Assembly (NCBI GenBank): GCA_958009085.1 | Contig: OY253681.1 | Span: 868,001 to 932,000 of the forward strand | Reading direction: 5' to 3' | Origin: Protoeuglena noctilucae | Lineage: Eukaryota | DNA length: 64,000 bases | Part shown: positions 1 through 64,000 of the stretch, piece after piece | Position numbering within the stretch: the first letter of the stretch is position 1 | Layout: every line of letters starts with the position of its first letter | Program-made: the position numbers and the translations under genes | The notes under the pieces: model-generated | Seen by the model: only the letters and a program-made list of their open reading frames with translations | What the model was told of the DNA's origin: nothing | The model's database searches: none

Positions 1-111
1 ATGCACGACTCGATGAGAGCGCAGCGCAGTTCATATCCGTTGGCCCCTCCCCTCTCCATCGCCACCCCACCCCACCCCACCCCATCCACCACCCAACCCC
101 CCCATTCACAG

Positions 112-3100
112 CGAAGCCAAAGAGCGTCTGTTGAGAGACGTTCTGGCAGAGGATTCTGGCATAGTGATTACTACCTACGAGCACGTGAAGCTGTTCGCGG
201 ACGTGCTGCTCCCCGTCAGCTGGGGCTACGTGGTGTTGGACGAGGGTCACAAGATTCGAAACCCCGACGCGGACGTCACCGTGGTGTGCAAGCAGATGCG
301 CACGGTGCACAGGTGAGGGCGGAGATGAGAGGGGGCGACACCAGTCAAGTGCACACAGAGATGCTCTTTCACTCACCCTCAACCCCAACCACCCACCCTT
401 CACCCCCAGGCTCCTCCTCTCCGGCTCCCCCATTCAAAATTCCCTGGTGGAGCTCTGGTCTCTGTTTGACTTCGTCTTCCCCGGCCGGCTGGGCACCCTA
501 CCCGTGTTCACGCAGCAGTTCGTGGACGCCATACAGGCGAGGAGTGATTAGTTACTAAATAGTGACTATTATCGTTTATATTTACTACTGATTTGCGGGA
601 TGAGATGGTAACGCTTGCACTCCTCACCACCTTAACCACCCCATCTCCCACCACCCCATCCCTCACCCCCCACCCCTACACACAGAGCGGCGGCTACGTC
701 AATGCCTCCAAGCTGCAAGTGGCCACCGCCTATCGGTGCGCTGTGGTGCTGCGCGACCTCATCGCCCCCTACCTCTTACGGCGGCTCAAATCGGACGTGT
801 CGCTGCAGCTGCCCGACAAGACGGAGCACGTGCTCTTCTGCCAGCTCACGCCGGAGCAGAGGGCGCAGTACCTGGGTGAGTTGGATAGCAGCGCTAGTAA
901 TGGCGATGGCAGTGCTTGGGTGAGTTGAATAGCAGTGATGGCAATACATGGGTGAGACAGTAGCTACATCAACGGTGGCATTTACCACAGCCATCACCGT
1001 CACGCATGCATGTTCCATTATCTTCCCACCCCCCCCCCCCCCCCCCCCCCCAAGCGTACCTGGGCACCTCCGAGGTGGCCCGCATCGTGAGCGGGGAGCT
1101 GCACGCGCTGGCGGGCATCGGGGTGTTGCGCAAGATATGCAACCACCCCGACTTGCTGAGCCGGGTGTCGATGGCGGGGGAGGCTGCGTATGGGGACCCG
1201 GAGAGGTCGGGGAAGCTGAGGGTCACGGCGAGGGTGCTGCAGATGTGGGCGGAGCAGGGGCACAGGTGAGGGGTATGGGTGGGGGTTGGTGCGGTTGGGG
1301 TTGTGACATGAGGGGTGGGGGTGAGATGAGGGGTGTTGTAGATGTGAGCAGAACCTCAATGCATGCACTTACCAGGAAGTGCAAAATGCACAGACCCCAC
1401 CTCTCACTCCCCCTCTCCCCCCCCACCCACGCAGAGCTCTGGTCTTCACGCAGACGCAGCAGATGCTCGACATCTTGGAGAAGGCCACGCAGTCGCTGGG
1501 GCTGCGGTACATGCGCATGGACGGCAACACGGCGGTGCGCGTGCGGGCGAGGATGGTCGACGTGTTTAACAGCGATGAGAGCATGGCGGTGTTCCTGCTC
1601 ACCACGCGCGTGGGGGGGCTGGGGGTCAATCTCACAGGTGAGGGATGGAGAGATGCGGAGATTGTGTATGTATTACTATTGTTATGATTGATATGTTTGA
1701 TACTCGTTGCTGCGGATGGCATCAGATTGGCGGTACAGATTGACACAGCCGCACGAGTCAAGCGCACATTCGCTCTTTTTGCACATGGGACGACTCAAAT
1801 TCCACAACACCATTGTACTTTACGTGTCAGTACACTCTACATGATATGCTATTGTGATATCCCATATCTATCGCAGGTGCCGACCGTGTCCTGCTCTACG
1901 ACCCCGACTGGAACCCCATGACGGACGTGCAGGCGCGGGAGAGGGCGTGGCGCGTGGGGCAGAGGCGGCAGGTCACCATCTACCGACTCATCACGAGCGG
2001 GACCATCGAGGAGAAGATTTACCACAGGTGGGGATGCATGTGTGTGTGTGTGTGTGTGTGTGAGATGACGCGACTCGCAACGCACATTGCGTGCGGTGGA
2101 GTTGCGCTACAGGACGCGTGCTATTGCTCTCGTAATCAACAGTGGCCTGCGCTGAAGCCATCTGCGATACCATTACTACTACCACCACCACTCCTCCCCA
2201 CCCCTTCCACCCACCCCTGCATCCCTCGCTGTCGCAGGCAGGTGTACAAGCAATACACACATAAACAATCATATGCTTCCCCCCCCCCATTGCTGTCGCA
2301 GGCAGGTGTACAAGCAGTACCTGACCAGCCGCGTCCTCAAGGACCCCCGGCAGCGTCGATTCTTCCAGTCACGAGATTTGAAGGATCTCTTCACATTGGG
2401 GGACACGCGGGGGGGCGGGGAGACCCACAGGGTGCTAAAAGGGGTGCAGGGGAGGATCGAAGCCCCGACCGGTGACGGCGGGGGTGACGATGGGGGTGAC
2501 GGTGGGGGCGAGGGTGGGAGGGGTGGCTCTGTGCCGCAGAGCGAGCGGGAGCGTGAGGGTGGGGCTGGGGAGGGGCAAGCTGGGCCGTCCATGGGGGTGG
2601 CAATGGGGCAAGGGGCGGTGGGTGGAGACGAGGAATTGGATCCACAAGCGCTGGCGGAGGTGGGGGGCACGCTGGAACAGCATGCGGTGCGGGGAACGGG
2701 CGACGGTGCGGGTGCGGGTGCGGGTGCAGGTAATACCGAGGGTGGCGCGGATGCGGGTGTGGGCCCGTCGTCTGTCTCTCGTTCTCAAAAAGACGACGCG
2801 AGGGTGCTGCGTGAGTTGTTCGAGGGGCGCGGGATAGGGGGCGCGTTGGATCACAACGCAGTCGAGGCGGGGGCGGTGGATGGCGGGGGTGCGAGGGTGG
2901 TGGAGGCCGAAGCAGCGAGGGCGGCGAGAGCGGCGGCACAGGCGCTGAGAGAGTCGAGGCGCGCGTGTGGATCGGCGCCTGTGAGCACGCCCACGTGGAC
3001 GGGGCGGACGGGGGCGGCGGGGAGGTTCGGGGCACGGAGGAGGTGAGGGGTCGGGGTGGTGGGGTGGGTGAGGGCGGTGCAAGAGATGGGTGTGGGGGAG

Positions 3101-3594
3101 GTGTGGGGGAGGTGCGGGGGGTGGGTAGATGGTCGTGTGAGGCGCACATATCTACTCAAGTGCCCATGAATGCTGATTAACTGCCCCCGCCATCTCTTGC
3201 CCCTCCTTTGCACCCCATGCGCTTGCGGCACCCATCCCACCCTACTCACCCACCTGCACCTTCCCCAACCCCCCGCAGAGCCGGCACTAATGCCAGTGCG
3301 TCCGGCAGCTCCCTGCTGCAGCAGATGCGGGAGCGGCGGGCGCGGGACACGCTGCAATCGGAGTTGGGGCCCGCGGGGCTGCGGACGGCGGCGGCAGAGC
3401 TCGCGGGGCAGCTGGCGAGGTTTCTGGCGGAGAGGGGCGGGCGGGCATCGTCGGCAGAGGTGGCGGAGGCCTTTCAGGGAAGAGTGGGGGCCGACCACGC
3501 GAATGTGCTTCGGGAGTGTCTCAGGCAGGTGGCCGAGCTGAGGCGCAGCGAGGGCGGGGGGAAGGCGTGGGTGCTGCGGGACGAGTTCACTTGA
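112..3594 (+). CDS. ERCC6: SNF2-family helicase CSB/ERCC6/RAD26 (plant CHR8-like), 5' partial, 8 exons in window
   Basis: Spliced exons give [129 protein letters not shown] and a C-terminal winged-helix-like end WVLRDEFT*. Stop TGA 3592-3594. Confidence 0.95.
1029..1051 (+). repeat. poly-C tract (23 nt) directly upstream of an AAG acceptor
   Basis: Homopolymer seen directly. A similar 19-C tract at 11874-11892 precedes a DRP3 acceptor. Confidence 0.9.
2039..2062 (+). repeat. (TG)12 microsatellite in ERCC6 intron
   Basis: Seen directly. Confidence 0.9.
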
Positions 3595-3756
3595 CGGATG
3601 CGGAGCGACGCTTTGCTTGGTCTCTGCCAGCATCGCATGCTTACGAGTACGCATATGTCTACGCTTTCATCCTTTCCAGTCCCGACACACCGGCAGTCGC
3701 ACTCCACACAGCCTGCTTGAAACATGGAGTCCATTCAAGCACACAGCAGCGCCCCC

Positions 3757-4632
3757 TCAGTCGCCCAGTGCCAGCCCCTCGCGTGCCACAATGCTCCCTG
3801 TGCGTTGGGTGGGCGAAGGAGACCGCCTGCGCTTGCCCCCCGCCTGCTTCGCCACCCCGTTCGCGGCCCCGCTGTCCGACAGCACTCCCTTGCAGTTCCC
3901 ACCGATGGTAGCGGCGTCCTTGGACGACGTTTGCCGAGCCTGGGTTTGACCCTCGGCCGATGCAGGGTGGTTGCGGCTGCGTGCGACGGATGCACGGCCG
4001 ACGCTCGCATCACGTTCACCACTCCCACGACCTCTCCCATGGCCATCTTATCCGCGATATGCGATCATCACGGCATCGATCCTCACCCGAAGGCGGCGCG
4101 GGCGAGCTGGGCGGCGTATCCTTCCAGTGTTTCCATCGTCTGATCCCAGGACCCCGCCTGGCCCTGAGTCAGGGCCGAGAGGCGCGCGGAGGCGCGGGGG
4201 GGCTCCCGCGTCGCGATCGGCACGGGCGGGCCCGGATCCGGGCGCGAGCGGTGGACGACTTCCCTCGCACGGCGCGCGAAGTCCGCCACGATGAAGCGGA
4301 CCCTCGCTTGATGCTCCTGGTACTCGCGGTCCAGCGAGCGTCCAAGGAGAAGGCTCATGCCCTCGATGTCCACCAGCGCGTCGTACTGGGCCACATCGGA
4401 CGCCGGGGGGCGATCCTCGGGCCGCTCCTGGGAACGCAGCTCAGGCCGTCGCTCGGGACCCGAGGCCTCCGCGGAGCTCGCGCCGCGGCCTGCGGACGTC
4501 GCGAGGGAGACAAGGAGGTCGAAGAGATTTCATCGAGATGCCGCGGGAATACCGTCGGATGCGCAGAAGAAGGATGGGGGACTCAGCGTGCACGGCGCCT
4601 TCTGCGCGTCCCTGCAGCTCGCCTGGATCCAT
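3757..4632 (-). CDS. hypothetical protein (~210 aa), 3 exons
   Basis: ATG 4632. A 10-nt first exon (MDP-G) is followed by a GC-AG intron 4490-4622. Exon 2 reads ...DVAQYDALVDIEGMSLLLGRSLDREYQEHQARVRFIVADFARR... with a GTGAG donor at 4086. The last exon contains KRRRSPSP and ends at TGA 3757-3759. Phases are compatible; no recognised family. Confidence 0.5.
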
Positions 4633-4948
4633 GGCGCCGTGGGATGATTATTTGAGCTTTCCAGAACTAGTAGAGATCCTAGTCGTCCTGCCAAGCGGAC
4701 CAAGGAAGTGCACACAAAGCGTAGACTTCAAAAGCCTGAACGCGGCGGCGAAGCGTCGAAAACGCCGATCGTCTCACTCTGCACACTCTCCGAGCTTCAC
4801 ACAAGCGATGGGAATGCACAGCAAGCCGTATCTCGCGGTTCCCGCCGCGACCCGATCGGTGTAAGCCCTGCGCCAGAGAGGGACGCCGGCGCCCCTCGCC
4901 GGCCAAGGCTCCCGAGGCGCGATGCACCTCGCGCATACCTCAGCAGCC

Positions 4949-6494
4949 ATGGCAAGTCACGTCGTCGCCTTCGTGGGCGTCCCGGCCCATGCGCCGTGCC
5001 TGTCGCGGCCCCAGCCGCGGCGCCACGTGCTGCGCGCGGCGCCTCCTCCCCGCTGGGTCCGCAGCCGAGATGCGGGGGCACGGAGGGTATGTGCGACTCC
5101 CGAAGCGCAAAACGCCGGGCCCGTCGACGACAGCCTCGAGGCCAAGATCGACGTGAGCGTGGATCGGGGACCCACCCATCAACCTGCAAGCCGCGCGTCG
5201 CACGCCCTCCAGCGCAGCGCCTTAGTGGGCGCGCACAACCTTCTCTTCTTTGTGCATCTAGCTGTGCCGTTCGGCGCCCGATCCCGGCGCCCATCCGCGG
5301 CGTGGGGACCGAAGCCGCACCCGCCCCCGTCCGCAGGCGCTGTCGACGTCCATCAACGACGCCACGAACGGCGTCTCAATCTACTTGCTCGGAATGATGG
5401 GTTCCGGCAAGAGCACCGTGGGCCGTCTGCTCAGCAAGGCACTCGGGTACTATTTCTTCGACACGGACGAGCTGATTGAGAAGCTCGCGGGCAAGTCCGT
5501 GTCGCAGATATTCGCTGAGGTGGGGGAGCAGGAGTTCCGGGATATGGAGACGGAGGTCCTGAAGGCGAGCGGAGGGCGGCGGGGGCGGCGTCGCGCGGGG
5601 GCGATGCGCGGAGCGCAGCAACGGCATCGGCCCGGCGGGAGCGCGCCCTGCCCCGCCCGTGCCCTCAGGAGCTCGCGCCTTACAAGCGTTGCATCGTGTC
5701 TACGGGCGGCGGGGTGCCCGTGCGGCGAGAGAACTGGGGCCACATGAACCACGGCATCACGGTTTGGCTGCACGGGGACGTGTCGCTGCTGGCACGGAGA
5801 GTGGCGCGGGACGGGGCGGAGAAGCGGCCGCTGGTGAGCTCACGCGCCAAGCAATCTAGCGGGTGGCGGCGGGCGTGCCTGGGCACCGACTGCACCTGCT
5901 CACTCCCGCCTTGCTCGCTCGTGCCCGCAGGTGGGGTCTGCGGAGGGCGAGGGGCAGGACGAAGTGGAGCGAGTTCGGGAGAAGCTGGCGGGGATTTTGG
6001 AGCAGCGGAAGGATGTGTACAAGTGAGCGGCAGCCTAGCAGGGAGCCTGTGCTTTCAGGTGGCTAGGACTGCATTCATGTTGCTGTGACTGCAGTCGACC
6101 CAACCCAGTTAACAACTGAGGGCGCTTGCACGTGCAGGCTGGCGGATCTGGAGGTCCGGCTGGAGGGCGAGGATGGGGAGGAGATGGGGGCGCCGACGGC
6201 GATGGTGGCGTGGCGGGTGAGCTGTGCTGCGCGGCTTGGCTACCGCACCCGAGCCATTGGACATGGATCGACTTCGGCACTTGGTCGTGTGTAATAGTCG
6301 AACATGACATGACATACACATGACGTGACGAACACGGCTTGTCTCTGCTGCAGGTGTTGGCTTCTTTGGACAAGCGCATCCGCAAGGACGCCGCCGAACG
6401 GGAGCGAAGGCGCGAGTTCCAAATCGTGGATGAGTCGTCGGTTCCCAACATGCGGGTCGTCGACCAGTGGCCCACGGACTCCAAGCAGCCGTGA
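4949..6494 (+). CDS. shikimate kinase, probably plastid-targeted, 6 exons
   Basis: [15 protein letters not shown] (P-loop), [42 protein letters not shown] motif. The Ala/Arg/Ser-rich N-terminus resembles a transit peptide. Confidence 0.93.
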
Positions 6495-6998
6495 TGCGGG
6501 TTGCGGCGGCTCGGGCTGCTCGCAAGGCTCGTGTCCCACTGTGGCCCACAGGCAGACGCCGTGCCATGTGCAGTTCGCGACTCTCAGTTTGAATTTCCTA
6601 GGGGTTCCTGAGAGATGCGACAGCGACCGCGTCGCTGAGCCCGCCGGGGAGGTGCGAGCGCCCGCCTAGTCGAGACAAACAGGCACAGCGGGGACGGGGC
6701 GGGGGGGCGGGAATCGGCCATTACCGGCGTTTGACGCCGGCAGAGCATGGGCCGAGCGAGCCCCGGCGGTCCTGGCGGCGAGCCCAGGCCGCGAGGGCAA
6801 GCGGCAAGCAGAGATGGGCTGCAATGGCCCGAGCACTAGCAGGAGGGGCGGTCAATGAGCCGCCCGCATCCGTATCACGACAGCGCCCGCCAGAGGACAC
6901 CTCGGGCATCGCGCCCTTGGGTAAGGGAAATGGAGACAAGACCTGTCACAGCAAAGCATCCCATACGTGAGAGGAGCGACGAGGGACGGACCCCGGGG

Positions 6999-8933
6999 TC
7001 AGTCCTCGCCCCTTCGTGCGCCCCCCCGTTGCCGTAGCAGCGCCCGCCACTCCTCGTCGACCGCCCGGCTCAGTCCGCAGTTGCGCATGGTGAGCCGCGC
7101 CAGGCCGAGGTTCCGCTTGGCGGCCCCCAGCAGCAGCTCTGCCCCCGCGTCCCCGATCGGCGCATCGTCGCACTCTAGCGATAAGAGCCCCGTCGCCACC
7201 GCCACCCCGTCCGCCAGGCGCCGCACGCCCTCGACGGGGATGACGTTGCCGCCCACGACCAAGCGCTGCGGGGGCCAGGGGAGGTGTAGGCGTCATGGCA
7301 TGGCGCCTGTCACCACACGCGATGCGCCCTTTCAACTCATTGGTGCAACACACGTCGTCAATGCATTCGTCTTGACTCAGACATACTCGCCAACAACGGC
7401 ATCTTCCCCGGCCATTCCCTCACCTGTATCCCCGGCACCTTCTCGAGCATCTGCCCCAGTGCCTCGGTCCCCCCCTCGCGCATGCCCGTGTTGCCCACGT
7501 CCAGTTTCTCCGGCCCCACCGCGGGGTTGCTGGCCAGCGCGAGCGCCACGGCCGCAACGCCCTTGTCCTTGATCACGTTACCGGACAGGACGAGCACGAT
7601 CGGCCGCAGCGAGCCCTCCCGCATGAGCCGTGCCAGCACTGCTGCACCCTTCTCCGTCATGGCGTTGTTACCCACGTCCAGTCGGTCCAACTTGCCCCCC
7701 ACGGCCGTCAGCGCCTTGAACAGCGCGACCAGGTCCGCGTCGCCGAGCTGCAGAGGGGGCGAAGAGAGCGGGCGCGTCACGGTGCGTGCGCCTCACTGCT
7801 CACGCCAAGCACCGCGAGAAATGTCCAAAGGCTTTGGAGTAGCGACCTGCGTGGGAACATTGGGAGAAACGCAGCGATAGGGCGCGGCTCGCCTTGCAGT
7901 CCCGAAGGCGGATGGTGCGGAGGTTGCGGGTCGTCGGCGGGACGAGCGCCGCCAGCGCCTTCGGGCTCTGGGGGCTCCGGAATGGATTTCCACTCAAATC
8001 CAGCGACTGTATGACTTGACTCCGGCCCAGGAGGTCCCCTGCGAGAGTGGACAGGACCGTGCTCTCGCCCACGCGCCCCCACGAGCCGCAGCTCCACGGC
8101 GGGGCGCGAGCGGCGCGACGAAGCAACGGGGGATGTGACTCGCGGCGTTGGGGAGCGGGGCGTCGCGGGGGAGGGGCCGCGGGGGCACGGCGGGGCGCGG
8201 TAGGCACGCCGCTCACCGATACTGTACAGCGCCGAGTCCGTGAGGCCGTTGTTGGACAGGTCGAGGCTCGTGACGGTGACATTGTGCTTGAGGGCCTGCA
8301 AGAGGGGCTCCAAGCCCCGGACGCCGAGGCCGTAGGACGCGGCGTTAATGGAGCTTGTCCCGAGCTCTGTCGTGATGGGACCTGCGGCAGGGGACGCGCC
8401 GAGGCACTCGCGGTTCCGTTTGGACCCTGGGGTGCTCGCGCGGGGACGGGCGGGGGCGGGCCGCCACGGGGGGCGCCATCGCGGGCCGGGAAGGAGCCCC
8501 AGGGCTGGCCCACCTGAGGGGGCGACGCCCAGGCGATCGCACTCGGACTGGTAGGTCGCCCGGCCGTATTCATCGTCCCCGCCGAGGTCCAGCTCGGAAT
8601 CGGAGGTAACTGCGGGCCGGCGAGGCGAGCGCCTGTCGCGAAATGTTCCGAATGGCGGGCGGGCGGGGGCAGCGGGGGGCCCGCCCGGCGCGCTCCGGAG
8701 CAACAGAAGGTCGAATTCTCACCCTCCGAGTCCGTCTCCTCCTCGAACCCCAGCCAGGCGCCCCGGCGGAACATGCTCTCGAGCTTGGCTGGTGCGCCGG
8801 CATATCGGGGCGAATGAATCTCATCCGGTGAGCCCACCGGCTGCGGCTGGGCCTCGGGAGGCTCCCTGCCGCGCCTGCCCCGGGCCCCCAGCCTCTTCAC
8901 CGACCCCGAGAGATTGCGCAGCAGAGCCGCCAT
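6999..8933 (-). CDS. RNI-like leucine-rich repeat protein, LRRC74-like
   Basis: YQSECDRLGVAPS..YGLGVRGLEPLLQALKHNVTVTSLDLSNNGL, SLDLSGNPF, RLDVGNNAM, LVLSGNVIKDKGV. Exon phases are consistent. Start codon uncertain; the LRRC74 label is from recalled similarity. Confidence 0.8.
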
Positions 8934-9589
8934 CTCCCCCGCCCCGGTCCCCCCTCGCCACGTCAATGGTTCCTCCTCGCCACGTCAGCGCGCGCGGCCC
9001 GCCTCCTCGCAAGGAATTGGCTGACACATCCTCTGCACCGGTGCGCGCTCGCAGGGCCCCCCTGCTGGGGCACTAGGGCGGGTCGCCCGGAGCGCCGCTG
9101 GGCCTGGCGCACTATCAGCCACCAATCTACACGCCAGCGGGGGCGAGGCTTGTGCTAGCGTCGGGGTACGGCCGGGACGCGCTTTTTTGCTCGCTCGAGC
9201 TATTCTGTCGAGAGCTTGGAGTGCAGCCTAGAACGTGTACTTCACAACGCGGAGTCTGGAGAGGCAACTGGCCCCAGCCCCGTGATGCGCGCCCCCGCCG
9301 ATTCTGACATCGAAGTGCCAGAGCGCGACATCACGCCTGCCTCGCTACGTTGAAAACTCACTACGCAATACGACGCAGGCACTCGACGACGTCGCCCTCG
9401 GCTCGGACATCTTCGGGTGCTGAAAGCCCCTCTTGGCCCCTGGCCTTCCTACACGGCAGCAGAATACATATCTGCCTGCCTGTCTGAGTCGTCAGCGCAG
9501 CGGCCGTGCCTGGTAGGCTCTGCTGGGCGCCACTTGCCCCCCCCGGGCTGACACAGCGTGGACGGGGCTCGCCGCGCGTCGTCTGAGCC

Positions 9590-12500
9590 ATGGCGCACGG
9601 CGAGGCGGGCGAGGCCAGCGTGGGGCTTGGCGAGCTCCTCATCCCCGCCATCAACCGCCTCCAGGATGTGTTCAGCCAGGTGCGCCGGAGGTCGTTGTTG
9701 ATCGAGAGGCCCTTTCCGCGCTCGCGACACGATGGCCGGGGAGCGCAAGCATGTCGATTGGTTCGCACATGTCGTCGCGCAGGAGTGCGCCAGACGAACC
9801 TGGCGTGGCCCCGGCCGCGCGCGGCGCGCAATGCATGGCCCCCGTCCCCGGGGCAGCCCCGCGCGGGCCGCGCCGCCGCTCCGGCGACCCCGCCCGGCTC
9901 CCCCGCGTCCTTATTTTCCAGTTGATCATCTCTTATATCCCAAACGCCCCCTCCGCAGGCCCAGCTCGACTTCACGCTCGACCTGCCCCAGGTCGCGGTG
10001 GTGGGATCGCAGTCCGCGGGGAAGTCGTCGGTCCTGGAGGCTCTGGTTGGTAGGGACTTTCTCCCACGCGGTCCCGACATCTGCACGCGCCGGCCGCTCG
10101 TCCTGCAGCTGGTCAAGCACCGGCCGCGGTGAGTCGCGGGCCTTGGTGTGGCGCCGCACTGCTTGGGCCAGGGTTCGCCAGCCCACAACCGCTGATACGT
10201 TCAGTCGCCATGTCTCTTGCTAAAACCACCTCCACTGCCCCGACCGCTACCCTGCTACTACCACCCATGCTCACCCCATCGTCACCCTACCGCTTACCCC
10301 ACACCCACCACCCCACCCCCCAGCTCCGGCCAGCCCGAGGAGTACGGCGAGTTCCTGCACATCCCCGGCCAGCGCTTCACGGATTTCTCCGCGATCTGGG
10401 CGGAGATCGAAGCGGAGACGCAGCGAGTGACCGGGTCCAACCGCGGTGTCTCGGACCGCCCCATTCGCCTGCGTGTCTTCTCCCCACACGTCCTCACCAT
10501 GACCCTCGTGGACCTCCCCGGCGTCACTCGCGTCCCCGTGGGCGACCAGCCGAGCGACATCGAGGAGCGATTGCGGGAGATGATCATGAACTTCATACGC
10601 CACCCCTCCTGCCTCATTCTTGCGGTGTCTCAGGCCAACGTGGACCTGGCCAACTCCGACGCGCTGCAGATGGCCAGGGCCGTCGACCCGGACGGCCAGC
10701 GCACGATCGGGGTGCTCACCAAACTCGACCTGATGGACCGGGGGACGGACGCGGTGGCGGCGCTGGCCAACCGCGTCGTGCCGCTGCGGCTGGGGTACGT
10801 GGGGGTCGTCAACCGGTCCCAGGCGAGAGAGCGCGGGGGGTGATGAGGGGGGTGTATGTGTAAACAGTTTTGGTTGGTCGGTGGGTAGGCGACGGATGAG
10901 CTGCGCGTGGTTGCTGCCGTGCTAGCTTTCTGTTAGCACCCTGTTAGCATCTGCGCTGTCACAAGCACCGGTCATGCACACAAGTCACTCTGCAGGCGAT
11001 GTCCACTCCCGCAATGCTTTCCGAGTAAAACCTCGCTCTTCATCCCCACCCACCCCCCGCAGCACGACATCCAGTCCGGCAAGTCCATGCCCCAGGCGCT
11101 GGCGGACGCGGACGCCTGGTTCGCCTCGCGCCCCGAGTACCGGGAGGTGGGGGACCGGTGCGGGGTGCGCGCCCTGAGCCGCACCATCAGCCACATCCTG
11201 GTGCAGCACATCCACTCGGTGCTGCCACAGCTCAAGCGGCACGTCGAGGGGACGCTCGCGCGGTGAGATTCGGAGCATGACGCAGTGTCACGCTGGCTTG
11301 GTCGGGGGTGGGGCGGGGTGATTGAGGTATGTACACACGAATGATGCACTCTGTGGTGCATAAAGTCATGTGCCATCTCTTGCAAAGCATCTCTGCATCT
11401 CCTCTTAGCATTCACATCGAACGACAGTGGATCGACAATGCCACCCCATGTCTCTCTTGCAGCAAGTCCAAGGAGCTGCTGGGGTATGGGGAGCCCGCGG
11501 GTGCCACGGCCGCGTCCCGTGGCGGCCTGCTGTTGAAGACGATTAGCGAATACGACGGGAGGTTCAAGGCGATGCTGGACGGTCGCAGTGAGGACCTGCC
11601 CGTGTCGGAGCTGGCGGGAGGGGCGCGCATCCGGCACATCTTCCAGGTGATGTGTGATGCGTGGATGAGTGGGGAAGTGGAATGGGTGGAATGGGTGTGT
11701 TCATCGGATGCGATTGGGTGGGGTGTCTGGAGAGGGGTGTATGCATCGGCACATCCTATGCCAACGCCTCTCCTCACACCCAACCCCATCACCCCCCATC
11801 CCATGCCACCCCATCCCCACCCACCCCATCGCCTCCCACCCCATCACCTCTCCTCCCATCCCATGTCACTCATCCCCCCCCCCCCCCCCCCCAGGACATC
11901 TTCAACGGTGCCTTGGATGAGTACGACCCCTCGAGGGACCTCACCGACGCGGAGATCCGCACGGCCATCAAGAACTCGGGGGGGATCAAGGGGTCTCTTA
12001 TGATACCCGAGGTGAGGTTGAGGATAAGGAGTTGTCGATAAAGCATTGGGTTTCTAGTGACAGCATCAAGGGGTCCCTCATCATACCCGAGGTGAGGGGT
12101 AGCATTGGTATGAAGTTATGGAATGGGCATCAAGGGGTCTCTCATGATAGGCTGGGGAGGGCTAGGCAGGAGTAGGGTAGTGCTAACAAGGGGTTTATTA
12201 GAAAACACGGACACACGAGGTGAGGCGGTGGGCGAGCGTGACTGGCAGTGGATGCTGATGCATGAGAGGCCCGCGAGCGACTGTCGCTACACCTGACCAC
12301 TGAGCTTAGACCGAGCGATACGGGGGAGTGGGTGAGGAGCGGGGTTGGCGTGGGGTGGGTTTTGGCAGTGGTGGGGACAGCGTTGCTGCGGTGCTTGCGA
12401 TGCGGCAGATGCCGACGTCGCCGGCAGGTGCCATCGCGCAAGCACGGGAGCAATGCTGTCCCCACCACCGCCACCCTGGAAGCCACCCCGCTCCTCACCT

Positions 12501-14348
12501 ACCCATCCCACCCACACCGCACCACCACTCACCCCCTCTTCCCTCCAACCCCACCCCAACCCCCACTCCTCACCCACCCCCACTCACCCACCCCACCCTA
12601 CTCGCCCCCCCTTCCATCCCCCCAGGCCCCCTTCGAGATCCTCGTCCGCGCCTCCATCCGCAAGCTCTTACCCCCCGCACTCCAGTGTTCCCACCTCGTG
12701 CACCAGGAGCTGCTGCGGGTGGCGGCCGCGTGCCAGAGCGACGCCCTGGAGCGCTTCCCGCTGCTACAGAAGGAGCTCGACGCAGCCGTGGCGGACCTCG
12801 TGTCTCAGGGCACGGGGCCGTGCGAGAAGATGATACGGGACCTCGTGGACTGCGAGCTGGCCCTCATCAACACCGCGCACCCCGCGTTTATCGGCGGCGC
12901 ACGCGCTGTCACCGCCGTCGTCGACCGCAGGCGCGGGGGTGGCGGCGTCACCGCCCACCGCGTCAGCGCGAGCGGCGGGGTGCTCACCCGCGCGTCCGTG
13001 ATGGCCGGGGTGGCCGCGGCCCACGCCGCCGCCCACGCCGGCCGCCGCGCCGACGACCTTACTAACCCCGCTAACCCCACCACCTCCGCCTCCTCCTCTC
13101 CCCGCGTCGTGCTGCACACCCCCGGCTCCAACCGCGCACACGCGTCCCCCCGAACCTCGGACGCCACCCCCATCGACGCCGCCACCCCCGCCCAACCCCG
13201 GGTGGGGTTCGCGAGTGTGCTCGACCCGCCCCCCACGCCCGGCAGCCTCCTGCGCCCCCCTCCGCCCGTGCTGGTGGTCGACGACGGCCCCTCTGAGCAG
13301 GACGGGATCGAGGTGGAGGTCACGAGGATGCTGGTGGATTCGTATTTCAGGATCGTTAGGTCTACACTGCAAGACATGGTGCCCAAGGTCGTCATGCAGT
13401 TCCTGGTGGGGAACATCACGCGGGAACTGCACCAGCACCTCGTGCAGACGCTGTACAGGTGAGATGGGGGAGGGGAGGGGGGTTGGGGTTGAGATGGGGA
13501 TGGGGTGTGCAGTGCGGCGATGGTCGCAGCTGCCGTCGTAGCCGAGACATTGCTCATCATTCATATTGATAGCCCATAGCAAACCTTTCGCTCCTGACCC
13601 ACGCCAATCACCCATGTAAACCCCATCGTCCATCTCTCACCTCTGCTCTCATCTCTTTCACATTCCATCTCTCACCTCTGTTCTTTCACCTCCCCCTCAC
13701 CTCTCCCTCACCTCTATTCCCTCACTTCTCCTCACCTCCCCCTCGCATCGCAGAGAGGAGCGACTGGAGGCGCTGCTCTCCGAGTCCCCCGACGTCTTAC
13801 GCCGTCGCCAGAAGTGTCACGAGGCCGTCAGCGCCCTGACTCAGGCACTGGCCGCGCTCGAGGGCATACCCAGGGACCTGCAGAAGCGGCTGTCCGTGTC
13901 GAGGAGCATGGCCATCGCAGCTGGGGCCATGCCGGCGGGCACGATACCGGCCGGGGTGTCGCAACACGCGCACACGTACCCGCACCCGCAAATGCACCCG
14001 CATGCGCATGCGTACCCGCAACCGCATGCAGCCGGGGCGGCGCACCCCCACGCGGCCCAGCAGGGGGTGACGCGGGCGATTGCCAGGCAGCCGTCGCCGC
14101 CGGGCGGGCGGAGGCGCAACGCGGCGCGTGGGGCAGGCGACGGGGCTGAGGAGGTGGCAGAGGTGGTGGTGGCGGGGGGATCGCCGCTGCGGAGGGGCCA
14201 GGAGGGCGCGGACGCTGGGGCGGTGGCGGGGGGCGCGTTCCGTGGTTTGGAGAACGTGGGCAGGGCGTTGCGTCAGGCGGGGAGGGGCGGGGCCAAGGGC
14301 GAGCGCATGGAGGACGCTGCGGGCGTCCCCGGGGCTCTGAGGAACTGA
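9590..14348 (+). CDS. DRP3: dynamin-related protein of the DRP3/Dnm1/DRP1 (mitochondrial/peroxisomal fission) type, 8 exons
   Basis: [84 protein letters not shown], and GED segment [26 protein letters not shown]. Confidence 0.93.
12322..12505. repeat. long imperfect inverted repeat (fold-back) in DRP3 intron
   Basis: 12331-12345 pairs perfectly with 12485-12499; 12364-12387 pairs with 12449-12472 (22/24); 12391-12399 pairs with 12437-12445. Confidence 0.85.
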
Positions 14349-14578
14349 GAATGGGTGCGATTAATCATGGGCTTAAGAGTCTCCTCGTTATCCCAAGCGG
14401 TGCGTCGGCCGCTGCGTTTGAACCGAGTCCCAAGCAGACGACGTCGCGAGGTTTAAACAATGACGAAAGAGCTTGCTCATGAAGTAGCTAGCAGTGCTTT
14501 TATCACCCACCCCATGAAAGAGAGTATCAGAGAGTACCACAGTGCACAGTGCTTTCACCACACACCCAAAGCAAAGCA

Positions 14579-16965
14579 TCATGGCGCCTCCAGCCCCGGC
14601 ACGATCCCCCTTGCCACCCCATAGGTGCGGTCCACCACCTCCCTCCCCCGCATGCTGAGGCGAGCGGAGAGGACCCGGTTGCCGGCCCTGGCGAAGAACA
14701 CACGGCCGCCCTGGCCACGGTGGGAAGGGAGGTTGGGGTCCGCCACGCGGGGAGCGGCGCCTGGGAGGGGCGATGAGGGAAGGGGACGGGTGAGGAGGGT
14801 GTGGGGATGTGAATGATTGTGATGGGTAGCAGGCGTGGGGGGTTTGAACGGAGGCGAACGAAGGTGACAGGTGCGCAAGGCATTGGAATGAAAACAGCGA
14901 TGGATGCGACCACCCAAACCACCCCCCACCCAAACCACCCCTCACCATCCATGCAGCATGTCCGCTCGGCATCCACCCTTTCCCACATGCACCCACCCCT
15001 CACCATCCATGCAGCACGGGCGCTCCGCATCCGCCATGCCCCACGCGTCGTCCCGCACCGCCCGCACCGCCGCCTCCTCGCCCCGCACCTCCTCCTCCCT
15101 CCACTCCCGGTACTTCAAATACACCTGCTCCGGGCTCATCGTTCCCTTCCGCAGCAGCCGCCGCGCCCGCACCAGCGCCGCGTTCGTCACCCACCGCTCC
15201 TCCGCGCCACGCGAGGGGCGGATGCCGCGAGAGTAGAAGCGGCAGTCGGCGCGGTGGAGCTCCCAGTCCAGCTGCGGGGGTGGGAAGGTGAGAGAAAGTT
15301 AAGGTGAGGTGAGGGGGTCAAGGTGAAGGTGAGAGGGGGTCAAAGGGAGAGGGGCCAGCAAGGTGACCCTTCCGTGCCCACTGCCAAAGTGCCACACCGC
15401 CCCATGCAGTCCCTGCACCTCTCTGACTCACCAGCGAACACGCCTCCGAGCAGTAAAAGGTCCGGTGGCACTTGTCGCAGGGCCGCAGCCGCGCCCCGTC
15501 CCCCCGCCAGAAACTTCGGCGGCCGCACCCCGCACACTGCGCCACCGCCATGCACCGAGGCACCCCGTTGGCCGGGGGCGCCGCCGCCCGCGCCGCGCGA
15601 CGGTCCGCTGGCTCCGGAGACGACATTAGCAGCAAATCGGACGCCGCGCTCGTCTCCAGCGCCGCCTCCCTCACGCCCTCGTGTGGGCCGCACTCTTCAG
15701 GTTCAGGGTTCGATCCCCGGCACTCCCCCTTTTCCCCACAGCCCCCCTGCTTCCCGCACCCGCACCCCTGTCCCCCCCGCTTCCCTCCTCCCCCGTACAG
15801 CTGCACCCTCCTGCCCCACACACCCGCAGTGTCGAGTGCCGCCCCACCCACGCGCTCGGCGAACCCCACATGACCGCAGCGGCCCGAGTAAGGCCGCAGG
15901 ATCTTGTCCCGCATGCGCTGGTTCTGCGTTGGCAGTAACTGCATTTGTTTAGATATGTACATGGGTACATGGCGTGGCAGTGTAGCGTGAGTGCGGTCAG
16001 GATGCAGATCGGCAGTCGGTGCCACGACGACTCGCAGGTGACAGCGGCCATAAGTCATGGGCCATGCCGTGACATGGAACGTCACCTCAGGTGCGCGCAT
16101 CCGCTCCTCCCTCCTCCGCTGCTCCGCCACGCGATGCCGTGCCGACTCAGGTCGCGCCTTGGCTGGCACGGGCGGCCAGTCCGGGTCGCGCAAGACCTTG
16201 AGTTCGCCCATGCGCCGCGCACCCGCGCCCTCGGGCTTGCCCTCGCGGAGGCTGCGGTGGCCCCCTGCGCGGGGAAGCGAGGCTTGTGCGGCCATGTCGC
16301 GATGTCGCATTTGGGAGCGCAGCCAGCGGCGGAGCGCGGGGCAGATCCTCACGCGGCGCGTGGAAGGTCGCAGGAGGCTCCTTGGCGATCGAAGCGAGCC
16401 GCTCGGCGATGCGGCGGTTGTCGCGGTTGACGTCGGCAGCAAAGCGCCGCTGGTTGATGGAGTTCGTCGAGCGGAACCAGGTGGGGGCGCTTCTGGGCCT
16501 CTCTGCAGGTGCCAGAGTTAGCGTTTTATAACTCGCGGGAGCTGGCATAGGACAAGGCGGGGATCGCTGGCCGGCAGCGGCGCGGCAAGGGCGCAGTGTC
16601 GCCTAGCTGTGCCTCGACAGCGCCGCGCAGGGTCACGGTGGGGCCGCAGTGATCAAGCGAGTAACGAATTGAGGTTTAGAACATGTCAGCGACGTCATTG
16701 CCGCAGGAATCCGAGGCTTGCCTGGCCTGGCTTTGGCGTTCGGGGCCGAGCCTGAAGTGGACGCGACCGCGGGGTACTGGACCTCCTCAAAGTAACGGCC
16801 CAGACCATCAGGCAGTTTGACGGACCTTCGAGGAGTTTCGGCAGGCCTTGGCCTCTCCTCGGGCGGCAGCACGGGCACGGCTGCATCCGGTGCAAGCGGG
16901 GCTGCCCGAGGGGGCGAGCCCGGCCCCTTCGCGGGCTTGGAAACCTTCCCCCGCACTACCTCCAT
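14579..16965 (-). CDS. MYND zinc-finger protein with an N-terminal CFAP97/KIAA1430-like helix
   Basis: MYND: CAGC...CDKC..FYCSEACSL|LDWELHRADC across an intron. N-terminal part contains NSINQRRFAADVNRDNRRIAERLASIAKEP. Stop TGA 14579-14581. Start uncertain (in-frame ATGs at 16965, 17106, 17136). Confidence 0.7.
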
Positions 16966-17204
16966 CCCGTGTTGAAGTACAGAGGCGGTGGAAGAGACTA
17001 CCGGGCAGATGACGAGCGAAAACAGGTACGCCCACATGCGCGTCAGAAAAGGCTGGCTCGGGTTCCAAATCCGGCTCGCTTGGTTTGTCGCCGGTTCATA
17101 TGGCATGTGCGCGCTTTCAAGCGGTCTGTCACGCATCCCGGGATGCCAGGGGTCCTTCGATGGCGTAGGATGGCATAGGGGCCGGAGTGGGTGGCTCGTC
17201 AAAA

Positions 17205-20200
17205 ATGCAGCCCTCCCGGGAGGTCGTACGAGCCTCGCCGCCAGCGGGACCCGTCGACAAGGGTGTCATTGAGCGCCGGGAATCGCACCGCGCCGCCTCG
17301 CCCTTCAGCGACGGCAGGAGACCGGATGCGAAACTCGCTCCGCTTCCGCCGCCGCGGAGACGGGAATCTGCCAGCCACGGTCCCCAGCGCGTCACCTCCG
17401 CGAGTCGTCAGCAACGCACGCCTGTCGCGGAGGATGGGCCGCCCGGCGAGCAGCCGCCAGGCGACCCCAATAAGGATGCTTCCGCCAGGTGTCGCCCCAA
17501 GGGCGCCGCTGCCGCGGATGGGGACGCCGATGCATGCGTCGACGCTGACCCGGCGAAGTTCGGCGTCCCGGAGCGCCCGGGCCGCCTGCGGGAGGTGTTT
17601 GACGTGGGCGAGGAGCTCGGGCGTGGCGGATACGCGACGGTGTTCGCGGCCCGGCGGCGCGCGGACGGGGAGCGATTCGCTGTTAAGCGCGTCGACTTCT
17701 TCCAGCTGCCCCCGCGGTGAAGCGCGCTCTGGATTCGCGCATCCGCACCAATCGGTTTTACTTTCGCCAAGCTGCGTGTTGTTGTGCAAACACGAGTCGT
17801 TCCGCGCTCTGCGCAGGAAGCGCCTCCGGTGTCTGCGCGAGGTGCAGCTGATGAAGCCCCTCCGGCACCCGCACGTCATCCAGATGGTCGAGGTGAGCAG
17901 CTAAGGGGGCCCGTCAAGCCATCCGAAGTTGCTGCGATGTTTTGAGGCCATTCAACCATCACGAATCCTCTTCCTCTCTTCTCCCAGGCCTTCGTAGACG
18001 GCGGTTTCCTCATCCTGGTCCTCGAGTGGGCGCCGGGGGGCGACCTGAAGTCCCACGTTCGCAGGCGTGCCAAGGCGGGGCGGCTGATGGACGAAGTCGC
18101 TGTCTGGGCCAACTTCCTGCAGGTGAGAGAGACGCAGACACGGCTGCAGCAGCAGCAAAGTGAGTACGTATGAGTATCTGTGAGTATATATGAGTATCTA
18201 AAGATGCTTGTCGGCGAAAGCGAGAGCTCTCCAACATCACGCAGGTGGCGGAGGGCGTGCGCTACCTCCACTCCCGCCGGGTGGTGCACCGGGACGTGAA
18301 GCCAGCCAATGTGCTGGTGGGGGCTGGAGGGGAGCTCAAAGTCGCGGACCTGGGGCTGGGCGTGGAGCTGGAGGGAAGCGGGGGAGAGGCGTACTCCAAA
18401 GTGAGACGGAGGGAGCGGGGGTGGGCTTGTGGGGGGTGGCTGGGTGTTTGAGGGGGAGGGGTTGGAACATGGATGTGTCAGGACCTCATTACTCTCATCC
18501 ACTCTCCGTCCCTCTCACCCCACACCTCTCACCCCTCGCCCCCTCTGCTTAGCACCCCACCCCTCAGCCCAACCCAATGTTCACCTCTCCCCGTTCCCTC
18601 TTGCTTGTCCAGGTGGGCACCCCCTACTACGTCTCCCCAGAGGTGCTGCGAGGCACGGGGCACTCGTATGCCTCAGATGTGTGGTCGCTGGGGTGTTTAT
18701 TATACGAACTGGCGGCACTGAGGGGTCCCTTTGAACGAAAAGGGTCGTCACTGCCGGAGGTCTTCAAGCGGGTCACGGCTGGGGAATACCCACAGCTGCC
18801 AGAGGGGCGTTTCACGGCGGCGCTCGAGGGGGTGGTGGCCGACGCGCTCACGGTGAGCGAGGCCGCTGGGTGTCACTGCTGCTGCATGCGAGGGTCAGCG
18901 TATCAGTGTGACATGGAGTCGCTTTGTTATAACTCTTATACTACGGTTCTGTCATATCAGATGACTATCAGTCAACCTGTACATGCTAACACATATCATC
19001 TCGCTCCTTTCCACCCCCGTCTCGCCCCCAGGTGGACCCATCGCAGCGAGTGACGCTCGATGCCCTCACCGCCAGGGCCCAGGCAGCGCTAGAGGGTCTG
19101 CTGAAAGCCGGGCACGACGCGATCGGAGCGGCGCAGAGGGGATGCGACGCGGCGAGGGTGGTGTGGCTGAGGATGCGGTCGGAGGGGCGAGGGGCGAGCG
19201 CGGGGCGGTCCCGCAGCGCATCGCCCCTCGCCGACAGCGCCCTCACCGTCGCATACGGCAGCGGCAGCGGCAGCGGCAGCGGTGGGGCCAAGTGCGGGTC
19301 GGGGGAGAGTCCCGGGGTAGAAGCGCAGCGATGGGCGGCAGCGGGGGCGGAGGTGCCTTTGCCGTGGTCGGCACTGACGGCGGGGGCGGTGGGTACACTG
19401 TCACCTTGGCTGATCGCAGCTCCCCCGGGCACCTCCCGCGGCGACTGGCCGGCCGCGAGGGAGCAGCTGGGGTGCCTGGCGGAGCTGGCGTGCGTTTTGG
19501 GTCTTGCGGCGGCAAGGGGTGGGGCGGGGTGGGCGAGGGCGGTGGGGGCAGCGGGGGCGGCGCGGGCAATGCTGGAGGCCGGGACGCCGAGGGCGGGGGG
19601 CTGCGCGGTGCCTTTGGTGAGTTGGTGCGTGTGAAGATGGGCGCGGAGATCGGGTGTGAGTTTATGGCTACCACCGCAACACCCCTGCCGCAACACTTAC
19701 ACCGCAACACTTATACCGCACCACCCCTGCCCTACCCCCCGTCACCCCGCAGGCACCGGAAGAGTCAGACACAGAAGCCCGTGTGTCCCTCGCCCATCAC
19801 TTGCGAGACTTGGCATCCGCTGCGGGGGTGGATGTGAGCCTCATAACCACCTGGGGCGTCGCTCAGGGGTGGGGACGGGAGGCGTGTGCGCTGCTGGGGG
19901 CCCTGGGAGGTGAGAAGTGTGTGTTGCAAGTGGCAAGTGCGTCTAGTAGCTACTTCGCATGGCACTTTAACAAACAAACGGGGCTGTCGCGACCGCACTT
20001 TGATGCACCCTCATCCCCCGCTGTCAATCCGCAGATGCTGCCATGTCTTCTTCCCACCAAGGAGCTCTCTTCAGACGCCCCATCAGCCGAGTGGCGTCTG
20101 GTCGTAACAACAACCACACCAGCCCCTGCCCCGCACCAACACCCGTGCCGGTGGGGTGGGCCCCAACACCCGATGAGCGATTGTCCGAAGACCGACGGCC

Positions 20201-20927
20201 ATTGTCGGAGATATGGGTCGACGATCGGCAGGAGAGGGAAGCCCTTGTTATCGAACAAAGCGAGGAGGGGGACGGGGTGGGTGCGGGTTTGCAAGCAGAT
20301 GGTTGCAATGTTGGTGTCGCAAGCAAGCAAGGTGGTCGAGGTGTACATGGGGATGGGGCGTGCGAGCGCATGAGCAGCACGGGGGGGCATCCCGAGCCAC
20401 CAGTCGGCCGCTCGTCTGATCCGCGAGGGATGGATGTCCAGGCTGACTGTGCGCCGTGGCCGGTGCAGTCAACACAGCTGCTGTCAGCAGCACTGGCGGA
20501 GCTGCGGGGGGCGGCGCTGGTCGTGGCGCCCGCGCTGCGGCGGCTGTCGCGCGGCGTGGCTAAGGATGTGGAGGGAGTGGCGTCTCGGGAGAGGCGGGTG
20601 GCGGAGGCGGTGGCGGGGCTTGTAAAAGAGTTGGGGCGTGAGAGGGCGAGGGAGGGTGCAGCGAGGGAGCGGCTGCGGGTGGCGGAGGAGGGGGTGGCGC
20701 GAGCCAAGGCAGGGCTGGCGGCGGTGGATGCGGAGCTGCGGGATATAAGCGAGCGCGTGGCAGCCGTGACTGCGACGGGGGCGGAGGGGACAGCGGAGCT
20801 GCGGGCAGCGGTGCGGAGGTTGGGGGCGGAGTTGCAGGGCATGCGGGTGCGGGAGGGGCTGCTGGTGGGGGAGATTGACAGGAGAGAGCGGGCACGGGCG
20901 GCGACGCTGCGATCGGACAGGCGTTGA
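17205..20927 (+). CDS. NIMA-related (NEK6/7-like) Ser/Thr kinase with a C-terminal IFT57-like region, 8 exons
   Basis: LGRGGYATV, AVKRV, CLREVQLMKPLRHPHVI, LVLEWAPGGDL, HRDVKPANV, KVADLGLG, YSK|VGTPYYVSPE, DVWSLGCLLYELAALRGPF, VDPSQR. The frame continues via exons 19032-19616, 19753-19909 and 20035-20927. Confidence 0.9.
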
Positions 20928-21011
20928 TGAGTTCAGACTTCGGACAGACAGCATACGGACCTGCGTTGTATGGGCTGAGGTGGTAGCGTGCAGTTACGGT
21001 GATTTTGGTAG

Positions 21012-21016
21012 TGTAA
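21012..21016 (+). promoter_or_regulatory. possible chlorophyte-type polyadenylation signal TGTAA
   Basis: TGTAA ~85 nt after the NEK stop. Similar motifs follow the Rab stop (33127-33131, +) and the CDC20 stop (33415-33419, -), but most other genes lack one. Confidence 0.3.
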
Positions 21017-21385
21017 CGTCATCAACTGTCTTCTTTCTCTTGCACGGACACTCTGGCTCCCCAGCGGTGCGGCCTTTTTTCTTGTTTATCACAATTGGAC
21101 TGCACATTGTGGTCGTTCATAGCCTGTGAGTGACTCTACTGGTGTCCCTTTCGTGTTCCATTGTCACACGACATTCAGCTGTCATTCACAGAGCTGACTC
21201 TTGACCTTCCGATCGTACTACCTCGTGACCTTGTGATGCTTGGAGATTTCAAAAGCTTCACAGAGCCGCAGCTGCGTCGGAAAGTCACAGGCATGCTTCG
21301 ATAGACAGCAAATCCACGCCATGGCTCGTGGGACTAGTAACGACGAAAAGGAAAGATGACACTTCTCTCCCGCACCCACCCAGCC

Positions 21386-24300
21386 TCAGAACTCCTCCTC
21401 ATCGCTCCCCACCACTGCCGTGCTCGCCACCCCCTCGCTCCCACTCTCGCACACCCTCCCTGCCCCCCGCGCCCCCTCCTCCTCCACTCGCATCCTCTTC
21501 GCCACCACCTCCACCTCCACGTCACCGTCATCCACCTCCTTGCCATTCTCTGCCGCCTCTGCCCTTTGCTTTCCACCCTTACGGCCACCCCCGCGCCCGC
21601 CTTTGCCTTTGCCCGCCTTGCGCCCGCGCCCGCGCCCACGCCCCCGGCCACGGCCCCGGCCAGACGCGCCATTCTGCACCGCACCGCCGCTCTCCGCCTC
21701 CCCACCACTCTGTGCCGCAGCGCCACTCTGCGCCGCACCACCGCTCTCCACTTCCCCGCGCGCCCTCTTCCGCGATGCCCCGCCACTCTTCGCCGCCCCG
21801 CCGCTCCTCGCGTCCCCTCTTGCCACCCCGCTCGGCTCCTCGCCCGCCCCTCCCACCCTCCCCAGCTTCTTCCAATCGTTGGTGCTGGTCAGTCGCGGTC
21901 CCTGCCCGGGCAAACGCACCAGTCGGAACTTGAACACCTGCGATGATGTAAATGGATCAGAGACTGTCTGGTAACACTATCTGAGCTTGTACACCTGAGA
22001 TGGAAGACAATGCGTGATAGTGGTGTTAGCAGATTGTGTTACTAACTGCAACGGACAGTAAGATCGACAGACTACCCCGCTCGCTCGCTCATTTGGCTGC
22101 CACCTCCGCTACCCTGCTACCCTGGCTGCTCTCATCGCATCACCCCATCAGCCACCACTCAAGCATCCAACGCATATCCCATGCCAGCTCACCTTGAAGC
22201 CCTTCTGCCCCGGAATGAACTTGTACCCAATCACGCGGTGCAGGCCGTCGTAGACGTAGTCGGTCTTGAGCTTCTTGGACTGCCCCACGTCCTGCAGCTG
22301 CTTCCGCCACACCCGGATCGGCACGCCCATGTGCATCGAGTTGATCATGCCGCGGTTGGCGGCTGCGGGGAAAGCGAAGCGCATGTTGTCAGTGCGCTTG
22401 ACGAGCGACGCTCCGCCCGTCATGTGTGGATGAGGCGGCCCTCCTGGCCAGGTCGACGTGTGAGAGCGACACGTGATGGCAGCGTGCGAGAGTGACATGC
22501 GATGGGAGACATGCGATCGACGTGCGACCATCATGCAACATATGCGATATGCGACATATGGAGCATGCGACATACGAAGCACCATGCAATATAAAGCAAC
22601 ACGCGATACAGCAACACGCCGCAGCGACGCACGGGTGGCAGTCTGGTCGGCCTTCTGATCCCTCTTGTGCAAGAGGTCGTTGCCGCCTGCGCCTGTATAT
22701 GACCACATGTACTGCCCCTCCTGCAGCTCCCCGTGACTCTCGACGTACGCCTCGTCCACCTCCTTCCACAGCGCGCAGTCCGCCGACGCTGTCGCCTGGT
22801 CAGCGTTGTCCTGCTTACGAGGCAAGGGACGGGCGAGGTGAGACGAGCGGGAGAGGTTTCTATGATGGGTGCGGTCAGGTGCGCATGAGAAGACGAATGG
22901 AGCGGCGGGCATGGTGATGGGCACAGGCAGGTCGGCCACCCTCTCCGCTTTGTGCAACCCCGCCCACGCAAGCACCCGGCCCGCCCTCGTCACCCTGTCC
23001 GCATCATCCCACCCACGCACCCACGCACGCACGCACCTGGTAGTTGCCGCCGTCGCAGATGCAGGCCGCGAATTCCGGGTGACCGAGGATCTTCGCTACA
23101 GTTCCCTGCCGCAGATCCGCGTCGGTGACACCCTCCCCACTGCCCTCGATGCGCCCCTCGCAGTGCAAGACGACAAAGATGCCATCCATGGGCTTCGCGT
23201 GGGCGCCCACCAGCCGCATCATCTGCCGGCTGGGCAGCTTGGCGCCCACGGGAAGGCCGGGGAGGTTGCCCACCAACGGTCGTCCGTCGGGGCCGCCCGT
23301 CTTGAGATCGACGTCGCGGTTGAGGAACGCGCGGTGCTCCATCAGGTAATTGGCGGTGTAGTCGTCGGGGCGGGGAGTCATGCGCTTTCCGTCCTTCATC
23401 CCGGCCTTTGCCCCCTTGGGGTGCGGGTGCTGGCCGTACACGCGCATGTTCTCCGCCCTGTCTTGCTGCGGCGGGCGAGAGGGCAGGGGTGCCATTGGCG
23501 TGGCATGCACACTGCACGACACATGTCAACAAGATGGCAATCGCAGTCATGACATGCAAACACTCGCAAACGCTCGCAAAGACCGCTCGTGTAGTAACTA
23601 AGCGAAGTTGCTCCGTCGCACGCCATGTTGCTCCCTCACCACCTCGCGCACGGCCGCGTAGAGGCTCTTGAGCTTCTCCACCTTCTCGCAAGCGGCCGCG
23701 TCCTCAGCAGGGTCCACCACCAAACACGCCTTGATCCCGAACTGCTCCATCGAGAAAGCCCTGTCACGGAAGTCGCCCTCCTCCACGCCTACCGTCTTCT
23801 CGCGTGACGGCAGCCCTGGGAAGCCGTCCCTCCGCCGCGCCGCCAGCGCCGCCATCACCACCGCCCTCTTCTCTCGCGCGCCGTACAGCGGGGTGGGGGG
23901 CGCCACCAGCTCCGCCGGCACCGGGGGCAAATCGACCGCCGCATTCGGATCGCCCTGCTCCTCTTCACGCTGCTCCGCCTCCGCCTCGACCTCCACCCTC
24001 CCTCGCCCATGCCCCCCGCGCTTTGCCCCGCCACTCCTACCCCCTCCCGCGCTCGCCCCTCCACTCCTGCCCCCTCCCGCGCTCGCCCCTCCACTCCTGC
24101 CCCCTCCCGCGCTCGCCCCGCGCCCCTGCCCGCCCCGCCCGCGGCCCCCGCGCTCCGCCGCACGCGCGGGCGCCGCCACCCGCCCCTCGCTGGCCTCCTC
24201 CTCCACACCGCCGCGCGCCCAACAGTCGTCTTCCCCGCTCGACGGCGCGTACTCCTCCGCATCGCTCCCCGACAGCCGCTCCCCAGACGCCTCCGAACTC

Positions 24301-25768
24301 TCAGAGGTGGACGTCCCGCTGCCGCTCCCAGCCCGGGCCGGCTGCACGGGTGCTACCCTCCCGCGGCGGCGGGGGCGCGCAGGGGGCCGCACCGCCGCCC
24401 CACCCACACCGCTGCTCGCCTCGCCATCCGCGGGCCCCTCAAACGCCGCCTCCGCCACCAAGTGCGCACCTTGCTGTGCACCCTTGCCACCCTGCACACC
24501 CTCGCCACCATCACCACCCCCACCACCACCCTCGCCACCCTCGCCCTCACGCGCTTCGCTCGCCTCTGCCTCCACCTCTGCCTCTTCCTCGCACCGCGAC
24601 GCCCCCCGTCCCTTCCTCGCGCCCTTCCCAGCGGCACCCTTGGCAGCGGCCCGCGTCACGAGCCTCCGCAGCTCTGCCTCGGGAACCACCGCCCGGTTCG
24701 GGAGCTGGGGCTCCCGGGTCCCGCCCGCCACCTTCCCTGCAGTGGGCTTGCGAGTCCCACCCCGCGCCTGGGAGCGCGTCACCGCCCCGCGACGCGTCCG
24801 TGCCGCCCGGCACGTGTCCCGCCCCGCGCCCTCGCTCCGCTCCTCGCTCGGCTCCTCCGCGAACAGCTGCACTTGCACGCCGCGCGTCTCGGGGGTCGGC
24901 GCCCCGTCCTCGCCCCTGCCGCTCGTGGGCTGGACGTTGCAGGTCGGCGGGGTGAGCGGGGGGGAGCTCTGGCCCTGCAGCGCCAGAGATGGCACCGGCA
25001 CCGGCAGCGGCACCGGCAGCGGCACTGCCCGCGGCCCATGCCGCCCCTTGTGGCGGATCGCGGCGCGCATGTCCCTGCCATCCATGTGCATCCACGCGTC
25101 CGTGTTGAAGATGGCCACCAACTGGTCGAGATGCTCCGTCTCGGTGAGAGGGCCCGGCTGGGAAGCAGCCTCGGGCTTGGGAGGCTCGGCTCTCCGCATC
25201 TGGGGAGGCAAGCGGGGCGTGGGTTGTGAGTTGGAGTTGGCTGGCGCAGGTCTCTGCTGAAGCCGATTGGCGAAGGCCGCTCCTGCGCCCGCCCCTCACC
25301 TGTTCCTGCGCCGCGGCCCAGCTCAGCCGCCTGTCCAGATCCCGCGAAATGGGGCGGGATTTGTAGACTTTCTCCTCCAGCTCGTCGAGCATCCAGTGCA
25401 GCAGGGCTTTCGCGCCGGGGAGGTACTCCGGGGTGGCGAGAAGTGTGTTGAAGTCGAACTTGACACTGCAATTATGGATCCGGGTCAGGTATGCGTCCCG
25501 TGCGACGCGGAGCTTGCGCGGAGCTCGCGACGGCAGTTGACGCTCACTTGTCCCGCCCCGCCACGTGTGTGACAGCGCCGAAGGCGCCGTGCAGCGCTGC
25601 AACTTTCGGGGTGATGTTTGTCGTGCTCGGCGGTAGCGTCTTCCAGGATACCGTCGCGGTCGCCTCCTCCGCGTCGCCCTGGACCAGGCTCTCGGGCCCC
25701 ACGTGCTCCTGACTGGTGCTCAGCAGGCCATGCGCTTGGAGGAACATCTCCTTCGCAATATCACCCAT
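21386..25768 (-). CDS. SRA/YDG-domain (methylcytosine-reader family) protein without a recognisable SET or RING domain
   Basis: VGNLPGLPVG..SRQMMRLVGAH..MDGI, CICDGGNYQ|DNAD, SYTGAGGNDL..KRDQKADQ, NRGMINSMHMGVPIRVWR, YVYDGLHRV, GFK|VFKFRLVRLPGQ, followed by an RG-rich tail. The long central region is low complexity. Confidence 0.88.
24025..24120 (-). repeat. 30-bp coding tandem repeat x3 (GGASAGGGRS)
   Basis: GCCCCTCCACTCCTGCCCCCTCCCGCGCTC-like unit repeated three times within the SRA gene exon. Confidence 0.85.
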
Positions 25769-26116
25769 CGTCGCGCCTCAGCGCGGCCCCGGGGGCCTCC
25801 AGCGGTACTCCCGCGCGCCTTTGCTGTGTCTCCCGCCAAAAGTGACGATCGCGCCGCGCTGAAGGGTTACAGACCAAGTGCGGATGCCCAAGCCTTTCAA
25901 TCACGTACTCTGACTCAGATCCGGCGCGGCTGGCCCAAATAGTGGGTCGTCGCACCGCGGGCGCCGTCTGACATGCGGGTCACACCCGCATGGGGCCTTG
26001 CACCGCTGTTCTTCGACGCCCCAGCCAAGCGACCAGACAGTCCGTGTAATAAGGACAGGTTATCTCCTTCATCAGGTCGACTAGGTCTGTTTGCGTGAAG
26101 AGCCTACCCCGGCCCC

Positions 26117-29100
26117 TCACGTCAGCCGGTGGGCCCCCCCGGCGGCTCCTTCCCTCCGCTTGGTCAGCTGTTTCCCCGCGTCTATCACACGCTTCTTCCG
26201 CGACAGCACCGCATCCCGCTTGCGCTTCTCGGAGGCCTCCTGCGGGCGAGGGAGAGCAGGGCGAGTGATGATGACAAAAGGAGGGTGGGTGACGGGGACA
26301 GAGGGTGAGTGATGGGGACAGAGACACGAAAGCAGTAGCATCACTGCCATCCCATGACGCCCTCGCCTTGGTGGCGCTCTTGCCGATCATCTTGGGCTTC
26401 TCCCTCAGCGCAAATGCATGGGCCGCGTGACCCAGGTGGAGCTTGTGGACCTGGAATATGTCCCTGCATGACAAGGGGACACGGTGGAAAGGCACATGGC
26501 TGGGGCTGCCACGTTGCCACACTTGGTACATCGCAGTCAACGACCTGCCTCACTGCGCTGTGGCACGTCGCATGTCACTGGCCAGGCGACCTCTCCCTCC
26601 CACGCTCGCCTGACGCTGGCCTTGCGCACAATCCATCACCCACACCACACCACACCGGCCCCCTCGTCTCACCTCACGCTGGCCTGGTGCAACACGTATG
26701 ACCCACCATCATGTCGTCTCACCTCACGCTGGCCTGGTGCACGGCGTAGGCCCTGATGTAGGACCGGAAGGCCGACTCGGCGAGCTTGGCGAGGGCGGGG
26801 TCGGCCGTGACGACCTCGGACAGCGTGCGCATGAGGAAGGCGCTGGCGGAGAGGACCCGGTCGCTGACGCCGGACAGAGGGGCGGGGTCGGTGGAGCCGG
26901 GGGCGGGGCGGCGACGCTGCGGGTGGGTAGTCAGTAAGTGGGGTAGGTCTGTGACTGAGTCAGTAGGTCAGAAGCGAGGGTGCTAGCCAGATCGCGGTAG
27001 GTGTAGCACTGGTCAGCATATGCCGAGCGTCACTAGGCGACACGGTTTGGATGAACAGCACTATCTTCGATATTTGAATTAACAATCCTCGCCTTGTCAG
27101 ATCCGAAGGGCGACAGTGCCTCGACGGGCAGTGCCGACAGCAGCCGCCCCGCCGCCATACGCTCGACCCTGAGACCCCGCGCCCGCAGCCGCTCCACGTA
27201 GGGCGTCTCGGATGGCAGCAGCATCAGCACCGCGTCACCGGTCCGGTGGAACCGGGCCGTGCGCCCGATCCTGCAAACACGTGCAACGAGTGACTGTAAG
27301 TGAGTGACAGTGGTGGCAATCACCGTGAGTACACTCGCACTGTGTTACTGTCTCTGTCTCCAAACCATTCCACATGTGCCACTGCCTGTCTCTCACAGTG
27401 CCGTTGTCAATCAGCGGCCATCACACGCGCACGCTCCACCCCGCACCCCAGCCACCCCTCGCCTGTGCACGTAGCTCTCCACCTCGCCCGGAGGATCGTA
27501 TTGCACGATCAACGACACGGATGGGAAGTCCAGGCCACGCGCCGCCACGTCCGTGCAGAGCAGCACCCCCGCCTCCGCCCGCACAAACGCCACAAACGCA
27601 GCCGACCTTGCGCCCTGGGGCATATTGCCGTGGAGTTTCCAGACGGGAGCGGGGACCAGCGGGCCCGCTAGGTCGCCGTCGCCGTCCTTGGCGCCCCCAT
27701 CGCCCCCGCCACGCTTGCGCTTGCGCCCCGCCCCATTCGCCTCCGCTCCCGCCCCCCCCGCTCCCCGCTCCGCCAGCGATCCCATCGCCCGCGGCCACAC
27801 GTCCGCGGCGAGCGCGTGCAGGAACTCGACGCCATCGCACGAAGACGCAAACACGACCGCCTTGCCGGTCCCGTCCCGCACCCGCGACCGCAGCAGCCCC
27901 AGCAGCGCGGGCAGGCGCGTCTTGGCGGGAACTTCAACGAAGAATTGACGGAGCGTCGCGGGGATATCAAAGACCTCTTCCTCACCCGCAGAGGCGGCCC
28001 CAGCTGCACTTGCGCCATCGCCCCTCTCTGCACCCGCTTTCCCGCCGCCGCCGCCGCCATCCCTCTCCGCTGCGTTGCTGGGAACATCGTGGACTGCGGC
28101 GGCGTGGCTGACGGCGACGCCGCCCCCGGCCGCGGCGGAGAGGGCAAAGCCGACGGTGGCGGGGTCGTGGAGGGACATGGACGCCAGGTGGGAGAGGTCG
28201 GGGTGGAGCGTGGCCGAGTACAGAAGGCGCCTGAAAGGGGCAAAGAAGGGGGAGAGAGCGTGCGAGGGCGGAGGGGTGCAGTCTGTCAGGGATCAAACGC
28301 AACGCACCCGCTGTCGTGCGCTGCATTGCACCACGGTGCATTCGTCCCCATCGGTACCTAGGTCCCTCGCCTGAACCGCCCCGCGCGTCCCCGCTTCTCC
28401 AGCGCCTTGACGATGTCCCCCAGTACTTCCCGGAACCCCATGTCGAGCAGTCGATCTGCCTCGTCCAGCACCAGCCACGCCAGGCGTGACGTGTCCAGAG
28501 ATGCGGTGTTGACCAAATGGTCCAGGAGGCGGCCGGGGGTGCCCGTCAGCACCGAGACGCCCTTTCTGAGACGTATAAGAGCAGGTGCAGGGGTTGCTGG
28601 TGTGCGAGCAGTGCGATGGGATGCAAGGGGGTTGGAAGCGTCATGGTGGGCCATGCAGCGTAGTTACGCTCTCTATTACACCTCTGCCAGTGGCCTTCTC
28701 ACCCCGTCCCTCTCTCTCTCTCTGCCCCACCCCTCACCTCCGCCACTCTTATCTCACCCAGTCCCTCTCTCCATCTCCCACCCCTCACCTCAGCCGCGCC
28801 TTCTCACACCCCTGTCCCTCCCTCTGTCTCCCCCCTCACCTCAGCCGCGCCTTCTCCTTCGCCCGGTTCTCCCCCCCCGACACGCACGACCCCACCACCC
28901 AGTGGAAGCGCCTCAGCAGCACAGCCAAGACATCCGCGATCTGGGAGGCCAGCTCACGGGTGGGCGCAACCACCACCGCGTACGTGCCATCTGCGAGCGA
29001 GGGGGAGAGGGATCAAGGGCGTTGTGTTGAACGCACAAACTAGGCTTTAAGGGCAACGCATGGATGTTGCACACACGCTCACTGTGCCCCTATCCTCTTT

Positions 29101-30763
29101 TACGCATCCTGACCACACCCCTCTTCCCTCACCCCACCCCTCCATCCCCCTCACCCTCCCGCTTGACTCGTGGCTCGCGTCCCCCCAAGTCGTCCACGAT
29201 GGGCATCAAGAAGCACAAAGTCTTCCCCGACCCCGTCGACGCCCTGACCATCACGTCCCGCCCCGCCACGGCAGGCGGGATGGCCGCCGCTTGCACCGAC
29301 GTGGGCGTCACAAAACCCGACGCCCTCACATGCGCGCTCAGAGCGGGGCCGATGCCCAGTGCCTCCCAGGACCCCTCCTCTGCGCCACCCTCGCCGTTCT
29401 GTGCTTCGCTATTACCGCCGCCGCCCGCGTGGGTCAGCTCCCCTGCCCTGGGCCTCGCCCCCGGCTGCACCCCGGACTTGTGACGGTCCCGCCGCCTCGC
29501 CCTCGCTGGCCGGGGCGCCCCCGTCTTCGCCATGGCACTCGAGGGGGGCGCATCGGGCATTCTGAAAGAACGACGAGGGTCTCAGTAGACTTGAGGCAGA
29601 GCCAAGGACAGGCAAAGCGCAAGGGAGGCCGTTCTGCTGTCTACATCCTCACTTCCACTTTCATCAACCATACTTCAGCCGCACTCACCCCAGACACTCC
29701 TCGTCTTCTGACAGAGACCCCTCCCCGCCCTCGTCGCCCCCCGGCCCCACTGCCCCACCCGACAGAGACGAAGACTGCGACTCGGACAGCCCAGCCACCG
29801 GCACCCGCTTGCTACGCGCTGCCGCGGCCCCGTTCGTCATGCGCTGCTGGACTTTACCGAACGCTTTCTCGAAGTTCCCGAACGTCTCTTCGCCCCCGGA
29901 AGACTCCGACTCTGACGTTGCATCGGACCCAGGGGCGTGCGGCCTGCCACCCCGGCCCAGGCGAGCCTCCGCTTCCCGGTCGCGGCTCGCGGCGAGCGCC
30001 ACTGCGGCCGAGACGCGGCGGGGCGACGAAGTGATACGACCGTGGCACGGCAGGGTGCATGATGTGCTGCGGAGCGCACGCTTCGTGCTGTGACGCGCAC
30101 CTGCTTGCTGCACCACGTCCGCGGCGTCCTCGGGAACAGCGGCGCCATAATCGTCCTCTGCATCTGCGCAGCCGGAGGAGCTGGTGCGGCATGAAATCAA
30201 CGCGAGGACTCGCTGTGTTGGGAGCATCAGTTGTGCGCCGATGCGCGCCGGCGCTTACCGGCCGTCGCCACGGCCGCGACCGGGCGCCGCCGCGACTTTC
30301 CCCTTCCAGCTGCACCACCGCCCCTGCCAAGTGCTGCCCCGGGCTCCGCCCGCTTCCCGCGCGAGGCGCCCCAGTCGCTCCCGCCGGCTCTCCCTGCCCC
30401 GTTCGCGACCCGCCGTCCGCCGCCTCGGCCCTCCGCAGCGCCGACCGCACGCTCTGGCTTCCGATGCCCATCGCGCCCGGGTGCAGCGTCTCCGCGCGGC
30501 TGGCGCTGCTGCGCCGACTGCTTCCCTAACTTGGCAGCCTGCGCGCAACCCTGGAGTCGCTTCCGTGCAGTGGCTGAGCCCAGCGAGTGCAGGCAAAAGC
30601 AAATTTGCCGATGGCAACGCTATCGTGGCGATATAGACTCTGCAACGCCACCCAGCGGGCACCGCCCGCACGTGCACACCTGCCCAGACCGGCGCCGCTT
30701 GCGCCCCCTGCCGCCACCTCCACTGCCGAGGTTCAACACCAAGCCCGCATCGTCGTCGTCCAT
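26117..30763 (-). CDS. DBP7: DEAD-box RNA helicase DBP7/DDX31 (plant RH17-like)
   Basis: N-terminus [118 protein letters not shown]. Confidence 0.95.
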
Positions 30764-31111
30764 GTCACGTCCCCGGAGTCTCCCCTGGCGATGGCTGCAA
30801 GTTGCCTTCTCCTAAGCTTTCACCATCGATAGCGCAAGGGATTCCTGCCAATGTCTTGACGCCGCAGAGGAGTGAACGCAATGGTGTTCGGCTCAAGCGT
30901 CTCGGCGGCAGGAACGGCTTGACTTGCGCGCACGCGCCAGTCTCGCCTCTGAAGGCAGGAAAGCCGCCCACGTTGAACCTGATTATGCTTAGTCCGGAGA
31001 TGAGCGCGGCATATTGCATGTGATGAGCCCATTGCATTCGGGGAGCACCTGGCGGGCATAGCTTCGGTGGAGCACCCTGAGCCGTCGATCCTTCGTCTTC
31101 ACTCATGCTTG

Positions 31112-33048
31112 ATGGCGCGCGTGGACCTTAAAATTGCGGTCCTGGGTTGGCAGGGCTGTGGCAAAAGCTGTCTGGTGGACAGGTGGGGGCCGAGGAGCCC
31201 TCACTGCAAGGTCATGCTTCGGCGCCCGCTCTCGGACACTGCAGCGCTACCCTCGCCCCGATGCCCGCAGATTTATCAGCGGAAGGTACGATGAGGCGCA
31301 AAAGAACACGATTGGCGCAGCCTTCGCCGCGAAAAAGACGCCCACGTCAAAAACGGTCCCGTTACCATTGGACTTTGGGACACGGCGGGGGCCGAGGTGC
31401 GCTTTTGCTTTCAAGCCAGGCCGCGCTGGATATTATCGGTCATTTTCAGGCCGTTTGCAGCGCTGCGGGGGTCCTCGTCGCTGCCCGAGGCCCGACCCAT
31501 GCAAGGGCTTGACTGCCTTCGTCCGCACGCAATCCCCGCGGCCTCCGCCCCCCGCAGCGTTTCGCGGGCCTGACGCGCGCGTATTACACGAGTGCGCGCG
31601 TCGCCATCGTGTGTTTCGACGCTCTGGACTCGGCGTCGTGGCGTCCGCCCAGGCGTGGGTGCGAGAGGTGCAGGAGAGCGAACCTCGCTGCGCCGTGTGC
31701 CTCGTCTGCACCAAGGCGGACCTCTGGCTCGAGGACGCGGCCTCCTACCGCAGCGTCGCGCGCGGCTACGAGTCCGACTCGTCCAGCGGCGCCTTCTCCT
31801 TCGGCGGCCGACCCAACCGCACGCGGTGAGCGGAAGCGCAGCCGGCCACCCTGCCAAGCGCCGGCACGCCCGCTCGACACGGCCGCGCGACTCTGTGCGG
31901 CGCCGATCCCTCGCCGTCCTCCACGCTCGCCAATCAACGCAACCGCTGCCCCCTCCCTCGCCCGCCTTGCCGCAGCAATCGCAGCGAGGGTGCCTTGAGC
32001 GTGACGCCATCCGAGGCGCCCTCTGCGCCGGGGGACGTCCTGCCACGACCGACGCCGGCCCCGGACGCGGGCACCGCGGCCCCCATCCCCGCCTCCGCCC
32101 GCCCCAGCATTTCCGAATGGGCCCGGTCTGACCTGCCACTGGACCTGAGTCAGGTGGACACCGTGGCGAGGGAGGCCGGGGCTCGCGTGTTCGTCACCTC
32201 GGCTCGGACAGGGTTCCAGTGCTACGAGGTCTTTCAGTTTCTGGCCGAGGAGTATGGGGAGCAGGTGAGGGGTGCGGAGGGGTGGGAACTGAGCGTAGTG
32301 GGTGTGGGGGGTTGTGAGAAGGGAGTGAGGAGCAGTAAGAGTAAGAGATCGCAGAGACATTGGAGGTGCTAGCACTAGTCTATGCAGCCCATGTGACCAA
32401 ACGGAGGCGTCATGCGTGTCGTGTGGCCCAGCTGTTGAGCGGTCACAGCATGAGCATGTAATAGCACATTATGGCTCCCATCGTACGCAGTCGTTGCAAG
32501 CGGAGGAGAGCGGCGCGTGGGTCGCGCGCGCCCAGGCGTCCGTCGCCACGGACGATGGCCTGGCGTCCGCACAGTCCGTGCTTGTGGGTGAGGGGACGAC
32601 CCGGGGGGGTTTGACCCCGTCCCCGCCACTGCTGGAGGGATCGGTGGGAACGGGGCATTACAGCGACCGGGGCGGCGACTTGGGGGCGGGCGGTGCAAGG
32701 GCGTCTGAGGGCGAGCGGATGGCTATGCGGAGCGAAGGGTCGGGGGCCAGGCGGCGGTGGGAGCAAGAGGGGAGGGGCATAGGGGTTATAGGGGACTCGG
32801 GGGCGACTGTGCGAGGGGGGCGCGGAGTGAAGGGGGCGGGCTTGCGTGTGAGGGCTGGGGAAAGCAGGTCGAATCGCGGGGCAGCAGGGGCGGGGGCGTG
32901 GCGTGGGGCGGGGGGTGCGTGGTGGTGGTGGCAGATGCTGCAGGCGTTGTGTTGCTGCTGCTGCTGCTGCTGCTGCTGCGGGGTTGAGGCGGAGGCGGGA
33001 GAGCACAGGGAGGGTGCCGAGCCGCTGTTGCCAAGTGCTGCGTCCTAG
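31112..33048 (+). CDS. Rab24-like small GTPase; two apparent single-base frameshifts in this sequence
   Basis: KIAVLGWQGCGKSCLV, QKNTIGAAFAAK, GLWDTAGAE|RF..YY..A..AIVCFD, TKADL, TSARTG. WDTAG and TKADL are reached only after frame changes at ~31332-31336 and ~31640-31641. Confidence 0.82.
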
Positions 33049-33538
33049 CACAGCGGGGTTGGGCCCAACGTGACATGCGGCATGTGGGCTCTGTGTTTTG
33101 ACCCCTGCTGTGGCAGCGGGCTCGCGTGTAAATCTTATTACACTCGGGTGTGCCCCGTCCTATTATGTGACTTCCTCGCTGGCACGGTGGTGTTGAAAAA
33201 CACCGGTTTTGTAGGTACAGGGAAACTGAGCCCGGGGGCTGGGGTGGGCGGGTCATGACATATCATGGCACATACAAGCGCAGCGTCGTGGCACAAGCAG
33301 CGAGCGATCAGAAACAGCCAGGAACAGGACAGGAAACGCCCCCAGGGTGCGGACGTGGCGCACCTCTCGGCTGCCACGCCCGCGGAGACATGGACATACG
33401 AGCCTTGCTTAGGCTTACATGTGGCCGAATGGGGCCGGAGACGTGAGAAATCGCATCTGCAACAAAGACCGGCCGAGGGTGGGCGCTGGGCAGCTCTCTC
33501 ACCTGCGCAGCGCACTCACCTGGCCTGGGTACACACCC

Positions 33539-35547
33539 TTATCGGATGTTGATGGAGCGCAGGACCGAGCTGCGCCCCGTGGGGAGCTTGACGGACTTGG
33601 CCTGCGGCGAGAGAGAGTACGAGGGGGTCGGGACACCACCTGACAACATGGCCATGTTGCACCGCATGCGTGTGCCCCGTCAAAGTGCACCAGAGCAAGC
33701 GCACGTTACAGAAGCGCTAACAGACGCGTCGTCAGCCACCGCGCTCGCCTGGGGCTCCCCGAAGACGTTCCAGAAGCGGATGGTCTCGTCAGCGGCGGCG
33801 CTGACGACGGCCGTGCCGTCGGGCGACTGGGCCATGTGCAGCACGCGCGCCGAGTGGCCCGTGAGCTCCGCCATCTTGGCCATCGAGGGGTACTTCCACA
33901 GGCACAGCTGGTTCTGGGCGTAGCCGTGGCTCGAGAGGATCTCGCGCTCGTGGCGGTTCCACTGCAGCGCGCAGACCTGAGACCCCGTGTCGATGGAGTT
34001 GACGCAGGCGCCCGTGTGCGTGTTCCAGAACTGCGGGGGGTGCGGGGTGTTGGGGTATCAGCCGGGCAAGCGCGGCGGAGGTAGGCGCGGCCAGCCCAGC
34101 GACCGTGGCGGTTGTTGCATAGTCAAGCGCGTGCACAGTGCTCGCCTTGATGCAGCGGTCGGCGGACCCGCCACCGGACGCCAGCAGGTTGCTCTGGAAG
34201 GGGCACCACGCCAGGGCCTTGACGGCGGCCTGGTGGGCCTCGAGGCGCAGGGCGGGGGCTTGGGCGTCGCGGTTGGAGACGGCGGCGTCCCAGATGCACA
34301 GCAGGTTGTCGTTGCCGCCCGATGCCAGCTGCTGGCCGGAGGGGGACCACTTGAGCCCGCACACCTCCTGCTCGTGCGCGACCAGGCGCGCCTGGACGTG
34401 CTCGCGGACGCGGACGTCGTGCAAGAGGATGGCGGAGTCGCGGCCGCCCGTGGCCAGGGTGTGGCCGGACCAGGAGGACGCGGACACGCGCCCGGCGTGC
34501 CCCCGCAGAGAGCGGACCTGCCGGGAGCGCGCCGCGTCCCAGATCTGCACCTCGGCGGCGTTGGTGCCCACCGCGATGTGCTTGCCGTCGGCGGCCCACG
34601 ACACGGACGTCACGAAGTCGCCCTCCCCGGAGGTCTCCATCAGCTGGGAGATGTCGCCCGTGCCGGCGTTCCACAGGTACACTGCGGGACGCGGAAGGGA
34701 GGGAGGCGATCAGCAGGAGAACGGACTAGATGGTCCACAGGCGACGAGGGCAGGGGCGGACGTGCAGCGCAGGTGGGTGGTGGAGCGCAGCGCCGGCGCC
34801 GAGCGTACCTGCGGTGCCGAGGGCGACGGCGACCACGTTGGTGGAGGACCAGTCGAGGAGGTTGAGGTAGTAGTCATCGACCAGCTCCGGAGCGTCGAGG
34901 ATGCGCTCGGGCGCCGTCGGGATCTGGCGGAACTGCTTCCGCGACGGGGCCTTCTGGCCGTTGGCCGTGTAGATGCCCGCCATGCCGTTCTCATGCCCCG
35001 CGGGGGGCGCGGGGGCCTGCGGGGGCGCGATTGCAGGCAGCGTTGCTGGCCTGCCTTGGGGGGCCAGCGGTCGCGGGGAGCGCGCGGGTAAGGTCGCGCG
35101 CGCCGCTCACCTTCGACTTGAAAGCGAGGATGCGCGCGGTGCCCTTCTCGCCGGCGGCGAGCCCCTCAGCGATGCGGCGGTGGTACTCCTCCTTGGAGGG
35201 CGAGACCAGCTCCGACATGCTGTTCTCGACGTCCACGTCACGCGTCAGCGCGAAGTTGGCGACATCGAGATCCAGGGCACCGCGGTTGGGGATGAACCGG
35301 TCGACCTGCGGGCGCGGGGACCGCAGGGTTCGGCGATGTTAACAACGGGCATGGCGGGAGTCGCTCGGCGACGGCGCGGCCCCGTTCACGCGACAGGCAC
35401 GCTCAGCCGGTTGAAAAGCGCAAAAACAAGCGAGGCAGGCGGATCATCGCCCGGCATCGCGGGGATCGCGTGCGGGAACATGCCGCTCACCTGCGCCCTC
35501 TTGGGCGTGGCGCACGCGTTCCTGGAAGGCGTGCAGACGTTCTCCAT
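33539..35547 (-). CDS. CDC20: CDC20 (fizzy) APC/C activator, 6 coding exons
   Basis: C-box DRFIPNR, RILAFK motif, [23 protein letters not shown]40 repeats. The C-terminal IR tail (...RSINIR*, exon 33539-33601) is reached through GC-AG intron 33602-33748. Confidence 0.96.
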
Positions 35548-35893
35548 GGTGACCTGTTCCTGCAATCAGATGAGACGGGCAGAAAAGGGGATCCTCGGGC
35601 CGAAGCCGTCGGGGGTTGCGGAAGGCTTTGTGCAGCGGTGCTGGGCACGCGCTGCGATCGCTTTGGACGCTTTGGACGCTTTGATCGCTGGAGGGCTGGA
35701 GGGCGGGTGGACAGTTCGCGGGTCGGCGCGGACCCTCTTGAGCCCCTGGCGCGACACAGGCTTCTAACAAGGGCTTGGGTAGGTTCAACCCAGTCACTGT
35801 CCCCGAGCTACATCTCGAGCAACGGGTGTCATGCTGCCCGTAAGGGGTAAGCGTGGATCACGGCTGCCGCCAGGAAGCGACTGGAAGGCCCGC

Positions 35894-38800
35894 TCACGCA
35901 CCGCGCGCCTCTGCTGCGCGCAGCTGCGCCTCCGCGAGGAGCAGGAGCGACGCCACGTACTGGTCGGGGAGGTGATCCTGAATCATTGTGGGAGACAGCA
36001 GCATTCGACGGTAGCAGCGGGCCTCGGACTCAACGAGCACTGCGCAAGAGAGAAAACCGAAGGGTCCCAGGGTCGCACGCTGCAGGTGCCGCGGCATGAG
36101 CTGCTCCCGGCGCGGGTTTTCCACTCTCCCTCCGCACCTGGCTTAGCGACGACGATGTTGCGCTTCAACGGGGGCCCGCGCCTCCCCATCAACGCCTTGG
36201 CGTTCGCCGCCCCGTCGCTGCCACGCCGGCTCCCCTCCTCGACGTCCCCCTCGCTCCCCGACTCGTAGCCCCCGCCGCCCTCGTCCCCGCCTCCCCCCGC
36301 GTCCCCCTCGCTCCCCCGCCTGCCCCGCGCCTGCACGCCCCCATGTGCCGCTGCGCGACCCGGCAGATGCTTACCCAAAGGCGACCCCCAGGGGGACGCA
36401 GCTCGCGACGGAGACTGCCCGAACCCAGCCGCGGATCCGGGGGAGCCTCCCAGCGGCTTCATCTCCACCNNNNNNNNNNNNNNNNNNNNNNNNNNNNNNN
36501 NNNNNNNNNNNNNNNNNNNNNNNNNNNNNNNNNNNNNNNNNNNNNNNNNNNNNNNNNNNNNNNNNNNNNNNNNNNNNNNNNNNNNNNNNNNNNNNNNNNN
36601 NNNNNNNNNNNNNNNNNNNNNNNNNNNNNNNNNNNNNNNNNNNNNNNNNNNNNNNNNNNNNNNNNNNNNTCCGCCGCCTCTTCCAGCCCCCAGAGCTCCT
36701 CGGACGCCTCCTCGGCCATCGCGGCCAGCTCCACGCCCTCCGCGGCGCTCAGCGGCGCCCCGGCCGACCCCGCCCCCACCGCCGCCCCGTTGGCGCCCGC
36801 CCCCCACAGCGCCCCCGCCACCATCCCCGACACAACCCCGGCGAGGGACGCGGTGCCGCGCGCCAGGCTCGCCAGCGCCCAGCGCGCCGGCTCCGCGAGC
36901 GACACCTGCCGCAACTCCCCCACGAGCGTGTCGATGCTGCGCCCGCACAGCCGGGGGATCCAATCACTGCGCAGCACCACTGCGGGCGGTAAGCGATGCT
37001 TCTGAAGGTGAGAGAACAGCCTAACGAATGAAGCAAACGGAGCTTGGCGTTTGATGCAAGAGACATGCGCAGCGCAGCCGGGACAGGGCTGCCCGCGCCG
37101 ACGACGGGCACCAAGGCACTGGGCGGCGTCACGGAGGGCGAGAGGGACGCTTGTATGGCTCCTGTCGCGGCTCACCTGACGTGATCCAGCTCTCGGTCCA
37201 AGCAGCCGTGTACTTGTCGACCACGGGGGGCGTGGCGAACCCCACGCACTCAATGCGGCGCCCGGGGCCGCCCACGATGCCCGGCTGGTCGCGCAGGAGC
37301 ATGGAGAGGAAGCAGACGACGCCGGCGCCCAGGGAGTGGCCTGAGATGAGAGGAAGGGTACGCTTGGCTGATGTGGCACAGTGCTATGGAAAGGACAGGA
37401 GGGGTACACGAGAGGTGCGGCGTGGTGCACATGAACACAGGGCGGCTGATGGAAGAGTTCTTGGACTTCGCTGGCCATGCGTCCCGTGTGCTGCGCGCCC
37501 TCACCGGTGATGAGCAATGGCCATCCGTCGAACTCGGGAGAGGCCGTAACGCCCTCCAGGAGGTTCGCCACGCTCTGGAGCACAAACATGGCCGACGTGA
37601 AGATGCCGTCGTGCACCAGCATGCGCCGACCGCTGCGAGCAACACGCGATGAGGAATATGGAATCGAATAGGGGCCATCCCGCTCCATGCAAAAGCTCTT
37701 TATAGCTTTCCATAGCAGCAAGCTATCCCACGCAGTGCCTTGTCCCAGGTTTCATTGTTGACCATGGCGCCACCCAACTCCCCCTCATCACTCCCCCTGC
37801 CACGGCGCCCCTCACCACAGCTGCGCCTCGACGGACTTGCATGCGAGATCAGTGAGCATGTCTCCCAGCTGCATCGAACCCCGCACCGCCAGCACGATGA
37901 CGCGCCGGGCGCGGTCAACTGCCAGGAAGTGCGCGGGGCGGTAGGCCGAGGCGTCGGGGTAGCTGAGCAGCACGTCCGACTCGGGGATGCCCGACAGCCG
38001 CGACACGGATCGCAGCTTGGCGGCGGGGGAGGCCGACAGCAGAGCGCGCATCTCCGGTAGCGACGCAGGGTTGGTGAGGCGCTGCATGGAGCTGAGGAAC
38101 CCCGCCTCGCAGAGGGGGCCGTAGGTGGCGCGCGCCATCACGGCGGCGTAGAGCAGCTCCCGGACGCTGAGGGGGGCGCCGGGGCCGCCCGCCCCGCCCC
38201 ACGCAACGCCGCCCTCGCCCTCCGCCCCGACCTGCAGGAAGGGCATCCCGGTCTCGGCGCCGCTGTCCCGGGGGCCGAAACCGTGCAGGCCCGCGGCGCA
38301 CTGTCCCGACGGTTCGCCGATCTTCGATAGATCCGCCATCTCCACCACGCCGGCGCCGTCGCCATTCGCAACGCGGGTGCCCTGCCCGCCCAGCGTGGGG
38401 AAGCGAAGGGTCAGGCCGAGGTGGCCAGTGCCCAGGTCCATGTCGCTTGACACTCCCGGCGGGGGGGGGTCCCGGGGGGGATCCCTGCGCGGGGAGAAGC
38501 GAGGGCGTCGCGTGTGAGTTGGCGACAGCGGGTGACGGGTGGCTGCGCAGGGGCGTGGCACTCGGTGGCGCTGGCAAGCAGGGTCGTCTCGACTCTAAAC
38601 ATGTGCAAATGACGAGACGCTGGCGCCTCGACCCCTTTGGATGAAACTCATTCAGGGTGCCTGCACCCATCACGCCTCGGTCAGACCCACCCCGCTCGCC
38701 TGGACATGCGCCCCTGCGCGCCGGCGAGCAGCGACGCGCGCACGAACTCGATCGCGCCCCGCGACGGCGGGTCCCCGACGGCCGGGCGTCTCGCAAAAAT

Positions 38801-39601
38801 TGCCTCCTCCTCCGCGGCCACCTGGGGCCCATGGCGGTGCATCAGGCGCATCCAGCTGAAGGGCTCCAGGGGGATGTCCAGGAGAGATCGCCACTGCAAG
38901 ATCTCCTCCACCACGTCCACCAGGCTGCTGATGGCCCTGTGGGACAGGTGAAGACCAGGCGGGGTTCTAACCCTGTCCTGCACCCACGCTCTCGGCTGCG
39001 ATAAGGGGGGTCCGCATGCGCAGGCGCTGCGCTCACCGCATGCCGGCCTCGGGACGGGCGTCCTGGGCCCCCAGCCGCATGAGCACGTTCTCCAGATGCC
39101 GAATCTGCCCGGCACGGGAACGCTTGGCCCCCGGGGGGAGGCGGAACCACGAGCCCCCCCATCCTCCGCCCGCCTGCGACTGCGCATGTACCTCCTGCAG
39201 CTCCGCGGCCTCCTGCGTTGTAGCCGCGTGAGCCCGGGCGCCCGCGCGAGCGTCGGTTGCGGCGGGTGCGCCTGGCTTGTCCATGCCGATCAGGCGCTCG
39301 CTCGCAGACCTGCGAGAAGTGGTCGCTGCATAGATAAGGAATCAACGGAGCGCGGTGTGGTCGGACGAGGGGCTTTGGAGCGCATCTCTCACCGCATCAT
39401 GCGCTGCAGCCCCTCCCACGTCCACGCCGCGGGCGACGCGGTGCTTGGCGCGGCCGACGCATCGGCGATGGTATCTTCTGATCTATCGATAATGCCGGGA
39501 CGCACTTTCGCCGCAGACGAAGCGACAGCGTGCCCGGGCCGCGCCCCGTTGACGAAGGGCGCCCCGGCCTCGTGCTCGTCGCCGAGGGGATTCGCGGCCA
39601 T
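35894..39601 (-). CDS. class 3 lipase (diacylglycerol-lipase-like), interrupted by an assembly gap
   Basis: HFLAVDRARRVIVLAVRGS..DMLTD, VHDGI, ITG|HSLGAG (GxSxG split by an intron), GFATPP, DWIPRL, and C-terminal LSPTMIQDHLP. Confidence 0.88.
36470..36669. other. assembly gap (200 N)
   Basis: Run of N inside the lipase gene. Confidence 1.
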
Positions 39602-40336
39602 GATGTCTACGACGAGTGAGATGCCAGCAGTTGACGCGGCGACCTCTGGCGCCTTACACAGCGCGGCTTGGTGCGGCAGCGCGCGTCACAGACATGCTGG
39701 CGAGGGGAGGTGAAGCCAAGGGACGGGCGGGTCAAAGCAGGAAAGGCAGGTTCGGCGGAATGGCGGAGAACAGGGAATATCTGAGGCCACGGCGTGCTGC
39801 CACGAGCGTGTCCCTATGCAAAAGCATGGAAAACCCTTTGCTAGAAACGCGTCCTAACCCCCAAAGCCACTCGCTTTCACGAGCTGCCATCAGTGTGTTG
39901 TAGTAGGTGTAGTTTTCTAACCCCTGGTGCCGGACTCGCACCAGGGCGTGGCATTTTTGCGGACCCCCGCGCCGGATTGACATCCGCAAGGATGGACGGG
40001 GGCTCCAGCCAGGGCGGGAGTGGTTACGACCAAAGGCGAGTCCTGGGGGCATGGGGAGGCGGCGCCCAGTGACGGAGCGGTGGGCGTTTGGCTGCAGCAC
40101 TCATATCGCCACTTTCCGGCGACGGCTCGCCCCGCATTTGGTCGCCGTCTCTTTCATACCGTCGCTGGATGCTCCGGGCGCCCGTTTGGCCGCGAGCGTG
40201 GTGGGGATGCGCCGCAAGGTTCGCCGAAAGGGGCGGGCCTGCCGCGCCTTAGGAGCGTGTCCTGCGGCGTTCCGGTGTGCCTCTTTCGACGATATCGCTT
40301 AGATGAAATTGCATGCCGAGGTAGGGAGCCGAACAG

Positions 40337-43300
40337 ATGCTCTTCACGCTCGGGGCGGCCTCCGAGATGTCGAGCGCAGGTCGCGCCATCTCGCGCGACA
40401 GGGGGCAGCCGGGGGCTCGCACCGACAAATCTGGATTCCGTTTTTCCCGCGTCTCACTCGCGCGGGCCGTGGCAGGCCCGGGACCGCGAGGGAGGTCGTT
40501 GATTCGTTCGTTGGTGCCGCTGCGGCGGAGCGAGATGCTCTGCGGTCCGTCTCCTTGCTCCAGAAGTGACCTCATCGAGCCTCGGCCGTCTCCTCGCTCC
40601 TCCCTGGCATGTGAGACGCCGCGCCTCGATCGTCCGCCCCTCACCGGGGCGTACGACCATGCCCGCAGCTCCGTGGGCTCGCGGGATCGCGGCTCCGAGG
40701 CGGCGTCCTCCGCGGCGGGCATCTCGAACGGCGGGCAAGATGGGTACAACGACAAGCTGGGCAGCCGCGTGCTCCTGGCCGATTCCGTGTTCAACTACAT
40801 CGGCGCGGCGGAGAAGCTCAGCATTGAGAAGTCATGGAAGCTCCAGGTGCGCGCGCGGGGCGATCGCTGGGCTGCGTCTCGCGCGGGCGCCCTCACGAGG
40901 TTTCGTGGGCTGCGTTTGTGCCGCAGGGCCTCATCCTGCTCTACCAAGTCGTCTTCCTCGGCATCTACGCCATGCACCCGATGTGGGGGTACAAAATCTC
41001 CTGGGACAACCCCATCGGCCGCTGGGCGCTGCGCATCCAAGGCCACGGCTGGGCCACGGTGTCTCGCGACCCCAAGGTCCTGGTGAGAGCCTCCACCCAC
41101 ACCCACACCTGCGCCTCCGCCTCCGCCCCGGCCGCGCCGCACGTGCGCTCTCCGTGCCGAGCGTCCCTCCGCGCTTGCCTCCTCGCAGACGGGCCTGGCA
41201 TTGTGTGCCATTGTGGTGACGGTCCTGCACGCCCTCCTGGCCCTGCACGTCGGCCTTGTGGTGCGCCGGGGCAAGACGGTCCCCAAGGCCGAGCTCGTCA
41301 TCGCGCGTCTCTTTGAGCTCTTCTACTACAAGGTTTTTGGGTGAGTTTGAGCAGCGCATCTGAGCTGCGCTCCATCACACTTACGACACAGCGAGCGACG
41401 CTCTCAGCGTGACACCCCGCCCCATCCCCGCAGCCTCCCGGCCCTGGGCGTCCTGCTGGCGCCCCTTTCCTGCAACTGGTCGGGCCAGCTGGCGGGCAAG
41501 GCGTCCTCCAACATCTTCTTGCACTCAAGCCAATGCACAGGGACGCTCACCATCCTCGGCCTGGGCGGGCTGGCCGTCGCCGTCATCCTCCACGCCCCCA
41601 TGTACATCCTGCTGGCGGTCAAGGACTGCGAGCTCAACCCCATGACGCCCGTGCCCTTCTCGGGCGGCTCCATGCCCGCCATTGCGCGCATCGCGGTGCT
41701 CAAGGTCGTCTCGCTGGTGAGAGGGGTTACAGCCCTGCCTTGCGCTGACCCTGCCTTATGCTACCCTGTTCGCCTTGCGCTGCCCTGCCTGCCATGTACT
41801 GCCTGCCTGCCTTGCGCTTCCCTGCCCAAGCTCCAGCCCATTTGCCCCCGCAGCTTGTGCTGCACCTGCTGACGGGCGTGGTGCCCGTCCTGTCGGCCGT
41901 CATCATCGTCCTCCTCTGGGCGTGGGCCGTCTACGTCACGGTCATGCGCCTGCCCTACCTCGGCCACGCCCACTCCCGTTTCCGCGCCTTCTGCGCCGGC
42001 GCCATCGCGGGCGGATTTGTCGCCTCGGCCGTCCAGGTCGGCGGCCACAACGCCGTCGTCGTGCTGGCCGTCCTCGCGCCCGTCGGGGGCCTCGCTGCAC
42101 AGTGGCGCGCCCTGGCTCGCATGCGCGGGGCCGTGGCGGTCGTGGCCAAGTTCAAGGAGATCCGCAAGACGCTCGTGCAGACGGACGAGCGCGTGCACAA
42201 GTACTTTGACCAGGAAGACCCAGAGGTGAGCGGTGGCGACGCAGGCAGGGACATTGCTGGCACTCAGCCGTGGCACATCGCGGCCCCTGCCAGGTCCCCA
42301 CCGCATGCATCGATCTCCGCGTCCCACAGCCTCCTCGCAGCTCGACGATGCCACGACATGTCATCTCGTTATGTCCCTGCAAGCAATACGGCCGAATCCC
42401 CCTCTCTCCTGCTCCCCAGCTCATCGTGCGCTCCCTGCGCAAGACGGACGCCCAGCGCGTGGTGGACCCGGAGGACATGGGCGGGTGCTTCTCGGCCGTA
42501 AACCACGCCCTGTCGCACTTCCCCGACAGCGCCGAGGCGGTGCTGGCCATGGCCATCGTCCAGGCGTTCGGGCAGAACGACGTCCACTCCGCACACTCGT
42601 CGGTGCAGAAGGCGCGCGGGATGCCCGTGTCGCTGGTGAGCCGCGCTTTGACAAGAAACTGATCAAACTTCCCGTGCTGGAAGTGGTTCTTGCATTGCTC
42701 ACGATAATCGCTGTTTGCGTTTGCAAGTCCCCTGGCTGTCGTGTCGGCGTGCATCGGGGCTCTCTGAGATCTTTCCATCCTGGTCACCCCGCAGAGCGTG
42801 CGCGTCGAGCTGTTGACGCTCGAGAAGGAGCTGCGGAAGCGGCAGAGCTCCACCTCCGGCGACAGCATGGACTGGAGCACGTACGTCGAGCTGCAGAACC
42901 GATTGCGAGTGATCGTCCAGACCCACAAGTGAGGGGCGACTGTGTTATCGGGACTGCTACATGCGCTGCCACATCGGGCGCGTCCACTGCTACCCTCTTG
43001 GGTGACACATGACATGCACAACTTGCCTTTCTTGATCCCACCCGTACTCCCCACTCCAATCGTCCCCAGGAAGGCCATCGAGACGTCCCGCGACGTGTGG
43101 AAGGCCCTGCTCAAGAGCGAGATCGGCATCGACGACGTGGCCGCTGCCCTGAGGCGCATGGACAAGCACGAGTCGGCAGCTGAGGCCGTGTACAAGGCCA
43201 TGATCAGCCGCCACAGCACCTACCCTAAGCTACTGCAGGCGAGGCTGGACTGACAAGCGAGCACCGGCAGCTCTAGCGCAAGCGCGGCGGGCTGACAACA

Positions 43301-46300
43301 TCGCAAATGTACTGCAGGAGTGACCACCGCACGTTGGTGACCCTGCGACTCCATGGCTCCCCGCAGATGTACGGCAAGTTTTTGGAGGACCTGCAGGACA
43401 ACACGGGCCTGGCGATGCAGTACTTCCAGGAGGCGGAGCGGCTGGAGGACGCGGCTGCGGCGCGGAATGAGGCGGCGCAGGCCGAGGAGACGGCGGGGGA
43501 GGTGACGATGAAGGACCGCCCGTCCCTGACCAACATCGACGAGGCGCGGGATAGCGTGGTGGTGATCGACCCCGAGGGGGTGATTAACTTCACCAACGGC
43601 AATATGACCAAGCTGTTCGGCTACAAGCGCGGGGAGCTCGTGGGCCGCAACGTGTCCACGCTCATGCCCCAGCCCTTCAGCCAGCAGCACGACCGGTTCG
43701 TCAAGAACTACACCCTGACCGGGCAGCCCCGCATCCTCAACCGCGTCATGCCCTTCGTGGCGCTGCACCAGACCGGCATACTCTTCCCCATCACCGCATG
43801 CATCACCAAGATCTCCCAGGTGCGAGGGCGGTGTCGCATAGCATGCATCAGCTGCGAGAGGGGTGAAGCACAGCATTCATAGCCAAGATTCACCATGTGC
43901 AGTGCATAGCTCGGTGACCGGCCGGGCTTCAACCCTCCACGCATCTCCCCAGCACCGCTGCACTTACCTCAACCATGTGCCCATGCGTAACCCCACGAAC
44001 CCCCCTGACACCCCACCAACCCTTCTCCGCCCCCTTGAATGCAGAACGGCCGTGATGGTTTTATGGGCGTCATCCGCGCGCGCGAGACGGACGACTCCGA
44101 GGCGGTGCTGTACCTGTCCGCGTCGTGCCAAGTGGTGTCGGTGACCAAGCCCTTCGTGTCGCTGTGCGGGTGGAACCTGCAGCAGCTGCAGGCGCAGGAG
44201 ATCAACGTGCTCTTCCCGGACGAGGCCGGGCTGCGGGCCACGATGGGCGCCGCCACGCAGGAGTGCGGGGACGAGGCGCCCCCGTCCTTCAAGACCCACG
44301 TGCAGTCGCGGTTCGGCGAGCGCTTCGACGCGCGCGTGCTCGTCACCTGGGTGGGGAGCAACGAGACGCGACTGTTCATCCTGCGCGTGGCGCGAACGAG
44401 CGAGGAGCCGCCCCTGGTGGTGCTGGGCCCCCACAGCGAGATCCTGAGCCACAACACGGCCTTCAAGCGCCTGTGCGGGCAGAACGAGAAGACCCTGCTC
44501 GGCGCGGGCATCGCCAAGGTCCTCGCCTACCCGTGCGCGGCCATTTTCGGCAGCCGGCTCGACAAGCTGGGCGACGACGCGCAGGCACGCGCGGCGGCCA
44601 TCGACCAGAAGATCGTCCGCATTCCCTGGAAGAACGCCCAGGGGTTCGTCTACTCGCAAATCACGCTGCTCAGCAAGGGCGAGGGCGAGGACGGGGAGCC
44701 GCAGTTCACCTTCCGGTTCCAGTACCTGGAGCGAGGTGAGGGGTGGTGGGTGGGGTGGCGTGGGTGGCTGGGCGCTGTCGATGGCATGAACCAAGGGCCT
44801 TTTGTCATGACAGGGGCCTGTCGCTGGCACAGGCCATGACCTTGTCTCTGACACCGGGCTTGTCCATGGCTTCCCCCGTAGAGCTCGCATTGATGATGCA
44901 CTTTAGCCTTTGGCATATCCCGCGCGCTCGTCCCGTCTTCCTGCAGGCGCCGAGGACCACGCGGCCGTGACACTGTCGGTGGACGGGCAGGGCGTGGTGA
45001 CGGACGCCACGCAGCACTGCCAGTGCACGACGCCCGCGTTCGGCTTCACGTCCGAGGGCCTCACGGGGCAGCCGCTGAACAAGGTCATCCTCATGCGCGG
45101 GCCCATGGAGCCCTTCATGAGCGCCTGGGTCGAGGCCACGCGCGCCCCGCCCTTCCAGTCCGAGTCGCAGCTCGTGTCGGTCCGCCACGCCAACGGGTCC
45201 ATGCGCTTCGGCATCGCCTACTTCAACGCCGACTACGAGCTCGTCGGGCAGGGCCGCGACGCCAAGCCCGTCGGCGAGCCCTCCCTCTCCATCACCCTCT
45301 ACTGCCTCGACTTCCTGCCGGTCGTGCTCGACATGCACGACGACACCTCCATCCGCCACGTCTATGGCTCCATCCGCCTGCTCTCCGGGCAGTCCGGGGA
45401 GGAGCTGACGACCCGCCCGGGCGCCTCGGTGCTCCCGCAGCTCTTCCGCCAGGCCGGGAGGTCGGCGGACGCCCTCCTGCTGCTCCCTGGCCAGCGCCGC
45501 GCCGCCAGCAACAAGCACAAGCACGTCGTGGGCAGCGAGCAGTACTCGGAGGGCATGTCGGGGCCCCTGGGCGTCAAGGTCACGTGCCAGGCGGCCCGCA
45601 TCCAGGGGACCAAGGACACGGTCATGATGCTGCTGGAGCCCACGGGGCCGTCCCCCGGCCCGGTCAAGGCGCCCGTCGCGCGGGCGTTCGTCCCGGGCCT
45701 CGACGACGTGCACGTGCAGCGCGCAGGGCGCAAAGGCAAGGAGGGGGCGGCCGCGGAGGGCGGCGAGGCGGAGGGGGCGGCTGCGGAGGGTGCGGCTGGC
45801 CAGGATGCTAAGCAGGACGGGGCAGCGGAGCAGGGCGAGGACGGGGCCGGGCAGGTCGCTGCGGCGGCGGTGGAGTCGGGCCACGACGCTGCGGGGGCGG
45901 AGGGTGCTACGGCGGGTGCGGCTGGCGCCGAGGGCGGTGCGGATGAGAAGGGCAAGGACAACGGCCTGATGCGCGGGGCTGCGGAGGGGCGGGAGGGCGA
46001 GGGCAGCCAGGAGGGCAAGGCGCCTGCGGGGGAGGCGGGGACGGAGCCCCCCCGGGTGTCCCGCTACACGGCGGGCGGTCGGCTGAGCGGCTCGTCTCAC
46101 GGGGACAGCGACGAGGAGGGCGGGGGCGGCGAGCGGCAGGGCTTCGCGTACCAACGGATGAAGGACTGGGTGGACCACGACGGGTCGACGCACAAGCAGA
46201 GCATGGGGCCGGCGGAGCTCTTCACGGAGCCGGCGTCGCTGACGGGCGCCGCCATCTCGCGGCTGCAGGAGTCGCTGCTCCAGGCGGGGAGGGCCGACAG

Positions 46301-49300
46301 CGCAGGCGAGAGTTGCACGCAGGCCGGGATTGCACAATGGGGGGCTTTACCCCTCGTTTGGGCACTGTCGTGGCCGCCTTGCCTCCCTGCACGCGCTCCG
46401 CTCGCTTGCGCTGCCCACAACCTCGTGCCTGGTTGCTCACGCATCCCTGTCCTTCTCCCTTCCCCCAGGCGTCGCCAGCCCCGCCGTCCTCGACAGCGGC
46501 CGGCAGACGGTCCAGGCTGCCCACGCCTCCGCCCATGGTGCTGCCCATGCCTCTGCCCACGCCTCTGCTCACGCGGCCGCCCCCACGCGCCAGGTGTCGG
46601 GTGCTCTGAGCGGCGAGGAGGAGCCCGCCGCGGAGCAGCCGGGCAAGCTGGGCAGGGCCGACAGCATATGCGCGCGGCACAAGCCGACTCGCATGGCGTC
46701 CGGCACCCGCCTGGTTGCAAAGCGCGACCACGAGGACGAAGACGATGATGTGGATGACGGTGCGGTGGTGGCCACTGCGGCCCCTGCCCCCGGGAAGCTG
46801 GGGAGCTCTGAGGAGAAGACCAAGTCGGACGACGGCGGAGAGGACCTGGTGGATAGCCAGTCGCAGGGAGACGACGAGGAGGGCCGCGAGGATGCGGTGG
46901 GCGGTGGCGACAGCGACAAGGACGCTCATGGTGGGGAGGACGGGATGTTCGTGGAAGGTGCCAAGAAGGGCCTGCCGACGACGGAGGCCTCTAAGCGGGA
47001 GTCCGGGGAGTCTTCCCGCAAGAGCAGCGCCAGCGCGATGAGCGAGGGCGTGGGGGAGGGTCCGCGCATGGTGGTGGAGGGGGAGGAAGACATGGGGGGA
47101 TTGGAGCTGCTGGAACACGAGACGGCGCAGGTGAGGGACTAGGGACTGAGCAACTGTTATGGTGTTGCAATGGGTAGCACATGTCACATGAGACGGCGCA
47201 GGTGACCTGAGCGAATGCGGGCCTGGCGAGTGGCACGACGCGGCACCCGTCGTCTGTGCTATCGTCACTCGATGGCACCCATCTTTACGGTCAGGTCACT
47301 ACTCTCTGCTCGTCTTCACTCTTCTCCCCCGCCCCTCTCCCGCAGGCCCGCAGCCGCAAGTTCAAGCGCGTCTACGGCATGCTGTCGTCTCAAGTGATGA
47401 TGCGCCCCGTGACCATCGCCCGGCTGACCATGCTGGTCGTCTCCATGGTCATCATCGTCGTCCAGTGCATCGGGTTCAGCCAGATCCTCCTCCGCGTCCT
47501 TGAGCACAACAAGCTCAGCGCCTACGTGCAGAAGGCCGGGGCGGCACTCAAGGCGAGTTCCAACATGCGTGGGTGCCACCACTGCTCGATGATCGCTTAC
47601 CACGCCACACCGTGCACCTCTTATGTCACAGGTTCCCTTTGATAGTTACATAGACCATCTCATTGTCAACAAAGTCAACAAAGTTACCAGCGTCATGATT
47701 AAACTCTCCGCAGGACATCGTGGACATGAATGCACATTATTGATTTCGATAGATCTCGAATGACATTAACAATTCAATAGACGTCAACAATCTCAACCGC
47801 CATCTCCCTGCAGGACATCGTGGACATGAATGCACATTATTGATTTCGATAGATCTCGAATGACATTAACAATTCAATAGACGTCAACAATCTCAACCGC
47901 CATCTCCCTGCAGGACATCGTGGACATGAAGCGGTACGCCCGCCTGCTCCAGGGCCTGTCCGTGGGCACGCCCATCCCCGACTCGTCCCTGGAGCGCAAC
48001 CAGCAGCTCTTCCTCTCCTCCACCAACAACTTCCTCGATGCCCACAACGCCTTGTACCACACCGCCACCATGTTCAAGGACAAGAAGTGTCAGCCGCAGT
48101 TCAAGGCGAGATGACAAGCGGGGGGCGGCATGCCATTGCGCATGCTGTAACGAGGCGCTTTCCAATGCCATCCGCTGCCCTCAACTCCTAATCTGTTCGA
48201 CAAGCTAGTTCAGCAAGCTCGTCTGGCTGCGGCCGTCTGGTCACTACCCCTGGCATGGTCGCCGAACCCCCTCCCTCACCCCCCTGTGTGGCGCAGGACA
48301 TCTGGCTGACGATGAACCTGGGCGTGACAGACCTCACCACGTCCAGCTTCACCCTGGGCGGCGCCACGAAGGCCGTCACGACCAACCTGTGGGAGGCCGG
48401 CAACACGTACGCCAGCTACGGGCTGGAGCTGGCCAAGATGGGCCAGGCGGACATCAGCCAGGGGGACATCGCCCCGCTGGCGTCCTTCCAGTACCTCAAG
48501 GACAACGGGCTCGTCATCATCGCCGGGCGGTGAGGGGCGCGAGGGGCGGTGACTGTTAACTGCATGGAGATGCAGGGGTGGGTGGCAGGAGCTGTGACTG
48601 TTAATTGCGTGGGAATGCAGGGGCGGGTGGCAGGCACACAAGGAGCCCATCACAGCGCCACCGTAACTGCTGCATCCACCACCTCGCCTCACCTCCCACC
48701 CCTGTCACCACGCCATCTCACCTCCCACCTCCCATACCCTCCTCCCCAGCTACGAGGAGCTCCTTGGCACGCTGGTGTCCGTGACCAAGGCCAACCTGCT
48801 GCAGATGGGCGTGGTGGCCATAGTGTTCCTGGCAGTCAACCTGGGCGTGGTGGTGCCCATCGGCCTGGTTCTCATCCACCGCGGCATCTCCGCGTCCCTC
48901 CGCGTGCGTGCCAGCATGATGTCCATCCTGGTGGCCGTGCCGCGCCGGCTGCTGCTGGAGATGTCGCGCCGCCCCATCAACCTGGAGATGCTGGACGAGC
49001 TAGCCGAGAGGGACGAGGAGGAGGACTCCGCGGAAAAGAACGCCATGGCCGTCACGCAGACCGCGGGGATCTCGTCCAAGGCCATGCGGGTGCTGCTGTC
49101 GCAGAGGGTCGACTACGAACGCGTCAAGGGTGAGAGGGGCGCTGATGCGAGTTGGAGTGATATTGGCTAGTCGAGTGCAGTTGTGGGTGCAGTACTAGTG
49201 GAGGCAGGCAGAAAGGCTCAGCGACGCTTCCATGCACGTGCGCATGGGCATTACCACCCTGGCCCGCCACGCACACGCACCTCACCACCACGCTCTCCTC

Positions 49301-51215
49301 GCCCCCACTCTCCCACAGTGGTGCGCGACCAGGTCATGGCTCGCCGCTCCAAGCAGCGCACGCAGCAGATGATCGAGCTCTTCGTGGTGGGCCCCTTCGT
49401 CCTATGGGCGGCCGCGGCAGGCGCCCTCTACGGCGTCACCTGGACGCTGCAGTCCAACACCTCCGTCCGCCTCGAGCCCTCCCGCGTGGCGTACATCATG
49501 TCCGGGTACACGGCCAAGACCATGTGTAGCACCACGGACCTGGTCGTTGACACCATCAACCGCCTCAACGGCTCCCAGTGGGCCACGGCGTCGGGGCCGG
49601 TCAAGTGAGGCGCGGTGTTTGCATAGCACGTGACGCAGTAGCAGCAGCGGAGCGTTCAGTGCTTGCGTATTGTGTTTGGGAAGGTCATAGCAGCTCTCGC
49701 GCCCCTGCCGAGCCCAGCCTCACAGCCATCGCCCCTGCCCTGCCCCAGCACTGCCCGAGTGGTGCTGATAAAGTCACAGAGCGGCTCGCGTTTAGCGTCT
49801 GCGATGCTTGAGTCTCTTCGTCACACCGCAGGAGCCGCCTGGCGATCAACCAGGCCGTGGTGGAGAGCGCCGTGGAGGCCCTCATCTGGGGCAACAAGAC
49901 CTTCATGGGCCAGTACAACGTCCCCGGGGGCACCGTCGTCTTCAACCCGGTCCTCCGCGACATCTACTTCACCCACCAATGCTTCAGCGTGAGTGGAGAG
50001 GGCAGGCTTGAGCGAGCTCTCTTAGCGACCGCCTCGGCTGGGAATGCCAAGCCGCCCTAGTGATCGTCAGTACAAGCACTACGGCAACCAACGAGACGAA
50101 CATGACTCATTCATGCGCGTTCTTCGCCCCTCACGCATCCCCCCTGCTCCCCGCTCCTGGATCTGCAGGAGATCCAGTGCGTGCCCGAGACGGACCCCTC
50201 GTGGCCGTCCGTGGGCCGCGGCTACTTCGCCATCATGAGCCGGTTCATCGACCAGGCCAGCGCGCTGCCGGACGACCGCGACGTCGACCTCACCGTCAAC
50301 AACGTCAGGCGAGGCGCACACGCTGGCGCACACTGGCGGCGTGGGCATTGCACCGTGTGCGATCGGCTGCGTGTCTTCTACAGGCATCGTGCCATCCTCT
50401 GTGCTGCTTAGACACCAAGTCACCTTGGCAGCGCCCGCCGGTGTCCATCGCCTCAACTGCGGACACACTTCGCGTTCGCCCCACCACCCGCACCCGTGCC
50501 CACCCTTGCCGCTGCTGTCCTCCTCCCCCAGGTACCAGTTCCTGCAGGCCAACGGCGACGACTCGATCCGCGTGGCCCAGGCCCGCATCCAGGCCAGCAC
50601 CAACACCGTCAACGCCACCATCACCACCATCGTCGCCCTCCATGTCCTCCTCCTCGTCGGCACCATCGCGTCGGGCGTGTGGTGAGCGCGCATGCGATGC
50701 ATTGCGTGGACCTGCACCAGCCCAGTGCGAGGGTAGCGCTGGGCGAATCGTGGCACTCACACACTTGTCGGCGCGCCCTGCACGGTCAATCTACTTCACC
50801 GCCCACGCCTCCCCCGCAGCTTCACGGTGTTCCTGCTGCGCCCCCTGCGCCGCCTGCTCGCGATGGAGTCCATGCGGCTGTCGCACCTGATGGCCGAGCT
50901 GCCCAAGGAGCTGGCCATTGAGGAGGCGGTGGTGGCGCTGGTCGAGGAGATCGTCAGCAGCGGGCATCAGGAGGACGCCCTCATGGACATGGCGCACGAC
51001 GGGGCTCCCAGGGAGGGCGCGGATGGGGCCAAGGTGAGCAAGTTAGAGGGGGCGAGAGGGGCGGAGGGACCGACACCCTGCCGAGCAGCACCGGCAGCAG
51101 AGGAACTAAGAGCAAAGAGCAGTCACTTGCGATGGCTTGGTTGATTACACTTCGATCCCCCATCCCTTCGCAGGACGGCCAGGCGGGCGAGGCCGCCGAC
51201 GAAAAGCACAAGTGA
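40337..51215 (+). CDS. large multi-pass membrane protein with tandem PAS domains (TmcB/TmcC-like, FixL-like PAS), ~25 exons
   Basis: N-terminal hydrophobic helices (41500-42120), PKLLQ|MYGKFLEDL segment, canonical PAS DSVVVIDPEGVINFTN..LFGYKRGELVGRNVSTLMPQPFSQQHDRFVKNY..TG, several degenerate PAS-like repeats (44045-45640), then four C-terminal TM segments. Stop TGA 51213-51215; start may be 40337 or 40367. Confidence 0.85.
47711..47930 (+). repeat. perfect 100-bp AT-rich tandem repeat (2.2 copies) spanning a 3' splice site
   Basis: 47711-47810 is identical to 47811-47910. CAGGACATCGTGGACATGAA occurs at 47711, 47811 and 47911. Confidence 0.95.
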
Positions 51216-51592
51216 CGGCGCAGGCGCCGATCGGTTTTTCTCCCCGCCGTCGTGCATGACTGAGTCATGAGTTGCGCGACTTGCCAGTTTTGCTCTTTGT
51301 CTAAGTCTTTTTAGACTCTATAACCCTATGGCCGTCCGTCGTGGTCCTTTCCTTTTGAAAACGTTCCGTGCCTGCAAGAAACGACCTTTCTTGCGCTTTT
51401 GAAGATGAGACCGGCTACCAGGAGACCGCGAGATTGTTTGTCGCGTGTCTCGGACGCGCTGGCGTATAAGAGGCACTTACTCAGAGTGTGTTCGCACGCG
51501 ACGCGAAAACACGAGACTTTGCCATGTCGCGACGATAGATTGCCAGGACCCTGGGGTCAATTACGCGTTTTCTACGCTACAGCAGTTTGGAC

Positions 51593-54500
51593 ATGTCCGG
51601 CGAGGGGGACGGGGAGGGCCCGGGAGGCGCCCCACAGTCCTCCGGCTTTGTTCACGGGGCGAGCTTCGACTTCACGGCGCATCTGCGTGCGAAGAGTGCC
51701 GTGCAGGCGGAGGAGGGCAAAAGCGCGCTGCGTCGGGCCGTCGAGGCGGGCGAGGACCTCTTCGGCAGCGACAGCGAAGGGAGCGATGCGGTTCCACCGT
51801 CCCGCGAGGCGCCGGGAGACCAGGAATGCGCGCCCGAAGATGGGCGCGATGCAGATTCGCTGCGAAGGGACGAGCGTGGCAAGCGACGTCGCGAGGAGTC
51901 CCGCCAGGGAGACCGCCGCAGGGGATCCAAGCGCCGCGACCGTCGCAGCGTGAGCCCCAGGGAGCGAACCGCGCGGGATCGGGGCAAGCGCGGGGGCGAC
52001 CAAGTTCGTGACCCCGCCAGCGCTCTCCCTGAGGACCTTCGCCGGATGCTCGCGGCGTCCCGGGCCGCGGAGTCCCGGGGCCCTGGCATGCGAGTGGGGA
52101 CCGTCACAGGATGGGCGGGAGACGAGTGGGGCCCTGCCGAGACGTGGTTCGAGGACAGACACGCCGATCGCGACATCACCTTCTACCTCTCGCTGTACCG
52201 GTGAGCGTGGAGTGGCTTTTAATTCGTGCTTCTTGCGATGCATCGTTTCTGCGCGATGCGACGTGCCGGCCGCCCTTTCCCGCAGCGGCGACGTGCCCGC
52301 ATACAGGCGCATGGATCCGGGTGGCGTTGCGCGCGCGAGTCCCGGCGGGGAAGCGGCCGGCGGGCGTGGAAGGGCCGACGAGGACCGTACCTCTTTGCGA
52401 TACTTCGCGCCGGGCATCCTTCGGCGAGAGGCGGACAATGCGTCGTATCGCGTGCCGCTGTGGCGTCGCGGTGGCGGCGGGCGCGGGCAGGGCGGGCGTG
52501 ACGTGCCATGGGCGGACGTGCTGCCAACAGACGCGTCCATTTTCGTGGGCCGGGGGGGCGCAGTGGGGCTGAGAGGCGGCGCAGCGGCGGCGGAGGGGGC
52601 ATCGCAGTCGATTGCGGAGGATTGGGTGCCCCTGGTGCCGGGGGCGATGCCGCGTGGGCGGCGGGCGGGGCTGGGAGCATCGAGGATTGGGGATGGGGGC
52701 GGTGGGGAGGGTGATGGGGAGACGGTGGTGGGGGCTTTGATGCGGGAGACACGGGAGCTGAACGCGGAGGTGGCGGGTGAGTCACGGGGGTGGGTGGCTT
52801 CGGGGTGGGGTAAGCACAGGCGTGGGCGTGCGGTGTGGGTGGCACGACAGCCTCGTCATCCCTGGTCGGTTGTTTTCCGTGCTTTCTACGTTCAACTTTG
52901 GCCCTGCGTCGGTCACTCGCAGCCCATTCCGGCGACGTGCACGCGTGGCTGCGCCTGGTGAGGTTCCAGGAGAGGGCGGCGGCAGCCTTGCACCCGCGGG
53001 GAGGGGCGGCGCTGAGGAGAGCGGTGGCCGAGAAGCAACTGGCGATACTGAGAAAGGCATTGGAGGCGAACGGGTGAGCGGGAGTGGCGTGGCTAGGGGT
53101 GGGGGCAGGTGGTGGGGACGAGGGGCGGTGAGGTCGGGTGCAGTTGCCGTCAGTGCCATTGCTTGTAACAACACCCGAACGTCAATACTAGCACCAACGC
53201 TGATAGCAATGGAGGTGTATCACATGTATTCCTCACCCGCACCCCTCCCAGTGACTCGGAGGCCCTTGCGTTGGCGGTGATGAGGGCAGCAGCTGAGGTC
53301 AGCACCCCCGCGTCCCTGGAGCGGCGGTGGGGGAGCGTGCTGGCGGACATGCCGCAGTCGCTGGCCCTGTGGAGGGAGTACCTCGCATTCAAACGGGGGA
53401 GGTTCGGGGACTTCGACATCCACGCGCTCAGGTGGGGGGGCGGATGGGTAATCGGGTGCGGGGGGGACTTGTTGCATAAGTTGCGTGTGCATGTGGGGTG
53501 GGGTGTGTGCGCACGTTGCAAATACCTTTGCAGAGATGCCTGTCGCTCTTCACCCTTCCCTGCCACCCTCACCCCCCACCCCACCCCACCCCTACTCCCC
53601 ACTCACCCCACCCCCACCACACTCGCAGGGACGTCTATCGCTCGGCCCTCGCCACCCTAGACGCCCGCCGCGGCTCCCTCCTCCGCTCCCTGGGCCTCGA
53701 TTCCCGCGTGCACGTCACTGCCGGGCTGGGCCCTGCGATGGAGGGGGGCGAGGTGGCGCGCATGCGGGCGGCATGTGAGGGGACCGAGAGGGTCATAGCG
53801 GAGGTGGTGGCGGGGGCGGTGGCATTGGAAATGGAGGCGGGGCACTTGGAGGTGAGATGAACATGGATGTGTGGGATTGATGGGTGACAGTGGGTGACAC
53901 CACAAGTGATCATGAGTGACCATCAGTGACGATACTATCGCCGTGCCTTCCCAACCCGCTGTCTTAACTCACACCTCACATTTCTCCACTCCCGCAGCGC
54001 GCCACCGTCGCCGTGCAGTGCGTCTTGGAGTACACCCTCCGTCCCCCCCCCCTCCCGCCCCTCACAAGCGAGTCCCAGAAACGCTCCCATTTCAGGTCGC
54101 TGTTCGATTCCGGGGAGCCCCTCTTTGGGGAGGAAAAGGCGCCGGGGTGGGCCCGGTGGGCGCTGGGCGGCAGGGCGGAGGGGGGCTCCAACCAGGGTGG
54201 GGCGGGGGAGGGCGAAACGCCAGAGCCTGCGCCGGAAACGGCGGAGGACCGGGGGGGATGGACCGGGTGGAGGGATCTGTCGGAGTTTGGGGGAGTGAAG
54301 GAGTTTGAGAGCATGGGGGTGAACTTCGCTCTGCTGAGGAGGGAGGAGGAGGGGGGGCGGGGCGGGGGAGGGTGGGGATGGGGGCGATGAGAAGGAGGAG
54401 GGGAGGGATGGGGATGAGGAGATATTGGGTGAGGGGGGAGGGATAGGGATGAGAGGTTGCTGGGATATGCAGCTTTCCGATGTTTTTGGCTCTTGCGTCG

Positions 54501-57361
54501 CTCCCTTCCCTCTCCCTGCACCGTCGACCGTCGCTTGCGAACACAGACTGAGGCATGCATGCATTCACTCTTACTGATACCGCAACCAGTCGCTCTCTAT
54601 TTGTTTTCACTTTCCCGCAGCGATGATCCGAGAGATGGCCGAGGAGGACATCCGTGCGAGGGTGACGAGGGAGGTGGAGGGGGGGCTGGGGGGAGCGGGG
54701 GGGGCGATGACGGCGGCTGCGATGCGGCGGTGGCTGAGGATGGAGAGGGAACGCACGCGGGAGAGGTGGAGGGCGGTGAGGGGGGAGTTGAGAGCACGGG
54801 CTGTGGTGGGAGCATGTGTGCTGGCATGTCGAACCTGTGGCATGGTAAGCCAATTCATCGTCACTGTTACTAGTTCTGCAATGTCCTCTCGCAACCTCTC
54901 CAATTACAATAACCAATCACGACCCCACTCGTCACCTCACTCGCCACCACCCAACAGGCCCCTCCACCCCCGCAGCCACGCCCCACTCCCACTCCTGCCG
55001 ACTCGGACCCACCCGGCCCAGTCCCCTTTGAGGACATCTCCCCACTCCTCTACTCCTTCGCATGCCCTGCTGTGTGTCGCCAACTGGCCCTCGCCCTCCT
55101 GGCCTTGCTAGGGGCACCCACCCTCGATCCCACCCACGCCCTCCCACTCCTCCACCCCCTCCGCCGCCCATCCGTTACTGTTGTTTCAAACGCGGCAGCC
55201 ATCGCACGCTCCGTCGACGTCCCCTGGCATCGGTCGGCGCCCGGCCGTGCAGCGTTTCTGGCGTCTGCTGCCAAGGAGGTGGCGGGGAGCGGGGCGGGGG
55301 AGGGTGCGGCGGCGGTGGGGGGCGCGGTGGCGCTGCTGCACGCGGGGCATGGCGCGGATGACGATGGGGTGGAGGAGGCGGGTGCGTTGGGGCCGGCGGG
55401 GGTGGGTGGGGCTGCACCACCGGTGTGGATGGCGTGTGGGTCGTGCGGGGCGGGGCTGGGCGAGCCGGGGTCGGTGCGCGGCAACGCGGGCGTGGCGGCG
55501 CAGCTGTCGGGCGGCGGCGCGGCGGCGGTGGCTGCGTTCCTGTCCACTCGTGGGGCGGACCCGGTGCCCTTTGTGGCGCTGGCGGAGTGGGAGGCGGCGA
55601 TGGGGCGCGACAAGGCGGCGAGGAAGGCATTCAAAGCGACGCTGGCGGGGGCGGCGCAGGTGGGGGTTGCGGGGTGGGAGTGTGACGTGAGGTGGTGGTA
55701 GTGGAGAGGGCTGCGATGGGGTGGGGGCGTGACGTGAGGTGAAGTGGTGGTAGTGGAGAGGGCAGTGGTGGTGTAATATCCCTCGCTTCCCTTCTCATTC
55801 GCAGATTCCCCTGCTCACGCGGCCAGTCGGCGCCCCCGCCTCGGCTCCCCCGGCCCTCGACAGCCGCCCCGCCGATGTCGTGCTCAACTACGCATGGGGT
55901 GAGCTCCACGCGGCCCTCGCCGCCCTCGCCGAGGGCACCGCGGACGCCGCAGACCGCGCCGCGACGCGCGTCCGGGCCGCCCGCGACGCCCTCGCGCGAC
56001 TGGGAATGTCTGCCGCCGCACACGCACCTACAATGGCCACCGCAACCCAGCACAGCGCCACCCCTGATCCCGACGCCTGGCCCAGCGCCCGGCGGGGCTT
56101 CCAGGCCGTCGTTCCCTGCGCCGTGGCCTCGCTGACAACCGCGGGGTTCGATCCCGCGACCTGTTGCTGGCCCATGTGTGCCGCTCTGGGCGACGCACTC
56201 CACGGCCACCTCCATCCCGCCCGTGCGCTGTTGCACAATGTTCTGGGGTCGTTGCGCGACCCCGGACGCACCGCCGCGTCCCTCACGGGCGACCTGCCCC
56301 TATCCCTGGCCCTGGCCTCTCCCGGTGCCCTTCCCTCCTTTGCGCCACTTCGCGTCGACGACGGCTCTGCCTCCGCACCCCACGCCGCCGCCCGGCTCAT
56401 GTCCGCGTGGTGGTGCGAGGCGCTGTGCTTTCTGGAATCTGCCGGGAGGGGCGGGGTCGCTGCGACTCTGGGCTTGCCTGCCGTGAGCCTGGGGCAGGCG
56501 AGAGGGGCGGTGGTGGCGGCGCTGGGGCTGGATCCAAGCAACCCCCGGCTGCTGCAGCTGCTGTGCGGGATCGAGGCGGCGGGGATGACGCACAGCCGGC
56601 TGCGGCGGGGGGTGGGGCTGGTGCTGGCGAGGGTGCGGGAGCGGCAGTGGGTGGAGGCGGGGCGCGGGTGGGCGGAGGGGCCACTGCTGCGTGCTGCCGT
56701 GCGCGCTGAGGCGAGGGTGCCCGGCTCCCATCACCGGTGAGATAAATGGATGGTGGTGGTGGGGTGGCATGGTGTGCGTTTATACACTATATGGCTTTGC
56801 TTACAGTGTCCCTATACGCACGACCGATTAACTACCACCCATCGACATCAACGCTTCCTTGCTTGTTCCCCAGGGTCCGCGGTCTCTTCGAGGAGGCGCT
56901 GTCGAGTCCCGCGTGTGCCCAGGACTGGCGGTGGTGGGCTGACTACCTTGCATTCGAGGCCGGGAGGGGCCAGGCCGACATGGCCCGCCGCGTGTTCCTG
57001 CGCGGAGTCAGCGCCTGCCCGTGGAGCAAGCCGCTGTGGATGAACGGGCTCAGGTGAGGGGCACATCTGCGTATACTGACGGGATACTGAGGCTCGCAAT
57101 CTAATTACTTGGCATGGACGTATGGCAGCAGTGCTACCGACACACCCCATGCTCCTCAACCCTTGTTGCACCCACTCCCACCCCCACTCCCATCCCCATT
57201 CCCCCAGTCTCCTCCTGCACCCCCCCGGCGGCGGTGACCCCTGGATCGCCCCCTCTGAGGCGGGCAGCCTGGTCGACATGATGGCCGAGCGCGGGGTGGA
57301 GGTTCACGTGGACGTATACGAGGCGATACTGGCCGAGATGGACAGCGAAGGGGCAGTCTAG
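51593..57361 (+). CDS. NRDE2: NRDE2-like (nuclear RNAi/exosome and splicing-associated HAT-repeat protein); apparent frameshift near 54315-54361
   Basis: WFEDRHADRDITFYLSLYR|..DVPAYRR, TRELN..DVHAWLRLVRFQE, EKQLAILRKALEAN, LWREYLAF, EAGHLE|RATVAVQCVLEY, FDSGEPLFGEEKAPGW, ARRVFLRGVSACPWSKPLW, HVDVYEAIL. Confidence 0.9.
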
Positions 57362-57505
57362 ATGGCAGACGTGGCATGGCATGGGGTGCATTCGCAGACG
57401 TGGCTGTGTGTTCAAACGCTCGACCCGTTCCATAGCACACAACGTGTGCCGCTAGTGTGTGAACACGTCACAGACACACCCCATGTAGAATGCTGCTAAC
57501 AGTGG

Positions 57506-58711
57506 TTATAACCACTCGTCTTCGTCTTTCCCGTGCCCCTCCGTAATGACCCGGCCTTCCAGTCTCGACTGGGGCAGCCACCGGTACGGCAGTGGCACTG
57601 TCACAAGGCCCACTCCCGGCACCTCCACTGCCGCCGCGTCCAGATTCCAAGACCACTGCCACGGCCGCCAGGACCAGGGACGGTACCAGTCCTCCCCCGG
57701 GCCCAGCCTGCAGGTGTAACGAGCGTGGCAGCCTTGAGGCTTGACGGTGGTAGCATGGTGGGTGCTGGGCAAGCGTGGGTGCAGTGCAGTCGCTCGACAC
57801 CTCGCACTGCCCGGTCTCTCACCTGATGAGACGCCACACCAATGCCAATGCTCACCTGATGAGAGGCCACACCACGGCCAGGGCTCTCCCCTCCACCAGG
57901 GACCCCGGGATGGCACCGTACGAAGACCGGGAGTCCAGAGAGTGACCCGCGTTGTCGCCCTCCACCCACACCTGCCCCGCGCCCACGTGAGCCGGCATCA
58001 GCCTCCCCGGCACGCCCAGCACGTCCCCGTCCAGACCCACCACGCGCTTCACCACGTTCTCGCCCACGCGCCGCGGGGAGCGCATCACCACCACGTCTCC
58101 CCTGCGCGAGGAGGGACAAATTTGATCCAGAACGACAGAGCGGGGATAGATGCACCGGAAGCTGGCGATGGCGGAGCCCAGCGGACGCGCCGTGCGCGAC
58201 TCGCCTCTGCCAAACACGGTCACGGCCCGTCAAGGCCCTCCAGAGGGGCGCGGTGAGGAGACTCACGCCGACCCTCTCCACGACGATGATCTCGCGGTCA
58301 TGAAGTGTCGGAAGCATCGACGAGCCCTGCACATGGCTGAGCTGCGGGGCCAGGGAATGCACGGAAAGGCTGTGTGGGGCAGCCAGGGGCAGCCGGCCGC
58401 GATGCTCGCGCCGGAAGGACTGCAGACGAATGACTTACAGTGTACGTTACATGCTCGTCTCGTCGCTTTGCTCCCTTAGCCACGCAAGCCGGCGAAAAGT
58501 GGCTGGCCTGGGCACGCACCTGCGCAGTGTGGCTGAGAATGAAGGACGCGATGGCGAAAGAGCTCAGGACATCGAGGAGAGTCGAACCTGTGCGCTTCCT
58601 GGATTGGTTCCCCTCATCCAAGGGTCGCGGCGAGGCAAATCCGCGGGCTGCGTCCGGTCGCGTCTCCCAAACTTGCACGCGCCACGCAGCGCGCCACGCC
58701 CCGCGGGCCAT
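57506..58711 (-). CDS. mitochondrial inner membrane protease subunit (IMP1/IMP2, peptidase S26), 4 exons
   Basis: QGSSMLPTL (catalytic Ser), QR|GDVVVMRSP, VVKRV (catalytic Lys), VWVEGDN..SLDSR.SYGAIP..LVEGR..VVWP. Confidence 0.92.
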
Positions 58712-59176
58712 TGGCCTCTCAGGTCGTCATATCCGACAGACGGCGCCCTGCGGCTTAGGCAGGGGCGCTGGTGACGCTCTGCGAGCTCGAAGCGCCCTTC
58801 AAGGCTTCAGCGAAGCGCAGCTGGCACATCGCTCGCTGGCACGTCGGCCCGCTTGCGAAACACAGGCGCTCGATCGCTGGCGGCACACCCCGTGTTCGTT
58901 GAGACCCAGGCGGGACGCCGCGCGGCCCCGTCTTTTCCGAGCGTGGGCTGCACTTGGCGTTGCGCGCCGTGTGCCTCCTCCCATGGACCTCCGCCGCGCT
59001 CCGGTCTGTCGCGAGCTAGCTATCCCGATTTAGTCTCGGTCTCGAGCAGAGCGCCTGTCTAATCCTCGCGGCGTTGCTGCCCGCGCCAGGGCCGCAGCGT
59101 CCGGCGCATTGGCATTGCTCCTGGCGCGGCTCATGGACCCTTCCACGCAACGGGGGGCTAGATAGCGGCGGTTGCG

Positions 59177-62100
59177 ATGCAGGGCAACGGGAAGTCGACC
59201 TGGGCTTCGACGGACGGGCGCGGGGGCGCGGGGCCACGAAGCGGGGCCGGGGGCAGGGCCGGGACCGATCGGAGCGCCTCCGATGCCCTGGAAGCATACC
59301 TGCAGAACTTCGATGCCAAGCCCGCGGACCGAGCGCCGGCGATGCCCGCCCCGGCGCGGCCCGCGGCCCGGCCCCAGCCCCCGTCCCGTGCCGCGCCCGC
59401 CCCGTCAGCCACCGCGCCGCCTGCGCCGCCCGACGAGCCGCCCGAGGCGGCCGAACCGCGACCGAGCGGTCCTCTGCGCTTCCGCTCCGCCGCGCAGGAG
59501 CCCCCCGCGCCGCAGCGCGCGTCCCGCGGCCCGGCCAAGTGAGCGCAGCACTCGCCCCGCACGCTGTGGCTGCCCTGCCCCTGTCCCCGCCCTCCTGCGC
59601 CGCGCCGCGTATGTGCGAGTCCCTGAATCGTGCTTCCGCGCCACCCTTGCCCCACCTCTCCTCTTCCCAGGCCCTCGGGCGGCTTCAACTGGGCAGAGGT
59701 GGACCGTCAGCTGACGTTGGTCCCTGAGGTGTACCGTCGCCCCGACTTCGACGGCCTGCGTCAGCTGGTGACGGTGTTAACTGCGTTCGACACCGACAAG
59801 GCCCTCTCCCAGATCCAGGACCACCGCCGCCGCGTGGAGTCGCTGTTGGACGGCATTGTGCGGTCGCACCACGGGGGGTTCAGCCGGGCCATCCACAACT
59901 ACTCGGAGATCCTCAGGTGGGGGGTATGTGGAGAGAATATGTTGTGATGGTATAGATGTCTCCACCGGGGCCTTGTGTTAACTGCATGCAGCCCACTCTG
60001 CCGCACTTGTGTCCCCGCACCGTCATGCCAAGCCTCTCATTAAGTTCTTCACTCTCCCTGTCTCTACCCCCCAGGCTCTTCTCCGAGGCCCAGTCCCGCG
60101 TCAACGCCCTGAAGCGCGACCTGAGGGAGGGCCGGGCGCGCGTGGGCACCCACTCCTCGTCCCTGCAGCACCACTGGAGGGAGGCGGAGATGCTGAGGGA
60201 TGCTCTGAAGGAGCTGGGGGACATCGAGACGCACGCGGCGGCGCCGGCCAAGCTCACCGAAATGCTCAGGTGAGGATGTAGGTGGGAGTGGGGGGGTGGC
60301 TACGGAGTGGCGGAGGTAAGAGTTGGCTCCGTGGGAGTAGAAGAGGCTGCGAGGCATGCGTTCCTCGACCACCCACTGTATTACTCTCAACCATAGACAC
60401 CATGCAGCCACATCCACCCCTGTGCATGCCATGCACCTGTGTCACAGGCCCTCACGCACCTCGCACTCCACACCCCCCGCACCCTCCCAGGTCGGGCCAG
60501 GTCCTCCCCTGCATCGACCAGCTGGTCCGCACCTCCGCGTTCCTGGCACGGGACGAGATCCAGCGCATCCCCGCGCTGCTGGGGTTGCGGCACGAGATGG
60601 CAGCCATCAAAGCCAGGGTGGACGCCCAGTTACGCGCCGCGGTCAGGTGAGAGCTGCACTGTGGTTTGGAGCCAGGGTGGCTGTTGTTGTTACTCGTTGT
60701 TGGTCTTAATTTGACGACGTAAGAAAGCGCGTGTGTGAGGGTTCGGTATGGCCCACCCCTCGCTACCATCACCATCCACAACACCCCCCTTTCCTCCCCA
60801 TCCACTTACTCCCCCTCCCCCACACCTCCCCCATCGCAGCGACTGGCTGAGTTGGCCCGGCGTGGGCCCCCGCGGCCTCGTGGGCCGCACCCCCAGCACC
60901 CTCTCCCCCTCTCGCGTGGCCATGGCAGCCATGTACGACTCCGACGACGACGATCCCAACGCAGACGACTCTGGGCAAGACGACGAGGTCATGTCACCCG
61001 GGAAGGGAGTCACGAGAGGGGCGGACGGGGAGGGGGGGACGGGGGCGGGTGGGATAGGGCCGCCGCCGCTGAAGGGTCTGGTGGCGGGGGTGGGGCGGAC
61101 GGGGCCCCTGCGGCGGCTACTGCGGTGGGTGGAGGAGGATTTCGAGAGCGTGCTGGAGAGGGCGCTGGGGAGCGCGCTGGCGGACGTGGGGCCGGCGGGG
61201 GGGTGGGGCGGGGAGGGAGGGGGGTACGTGGCGGCGGGGCTGTCGGCAGCAGCGGTGGCGGCAGTGCAGAGATTTCTCCCCGAAGCACTAGCTGTGGCGG
61301 GGGAGGTGGCGCGGTGAGTGGTGGTGGTTGGGGGAGGTGGGGTGCGCTGTAGGGGGAGAGGTGAGGGGTGAGGGGTGAGGTATGGGAGTGGGGTAGCCAC
61401 TCGCTTCTCGCACCCACCCGCTCTCTTGCAACACGCTGGCCTGCCATTCCATTTAACAGCTACCCTTCTCTACCCCACACCCTCACCCCACAACTCATCC
61501 CACGTTCTCTCTCCCCATCCCATCCCCCCAGCCGTGTGGTGCGACTGATGACCGAGGTGGCCACGGCGGGCGCCCAGGTGCAGCCCAGCCGCGCCGTGAT
61601 GGCATTGGGGGACCGAGTGGTGGCAGACGACTCTCCCCAGTTAGGGCCGGGGGGTGCCACGTCCCCAGTGAGACCCGAGGAGGCAGTAGCAGAAATGCTC
61701 AAGGCATGGTCGGCGGTGCAAGCGGTGGTGGCGGAGGTGCTGGGGACGCTGATGGCGCCTGCGGACGCGGAGGCGAGGGCGGGGGCGGAGGGCGGCGGCG
61801 GGGGCGGGGCAAGGGCAGCGGGCGTGGGAGCGGGGGCGGGGGCGGGGGCAGGCAAGGCGGCGGGGGCGGCGTGGCGGCCGGGCGCCCGCGCGCGTCGCGC
61901 TTTCTCGATCGGAGTGGGCGCGGTCGCTGCGGAGAACGGCGCTGACGAGGAGGAGGGCGAGGGCCCTGCCTCGCGTGGTGGCCCCCCCTCGGCGCACCTG
62001 GTGTCGATGCTCTGCGCCAAGTTCCCCGCTCTGGAGGCCGACCGGGGGCCGGGGCTGCTACCCGCCATGTACCTGTGAGTCGACACGTGCTTGTGCGCTC

Positions 62101-64000
62101 TGCTTGTCACTTCATGTACCTGTGAGTCGACATCTGCTTGTCTCTTGTGTACCTGAGTCGCACTGCTGGTTGCCCCATGTACCTGTGGGTGTACGTGCCA
62201 TGTACTACACGGTTGTCAACAGCAACCTCCGACATCCCGTCATCATCTCCCACTCCTCCCTCCCCCTCCCTTCGCCCCCAGCCCCTCCCTCCAATTCCTC
62301 GACTCCCACTGGGACGTCGTGCGCCAGGCCGCCAAGCAGCTGAGCGTCCCCCTCGGCCCCACCAACGCAGCGGGGGAGCTCACCTTCTTCCCAGGCGTCC
62401 CCGTCTCCACCCTCCAGGCGTTTTTGTCAGCAGCCTCCCAGCAGGCGTTCCTGCCCTGGGCAGACGCCCACGTCCGCGCCCTCGTGGCCGCCGCCACCGA
62501 CCCACGCGGCAGCCTCCCCGCCAGGTTCACTGGTGTTATCCGGGACACCACTGTGATGGGAGCAGCGGCCGCCATTGCCGGCCGCCCCGCTCCAGCCGTC
62601 GCCCCCCGCCCCTCCCTCGGCCCCAACCCCGCGCCGTCTGTGGGCGCCCCGTCGGTGTCGAATGTCGACTCGCTTTCGCGACTCGCCCCGCCGGGCGCCG
62701 CCGGGCCCAGGCGCGGGGCGGGGTCGGCGTCGGCGTTAGAGGCCGCGGCGTGGGCAGCGCGGTCGGTCGAGGCGTGGGTGGCGGGGGTGCCGGACCAGCG
62801 CGACGCGCTGACAGCCGTGCTCAAGACGGCCGCGGGGCAGGTGGCGGCGGCGGCGCGGCAGGCGGCGGCGGCGCTGTCCGGGGGCACGCGTGCGGCGCGG
62901 CTGGCCGAGGAGCTGTCCGTGCACCTGGCTGCCGAGGAGGCGTCGCGGGTGGGAGGGTCCGAGTCGCACGCGGCGTCGTGCGCGGTGGCGGAGGCGGTGG
63001 TGGGGGGCGCGCCCGTGGGGCCGTCGGACGTGCAGGCGACGCCGCAGGGAGTGGTGGCGGTGGCGGCGCTGGGGGCAGCGGCGGAGGAGCTGAGCGGGAC
63101 GCTGGGCGCCGTGGGGTCGGTGTCGTTCATGGCCGCCGCCGTGCAGGCGCTGGGGCTGGGGGACCTGCTGCAAGGGGCGTGGCAGCCGCTGAGCGTGAGC
63201 CCGGAGAAGGGGCTGGTGCGCGTGGGGGCGGGGGTGCCGGGGATGGCCGAGGCGCTGAGGCCCGCGGCGGGTGAGGGAACGAGGATCGCTGATATGAGAG
63301 AGATTGGATATGGCGAGGGCTGGGGTTTGATGTAGATGGGGCGTGTCACTGGTGCATTGTGGGCGGACGGGATTGTTCACCCAGCATGGCACGAGCTCGC
63401 CAGTGCTTTGGCCGTGTGACCATTGACATGTAATGCCCTCCCCGCAGAGTCCCTCCGTCAGCTGGCCACGTCGCTGTTCCGCACCGCGCGCCTGGAGATG
63501 GCCTGCCGCACCGCGCTGCACCTGGAGCCCTGCGTGACCAAGCCCCATGGGGCAGCGCCCCTGGCCCCCGCGGTGGATGAGTCGGTGCTGAGGCTGCTGG
63601 CGTTTGCGGGGGCGGTGGCGTCTGGCATGAACGCGCTGCCGGCCATACGCGAGGGCGTGGCGCCGCAGGTGATGGGCCTGGTGGGGCCCGTCGCGGCCCA
63701 TGCGGTGGCGCACGGGGTGGCGCGGGCGCCGGAGGTCACGCCCGGGGGGGTGCAGCGGCTGCTGTGGAGCCTGGGGGCGCTGTCAAGGGCGCTGGAGGAG
63801 ATGCCGAGGTGGAAGGTGAGGGAGGTGGGAGAGATGAGATGAGTGAGAGATGAGAGATGCCGAGGTGGAAGGTGAGGGAGTGCGAGATGAGAGATGAGAA
63901 GAGATGCTTTGGTGGAAGGTGAGAGGGGCTTGAGAGTAGAAGAGATGAGAGGAGATGCCAGAGTGGAAGGCCGCACATTCCATAACACCACCAGCCCTCC
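59177..64000 (+). CDS. SEC8: exocyst subunit SEC8/EXOC4, 3' partial (last exon in window ends at 63815)
   Basis: FDGLRQLVTVLT..VESLLDGIVRSHHGGFSRAIHNYSEILR|LFSEAQSRVNALKRDLREGRARVG..LQHHW matches the plant Sec8 N-terminal domain. The C-terminal region is divergent. Confidence 0.88.

Follow-up and report, generated by a model that had tools for sequence, protein, structure and literature searches.

Gao and Lynch are said to have described, in PNAS in 2009, duplications within genes that take in exon-intron boundaries, small intragenic tandem duplications being frequent; duplications that involve a splice site can reportedly be neutral or alter the structure of the intron. Arrays with the anatomy discussed below are already known from human genes. 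In Borensztajn et al. 2006 (PMC1557585), minisatellites whose first unit lies across an exon-intron boundary are given for F7 IVS7 (37 bp, 5-9 units), the interferon-inducible gene 6-16, CBS IVS13, LMNB2 (100 bp) and PDGF (81 bp). Their pseudo-sites look functional, yet mostly the most upstream donor is used. A related process is intron gain by tandem duplication, in which, as outlined by Yenerall and Zhou 2012 (PMC3443670), the original AGGT and its duplicate form the two ends of the new intron.

In the 64-kb stretch of DNA analysed here (the window), at least 11 introns contain direct copies of a segment that spans one of their own splice junctions, which are termed echoes. The human F7 IVS7 minisatellite, CBS, LMNB2 and PDGF show the same anatomy, and only the density of the echoes is notable. 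Unit sizes are alike, 37-100 bp in the human minisatellites and 33-100 nt here. There, however, the arrays are single and polymorphic, with 5-25 copies in a large genome, whereas 11-12 cases with 2-5 copies are found here in 64 kb, about half of them with unrelated spacers and two of them at acceptors. As in F7 IVS7, the first unit (donor) or last unit (acceptor) spans the boundary, at the 11 sites and also at 43817. The splice site is reiterated intact as intronic pseudo-sites, judging from first-decoy scores that match or exceed those of the authentic donors at seven sites, with a lower score at 47131 and a repeated weak site at 62075, and the exon-proximal site is used in mRNA at 47913 and 57855 (RNA) and at 12012 and 28839 (profile continuity).

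The echoes resemble AGGT tandem-duplication gain, as that process is presented in PMC3443670, in that a second splice-site copy is made and the extra DNA is spliced out with the coding sequence unchanged. This is in contrast to the extension, seen here, of an existing longer intron whose other end bears no copy. Intron gain by exonic AGGT duplication does not describe these introns, which are 148-614 nt long against units of 33-100 nt present at one end only, and in which the far site is no copy of the near one. Nor are these tandem splice sites of the NAGNAG or GYNGYN type, in which alternative sites only a few letters apart produce subtle in-frame isoforms, since here the copies are separated by 33-100 nt and use of the decoy would give an open in-frame insertion at 57855 only. 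The core-spacer-core cases (2301, 26722, 47131 and 57855) resemble filler inserted between direct repeats (cf. PMC3443670); unlike the few-letter direct repeats mentioned there, the repeats here measure 20-29 nt and no new intron is formed.

The initial annotation had proposed at least 11 introns with junction copies on both strands. Sequence reading and repeat families recovered direct copies of a junction-spanning segment in all 11 (Table 1), where the segment is repeated one to four times per intron, with cores of 20-40 nt, identities of 0.89-1.00 and spacings of 33-100 nt; at least three copies are present at 7 of the 11 sites. Later copies are less alike in repeat families and unit alignments, in keeping with the proposed decay with distance. 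One unit measures 100 nt, with a perfect match of 121 nt at 47710. An unbiased census of all local direct repeats in the window (spacing 12-250, ungapped score of at least 15, low-complexity filter) gave 22 arrays, whereas block-shuffled sequence yielded 0.05 on average over 20 shuffles and another set of 10 shuffles yielded 0.3, and exactly half of the 22 are the listed echo sites, nine at donors and two at acceptors. Only one local inverted repeat accompanies the 22 direct arrays.

Table 1. Junction-spanning copies in the window, named by splice-site position; the sixth column gives spacing, core length and identity unless worded otherwise
Site	Feature	Interval	Strand	Copies and junction	Spacing, core, identity	Intron, domain and RNA evidence
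876	Donor echo, SNF2/ERCC6-like helicase gene	865..957	+	Authentic copy 865-891, junction 875/876; echoes 909-935, ~941-957	44, 27 nt, 0.89	Predicted intron 876-1054; Pfam SNF2-rel_dom on upstream exon
2301	Acceptor echo, SNF2-like gene of site 876	2228..2320	+	Intron copy 2228-2256; authentic 2292-2320, junction 2301/2302	64, 29 nt, 0.97	Predicted intron 2028-2301
12012	Donor echo, dynamin-family gene	11985..12230	+	Authentic 11985-12017, junction 12011/12012; echoes 12065-12097, 12129-12161	Copies 91% and 76% alike (repeat family)	Exon 11895-12011 = Dynamin_M positions 153-190; neighbours match 94-151 and 191-285
15003	Donor echo, gene of no assigned family	14935..15044	-	Authentic 14993-15044; echo 14935-14986; intron end 15003 (+ scale)	Period 58 nt; 85% over 52 nt; core 40 nt, 0.90; also TRF	Intron 14761-15003 predicted without RNA support
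26722	Donor echo, DEAD-box (SPB4-like) helicase gene	26601..26753	-	Authentic 26714-26741; first echo 26664-26691	28/28 identical	Pfam CTE_SPB4 on exon 26725-26877
28839	Donor echo, DEAD-box gene of site 26722	28697..28868	-	Tandem array of at least 3 units; first spans junction, intron end 28839	Unit 51 nt; 25/25 core common to units 1 and 2	Exon 28842-28988 = DEAD positions 46-91; next exon = 95-146 (Pfam)
43817	Extra junction-spanning tandem, absent from the initial annotation	43817..43880	+	Two units (TRF and sequence)	Unit 32 nt; 78% alike	Predicted intron 43820-44044
47131	Donor echo, large PAS-domain membrane-protein gene	47115..47205	+	Authentic 47115-47134, junction 47130/47131; echo 47186-47205	71, 20 nt, 0.95	Predicted intron 47131-47345
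47913	Acceptor echo, PAS-domain gene of site 47131	47704..47930	+	Acceptor copies 47704-47730, 47804-47830, 47904-47930; last used	Tandem unit 100 nt; 121/121 identical	X1 and X4 RNA contigs join 47552 to 47914
57855	Donor echo, signal-peptidase (S26) gene	57818..57874	-	Authentic 57851-57874, intron end 57855; echo 57818-57841	33, 24 nt, 0.96	Pfam Peptidase_S26; X1 and X4 RNA contigs splice 57708-57855
62075	Donor echo, Sec8-like gene	62066..62220	+	Authentic from 62066, junction 62074/62075; copies from ~62113, 62148, 62175, 62198	47, 29 nt, 0.93	Predicted intron 62075-62281; X1 RNA contig piece begins at 62282
63816	Donor echo, Sec8-like gene of site 62075	63795..63970	+	First unit spans donor 63815/63816; copies from ~63798, 63854, 63901, 63952	Tandem units ~47-56 nt; 27/27 core	HMM coding end 63828

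The alignment of junctions against their own introns, with other introns as controls, had been suggested with the initial annotation and was run on the window with a set of 75 introns that excludes the listed donor sites 26722 and 63816. Donor segments match their own intron in 7 of 75 cases and other introns in 0 of 600 (Fisher 1.6e-7), and acceptor segments in 2 of 75 and 1 of 600 (Fisher 0.034). All-vs-all blastn of the window's introns returned, apart from coordinate overlaps, only matches of 17-20 nt in poly-C or low-complexity sequence. The echo units are thus unrelated between introns, as had been claimed, and an origin of these introns from introners or transposons is rejected for want of a shared sequence family in that comparison. 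Junction positions were checked against independent gene predictions from a self-trained coding HMM to which splice refinement was added; this model exactly reproduced 9 of 12 RNA-supported introns and agrees with the echo junction positions. Direct support for the junction is available at 4 of the 11 sites, from RNA contigs (47913 and 57855) or Pfam profile continuity (12012 and 28839). The donor at 63816 rests on reading of the sequence and the HMM coding end, since no downstream exon lies inside the window.

The arrays fall into two forms. Whole units are repeated head to tail at 63816, 28839, 62075, 876, 15003 and 47913. At 2301, 26722, 47131, 57855 and partly at 12012, the repeat is confined to a core of 20-33 nt, and the spacers differ. 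Among echoes with an identity of at least 0.95, five of seven consist of a short core and an unrelated spacer (run/period of at most 0.6), compared with 16-24% in a simulated null of uniform duplication (P 0.002-0.011), and the sites 2301, 26722, 47131 and 57855 therefore do not fit a model of clean tandem duplication followed by uniform decay. For these four, fast slippage of the spacer or filler inserted at the event has to be assumed. No source was found in the window for the 35-nt AT-rich spacer at 2301, which is unrelated to the copies. We also note purely intronic arrays at most 40 nt from a donor, at 48542, 41734, 55682, 18160 and 54400.

At all four sites where usage could be read, out of 11, splicing takes the exon-proximal copy, with the reservation that RNA contigs could miss minor use of a decoy. 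The first decoy at least equals the authentic donor in score at 876, 12012, 15003, 26722, 28839, 57855 and 63816; it scores below the authentic donor at 47131, and at 62075 the echo repeats a weak authentic site, with no decoy above the listing threshold. The decoy splice sites that had been predicted are thus present and, by score, as strong as the authentic ones, and the growth of introns is directly visible in the copies. For intron sliding, intron gain, recursive splicing and NMD-coupled regulation, which had also been suggested, the window offers no support. Of the 8 donor sites with a listed decoy, 7 would undergo a frame shift or meet a stop if the first decoy were used. The exception is 57855, where the decoy outscores the authentic site and its use would add 33 in-frame letters.

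We favour, with a probability of roughly 0.6, the reading that ordinary local duplication of small DNA segments produced the echoes, with selection sorting the copies. Replication slippage, unequal exchange or break repair would generate direct, head-to-tail or nearly head-to-tail copies of 30-100 nt, and such duplications seem to hit genes everywhere in this GC-rich, intron-rich genome. In exons, only in-frame copies survive, and this selection filter is visible in the window: of the 11 repeats that lie wholly in coding sequence, 10 have a period that is a multiple of 3 (P=1.3e-4). In introns, every copy would survive and then decay fast in repetitive, skewed sequence. A junction-spanning copy would survive because the splicing machinery keeps the exon-proximal site, so that the extra copy, exon letters included, turns into intron. 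It would also stay recognisable longer than a purely intronic one because the exon half of the authentic copy is frozen by protein selection and is of high complexity. The outcome would be longer introns with rows of intact, unused decoy splice sites. We infer both this mutational mechanism and the neutrality of the echoes, and differences in persistence would account for the remaining excess at donors. The array starts are scattered between about -29 and +38 relative to the donor and share no constant breakpoint; this spread, including the tandem with 3 exon letters, is as expected for placement blind to the junction. Together with the coding periods and the use of the exon-proximal copy at 4 of 11 sites, it supports one of the two explanations first put forward, that only such duplications survive.

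The other explanation, a process that prefers junctions, was measured against simulated uniform duplication, in which 0.28-0.39 of detectable arrays span a junction; all tests of excess are post hoc and cover one 64-kb window, chosen because the pattern had been noticed. Junction echoes make up 11 of 17 arrays (P 0.003-0.027), and donor echoes by themselves 9 of 17, where the expected share is 0.10-0.21 (P 1e-5 to 0.003), an excess of junction echoes over the null of about 1.5-2.5-fold (P 0.003-0.065). In none of the 17 arrays were exon letters copied without the splice site, compared with 17-20% expected (P 0.02-0.04), and donor echoes outnumber acceptor echoes 9 to 2 (P=0.05). The excess, the surplus of donor echoes, the core-and-spacer form of the high-identity echoes and the purely intronic arrays near donors favour a mutational hot spot, in which breaks or polymerase template switches would have their preferred place in the first part of the intron, next to its 5' end, and the resulting echoes would be a main route of intron growth. 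Repair would copy the neighbouring 20-35 nt including the junction, often with filler, and yield echoes mainly at donors. A possible cause is the strong G-richness of the coding strand over the first 30-40 intron letters, which might promote R-loops or secondary structure while the DNA is transcribed or replicated; at the donor, GC skew jumps from +0.05 to +0.65. The excess, however, is not robust: at a score of at least 13 it weakens to 11 of 20 arrays (P 0.010-0.065), lower thresholds revealing no additional junction echo in the window, and it weakens further, to 9 of 17 (P 0.12), when TRF low-complexity intron arrays are counted in. As the excess fades with these repeats, a junction-targeted process may exist but is not required, and a preference for junctions is not established. 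The breakpoints vary in their distance from the junction, and inverted copies, which snap-back repair would also make, are absent. Skew is just as strong on the acceptor side, yet only two echoes lie there. The sharp skew step at junctions bears out part of the initial proposal of G/C-skew boundaries, but introns with echoes resemble those without them in skew, and G4 motifs are not clearly associated with echoes (2/7 vs 7/68). We regard the hot spot as a tentative alternative of limited probability. Its specific form, that in this lineage templated local duplication concentrates on the first few dozen letters of an intron, in connection with transcription, splicing or the extreme G-richness there, appears somewhat more doubtful still. 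If true, a junction-associated mutational process that copies the donor repeatedly would be a main engine of intron growth, and the genome would hold a genome-wide set of natural, identical decoy donors for the spliceosome to ignore.

Selection for function, with donor-like copies kept for recruitment of U1 snRNP, as back-up sites or for diversion to frame-shifted, degraded products, is unlikely. The decoy donors do score equal to or above authentic sites, the cores at 26722, 28839 and 63816 are perfect, and the frame shifts or stops at 7 of 8 listed donor sites would fit an NMD-coupled scheme. There is, however, no sign of preservation: by reading of the unit alignments, five of the nine older copies still have GTGAG, and in the other four it is absent or weakened. 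The units have no common sequence between genes, the exon-derived letters that form most of each core are unneeded for U1 binding, and the host genes have no common theme in Pfam. RNA contigs at 47913 and 57855, a type of evidence that drops rare forms, show the authentic junction only. An artefact of assembly or polishing, by which the copies would be absent from the DNA of the organism, is highly improbable. Independently assembled short-read contigs of run X5, possibly from the same strain or sample, span 45587-47382 and 50922-64000 with zero differing letters or indels and contain the arrays at 47131, 57855, 62075 and 63816 unchanged; the echoes at these four sites are no artefact of this assembly. 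Support from these contigs covers four arrays but not the 100-nt triple array at 47704-47930, which no X5 contig bridges, and six echo sites lie outside the stretch compared, which leaves the artefact some room. Against it, the copies diverge in a graded fashion, unlike the output of an artefact.

Several arrays contain altered copies. In the additional tandem at 43817-43880, which starts 3 letters before the donor 43820, the GT is gone in the second copy. The older copy at the 26722 site, at ~26601-26640, now has GC in place of GT, and the units of the 62075 array shrink along its length. The array at 12012 ends in a fourth, broken copy with a donor-like site at +208. One synonymous letter separates the exon copy at 12012 from both intron copies; by this comparison, the exon copy itself has changed synonymously since the duplication.

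At each of the 11 coordinates listed by the initial annotation, the described sequence is present as a junction echo, that is, a direct intronic copy of the segment spanning the adjacent splice junction. A census of local direct repeats over the whole window (spacing 12-250 nt, ungapped score at least 15, low-complexity units removed) identified 22 arrays, compared with 0.05 per block shuffle and 0.3 in a second shuffle set. Exactly these 11 sites account for 11 of the 22 arrays, while four of the 22 are wholly coding and the remainder non-coding. The echo cores are 20-40 nt long, 89-100% identical and 33-100 nt apart; at least three copies are present at 7 of the 11 sites, and the 100-nt array at 47710 contains 121 letters of perfect match. 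The control proposed in the initial annotation, in which each junction segment is compared both with the intron it belongs to and with eight others (a score of at least 12 being a match), bore out the pattern for donors (7/75 own versus 0/600 other introns, Fisher 1.6e-7) and for acceptors (2/75 versus 1/600, Fisher 0.034). Donor sites 26722 and 63816 are outside this 75-intron set, their far ends being unresolved or beyond the window. The sites and their host genes are summarized in the table.

Junction echo sites and the genes that host them
Site(s)	Side	Host gene	Basis of identity
876, 2301	donor, acceptor	SNF2/ERCC6-like helicase	Pfam, single exons
12012	donor	dynamin-family GTPase	Pfam, single exons
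15003	donor	gene, family not assigned	
26722, 28839	donor, donor	DEAD-box SPB4-like helicase	Pfam, single exons
47131, 47913	donor, acceptor	large PAS-domain membrane protein	Pfam, single exons
57855	donor	S26 signal peptidase	Pfam, single exons
62075, 63816	donor, donor	Sec8-like protein	Pfam, single exons

The 64-kb window has a G+C content of ~66% and carries tightly packed, intron-rich eukaryotic genes. The gene model, obtained from a self-trained coding HMM followed by splice-site refinement, resolves 93 introns with a median length of ~190 nt; of the 12 introns with RNA-contig support, it matches 9 exactly. Exon-bearing RNA contigs are present in marine metatranscriptome runs, and 99% of sampled window words were found in DNA-like runs. 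The donor consensus is G/GTGAG or G/GCGAG, the slash marking the junction. Of the 12 introns with RNA support (between 44736 and 58204), four are of the GC-AG type, starting GCGAG. GC donors are also used often in the gene model, a share that is unusually high relative to most eukaryotes. Published GC-AG figures for haptophytes and pelagophytes do not assign the window to a lineage. The strand call of the coding HMM is unreliable in places, given the codon bias: at 56353-57348 it calls the plus strand, while the adjoining RNA-contig introns (57708-57855 and 58102-58204) are on the minus strand. A run of 200 N (36470-36669), either an assembly gap or masked, lies within a minus-strand gene. A weak Pertussis_S2S3 Pfam match of a DEAD-box exon is treated as noise (E 0.0098, 16.3 bits, below the cut-off of 27). 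A metagenome scan with DEAD-box exon 27468-28220 returned eight loci of 30-61% identity in other organisms, too distant for intron comparison, and the dynamin exon, used as a protein query, returned the window's own protein and others of at most 37% identity, with no close relative among them.

Unit-by-unit alignment reveals two structural kinds among the echoes. Sites 63816, 28839, 62075, 876 and 15003 and the 100-nt acceptor array are plain tandem arrays in which the similarity extends across the entire unit. In sites 2301, 26722, 47131, 57855 and partly 12012, a core of 20-33 nt around the junction is repeated and the spacers between cores differ; some spacers contain short G/T-rich or mononucleotide runs, and a search for their source elsewhere in the window yielded chance matches of 9-11 letters only. 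Host introns owe roughly a fifth to more than half of their length to the extra copies. As the initial annotation had noticed, resemblance to the authentic, exon-proximal copy drops in later copies. At 12012, both intron copies have C at a position that is now T in the exon, a synonymous Leu change, and the array has therefore existed long enough for the exon itself to diverge. The introns have no sequence family in common, and therefore the echoes are not a mobile element, in agreement with the initial annotation; a transposon or introner family is ruled out on the same ground. Local inverted repeats number one against 22 direct repeats in the window. The sole sizeable one (12363-12399 and 12437-12473, with 37-nt arms 37 nt apart) is situated inside the long echo-bearing dynamin intron. 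Snap-back or inverted templating is ruled out, the single local inverted repeat being away from the junctions.

The predicted decoy splice sites are present and show no degeneration: the first decoys equal or outscore the authentic donors at most sites. Their use would cause a frameshift or stop everywhere but at 57855. In RNA contigs of two runs, 47552 is joined to 47914, so that the final one of the three identical acceptor copies is used, and 57708-57855 (minus strand) is spliced at the exon-proximal donor. These contigs cover 20 kb; the absence of 47131, 62075 or 63816 among the joints listed carries no weight, and rare decoy use is below their reach. Pfam profiles are continuous at two further sites. 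The 39-residue exon that runs up to the first copy at 12012 corresponds to Dynamin_M positions 153-190, with neighbouring exons at 94-151 and 191-285, and at 28839 DEAD positions 46-91 are covered by the exon and 95-146 by the one that follows. The exon-proximal copy is therefore supported at 4 of the 11 sites; at the other seven, the authentic copy is that called by the gene model.

Whether junctions carry more duplications than chance placement would give was examined against a simulated null, in which tandem duplications of 20-100 nt were placed uniformly over 57-60 clean introns and their borders, with exons and splice consensus frozen, substitutions and indels applied elsewhere over a random age, and the same detector used. 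Under ten parameter sets, junction echoes make up 28-39% of detected arrays, donors 10-21% and edge cases 17-20%. At a score of at least 15, 11 junction echoes are observed versus six independent internal arrays, which are local repeats inside an intron that leave out the junction (13629, 19688, 26281, 46541, 48542 and 55682; array 63890 belongs to the 63816 array and is left out). In tests that are all post hoc, the window having been flagged for the junction-echo pattern itself, 11/17 gives P 0.003-0.027 and nine donor echoes among 17 give P 1e-5 to 0.003. Lowering the score to 13 adds internal arrays and leaves the echoes unchanged (11/20, P 0.010-0.065). TRF, run without a complexity filter, finds 13 arrays of period at least 20 in 75 introns, of which eight are internal arrays, for the most part C-rich or G-rich; set against nine echoes in the same introns, these give 9/17 and P 0.12. 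The answer varies with the null chosen, and the junction excess is not robust: the proposed preference of duplication for junctions shows as an excess over the simulated null and weakens with the lower score and the TRF arrays. Array starts form a continuous spread between about -29 and +38 relative to the donor, and a tandem at 43817 includes just three exon letters. Donor echoes outnumber acceptor echoes 9 to 2 (P 0.05), exon-only echoes are 0/17 (P 0.02-0.04), and the ratio of run to period is at most 0.6 in 5 of 7 echoes of identity at least 0.95, versus 16-24% in the null (P 0.002-0.011).

These features were weighed against several origins. That assembly created the copies is very improbable: contigs of an independent short-read assembly from a DNA-like run (X5), which may come from the same strain, match 45587-47382 and 50922-64000 with zero differences, and being identical across four arrays they confirm those four as DNA. 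This comparison covers 20 kb, with six sites outside it and the 100-nt array not bridged. Joints in the same contigs skip 402 and 1035 nt (47978-48381 and 61806-62842), and one at 57171-57189 steps back in a 12-nt C-rich intron repeat; each may reflect a haplotype variant or a repeat-induced misjoin. A mutational hot spot close to donors would account for the excess, the form of core plus filler and the donor bias, and the G/C-skew step that the initial annotation mentioned is real, the skew rising from +0.05 to +0.65 across donors and standing at -0.6 ahead of acceptors. However, the skew is similar in echo and non-echo introns of the window, G4 motifs have no clear association with echoes, and the excess itself is not robust, so that a hot spot is doubtful. 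A selected function for the intronic copies is unlikely, as the unit alignments read GTGAG as kept in five of nine older copies and lost in four.

We consider it probable (roughly 60%) that the echoes arose as ordinary local duplications of small size and were then sorted by selection and persistence. Gao and Lynch reportedly treated internal gene duplications in 2009. A selection filter is evident in the window, in line with the suggestion that only such duplications survive: 10 of 11 arrays with both copies fully coding have a period divisible by 3 (P 1.3e-4), and therefore small duplications arise in exons too, where only frame-keeping ones persist. In-frame coding tandem repeats are found at 24015-24119, 21666-21757, 36243-36316 and 45740-45790, with periods of 30, 54, 57 and 30, respectively. 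In introns, a junction-spanning unit would be harmless while the outer site remains in use. The exon half of the authentic copy would be frozen and of high complexity, which would keep junction copies recognisable, and G-rich or C-rich intron sequence would scramble by slippage. Duplication, selection and persistence account for the kept exon letters and GTGAG, the decay with distance, the breakpoint spread and most of the numbers. They do not by themselves explain perfect cores beside unrelated spacers, or the donor bias; added assumptions would be that filler enters when the copy is made, that spacers slip quickly and that duplicated acceptors with their branch sites are selected against. 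A donor-side bias on top of ordinary duplication plus selection is possible. The original interpretation thus stands in part, with selective sorting supported and a junction-linked process possible and unproven.

Junction-spanning arrays are of a known kind. According to PMC1557585, the first minisatellite unit spans an exon-intron boundary in human F7, 6-16, CBS, LMNB2 and PDGF, reiterating the donor in the intron, and in F7 the most upstream site alone is used. Such rows of reiterated splice sites have been studied in human F7, gene by gene. PMC3443670 reviews how introns can arise by tandem duplication, as well as direct repeats that result from break repair. The notable part here is the density, 11-12 of ~95 introns, such that about one intron in eight holds copies of its own border; a literature search found no report of junction echoes at such density in one genome, which does not prove absence. 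The window catches introns in the course of growing by local duplication and supplies many natural cases in which two to four splice sites of equal quality stand in a row, the outer alone appearing in RNA contigs where tested. A true donor excess genome-wide would point to a splice-junction-linked mutational process, which is not an established category, while the lack of such an excess would make a clear illustration of purifying selection shaping which duplications stay visible.

We also note that the predicted introns are all strongly polar, being G-rich over the initial 30-40 nt (GC skew +0.65) and turning C-rich ahead of the acceptor (-0.6), and that pure C runs of 19-27 letters act as pyrimidine tracts (e.g. 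1025-1051 and 11874-11892). Intronic short tandem repeats at 18160-18199, 15284-15343 and 26281-26323 have units with a donor-like GTGAG and no exon letters; in the 15284 and 26281 repeats, GGTGAG is found on the other strand from that of the host gene.

Follow-up and report, generated by a model that had tools for sequence, protein, structure and literature searches.

Length control in cilia and flagella, both its measurement and its adjustment, remains an open question, in which NEK kinases, which act on cilia, and IFT are both implicated. To our knowledge, a physical link between NEK kinases and IFT is lacking. A locus in the window (the whole stretch of 64,000 nucleotides that was analysed) bears on this point, as the initial annotation had described there a NEK kinase fused in frame to an apparently complete, diverged IFT57 domain. 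Is this locus a single gene, does its tail descend from IFT57, and what would such a protein do?

Gene model and expression

The exons placed by the initial annotation give a clean model, in which all seven introns have GT..AG borders (Table 1). The stretch comes from a GC-rich marine alga (66 to 74% GC here) and several reading frames are open across the locus, so that an open frame alone is weak evidence here. Chance open frames of this kind give some ground to the explanation that the fusion is an artefact, adjacent kinase and IFT57 genes having been misjoined or a generic coiled coil having been taken for IFT57.

RNA evidence came from contigs of four marine metatranscriptome runs, all from one study, with 27 of the 28 records at least 99% alike. 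GT..AG joints were present in these contigs for introns 1, 2, 3, 5 and 7. For introns 4 and 6, no contig of the four runs covers the intron or joins across it, which is uninformative alone; the RNA check thus confirmed five introns and was silent on two. Two contigs extend into introns 5 and 7, which indicates unspliced RNA or DNA.

The joint unseen at intron 6 would also suit a misjoining, but this intron is backed by homology. A protein from Pedinophyceae sp. YPF-701 (P0005, unnamed product, 723 aa) matches the model there in BLASTP with 44% identity over 81 columns (E 5e-6), a level that none of 300 local shuffles attained; the match runs from exon 6 through both junctions into exon 8 and keeps 'PL|AP' at the joint of exons 6 and 7. 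A single BLASTP match to the same protein covers residues 106 to 625 of the model (45.5% identity over 527 columns, E 4e-116) and so crosses the kinase/tail boundary. Exon 7 contains no Met and therefore cannot begin a separate protein, and retention of intron 6 would bring in a stop at 19632-19634. The claim that one exon carries both VDPSQR and the first part of the tail was also borne out, the translation of exon 6 meeting no stop between VDPSQR and EQLGCLAELACVL, linker included. An Rfam scan of the window found no RNA family.

We conclude that a single expressed gene at the locus encodes a 917-aa protein, with kinase and IFT57-derived tail in one frame, and that these are not two merged genes; the RNA contigs are pieces of it, and are no proof of a continuous mRNA.

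Table 1. Features of the locus, in positions of the window (aa, residues of the model; X2, X3 and X4, metatranscriptome runs)
Feature	Position	Strand	Content and support
Coding span	17205..20927	+	8 exons, 917 aa; 7/7 introns GT..AG; frame open; RNA joints at 5/7 introns
Start ATG	17205	+	gene model
Stop TGA	20925-20927	+	gene model
Exon 1	17205..17716	+	low-complexity N-terminus (~125 aa) followed by kinase subdomains I-II (GRGGYA, FAVK); RNA contigs 17099-17544; intron 1 joint in X2
Exon 2	17817..17892	+	kinase helix C region (CLREVQL); intron 1 and 2 joints in X2
Exon 3	17988..18122	+	kinase N-lobe/hinge; intron 2 and 3 joints in X2
Exon 4	18245..18400	+	catalytic loop HRDVKPAN and DLG motif; Pfam Pkinase E 8e-15
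Exon 5	18613..18852	+	from activation segment SKVGTPYYVSPE as far as helix G; closest to NEK7 (E 1.7e-17); X2 and X3 show the intron 5 joint
Exon 6	19032..19616	+	kinase subdomain XI (VDPSQR), low-complexity linker, start of IFT57-like region
Exon 6, GS repeat	19256-19282	+
Exon 6, LSPWLIAAPP	19398-19427	+
Exon 6, EQLGCLAELACVLGL	19461-19505	+
Exon 6, RNA contigs	19031-19247, 19202-19362, 19438-19596	+	no joint inside exon
Exon 7	19753..19909	+	CH-like core of IFT57-like domain (RVSLAHHLRDLASAAGVDV...GVAQGWGREACALLGALG); intron 7 joint in X3
Exon 8	20035..20927	+	end of CH-like part, acidic/low-complexity spacer, C-terminal coiled coil; RNA contigs 20408-20963
3' untranslated region	20928..21264	+	RNA reaches at least this far (X4 contig 20804-21264; X2 contig 20889-21243)
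NEK6/7-like kinase domain	17586..19091 (introns included)	+	aa 128-393; every catalytic motif present
CH-like (N-terminal) half of family IFT57 domain	19443..20288 (introns included)	+	aa 511-705; 28.1 bits
IFT57 C-terminal coiled coil	20478..20897	+	aa 769-908; 43.1 bits; Pfam PF10498 match 20511-20864

The kinase domain and the IFT57-like tail

The kinase was assigned by comparison with solved structures. The ten best PDB matches of exon 5 were all NEK7 chains, at about 2e-17, with PLK1 and NEK2 following at 5e-12; exon 4 alone did not discriminate, its best rows being EGFR, GCN2 and Aurora A. A kinase-only protein of the same clade (P0016) matched NEK7 at 2e-72, NEK1 at 1e-52 and NEK2 at 4e-43, and non-NEK kinases at 1e-38 or weaker. 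These matches uphold the NEK identity proposed initially, as against other kinase families, and point to a NEK6/7-like member. All catalytic motifs are present in the alignment (GRGGYA, FAVK, the helix C Glu in CLREV, HRDVKPAN, DLG, SKVGTPYYVSPE and DPSQR), and judged by them the domain is a catalytically intact Ser/Thr kinase. The residue after DLGLG is Val in the window protein, compared to Arg in 10 of 10 aligned relatives. The closest solved kinase domains are those of human NEK7 and NEK6, with which the window kinase has in common a DLGLG form of the DFG motif and a GTPYY(M/V)SPE segment. NEK6 and NEK7 themselves consist of little beyond the kinase domain and are not known to carry an IFT57-like tail.

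For the tail, Pfam IFT57 (PF10498) matched exon 8 with E 6e-8, over profile positions 237 to 356 of 360, and no other Pfam family came below E 0.1 on this exon. The score for exon 8 alone, 32.5 bits, lies under the gathering cut-off of 40 bits, which is a point in favour of a generic coiled coil; exon 6 alone and exon 7 alone had no Pfam match at E up to 10. A profile was built from the tails of 12 relatives, each with a Pfam-valid IFT57 domain and with P0005 excluded. Against it the spliced tail scored 66.2 bits, a value that 0 of 1000 shuffles reached or approached (maximum 5.0); the reversed tail scored -3.5 against a 13-tail profile. The significant stretches are the second half of the CH-like part and the coiled coil, at the scores given in Table 1, and the N part of the tail alone gave 29.4 bits, where the best of 1000 shuffles reached 8.0. 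In a feature-based atlas, the ten best matches were all IFT57 clusters, with Cluap1 at rank 15.

Direct searches were empty. With phmmer against the PDB, no IFT57 chain was found for exon 8 (E up to 1), for the last 162 residues (E up to 10) or for exon 7 (E up to 10). Exon 8 searched against 1.84 billion representatives, and in a close-relative search at E up to 10, returned only the window's own ORF pieces (P0001 and P0002); a word-indexed protein search gave no match for it, and the metagenome and genome contigs searched held no relatives. Since a 30-bit relative is unreportable in databases of the size of the large protein sets, the empty searches of these sets with exon 8 are no evidence against homology. 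A two-copy complex prediction for the last 162 residues scored 0.01 (mark 0.32), which is uninformative either way.

Taken at the level of sequence, these results show that the C-terminal ~530 aa are derived from IFT57. A CH-like helical domain is followed by a spacer and then by a long coiled coil, which is homologous to IFT57 rather than a coiled coil of the general kind. The order is that of canonical IFT57 of Chlamydomonas, which has no kinase; the window tail has diverged so far that it gives no pairwise match to the solved chains. The initial annotation had argued from collinear blocks shared with human IFT57 (HIPPI), also a canonical IFT57. Its C-terminal coiled coil stood; its block EQLGCLAELACVL lies in the first third of the domain, which is marginal (4.6 bits, equalled by 9 of 1000 shuffles), and its block VQADCAPWPVQSTQL falls in a MAFFT alignment under another Trp motif of the family, neither placement being within a significant profile stretch. 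The descent from IFT57 that it proposed was thus upheld, and its claim of an apparently complete domain was borne out only in part, since the window's copy is marginal over the first third.

Relatives with the same layout

The architecture, for which the initial annotation had suggested a search, proved to recur. Pkinase and PF10498 occur together in 13 of the 54 relatives of exon 5. The IFT57 cut-off is passed by 12 of the 27 proteins scanned, at 57 to 144 bits and with a coverage of up to profile positions 1-358 or 36-360; the tail profile adds eight fused relatives, which brings the total to 21 of 54. Over about 500 aa the IFT57 layout is collinear in these 21, the CH-like core and the last helices being the best conserved parts. 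One of the fused tails, that of P0007, matches only two chains in the PDB, both of them Chlamydomonas IFT57 (8bd7_M and 8ruy_M; E 6e-20, residues 157-469). Another fused relative, P0010, comes from MMETSP under a source name that denotes a transcript ORF.

The nine best BLASTP matches of the window kinase are all fused proteins. In a kinase tree of 39 rows, the window protein is sister to P0005 (support 100/99), and the two lie inside a clade of 27 rows (100/99) in which all proteins of at least 560 aa are fused. Two proteins, P0021 and P0033, are fused yet outside this clade, where they adjoin three tail-less proteins. By this tree, the kinases of the fusion family form a coherent NEK6/7-like clade. 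The branches of the window protein (0.55) and of P0005 (0.38) are long compared to the median of 0.093.

P0005 has the same layout and an equally diverged tail, which scored 58.7 bits against the 12-tail profile in two stretches, where its predicted model is confident; the window protein has ~100 extra N-terminal residues and larger insertions. A 'kinase-like domain-containing protein' of Haematococcus lacustris (P0014, 1002 aa) shares layout and kinase clade, and its tail is a clear Pfam IFT57 domain (81.8 bits). An apparent relative at 98% (P0003) was set aside as an ORF piece of the same species, with 157 of 158 residues identical including the read-through of intron 5, and thus gives no independent support.

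The sequence comparisons thus assign the window protein to a conserved family of NEK-IFT57 fusions, in which it is fast-evolving and strongly diverged, and place the layout in at least two green algal classes. Its common marine relatives with this layout probably include Micromonas. That the fusion is real, that its tail descends from IFT57 and that it belongs to this family we hold with high confidence. Misjoined genes or a generic coiled coil would have to produce homology across the kinase/tail boundary and both junctions, a lone Pfam family on exon 8, a profile score far above any shuffle, and 21 fused relatives, one of them the transcript ORF; this explanation is close to refuted.

The layout is not new. 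According to a 2017 preprint on the Stentor kinome, ciliates have NEK kinases that bear a C-terminal IFT57 domain. This is the same order, an N-terminal NEK kinase followed by IFT57, in ciliate hosts as compared to the green-alga-like host of the window; the likeness is one of described layout. The layout is thus in print for ciliates, and it is present in annotated green-algal proteins; the family is little studied, above all as to function.

Possible functions of the tail

IFT57 reportedly pairs with IFT38 in IFT-B2. The reading of the fusion that we favour, to which we give a probability of about 0.45, is that the IFT57-like tail seats the NEK kinase in IFT-B2. The tail would retain the assembly mode of IFT57, a coiled-coil pairing with IFT38/CLUAP1 or a paralogue within the IFT-B2 subcomplex, and a minority of IFT particles would carry the NEK kinase in the seat of IFT57. 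This would bring the kinase to the base of the flagellum and onto the axoneme, where its substrates might be IFT, motor or tubulin-associated proteins by which flagellar length, stability or disassembly is set.

Alternatively, the tail may be IFT57-derived but no longer part of IFT. After duplication and fusion, it would have become a paralogous scaffold that takes the kinase elsewhere (basal body, spindle or cortex) or to another partner, or that oligomerises the kinase and so switches it on. Other NEKs use coiled coils as scaffolds or for oligomerising, and animal NEK6/7-type kinases act in mitosis. The tail is strongly diverged, with Pfam scores of 32.5 bits in the window protein and 36.1 in P0005 compared to the 57 to 144 bits of the 12 relatives; it contains large low-complexity insertions and lacks detectable pairwise similarity to solved IFT57 chains. 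As the window protein and P0005 also sit on long branches of the kinase tree, the interfaces of the tail may have changed. A layout kept collinear in so many relatives exceeds, however, what a dimerising helix needs, and conservation is best precisely in the CH-like core and the last helices. We consider a scaffold outside IFT possible, though somewhat unlikely.

The same divergence and insertions, together with a first third of the domain that is barely recognisable, could also mean that the tail is decaying in the lineage of the window. Only the kinase would then still work, and what follows it would be an appendage under relaxed constraint and for the most part disordered. Against this, the tail frame is open over 530 codons in three exons with intact splice sites, its exons are found in RNA, where intron 7 has been removed, and the family profile still recognises two stretches of it. 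P0005 keeps the same pattern, and its predicted model is confident there. Decay of the tail appears improbable.

A wider version of the seating in IFT-B2, which we put forward only tentatively, would make the proteins one ancient NEK-IFT57 family, common to green algae, ciliates and marine protists not in culture. In a fraction of IFT-B2, these proteins would occupy the seat of IFT57 beside IFT38, so that the train would carry a kinase reading or setting flagellar length and disassembly. The tail would have evolved fast in the lineage of the window and YPF-701, perhaps towards a new partner.

Among the NEKs of Chlamydomonas, FA2 and CNK2 are ciliary. CNK4, as described in its paper, is a NEK kinase in control of flagellar stability, length or shedding. 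It is nearer to NEK1, and its 525 aa comprise a kinase domain, a PEST sequence and regions of low complexity; the paper has 0 occurrences of IFT57. Given its length and NEK1-like kinase, CNK4 was rejected as the Chlamydomonas counterpart.

The gain from the window alone is modest: a correct gene model, and an unusually diverged copy of the lineage. With a kinase and an IFT-B subunit in one chain, such a protein is a ready candidate for the link between NEK kinases and IFT. The layout is no ciliate oddity, being found also in green algae and marine relatives. Its presence in green algae, in a coherent NEK6/7-like clade, would make the candidate link testable in tractable algae.

Gene model and transcription

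The gene was rebuilt from open frames and sequence, and the result coincides with the coordinates of the initial annotation. From the ATG at 17205, eight exons give a 2754-base open frame coding for 917 residues; the seven introns are short, of lower GC (49-63%), and all GT..AG, in most cases GTGAG...CAG. The region has 59 to 74% GC, and because DNA of such GC offers several open frames at once, the open frame alone is weak evidence; the model therefore required outside support.

Features of the gene and its surroundings in the window
Feature	Position	Strand	Basis
Exon 1	17205-17716	+	model
Exon 2	17817-17892	+	model
Exon 3	17988-18122	+	model
Exon 4	18245-18400	+	model
Exon 5	18613-18852	+	model
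Exon 6	19032-19616	+	model
Exon 7	19753-19909	+	model
Exon 8	20035-20927	+	model
Short tandem repeat, intron 3 (period 20, 2 copies)	18160-18199		
Short tandem repeat, intron 6 (period 14, 2.6 copies)	19688-19724		
Dynamin-like (Dynamin_M, GED)	11326-14348	+	Pfam, raw open frames
399-aa open frame	15318-16517	-	
SAD/SRA domain	22148-23095	-	Pfam, raw open frames
DEAD-box SPB4-like helicase	25980-28292	-	Pfam, raw open frames

Exon 6 is free of stops from VDPSQR (kinase subdomain XI) to EQLGCLAELACVL and on, with about 100 low-complexity residues, including a GS repeat, between the two. Exon 7 lacks a Met and therefore cannot start a protein, and if intron 6 is kept the frame stops at 19632-19634. 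BLASTP against P0005, the closest relative, from Pedinophyceae sp. YPF-701 (source name), gave one match from exon 6 to exon 8 that crosses both junctions (44% identity, 81 columns, E 5e-6) and was reached by none of 300 local shuffles; the residues PL and AP on either side of the exon 6/7 joint are conserved. For the whole model, a single match to P0005 (aa 106-625 to aa 9-487, 45.5% identity, E 4e-116) crosses the kinase/tail boundary. The stop-free exon 6 and this homology bear out the in-frame fusion first proposed; that it is an artefact is very improbable.

RNA was sampled from four marine metatranscriptome runs of a single study, in which 12 to 37% of the stretch's sampled words were present. 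Contigs were aligned to 16800-21300, 27 of the 28 records being at least 99% alike. GT..AG joints were found for five of the seven introns: 1, 2, 3 (run X2), 5 (X2 and X3) and 7 (X3). The contigs of the four runs contained no joint for introns 4 and 6. Over exon 6 the contigs extend across 19031-19247, 19202-19362 and 19438-19596 and show no internal joint; exon 8 is covered, together with at least 337 bases of 3' UTR. Kinase and tail exons are both present in RNA, and intron 6 is supported by homology to P0005; contigs cannot establish one molecule across the whole gene. Two contigs (18901-19247 and 19844-20001) continue past exon ends into introns 5 and 7, which means that the libraries include unspliced pre-mRNA or genomic DNA of the organism. 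A contig of run X1 fits 18279-18320 only: these 42 bases, in the HRD catalytic-loop region, are 90-95% alike and both flanks differ; its probable source is a different kinase gene or a different organism.

Around the gene lie ordinary nuclear genes, with no ciliary gene cluster among them by Pfam on raw open frames, and Rfam found no RNA families in the window. At its end, the 399-aa open frame immediately upstream has a Cys/His pattern (CAGCGRR...CDKCHRTFYCSEAC) resembling a MYND-type zinc finger; the frame had no Pfam match at E <=1e-4.

The IFT57-like tail and its family

Exon 8 matched Pfam IFT57 (PF10498) at E 6e-8 (32.5 bits, profile 237-356 of 360), the second family being at E 0.1. The score is below the 40-bit cut-off, and exons 6 and 7 alone had no Pfam match. 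In an ESM Atlas feature search the ten best were IFT57 clusters (best 0.90, 195 of 256 features; Cluap1 at rank 15), which is only a lead because the query's recognition value was low. Single-sequence protein searches with the tail returned nothing beyond the window's own ORF pieces, and no IFT57 chain was found in the PDB with tail pieces. Taken alone, the tail is a weak but specific IFT57 match.

A search for longer proteins with kinase exon 5 as query gave 54 matches among 271 candidates. Pkinase and PF10498 occur together in 13 of them (670-1002 aa), of which three have a source name: P0005, P0014 (Haematococcus lacustris) and P0010, entered in MMETSP under the name 'Transcript ... ORF ... 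type:comple(te)'. Among 27 relatives rescanned, 12 passed the IFT57 cut-off with 57-144 bits, up to profile 1-358 or 36-360; P0005 scored 36.1 bits over the C-terminal part only, as in the window protein, P0023 scored 19.7 bits, and 13 had no Pfam IFT57 match. A profile of 13 tails added eight matches. The layout is carried by further proteins, 21 of the 54 matches being fused and the remainder mostly short fragments. At E <=0.01 the tail of one relative, P0007, matched two PDB sequences only, both Chlamydomonas IFT57 (8ruy_M and 8bd7_M, E 6e-20, residues 157-469), which identifies the tail of the family as a genuine, nearly whole IFT57 domain.

On the spliced window tail the 13-tail profile gave 64.2 bits in two stretches, reached by none of 1000 shuffles (maximum 8.1; reversed -3.5). 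P0005 was left out of a second profile (12 tails), so that all training sequences pass Pfam's cut-off. This profile gave 66.2 bits (none of 1000 shuffles, maximum 5.0), in stretches at model aa 511-705 (28.1 bits, exons 6, 7 and 8) and aa 769-908 (43.1 bits); P0005 scored 58.7 bits, in two stretches as in the window protein. These scores place the window tail in this family and support its derivation from IFT57.

In an E-INS-i alignment the window tail is collinear with the family: LSPWLIAAPP is aligned to LHPxFFAEP, EQLGCLAELACVLGL to QLGxFxxxFAWLL, and RVSLAHH...GWGREACALLGALG to RVRLG...GxGRxVCxLL, and the coiled coils are aligned as far as the C-terminus. Since any aligner always yields some alignment, the first part was scored separately: against the profile of the family's first part the exon 6 tail reached a marginal 4.6 bits, equalled by 9 of 1000 shuffles. 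The third of the four blocks initially cited is in neither of the significant stretches; MAFFT sets it under another Trp motif. The claim of a 'complete' IFT57 is only partly borne out. We regard it as improbable that the tail is decaying in the window lineage. An AlphaFold2 model of the P0005 tail (20-row alignment, mean pLDDT 69.6) has a confident helical domain (95-212) and two confident long C-terminal helices, its first 94 residues being of low confidence. IFT57 8ruy_M was its top chain in both structure searches, with weak scores that concern the relative's tail and not the window protein's (Foldseek E 0.088, probability 0.82; other rows <=0.25).

The kinase and its relatives

Pfam Pkinase matches the exon pieces. 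For exon 5 the ten best PDB chains are NEK7 (about 2e-17), followed by PLK1 and NEK2 (5e-12); exon 4 alone does not discriminate among kinase families. P0016, a partial, kinase-only protein of Micromonas commoda in the same clade, likewise places NEK7 (2e-72), NEK1 (1e-52) and NEK2 (4e-43) ahead of other families, and the NEK assignment is upheld. By alignment the catalytic motifs are complete, including a DLGLG form of DFG and SKVGTPYYVSPE; Val stands in the window protein where Arg follows DLGLG family-wide. P0003 is part of an ORF in a different public assembly of this species and agrees with the window at 157 of 158 residues. At 18613-18630 the conserved GTPYY of the window is GNPYY in P0003; allelic variation or a sequencing error accounts for this difference at a key activation-segment Thr.

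The model's nine best BLASTP matches are all fused proteins. A kinase-domain tree (39 rows) has the window protein as sister to P0005 (100/99), both on long branches, in a 27-row clade (100/99) whose proteins of at least 560 aa are all fused; outside it, three tail-less proteins lie near two fused ones (P0021, P0033). P0024, P0025 and P0026 form one fused subgroup that occurs very often in public marine data; P0025 represents 267 member sequences. The P0024 marine group is probably Micromonas-like, because P0016 lies at near-zero kinase distance; the annotated Micromonas protein may represent a truncated model of a NEK-IFT57 gene.

Known systems and possible role

A full-text literature search found the NEK-IFT57 layout in one paper, a Stentor coeruleus kinome preprint (10.1101/168187), where ciliate NEKs carry an IFT57 domain at the C-terminus. 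Neither green-algal members nor function are treated in any paper found. Chlamydomonas CNK4 differs, being a 525-aa protein with a NEK1-like kinase, and a Euplotes paper gives IFT57 and NEKs as separate entries only. The window gene is a new and strongly diverged representative of a known, unstudied kind; the initial observation is confirmed and its interpretation supported, completeness being shown only in part.

IFT57 and IFT38 have one CH domain and one coiled coil each. Their coiled coils mediate pairing, and the two link IFT-B2 to IFT-B1 and touch IFT20/54 and IFT172. A paralogous tail used independently of IFT is a less likely account. In the simplest reading, to which we give a probability of roughly 0.45, a NEK whose IFT57 domain is near-whole would stand in for IFT57 in some particles, and IFT-B would then transport the kinase or keep it docked.
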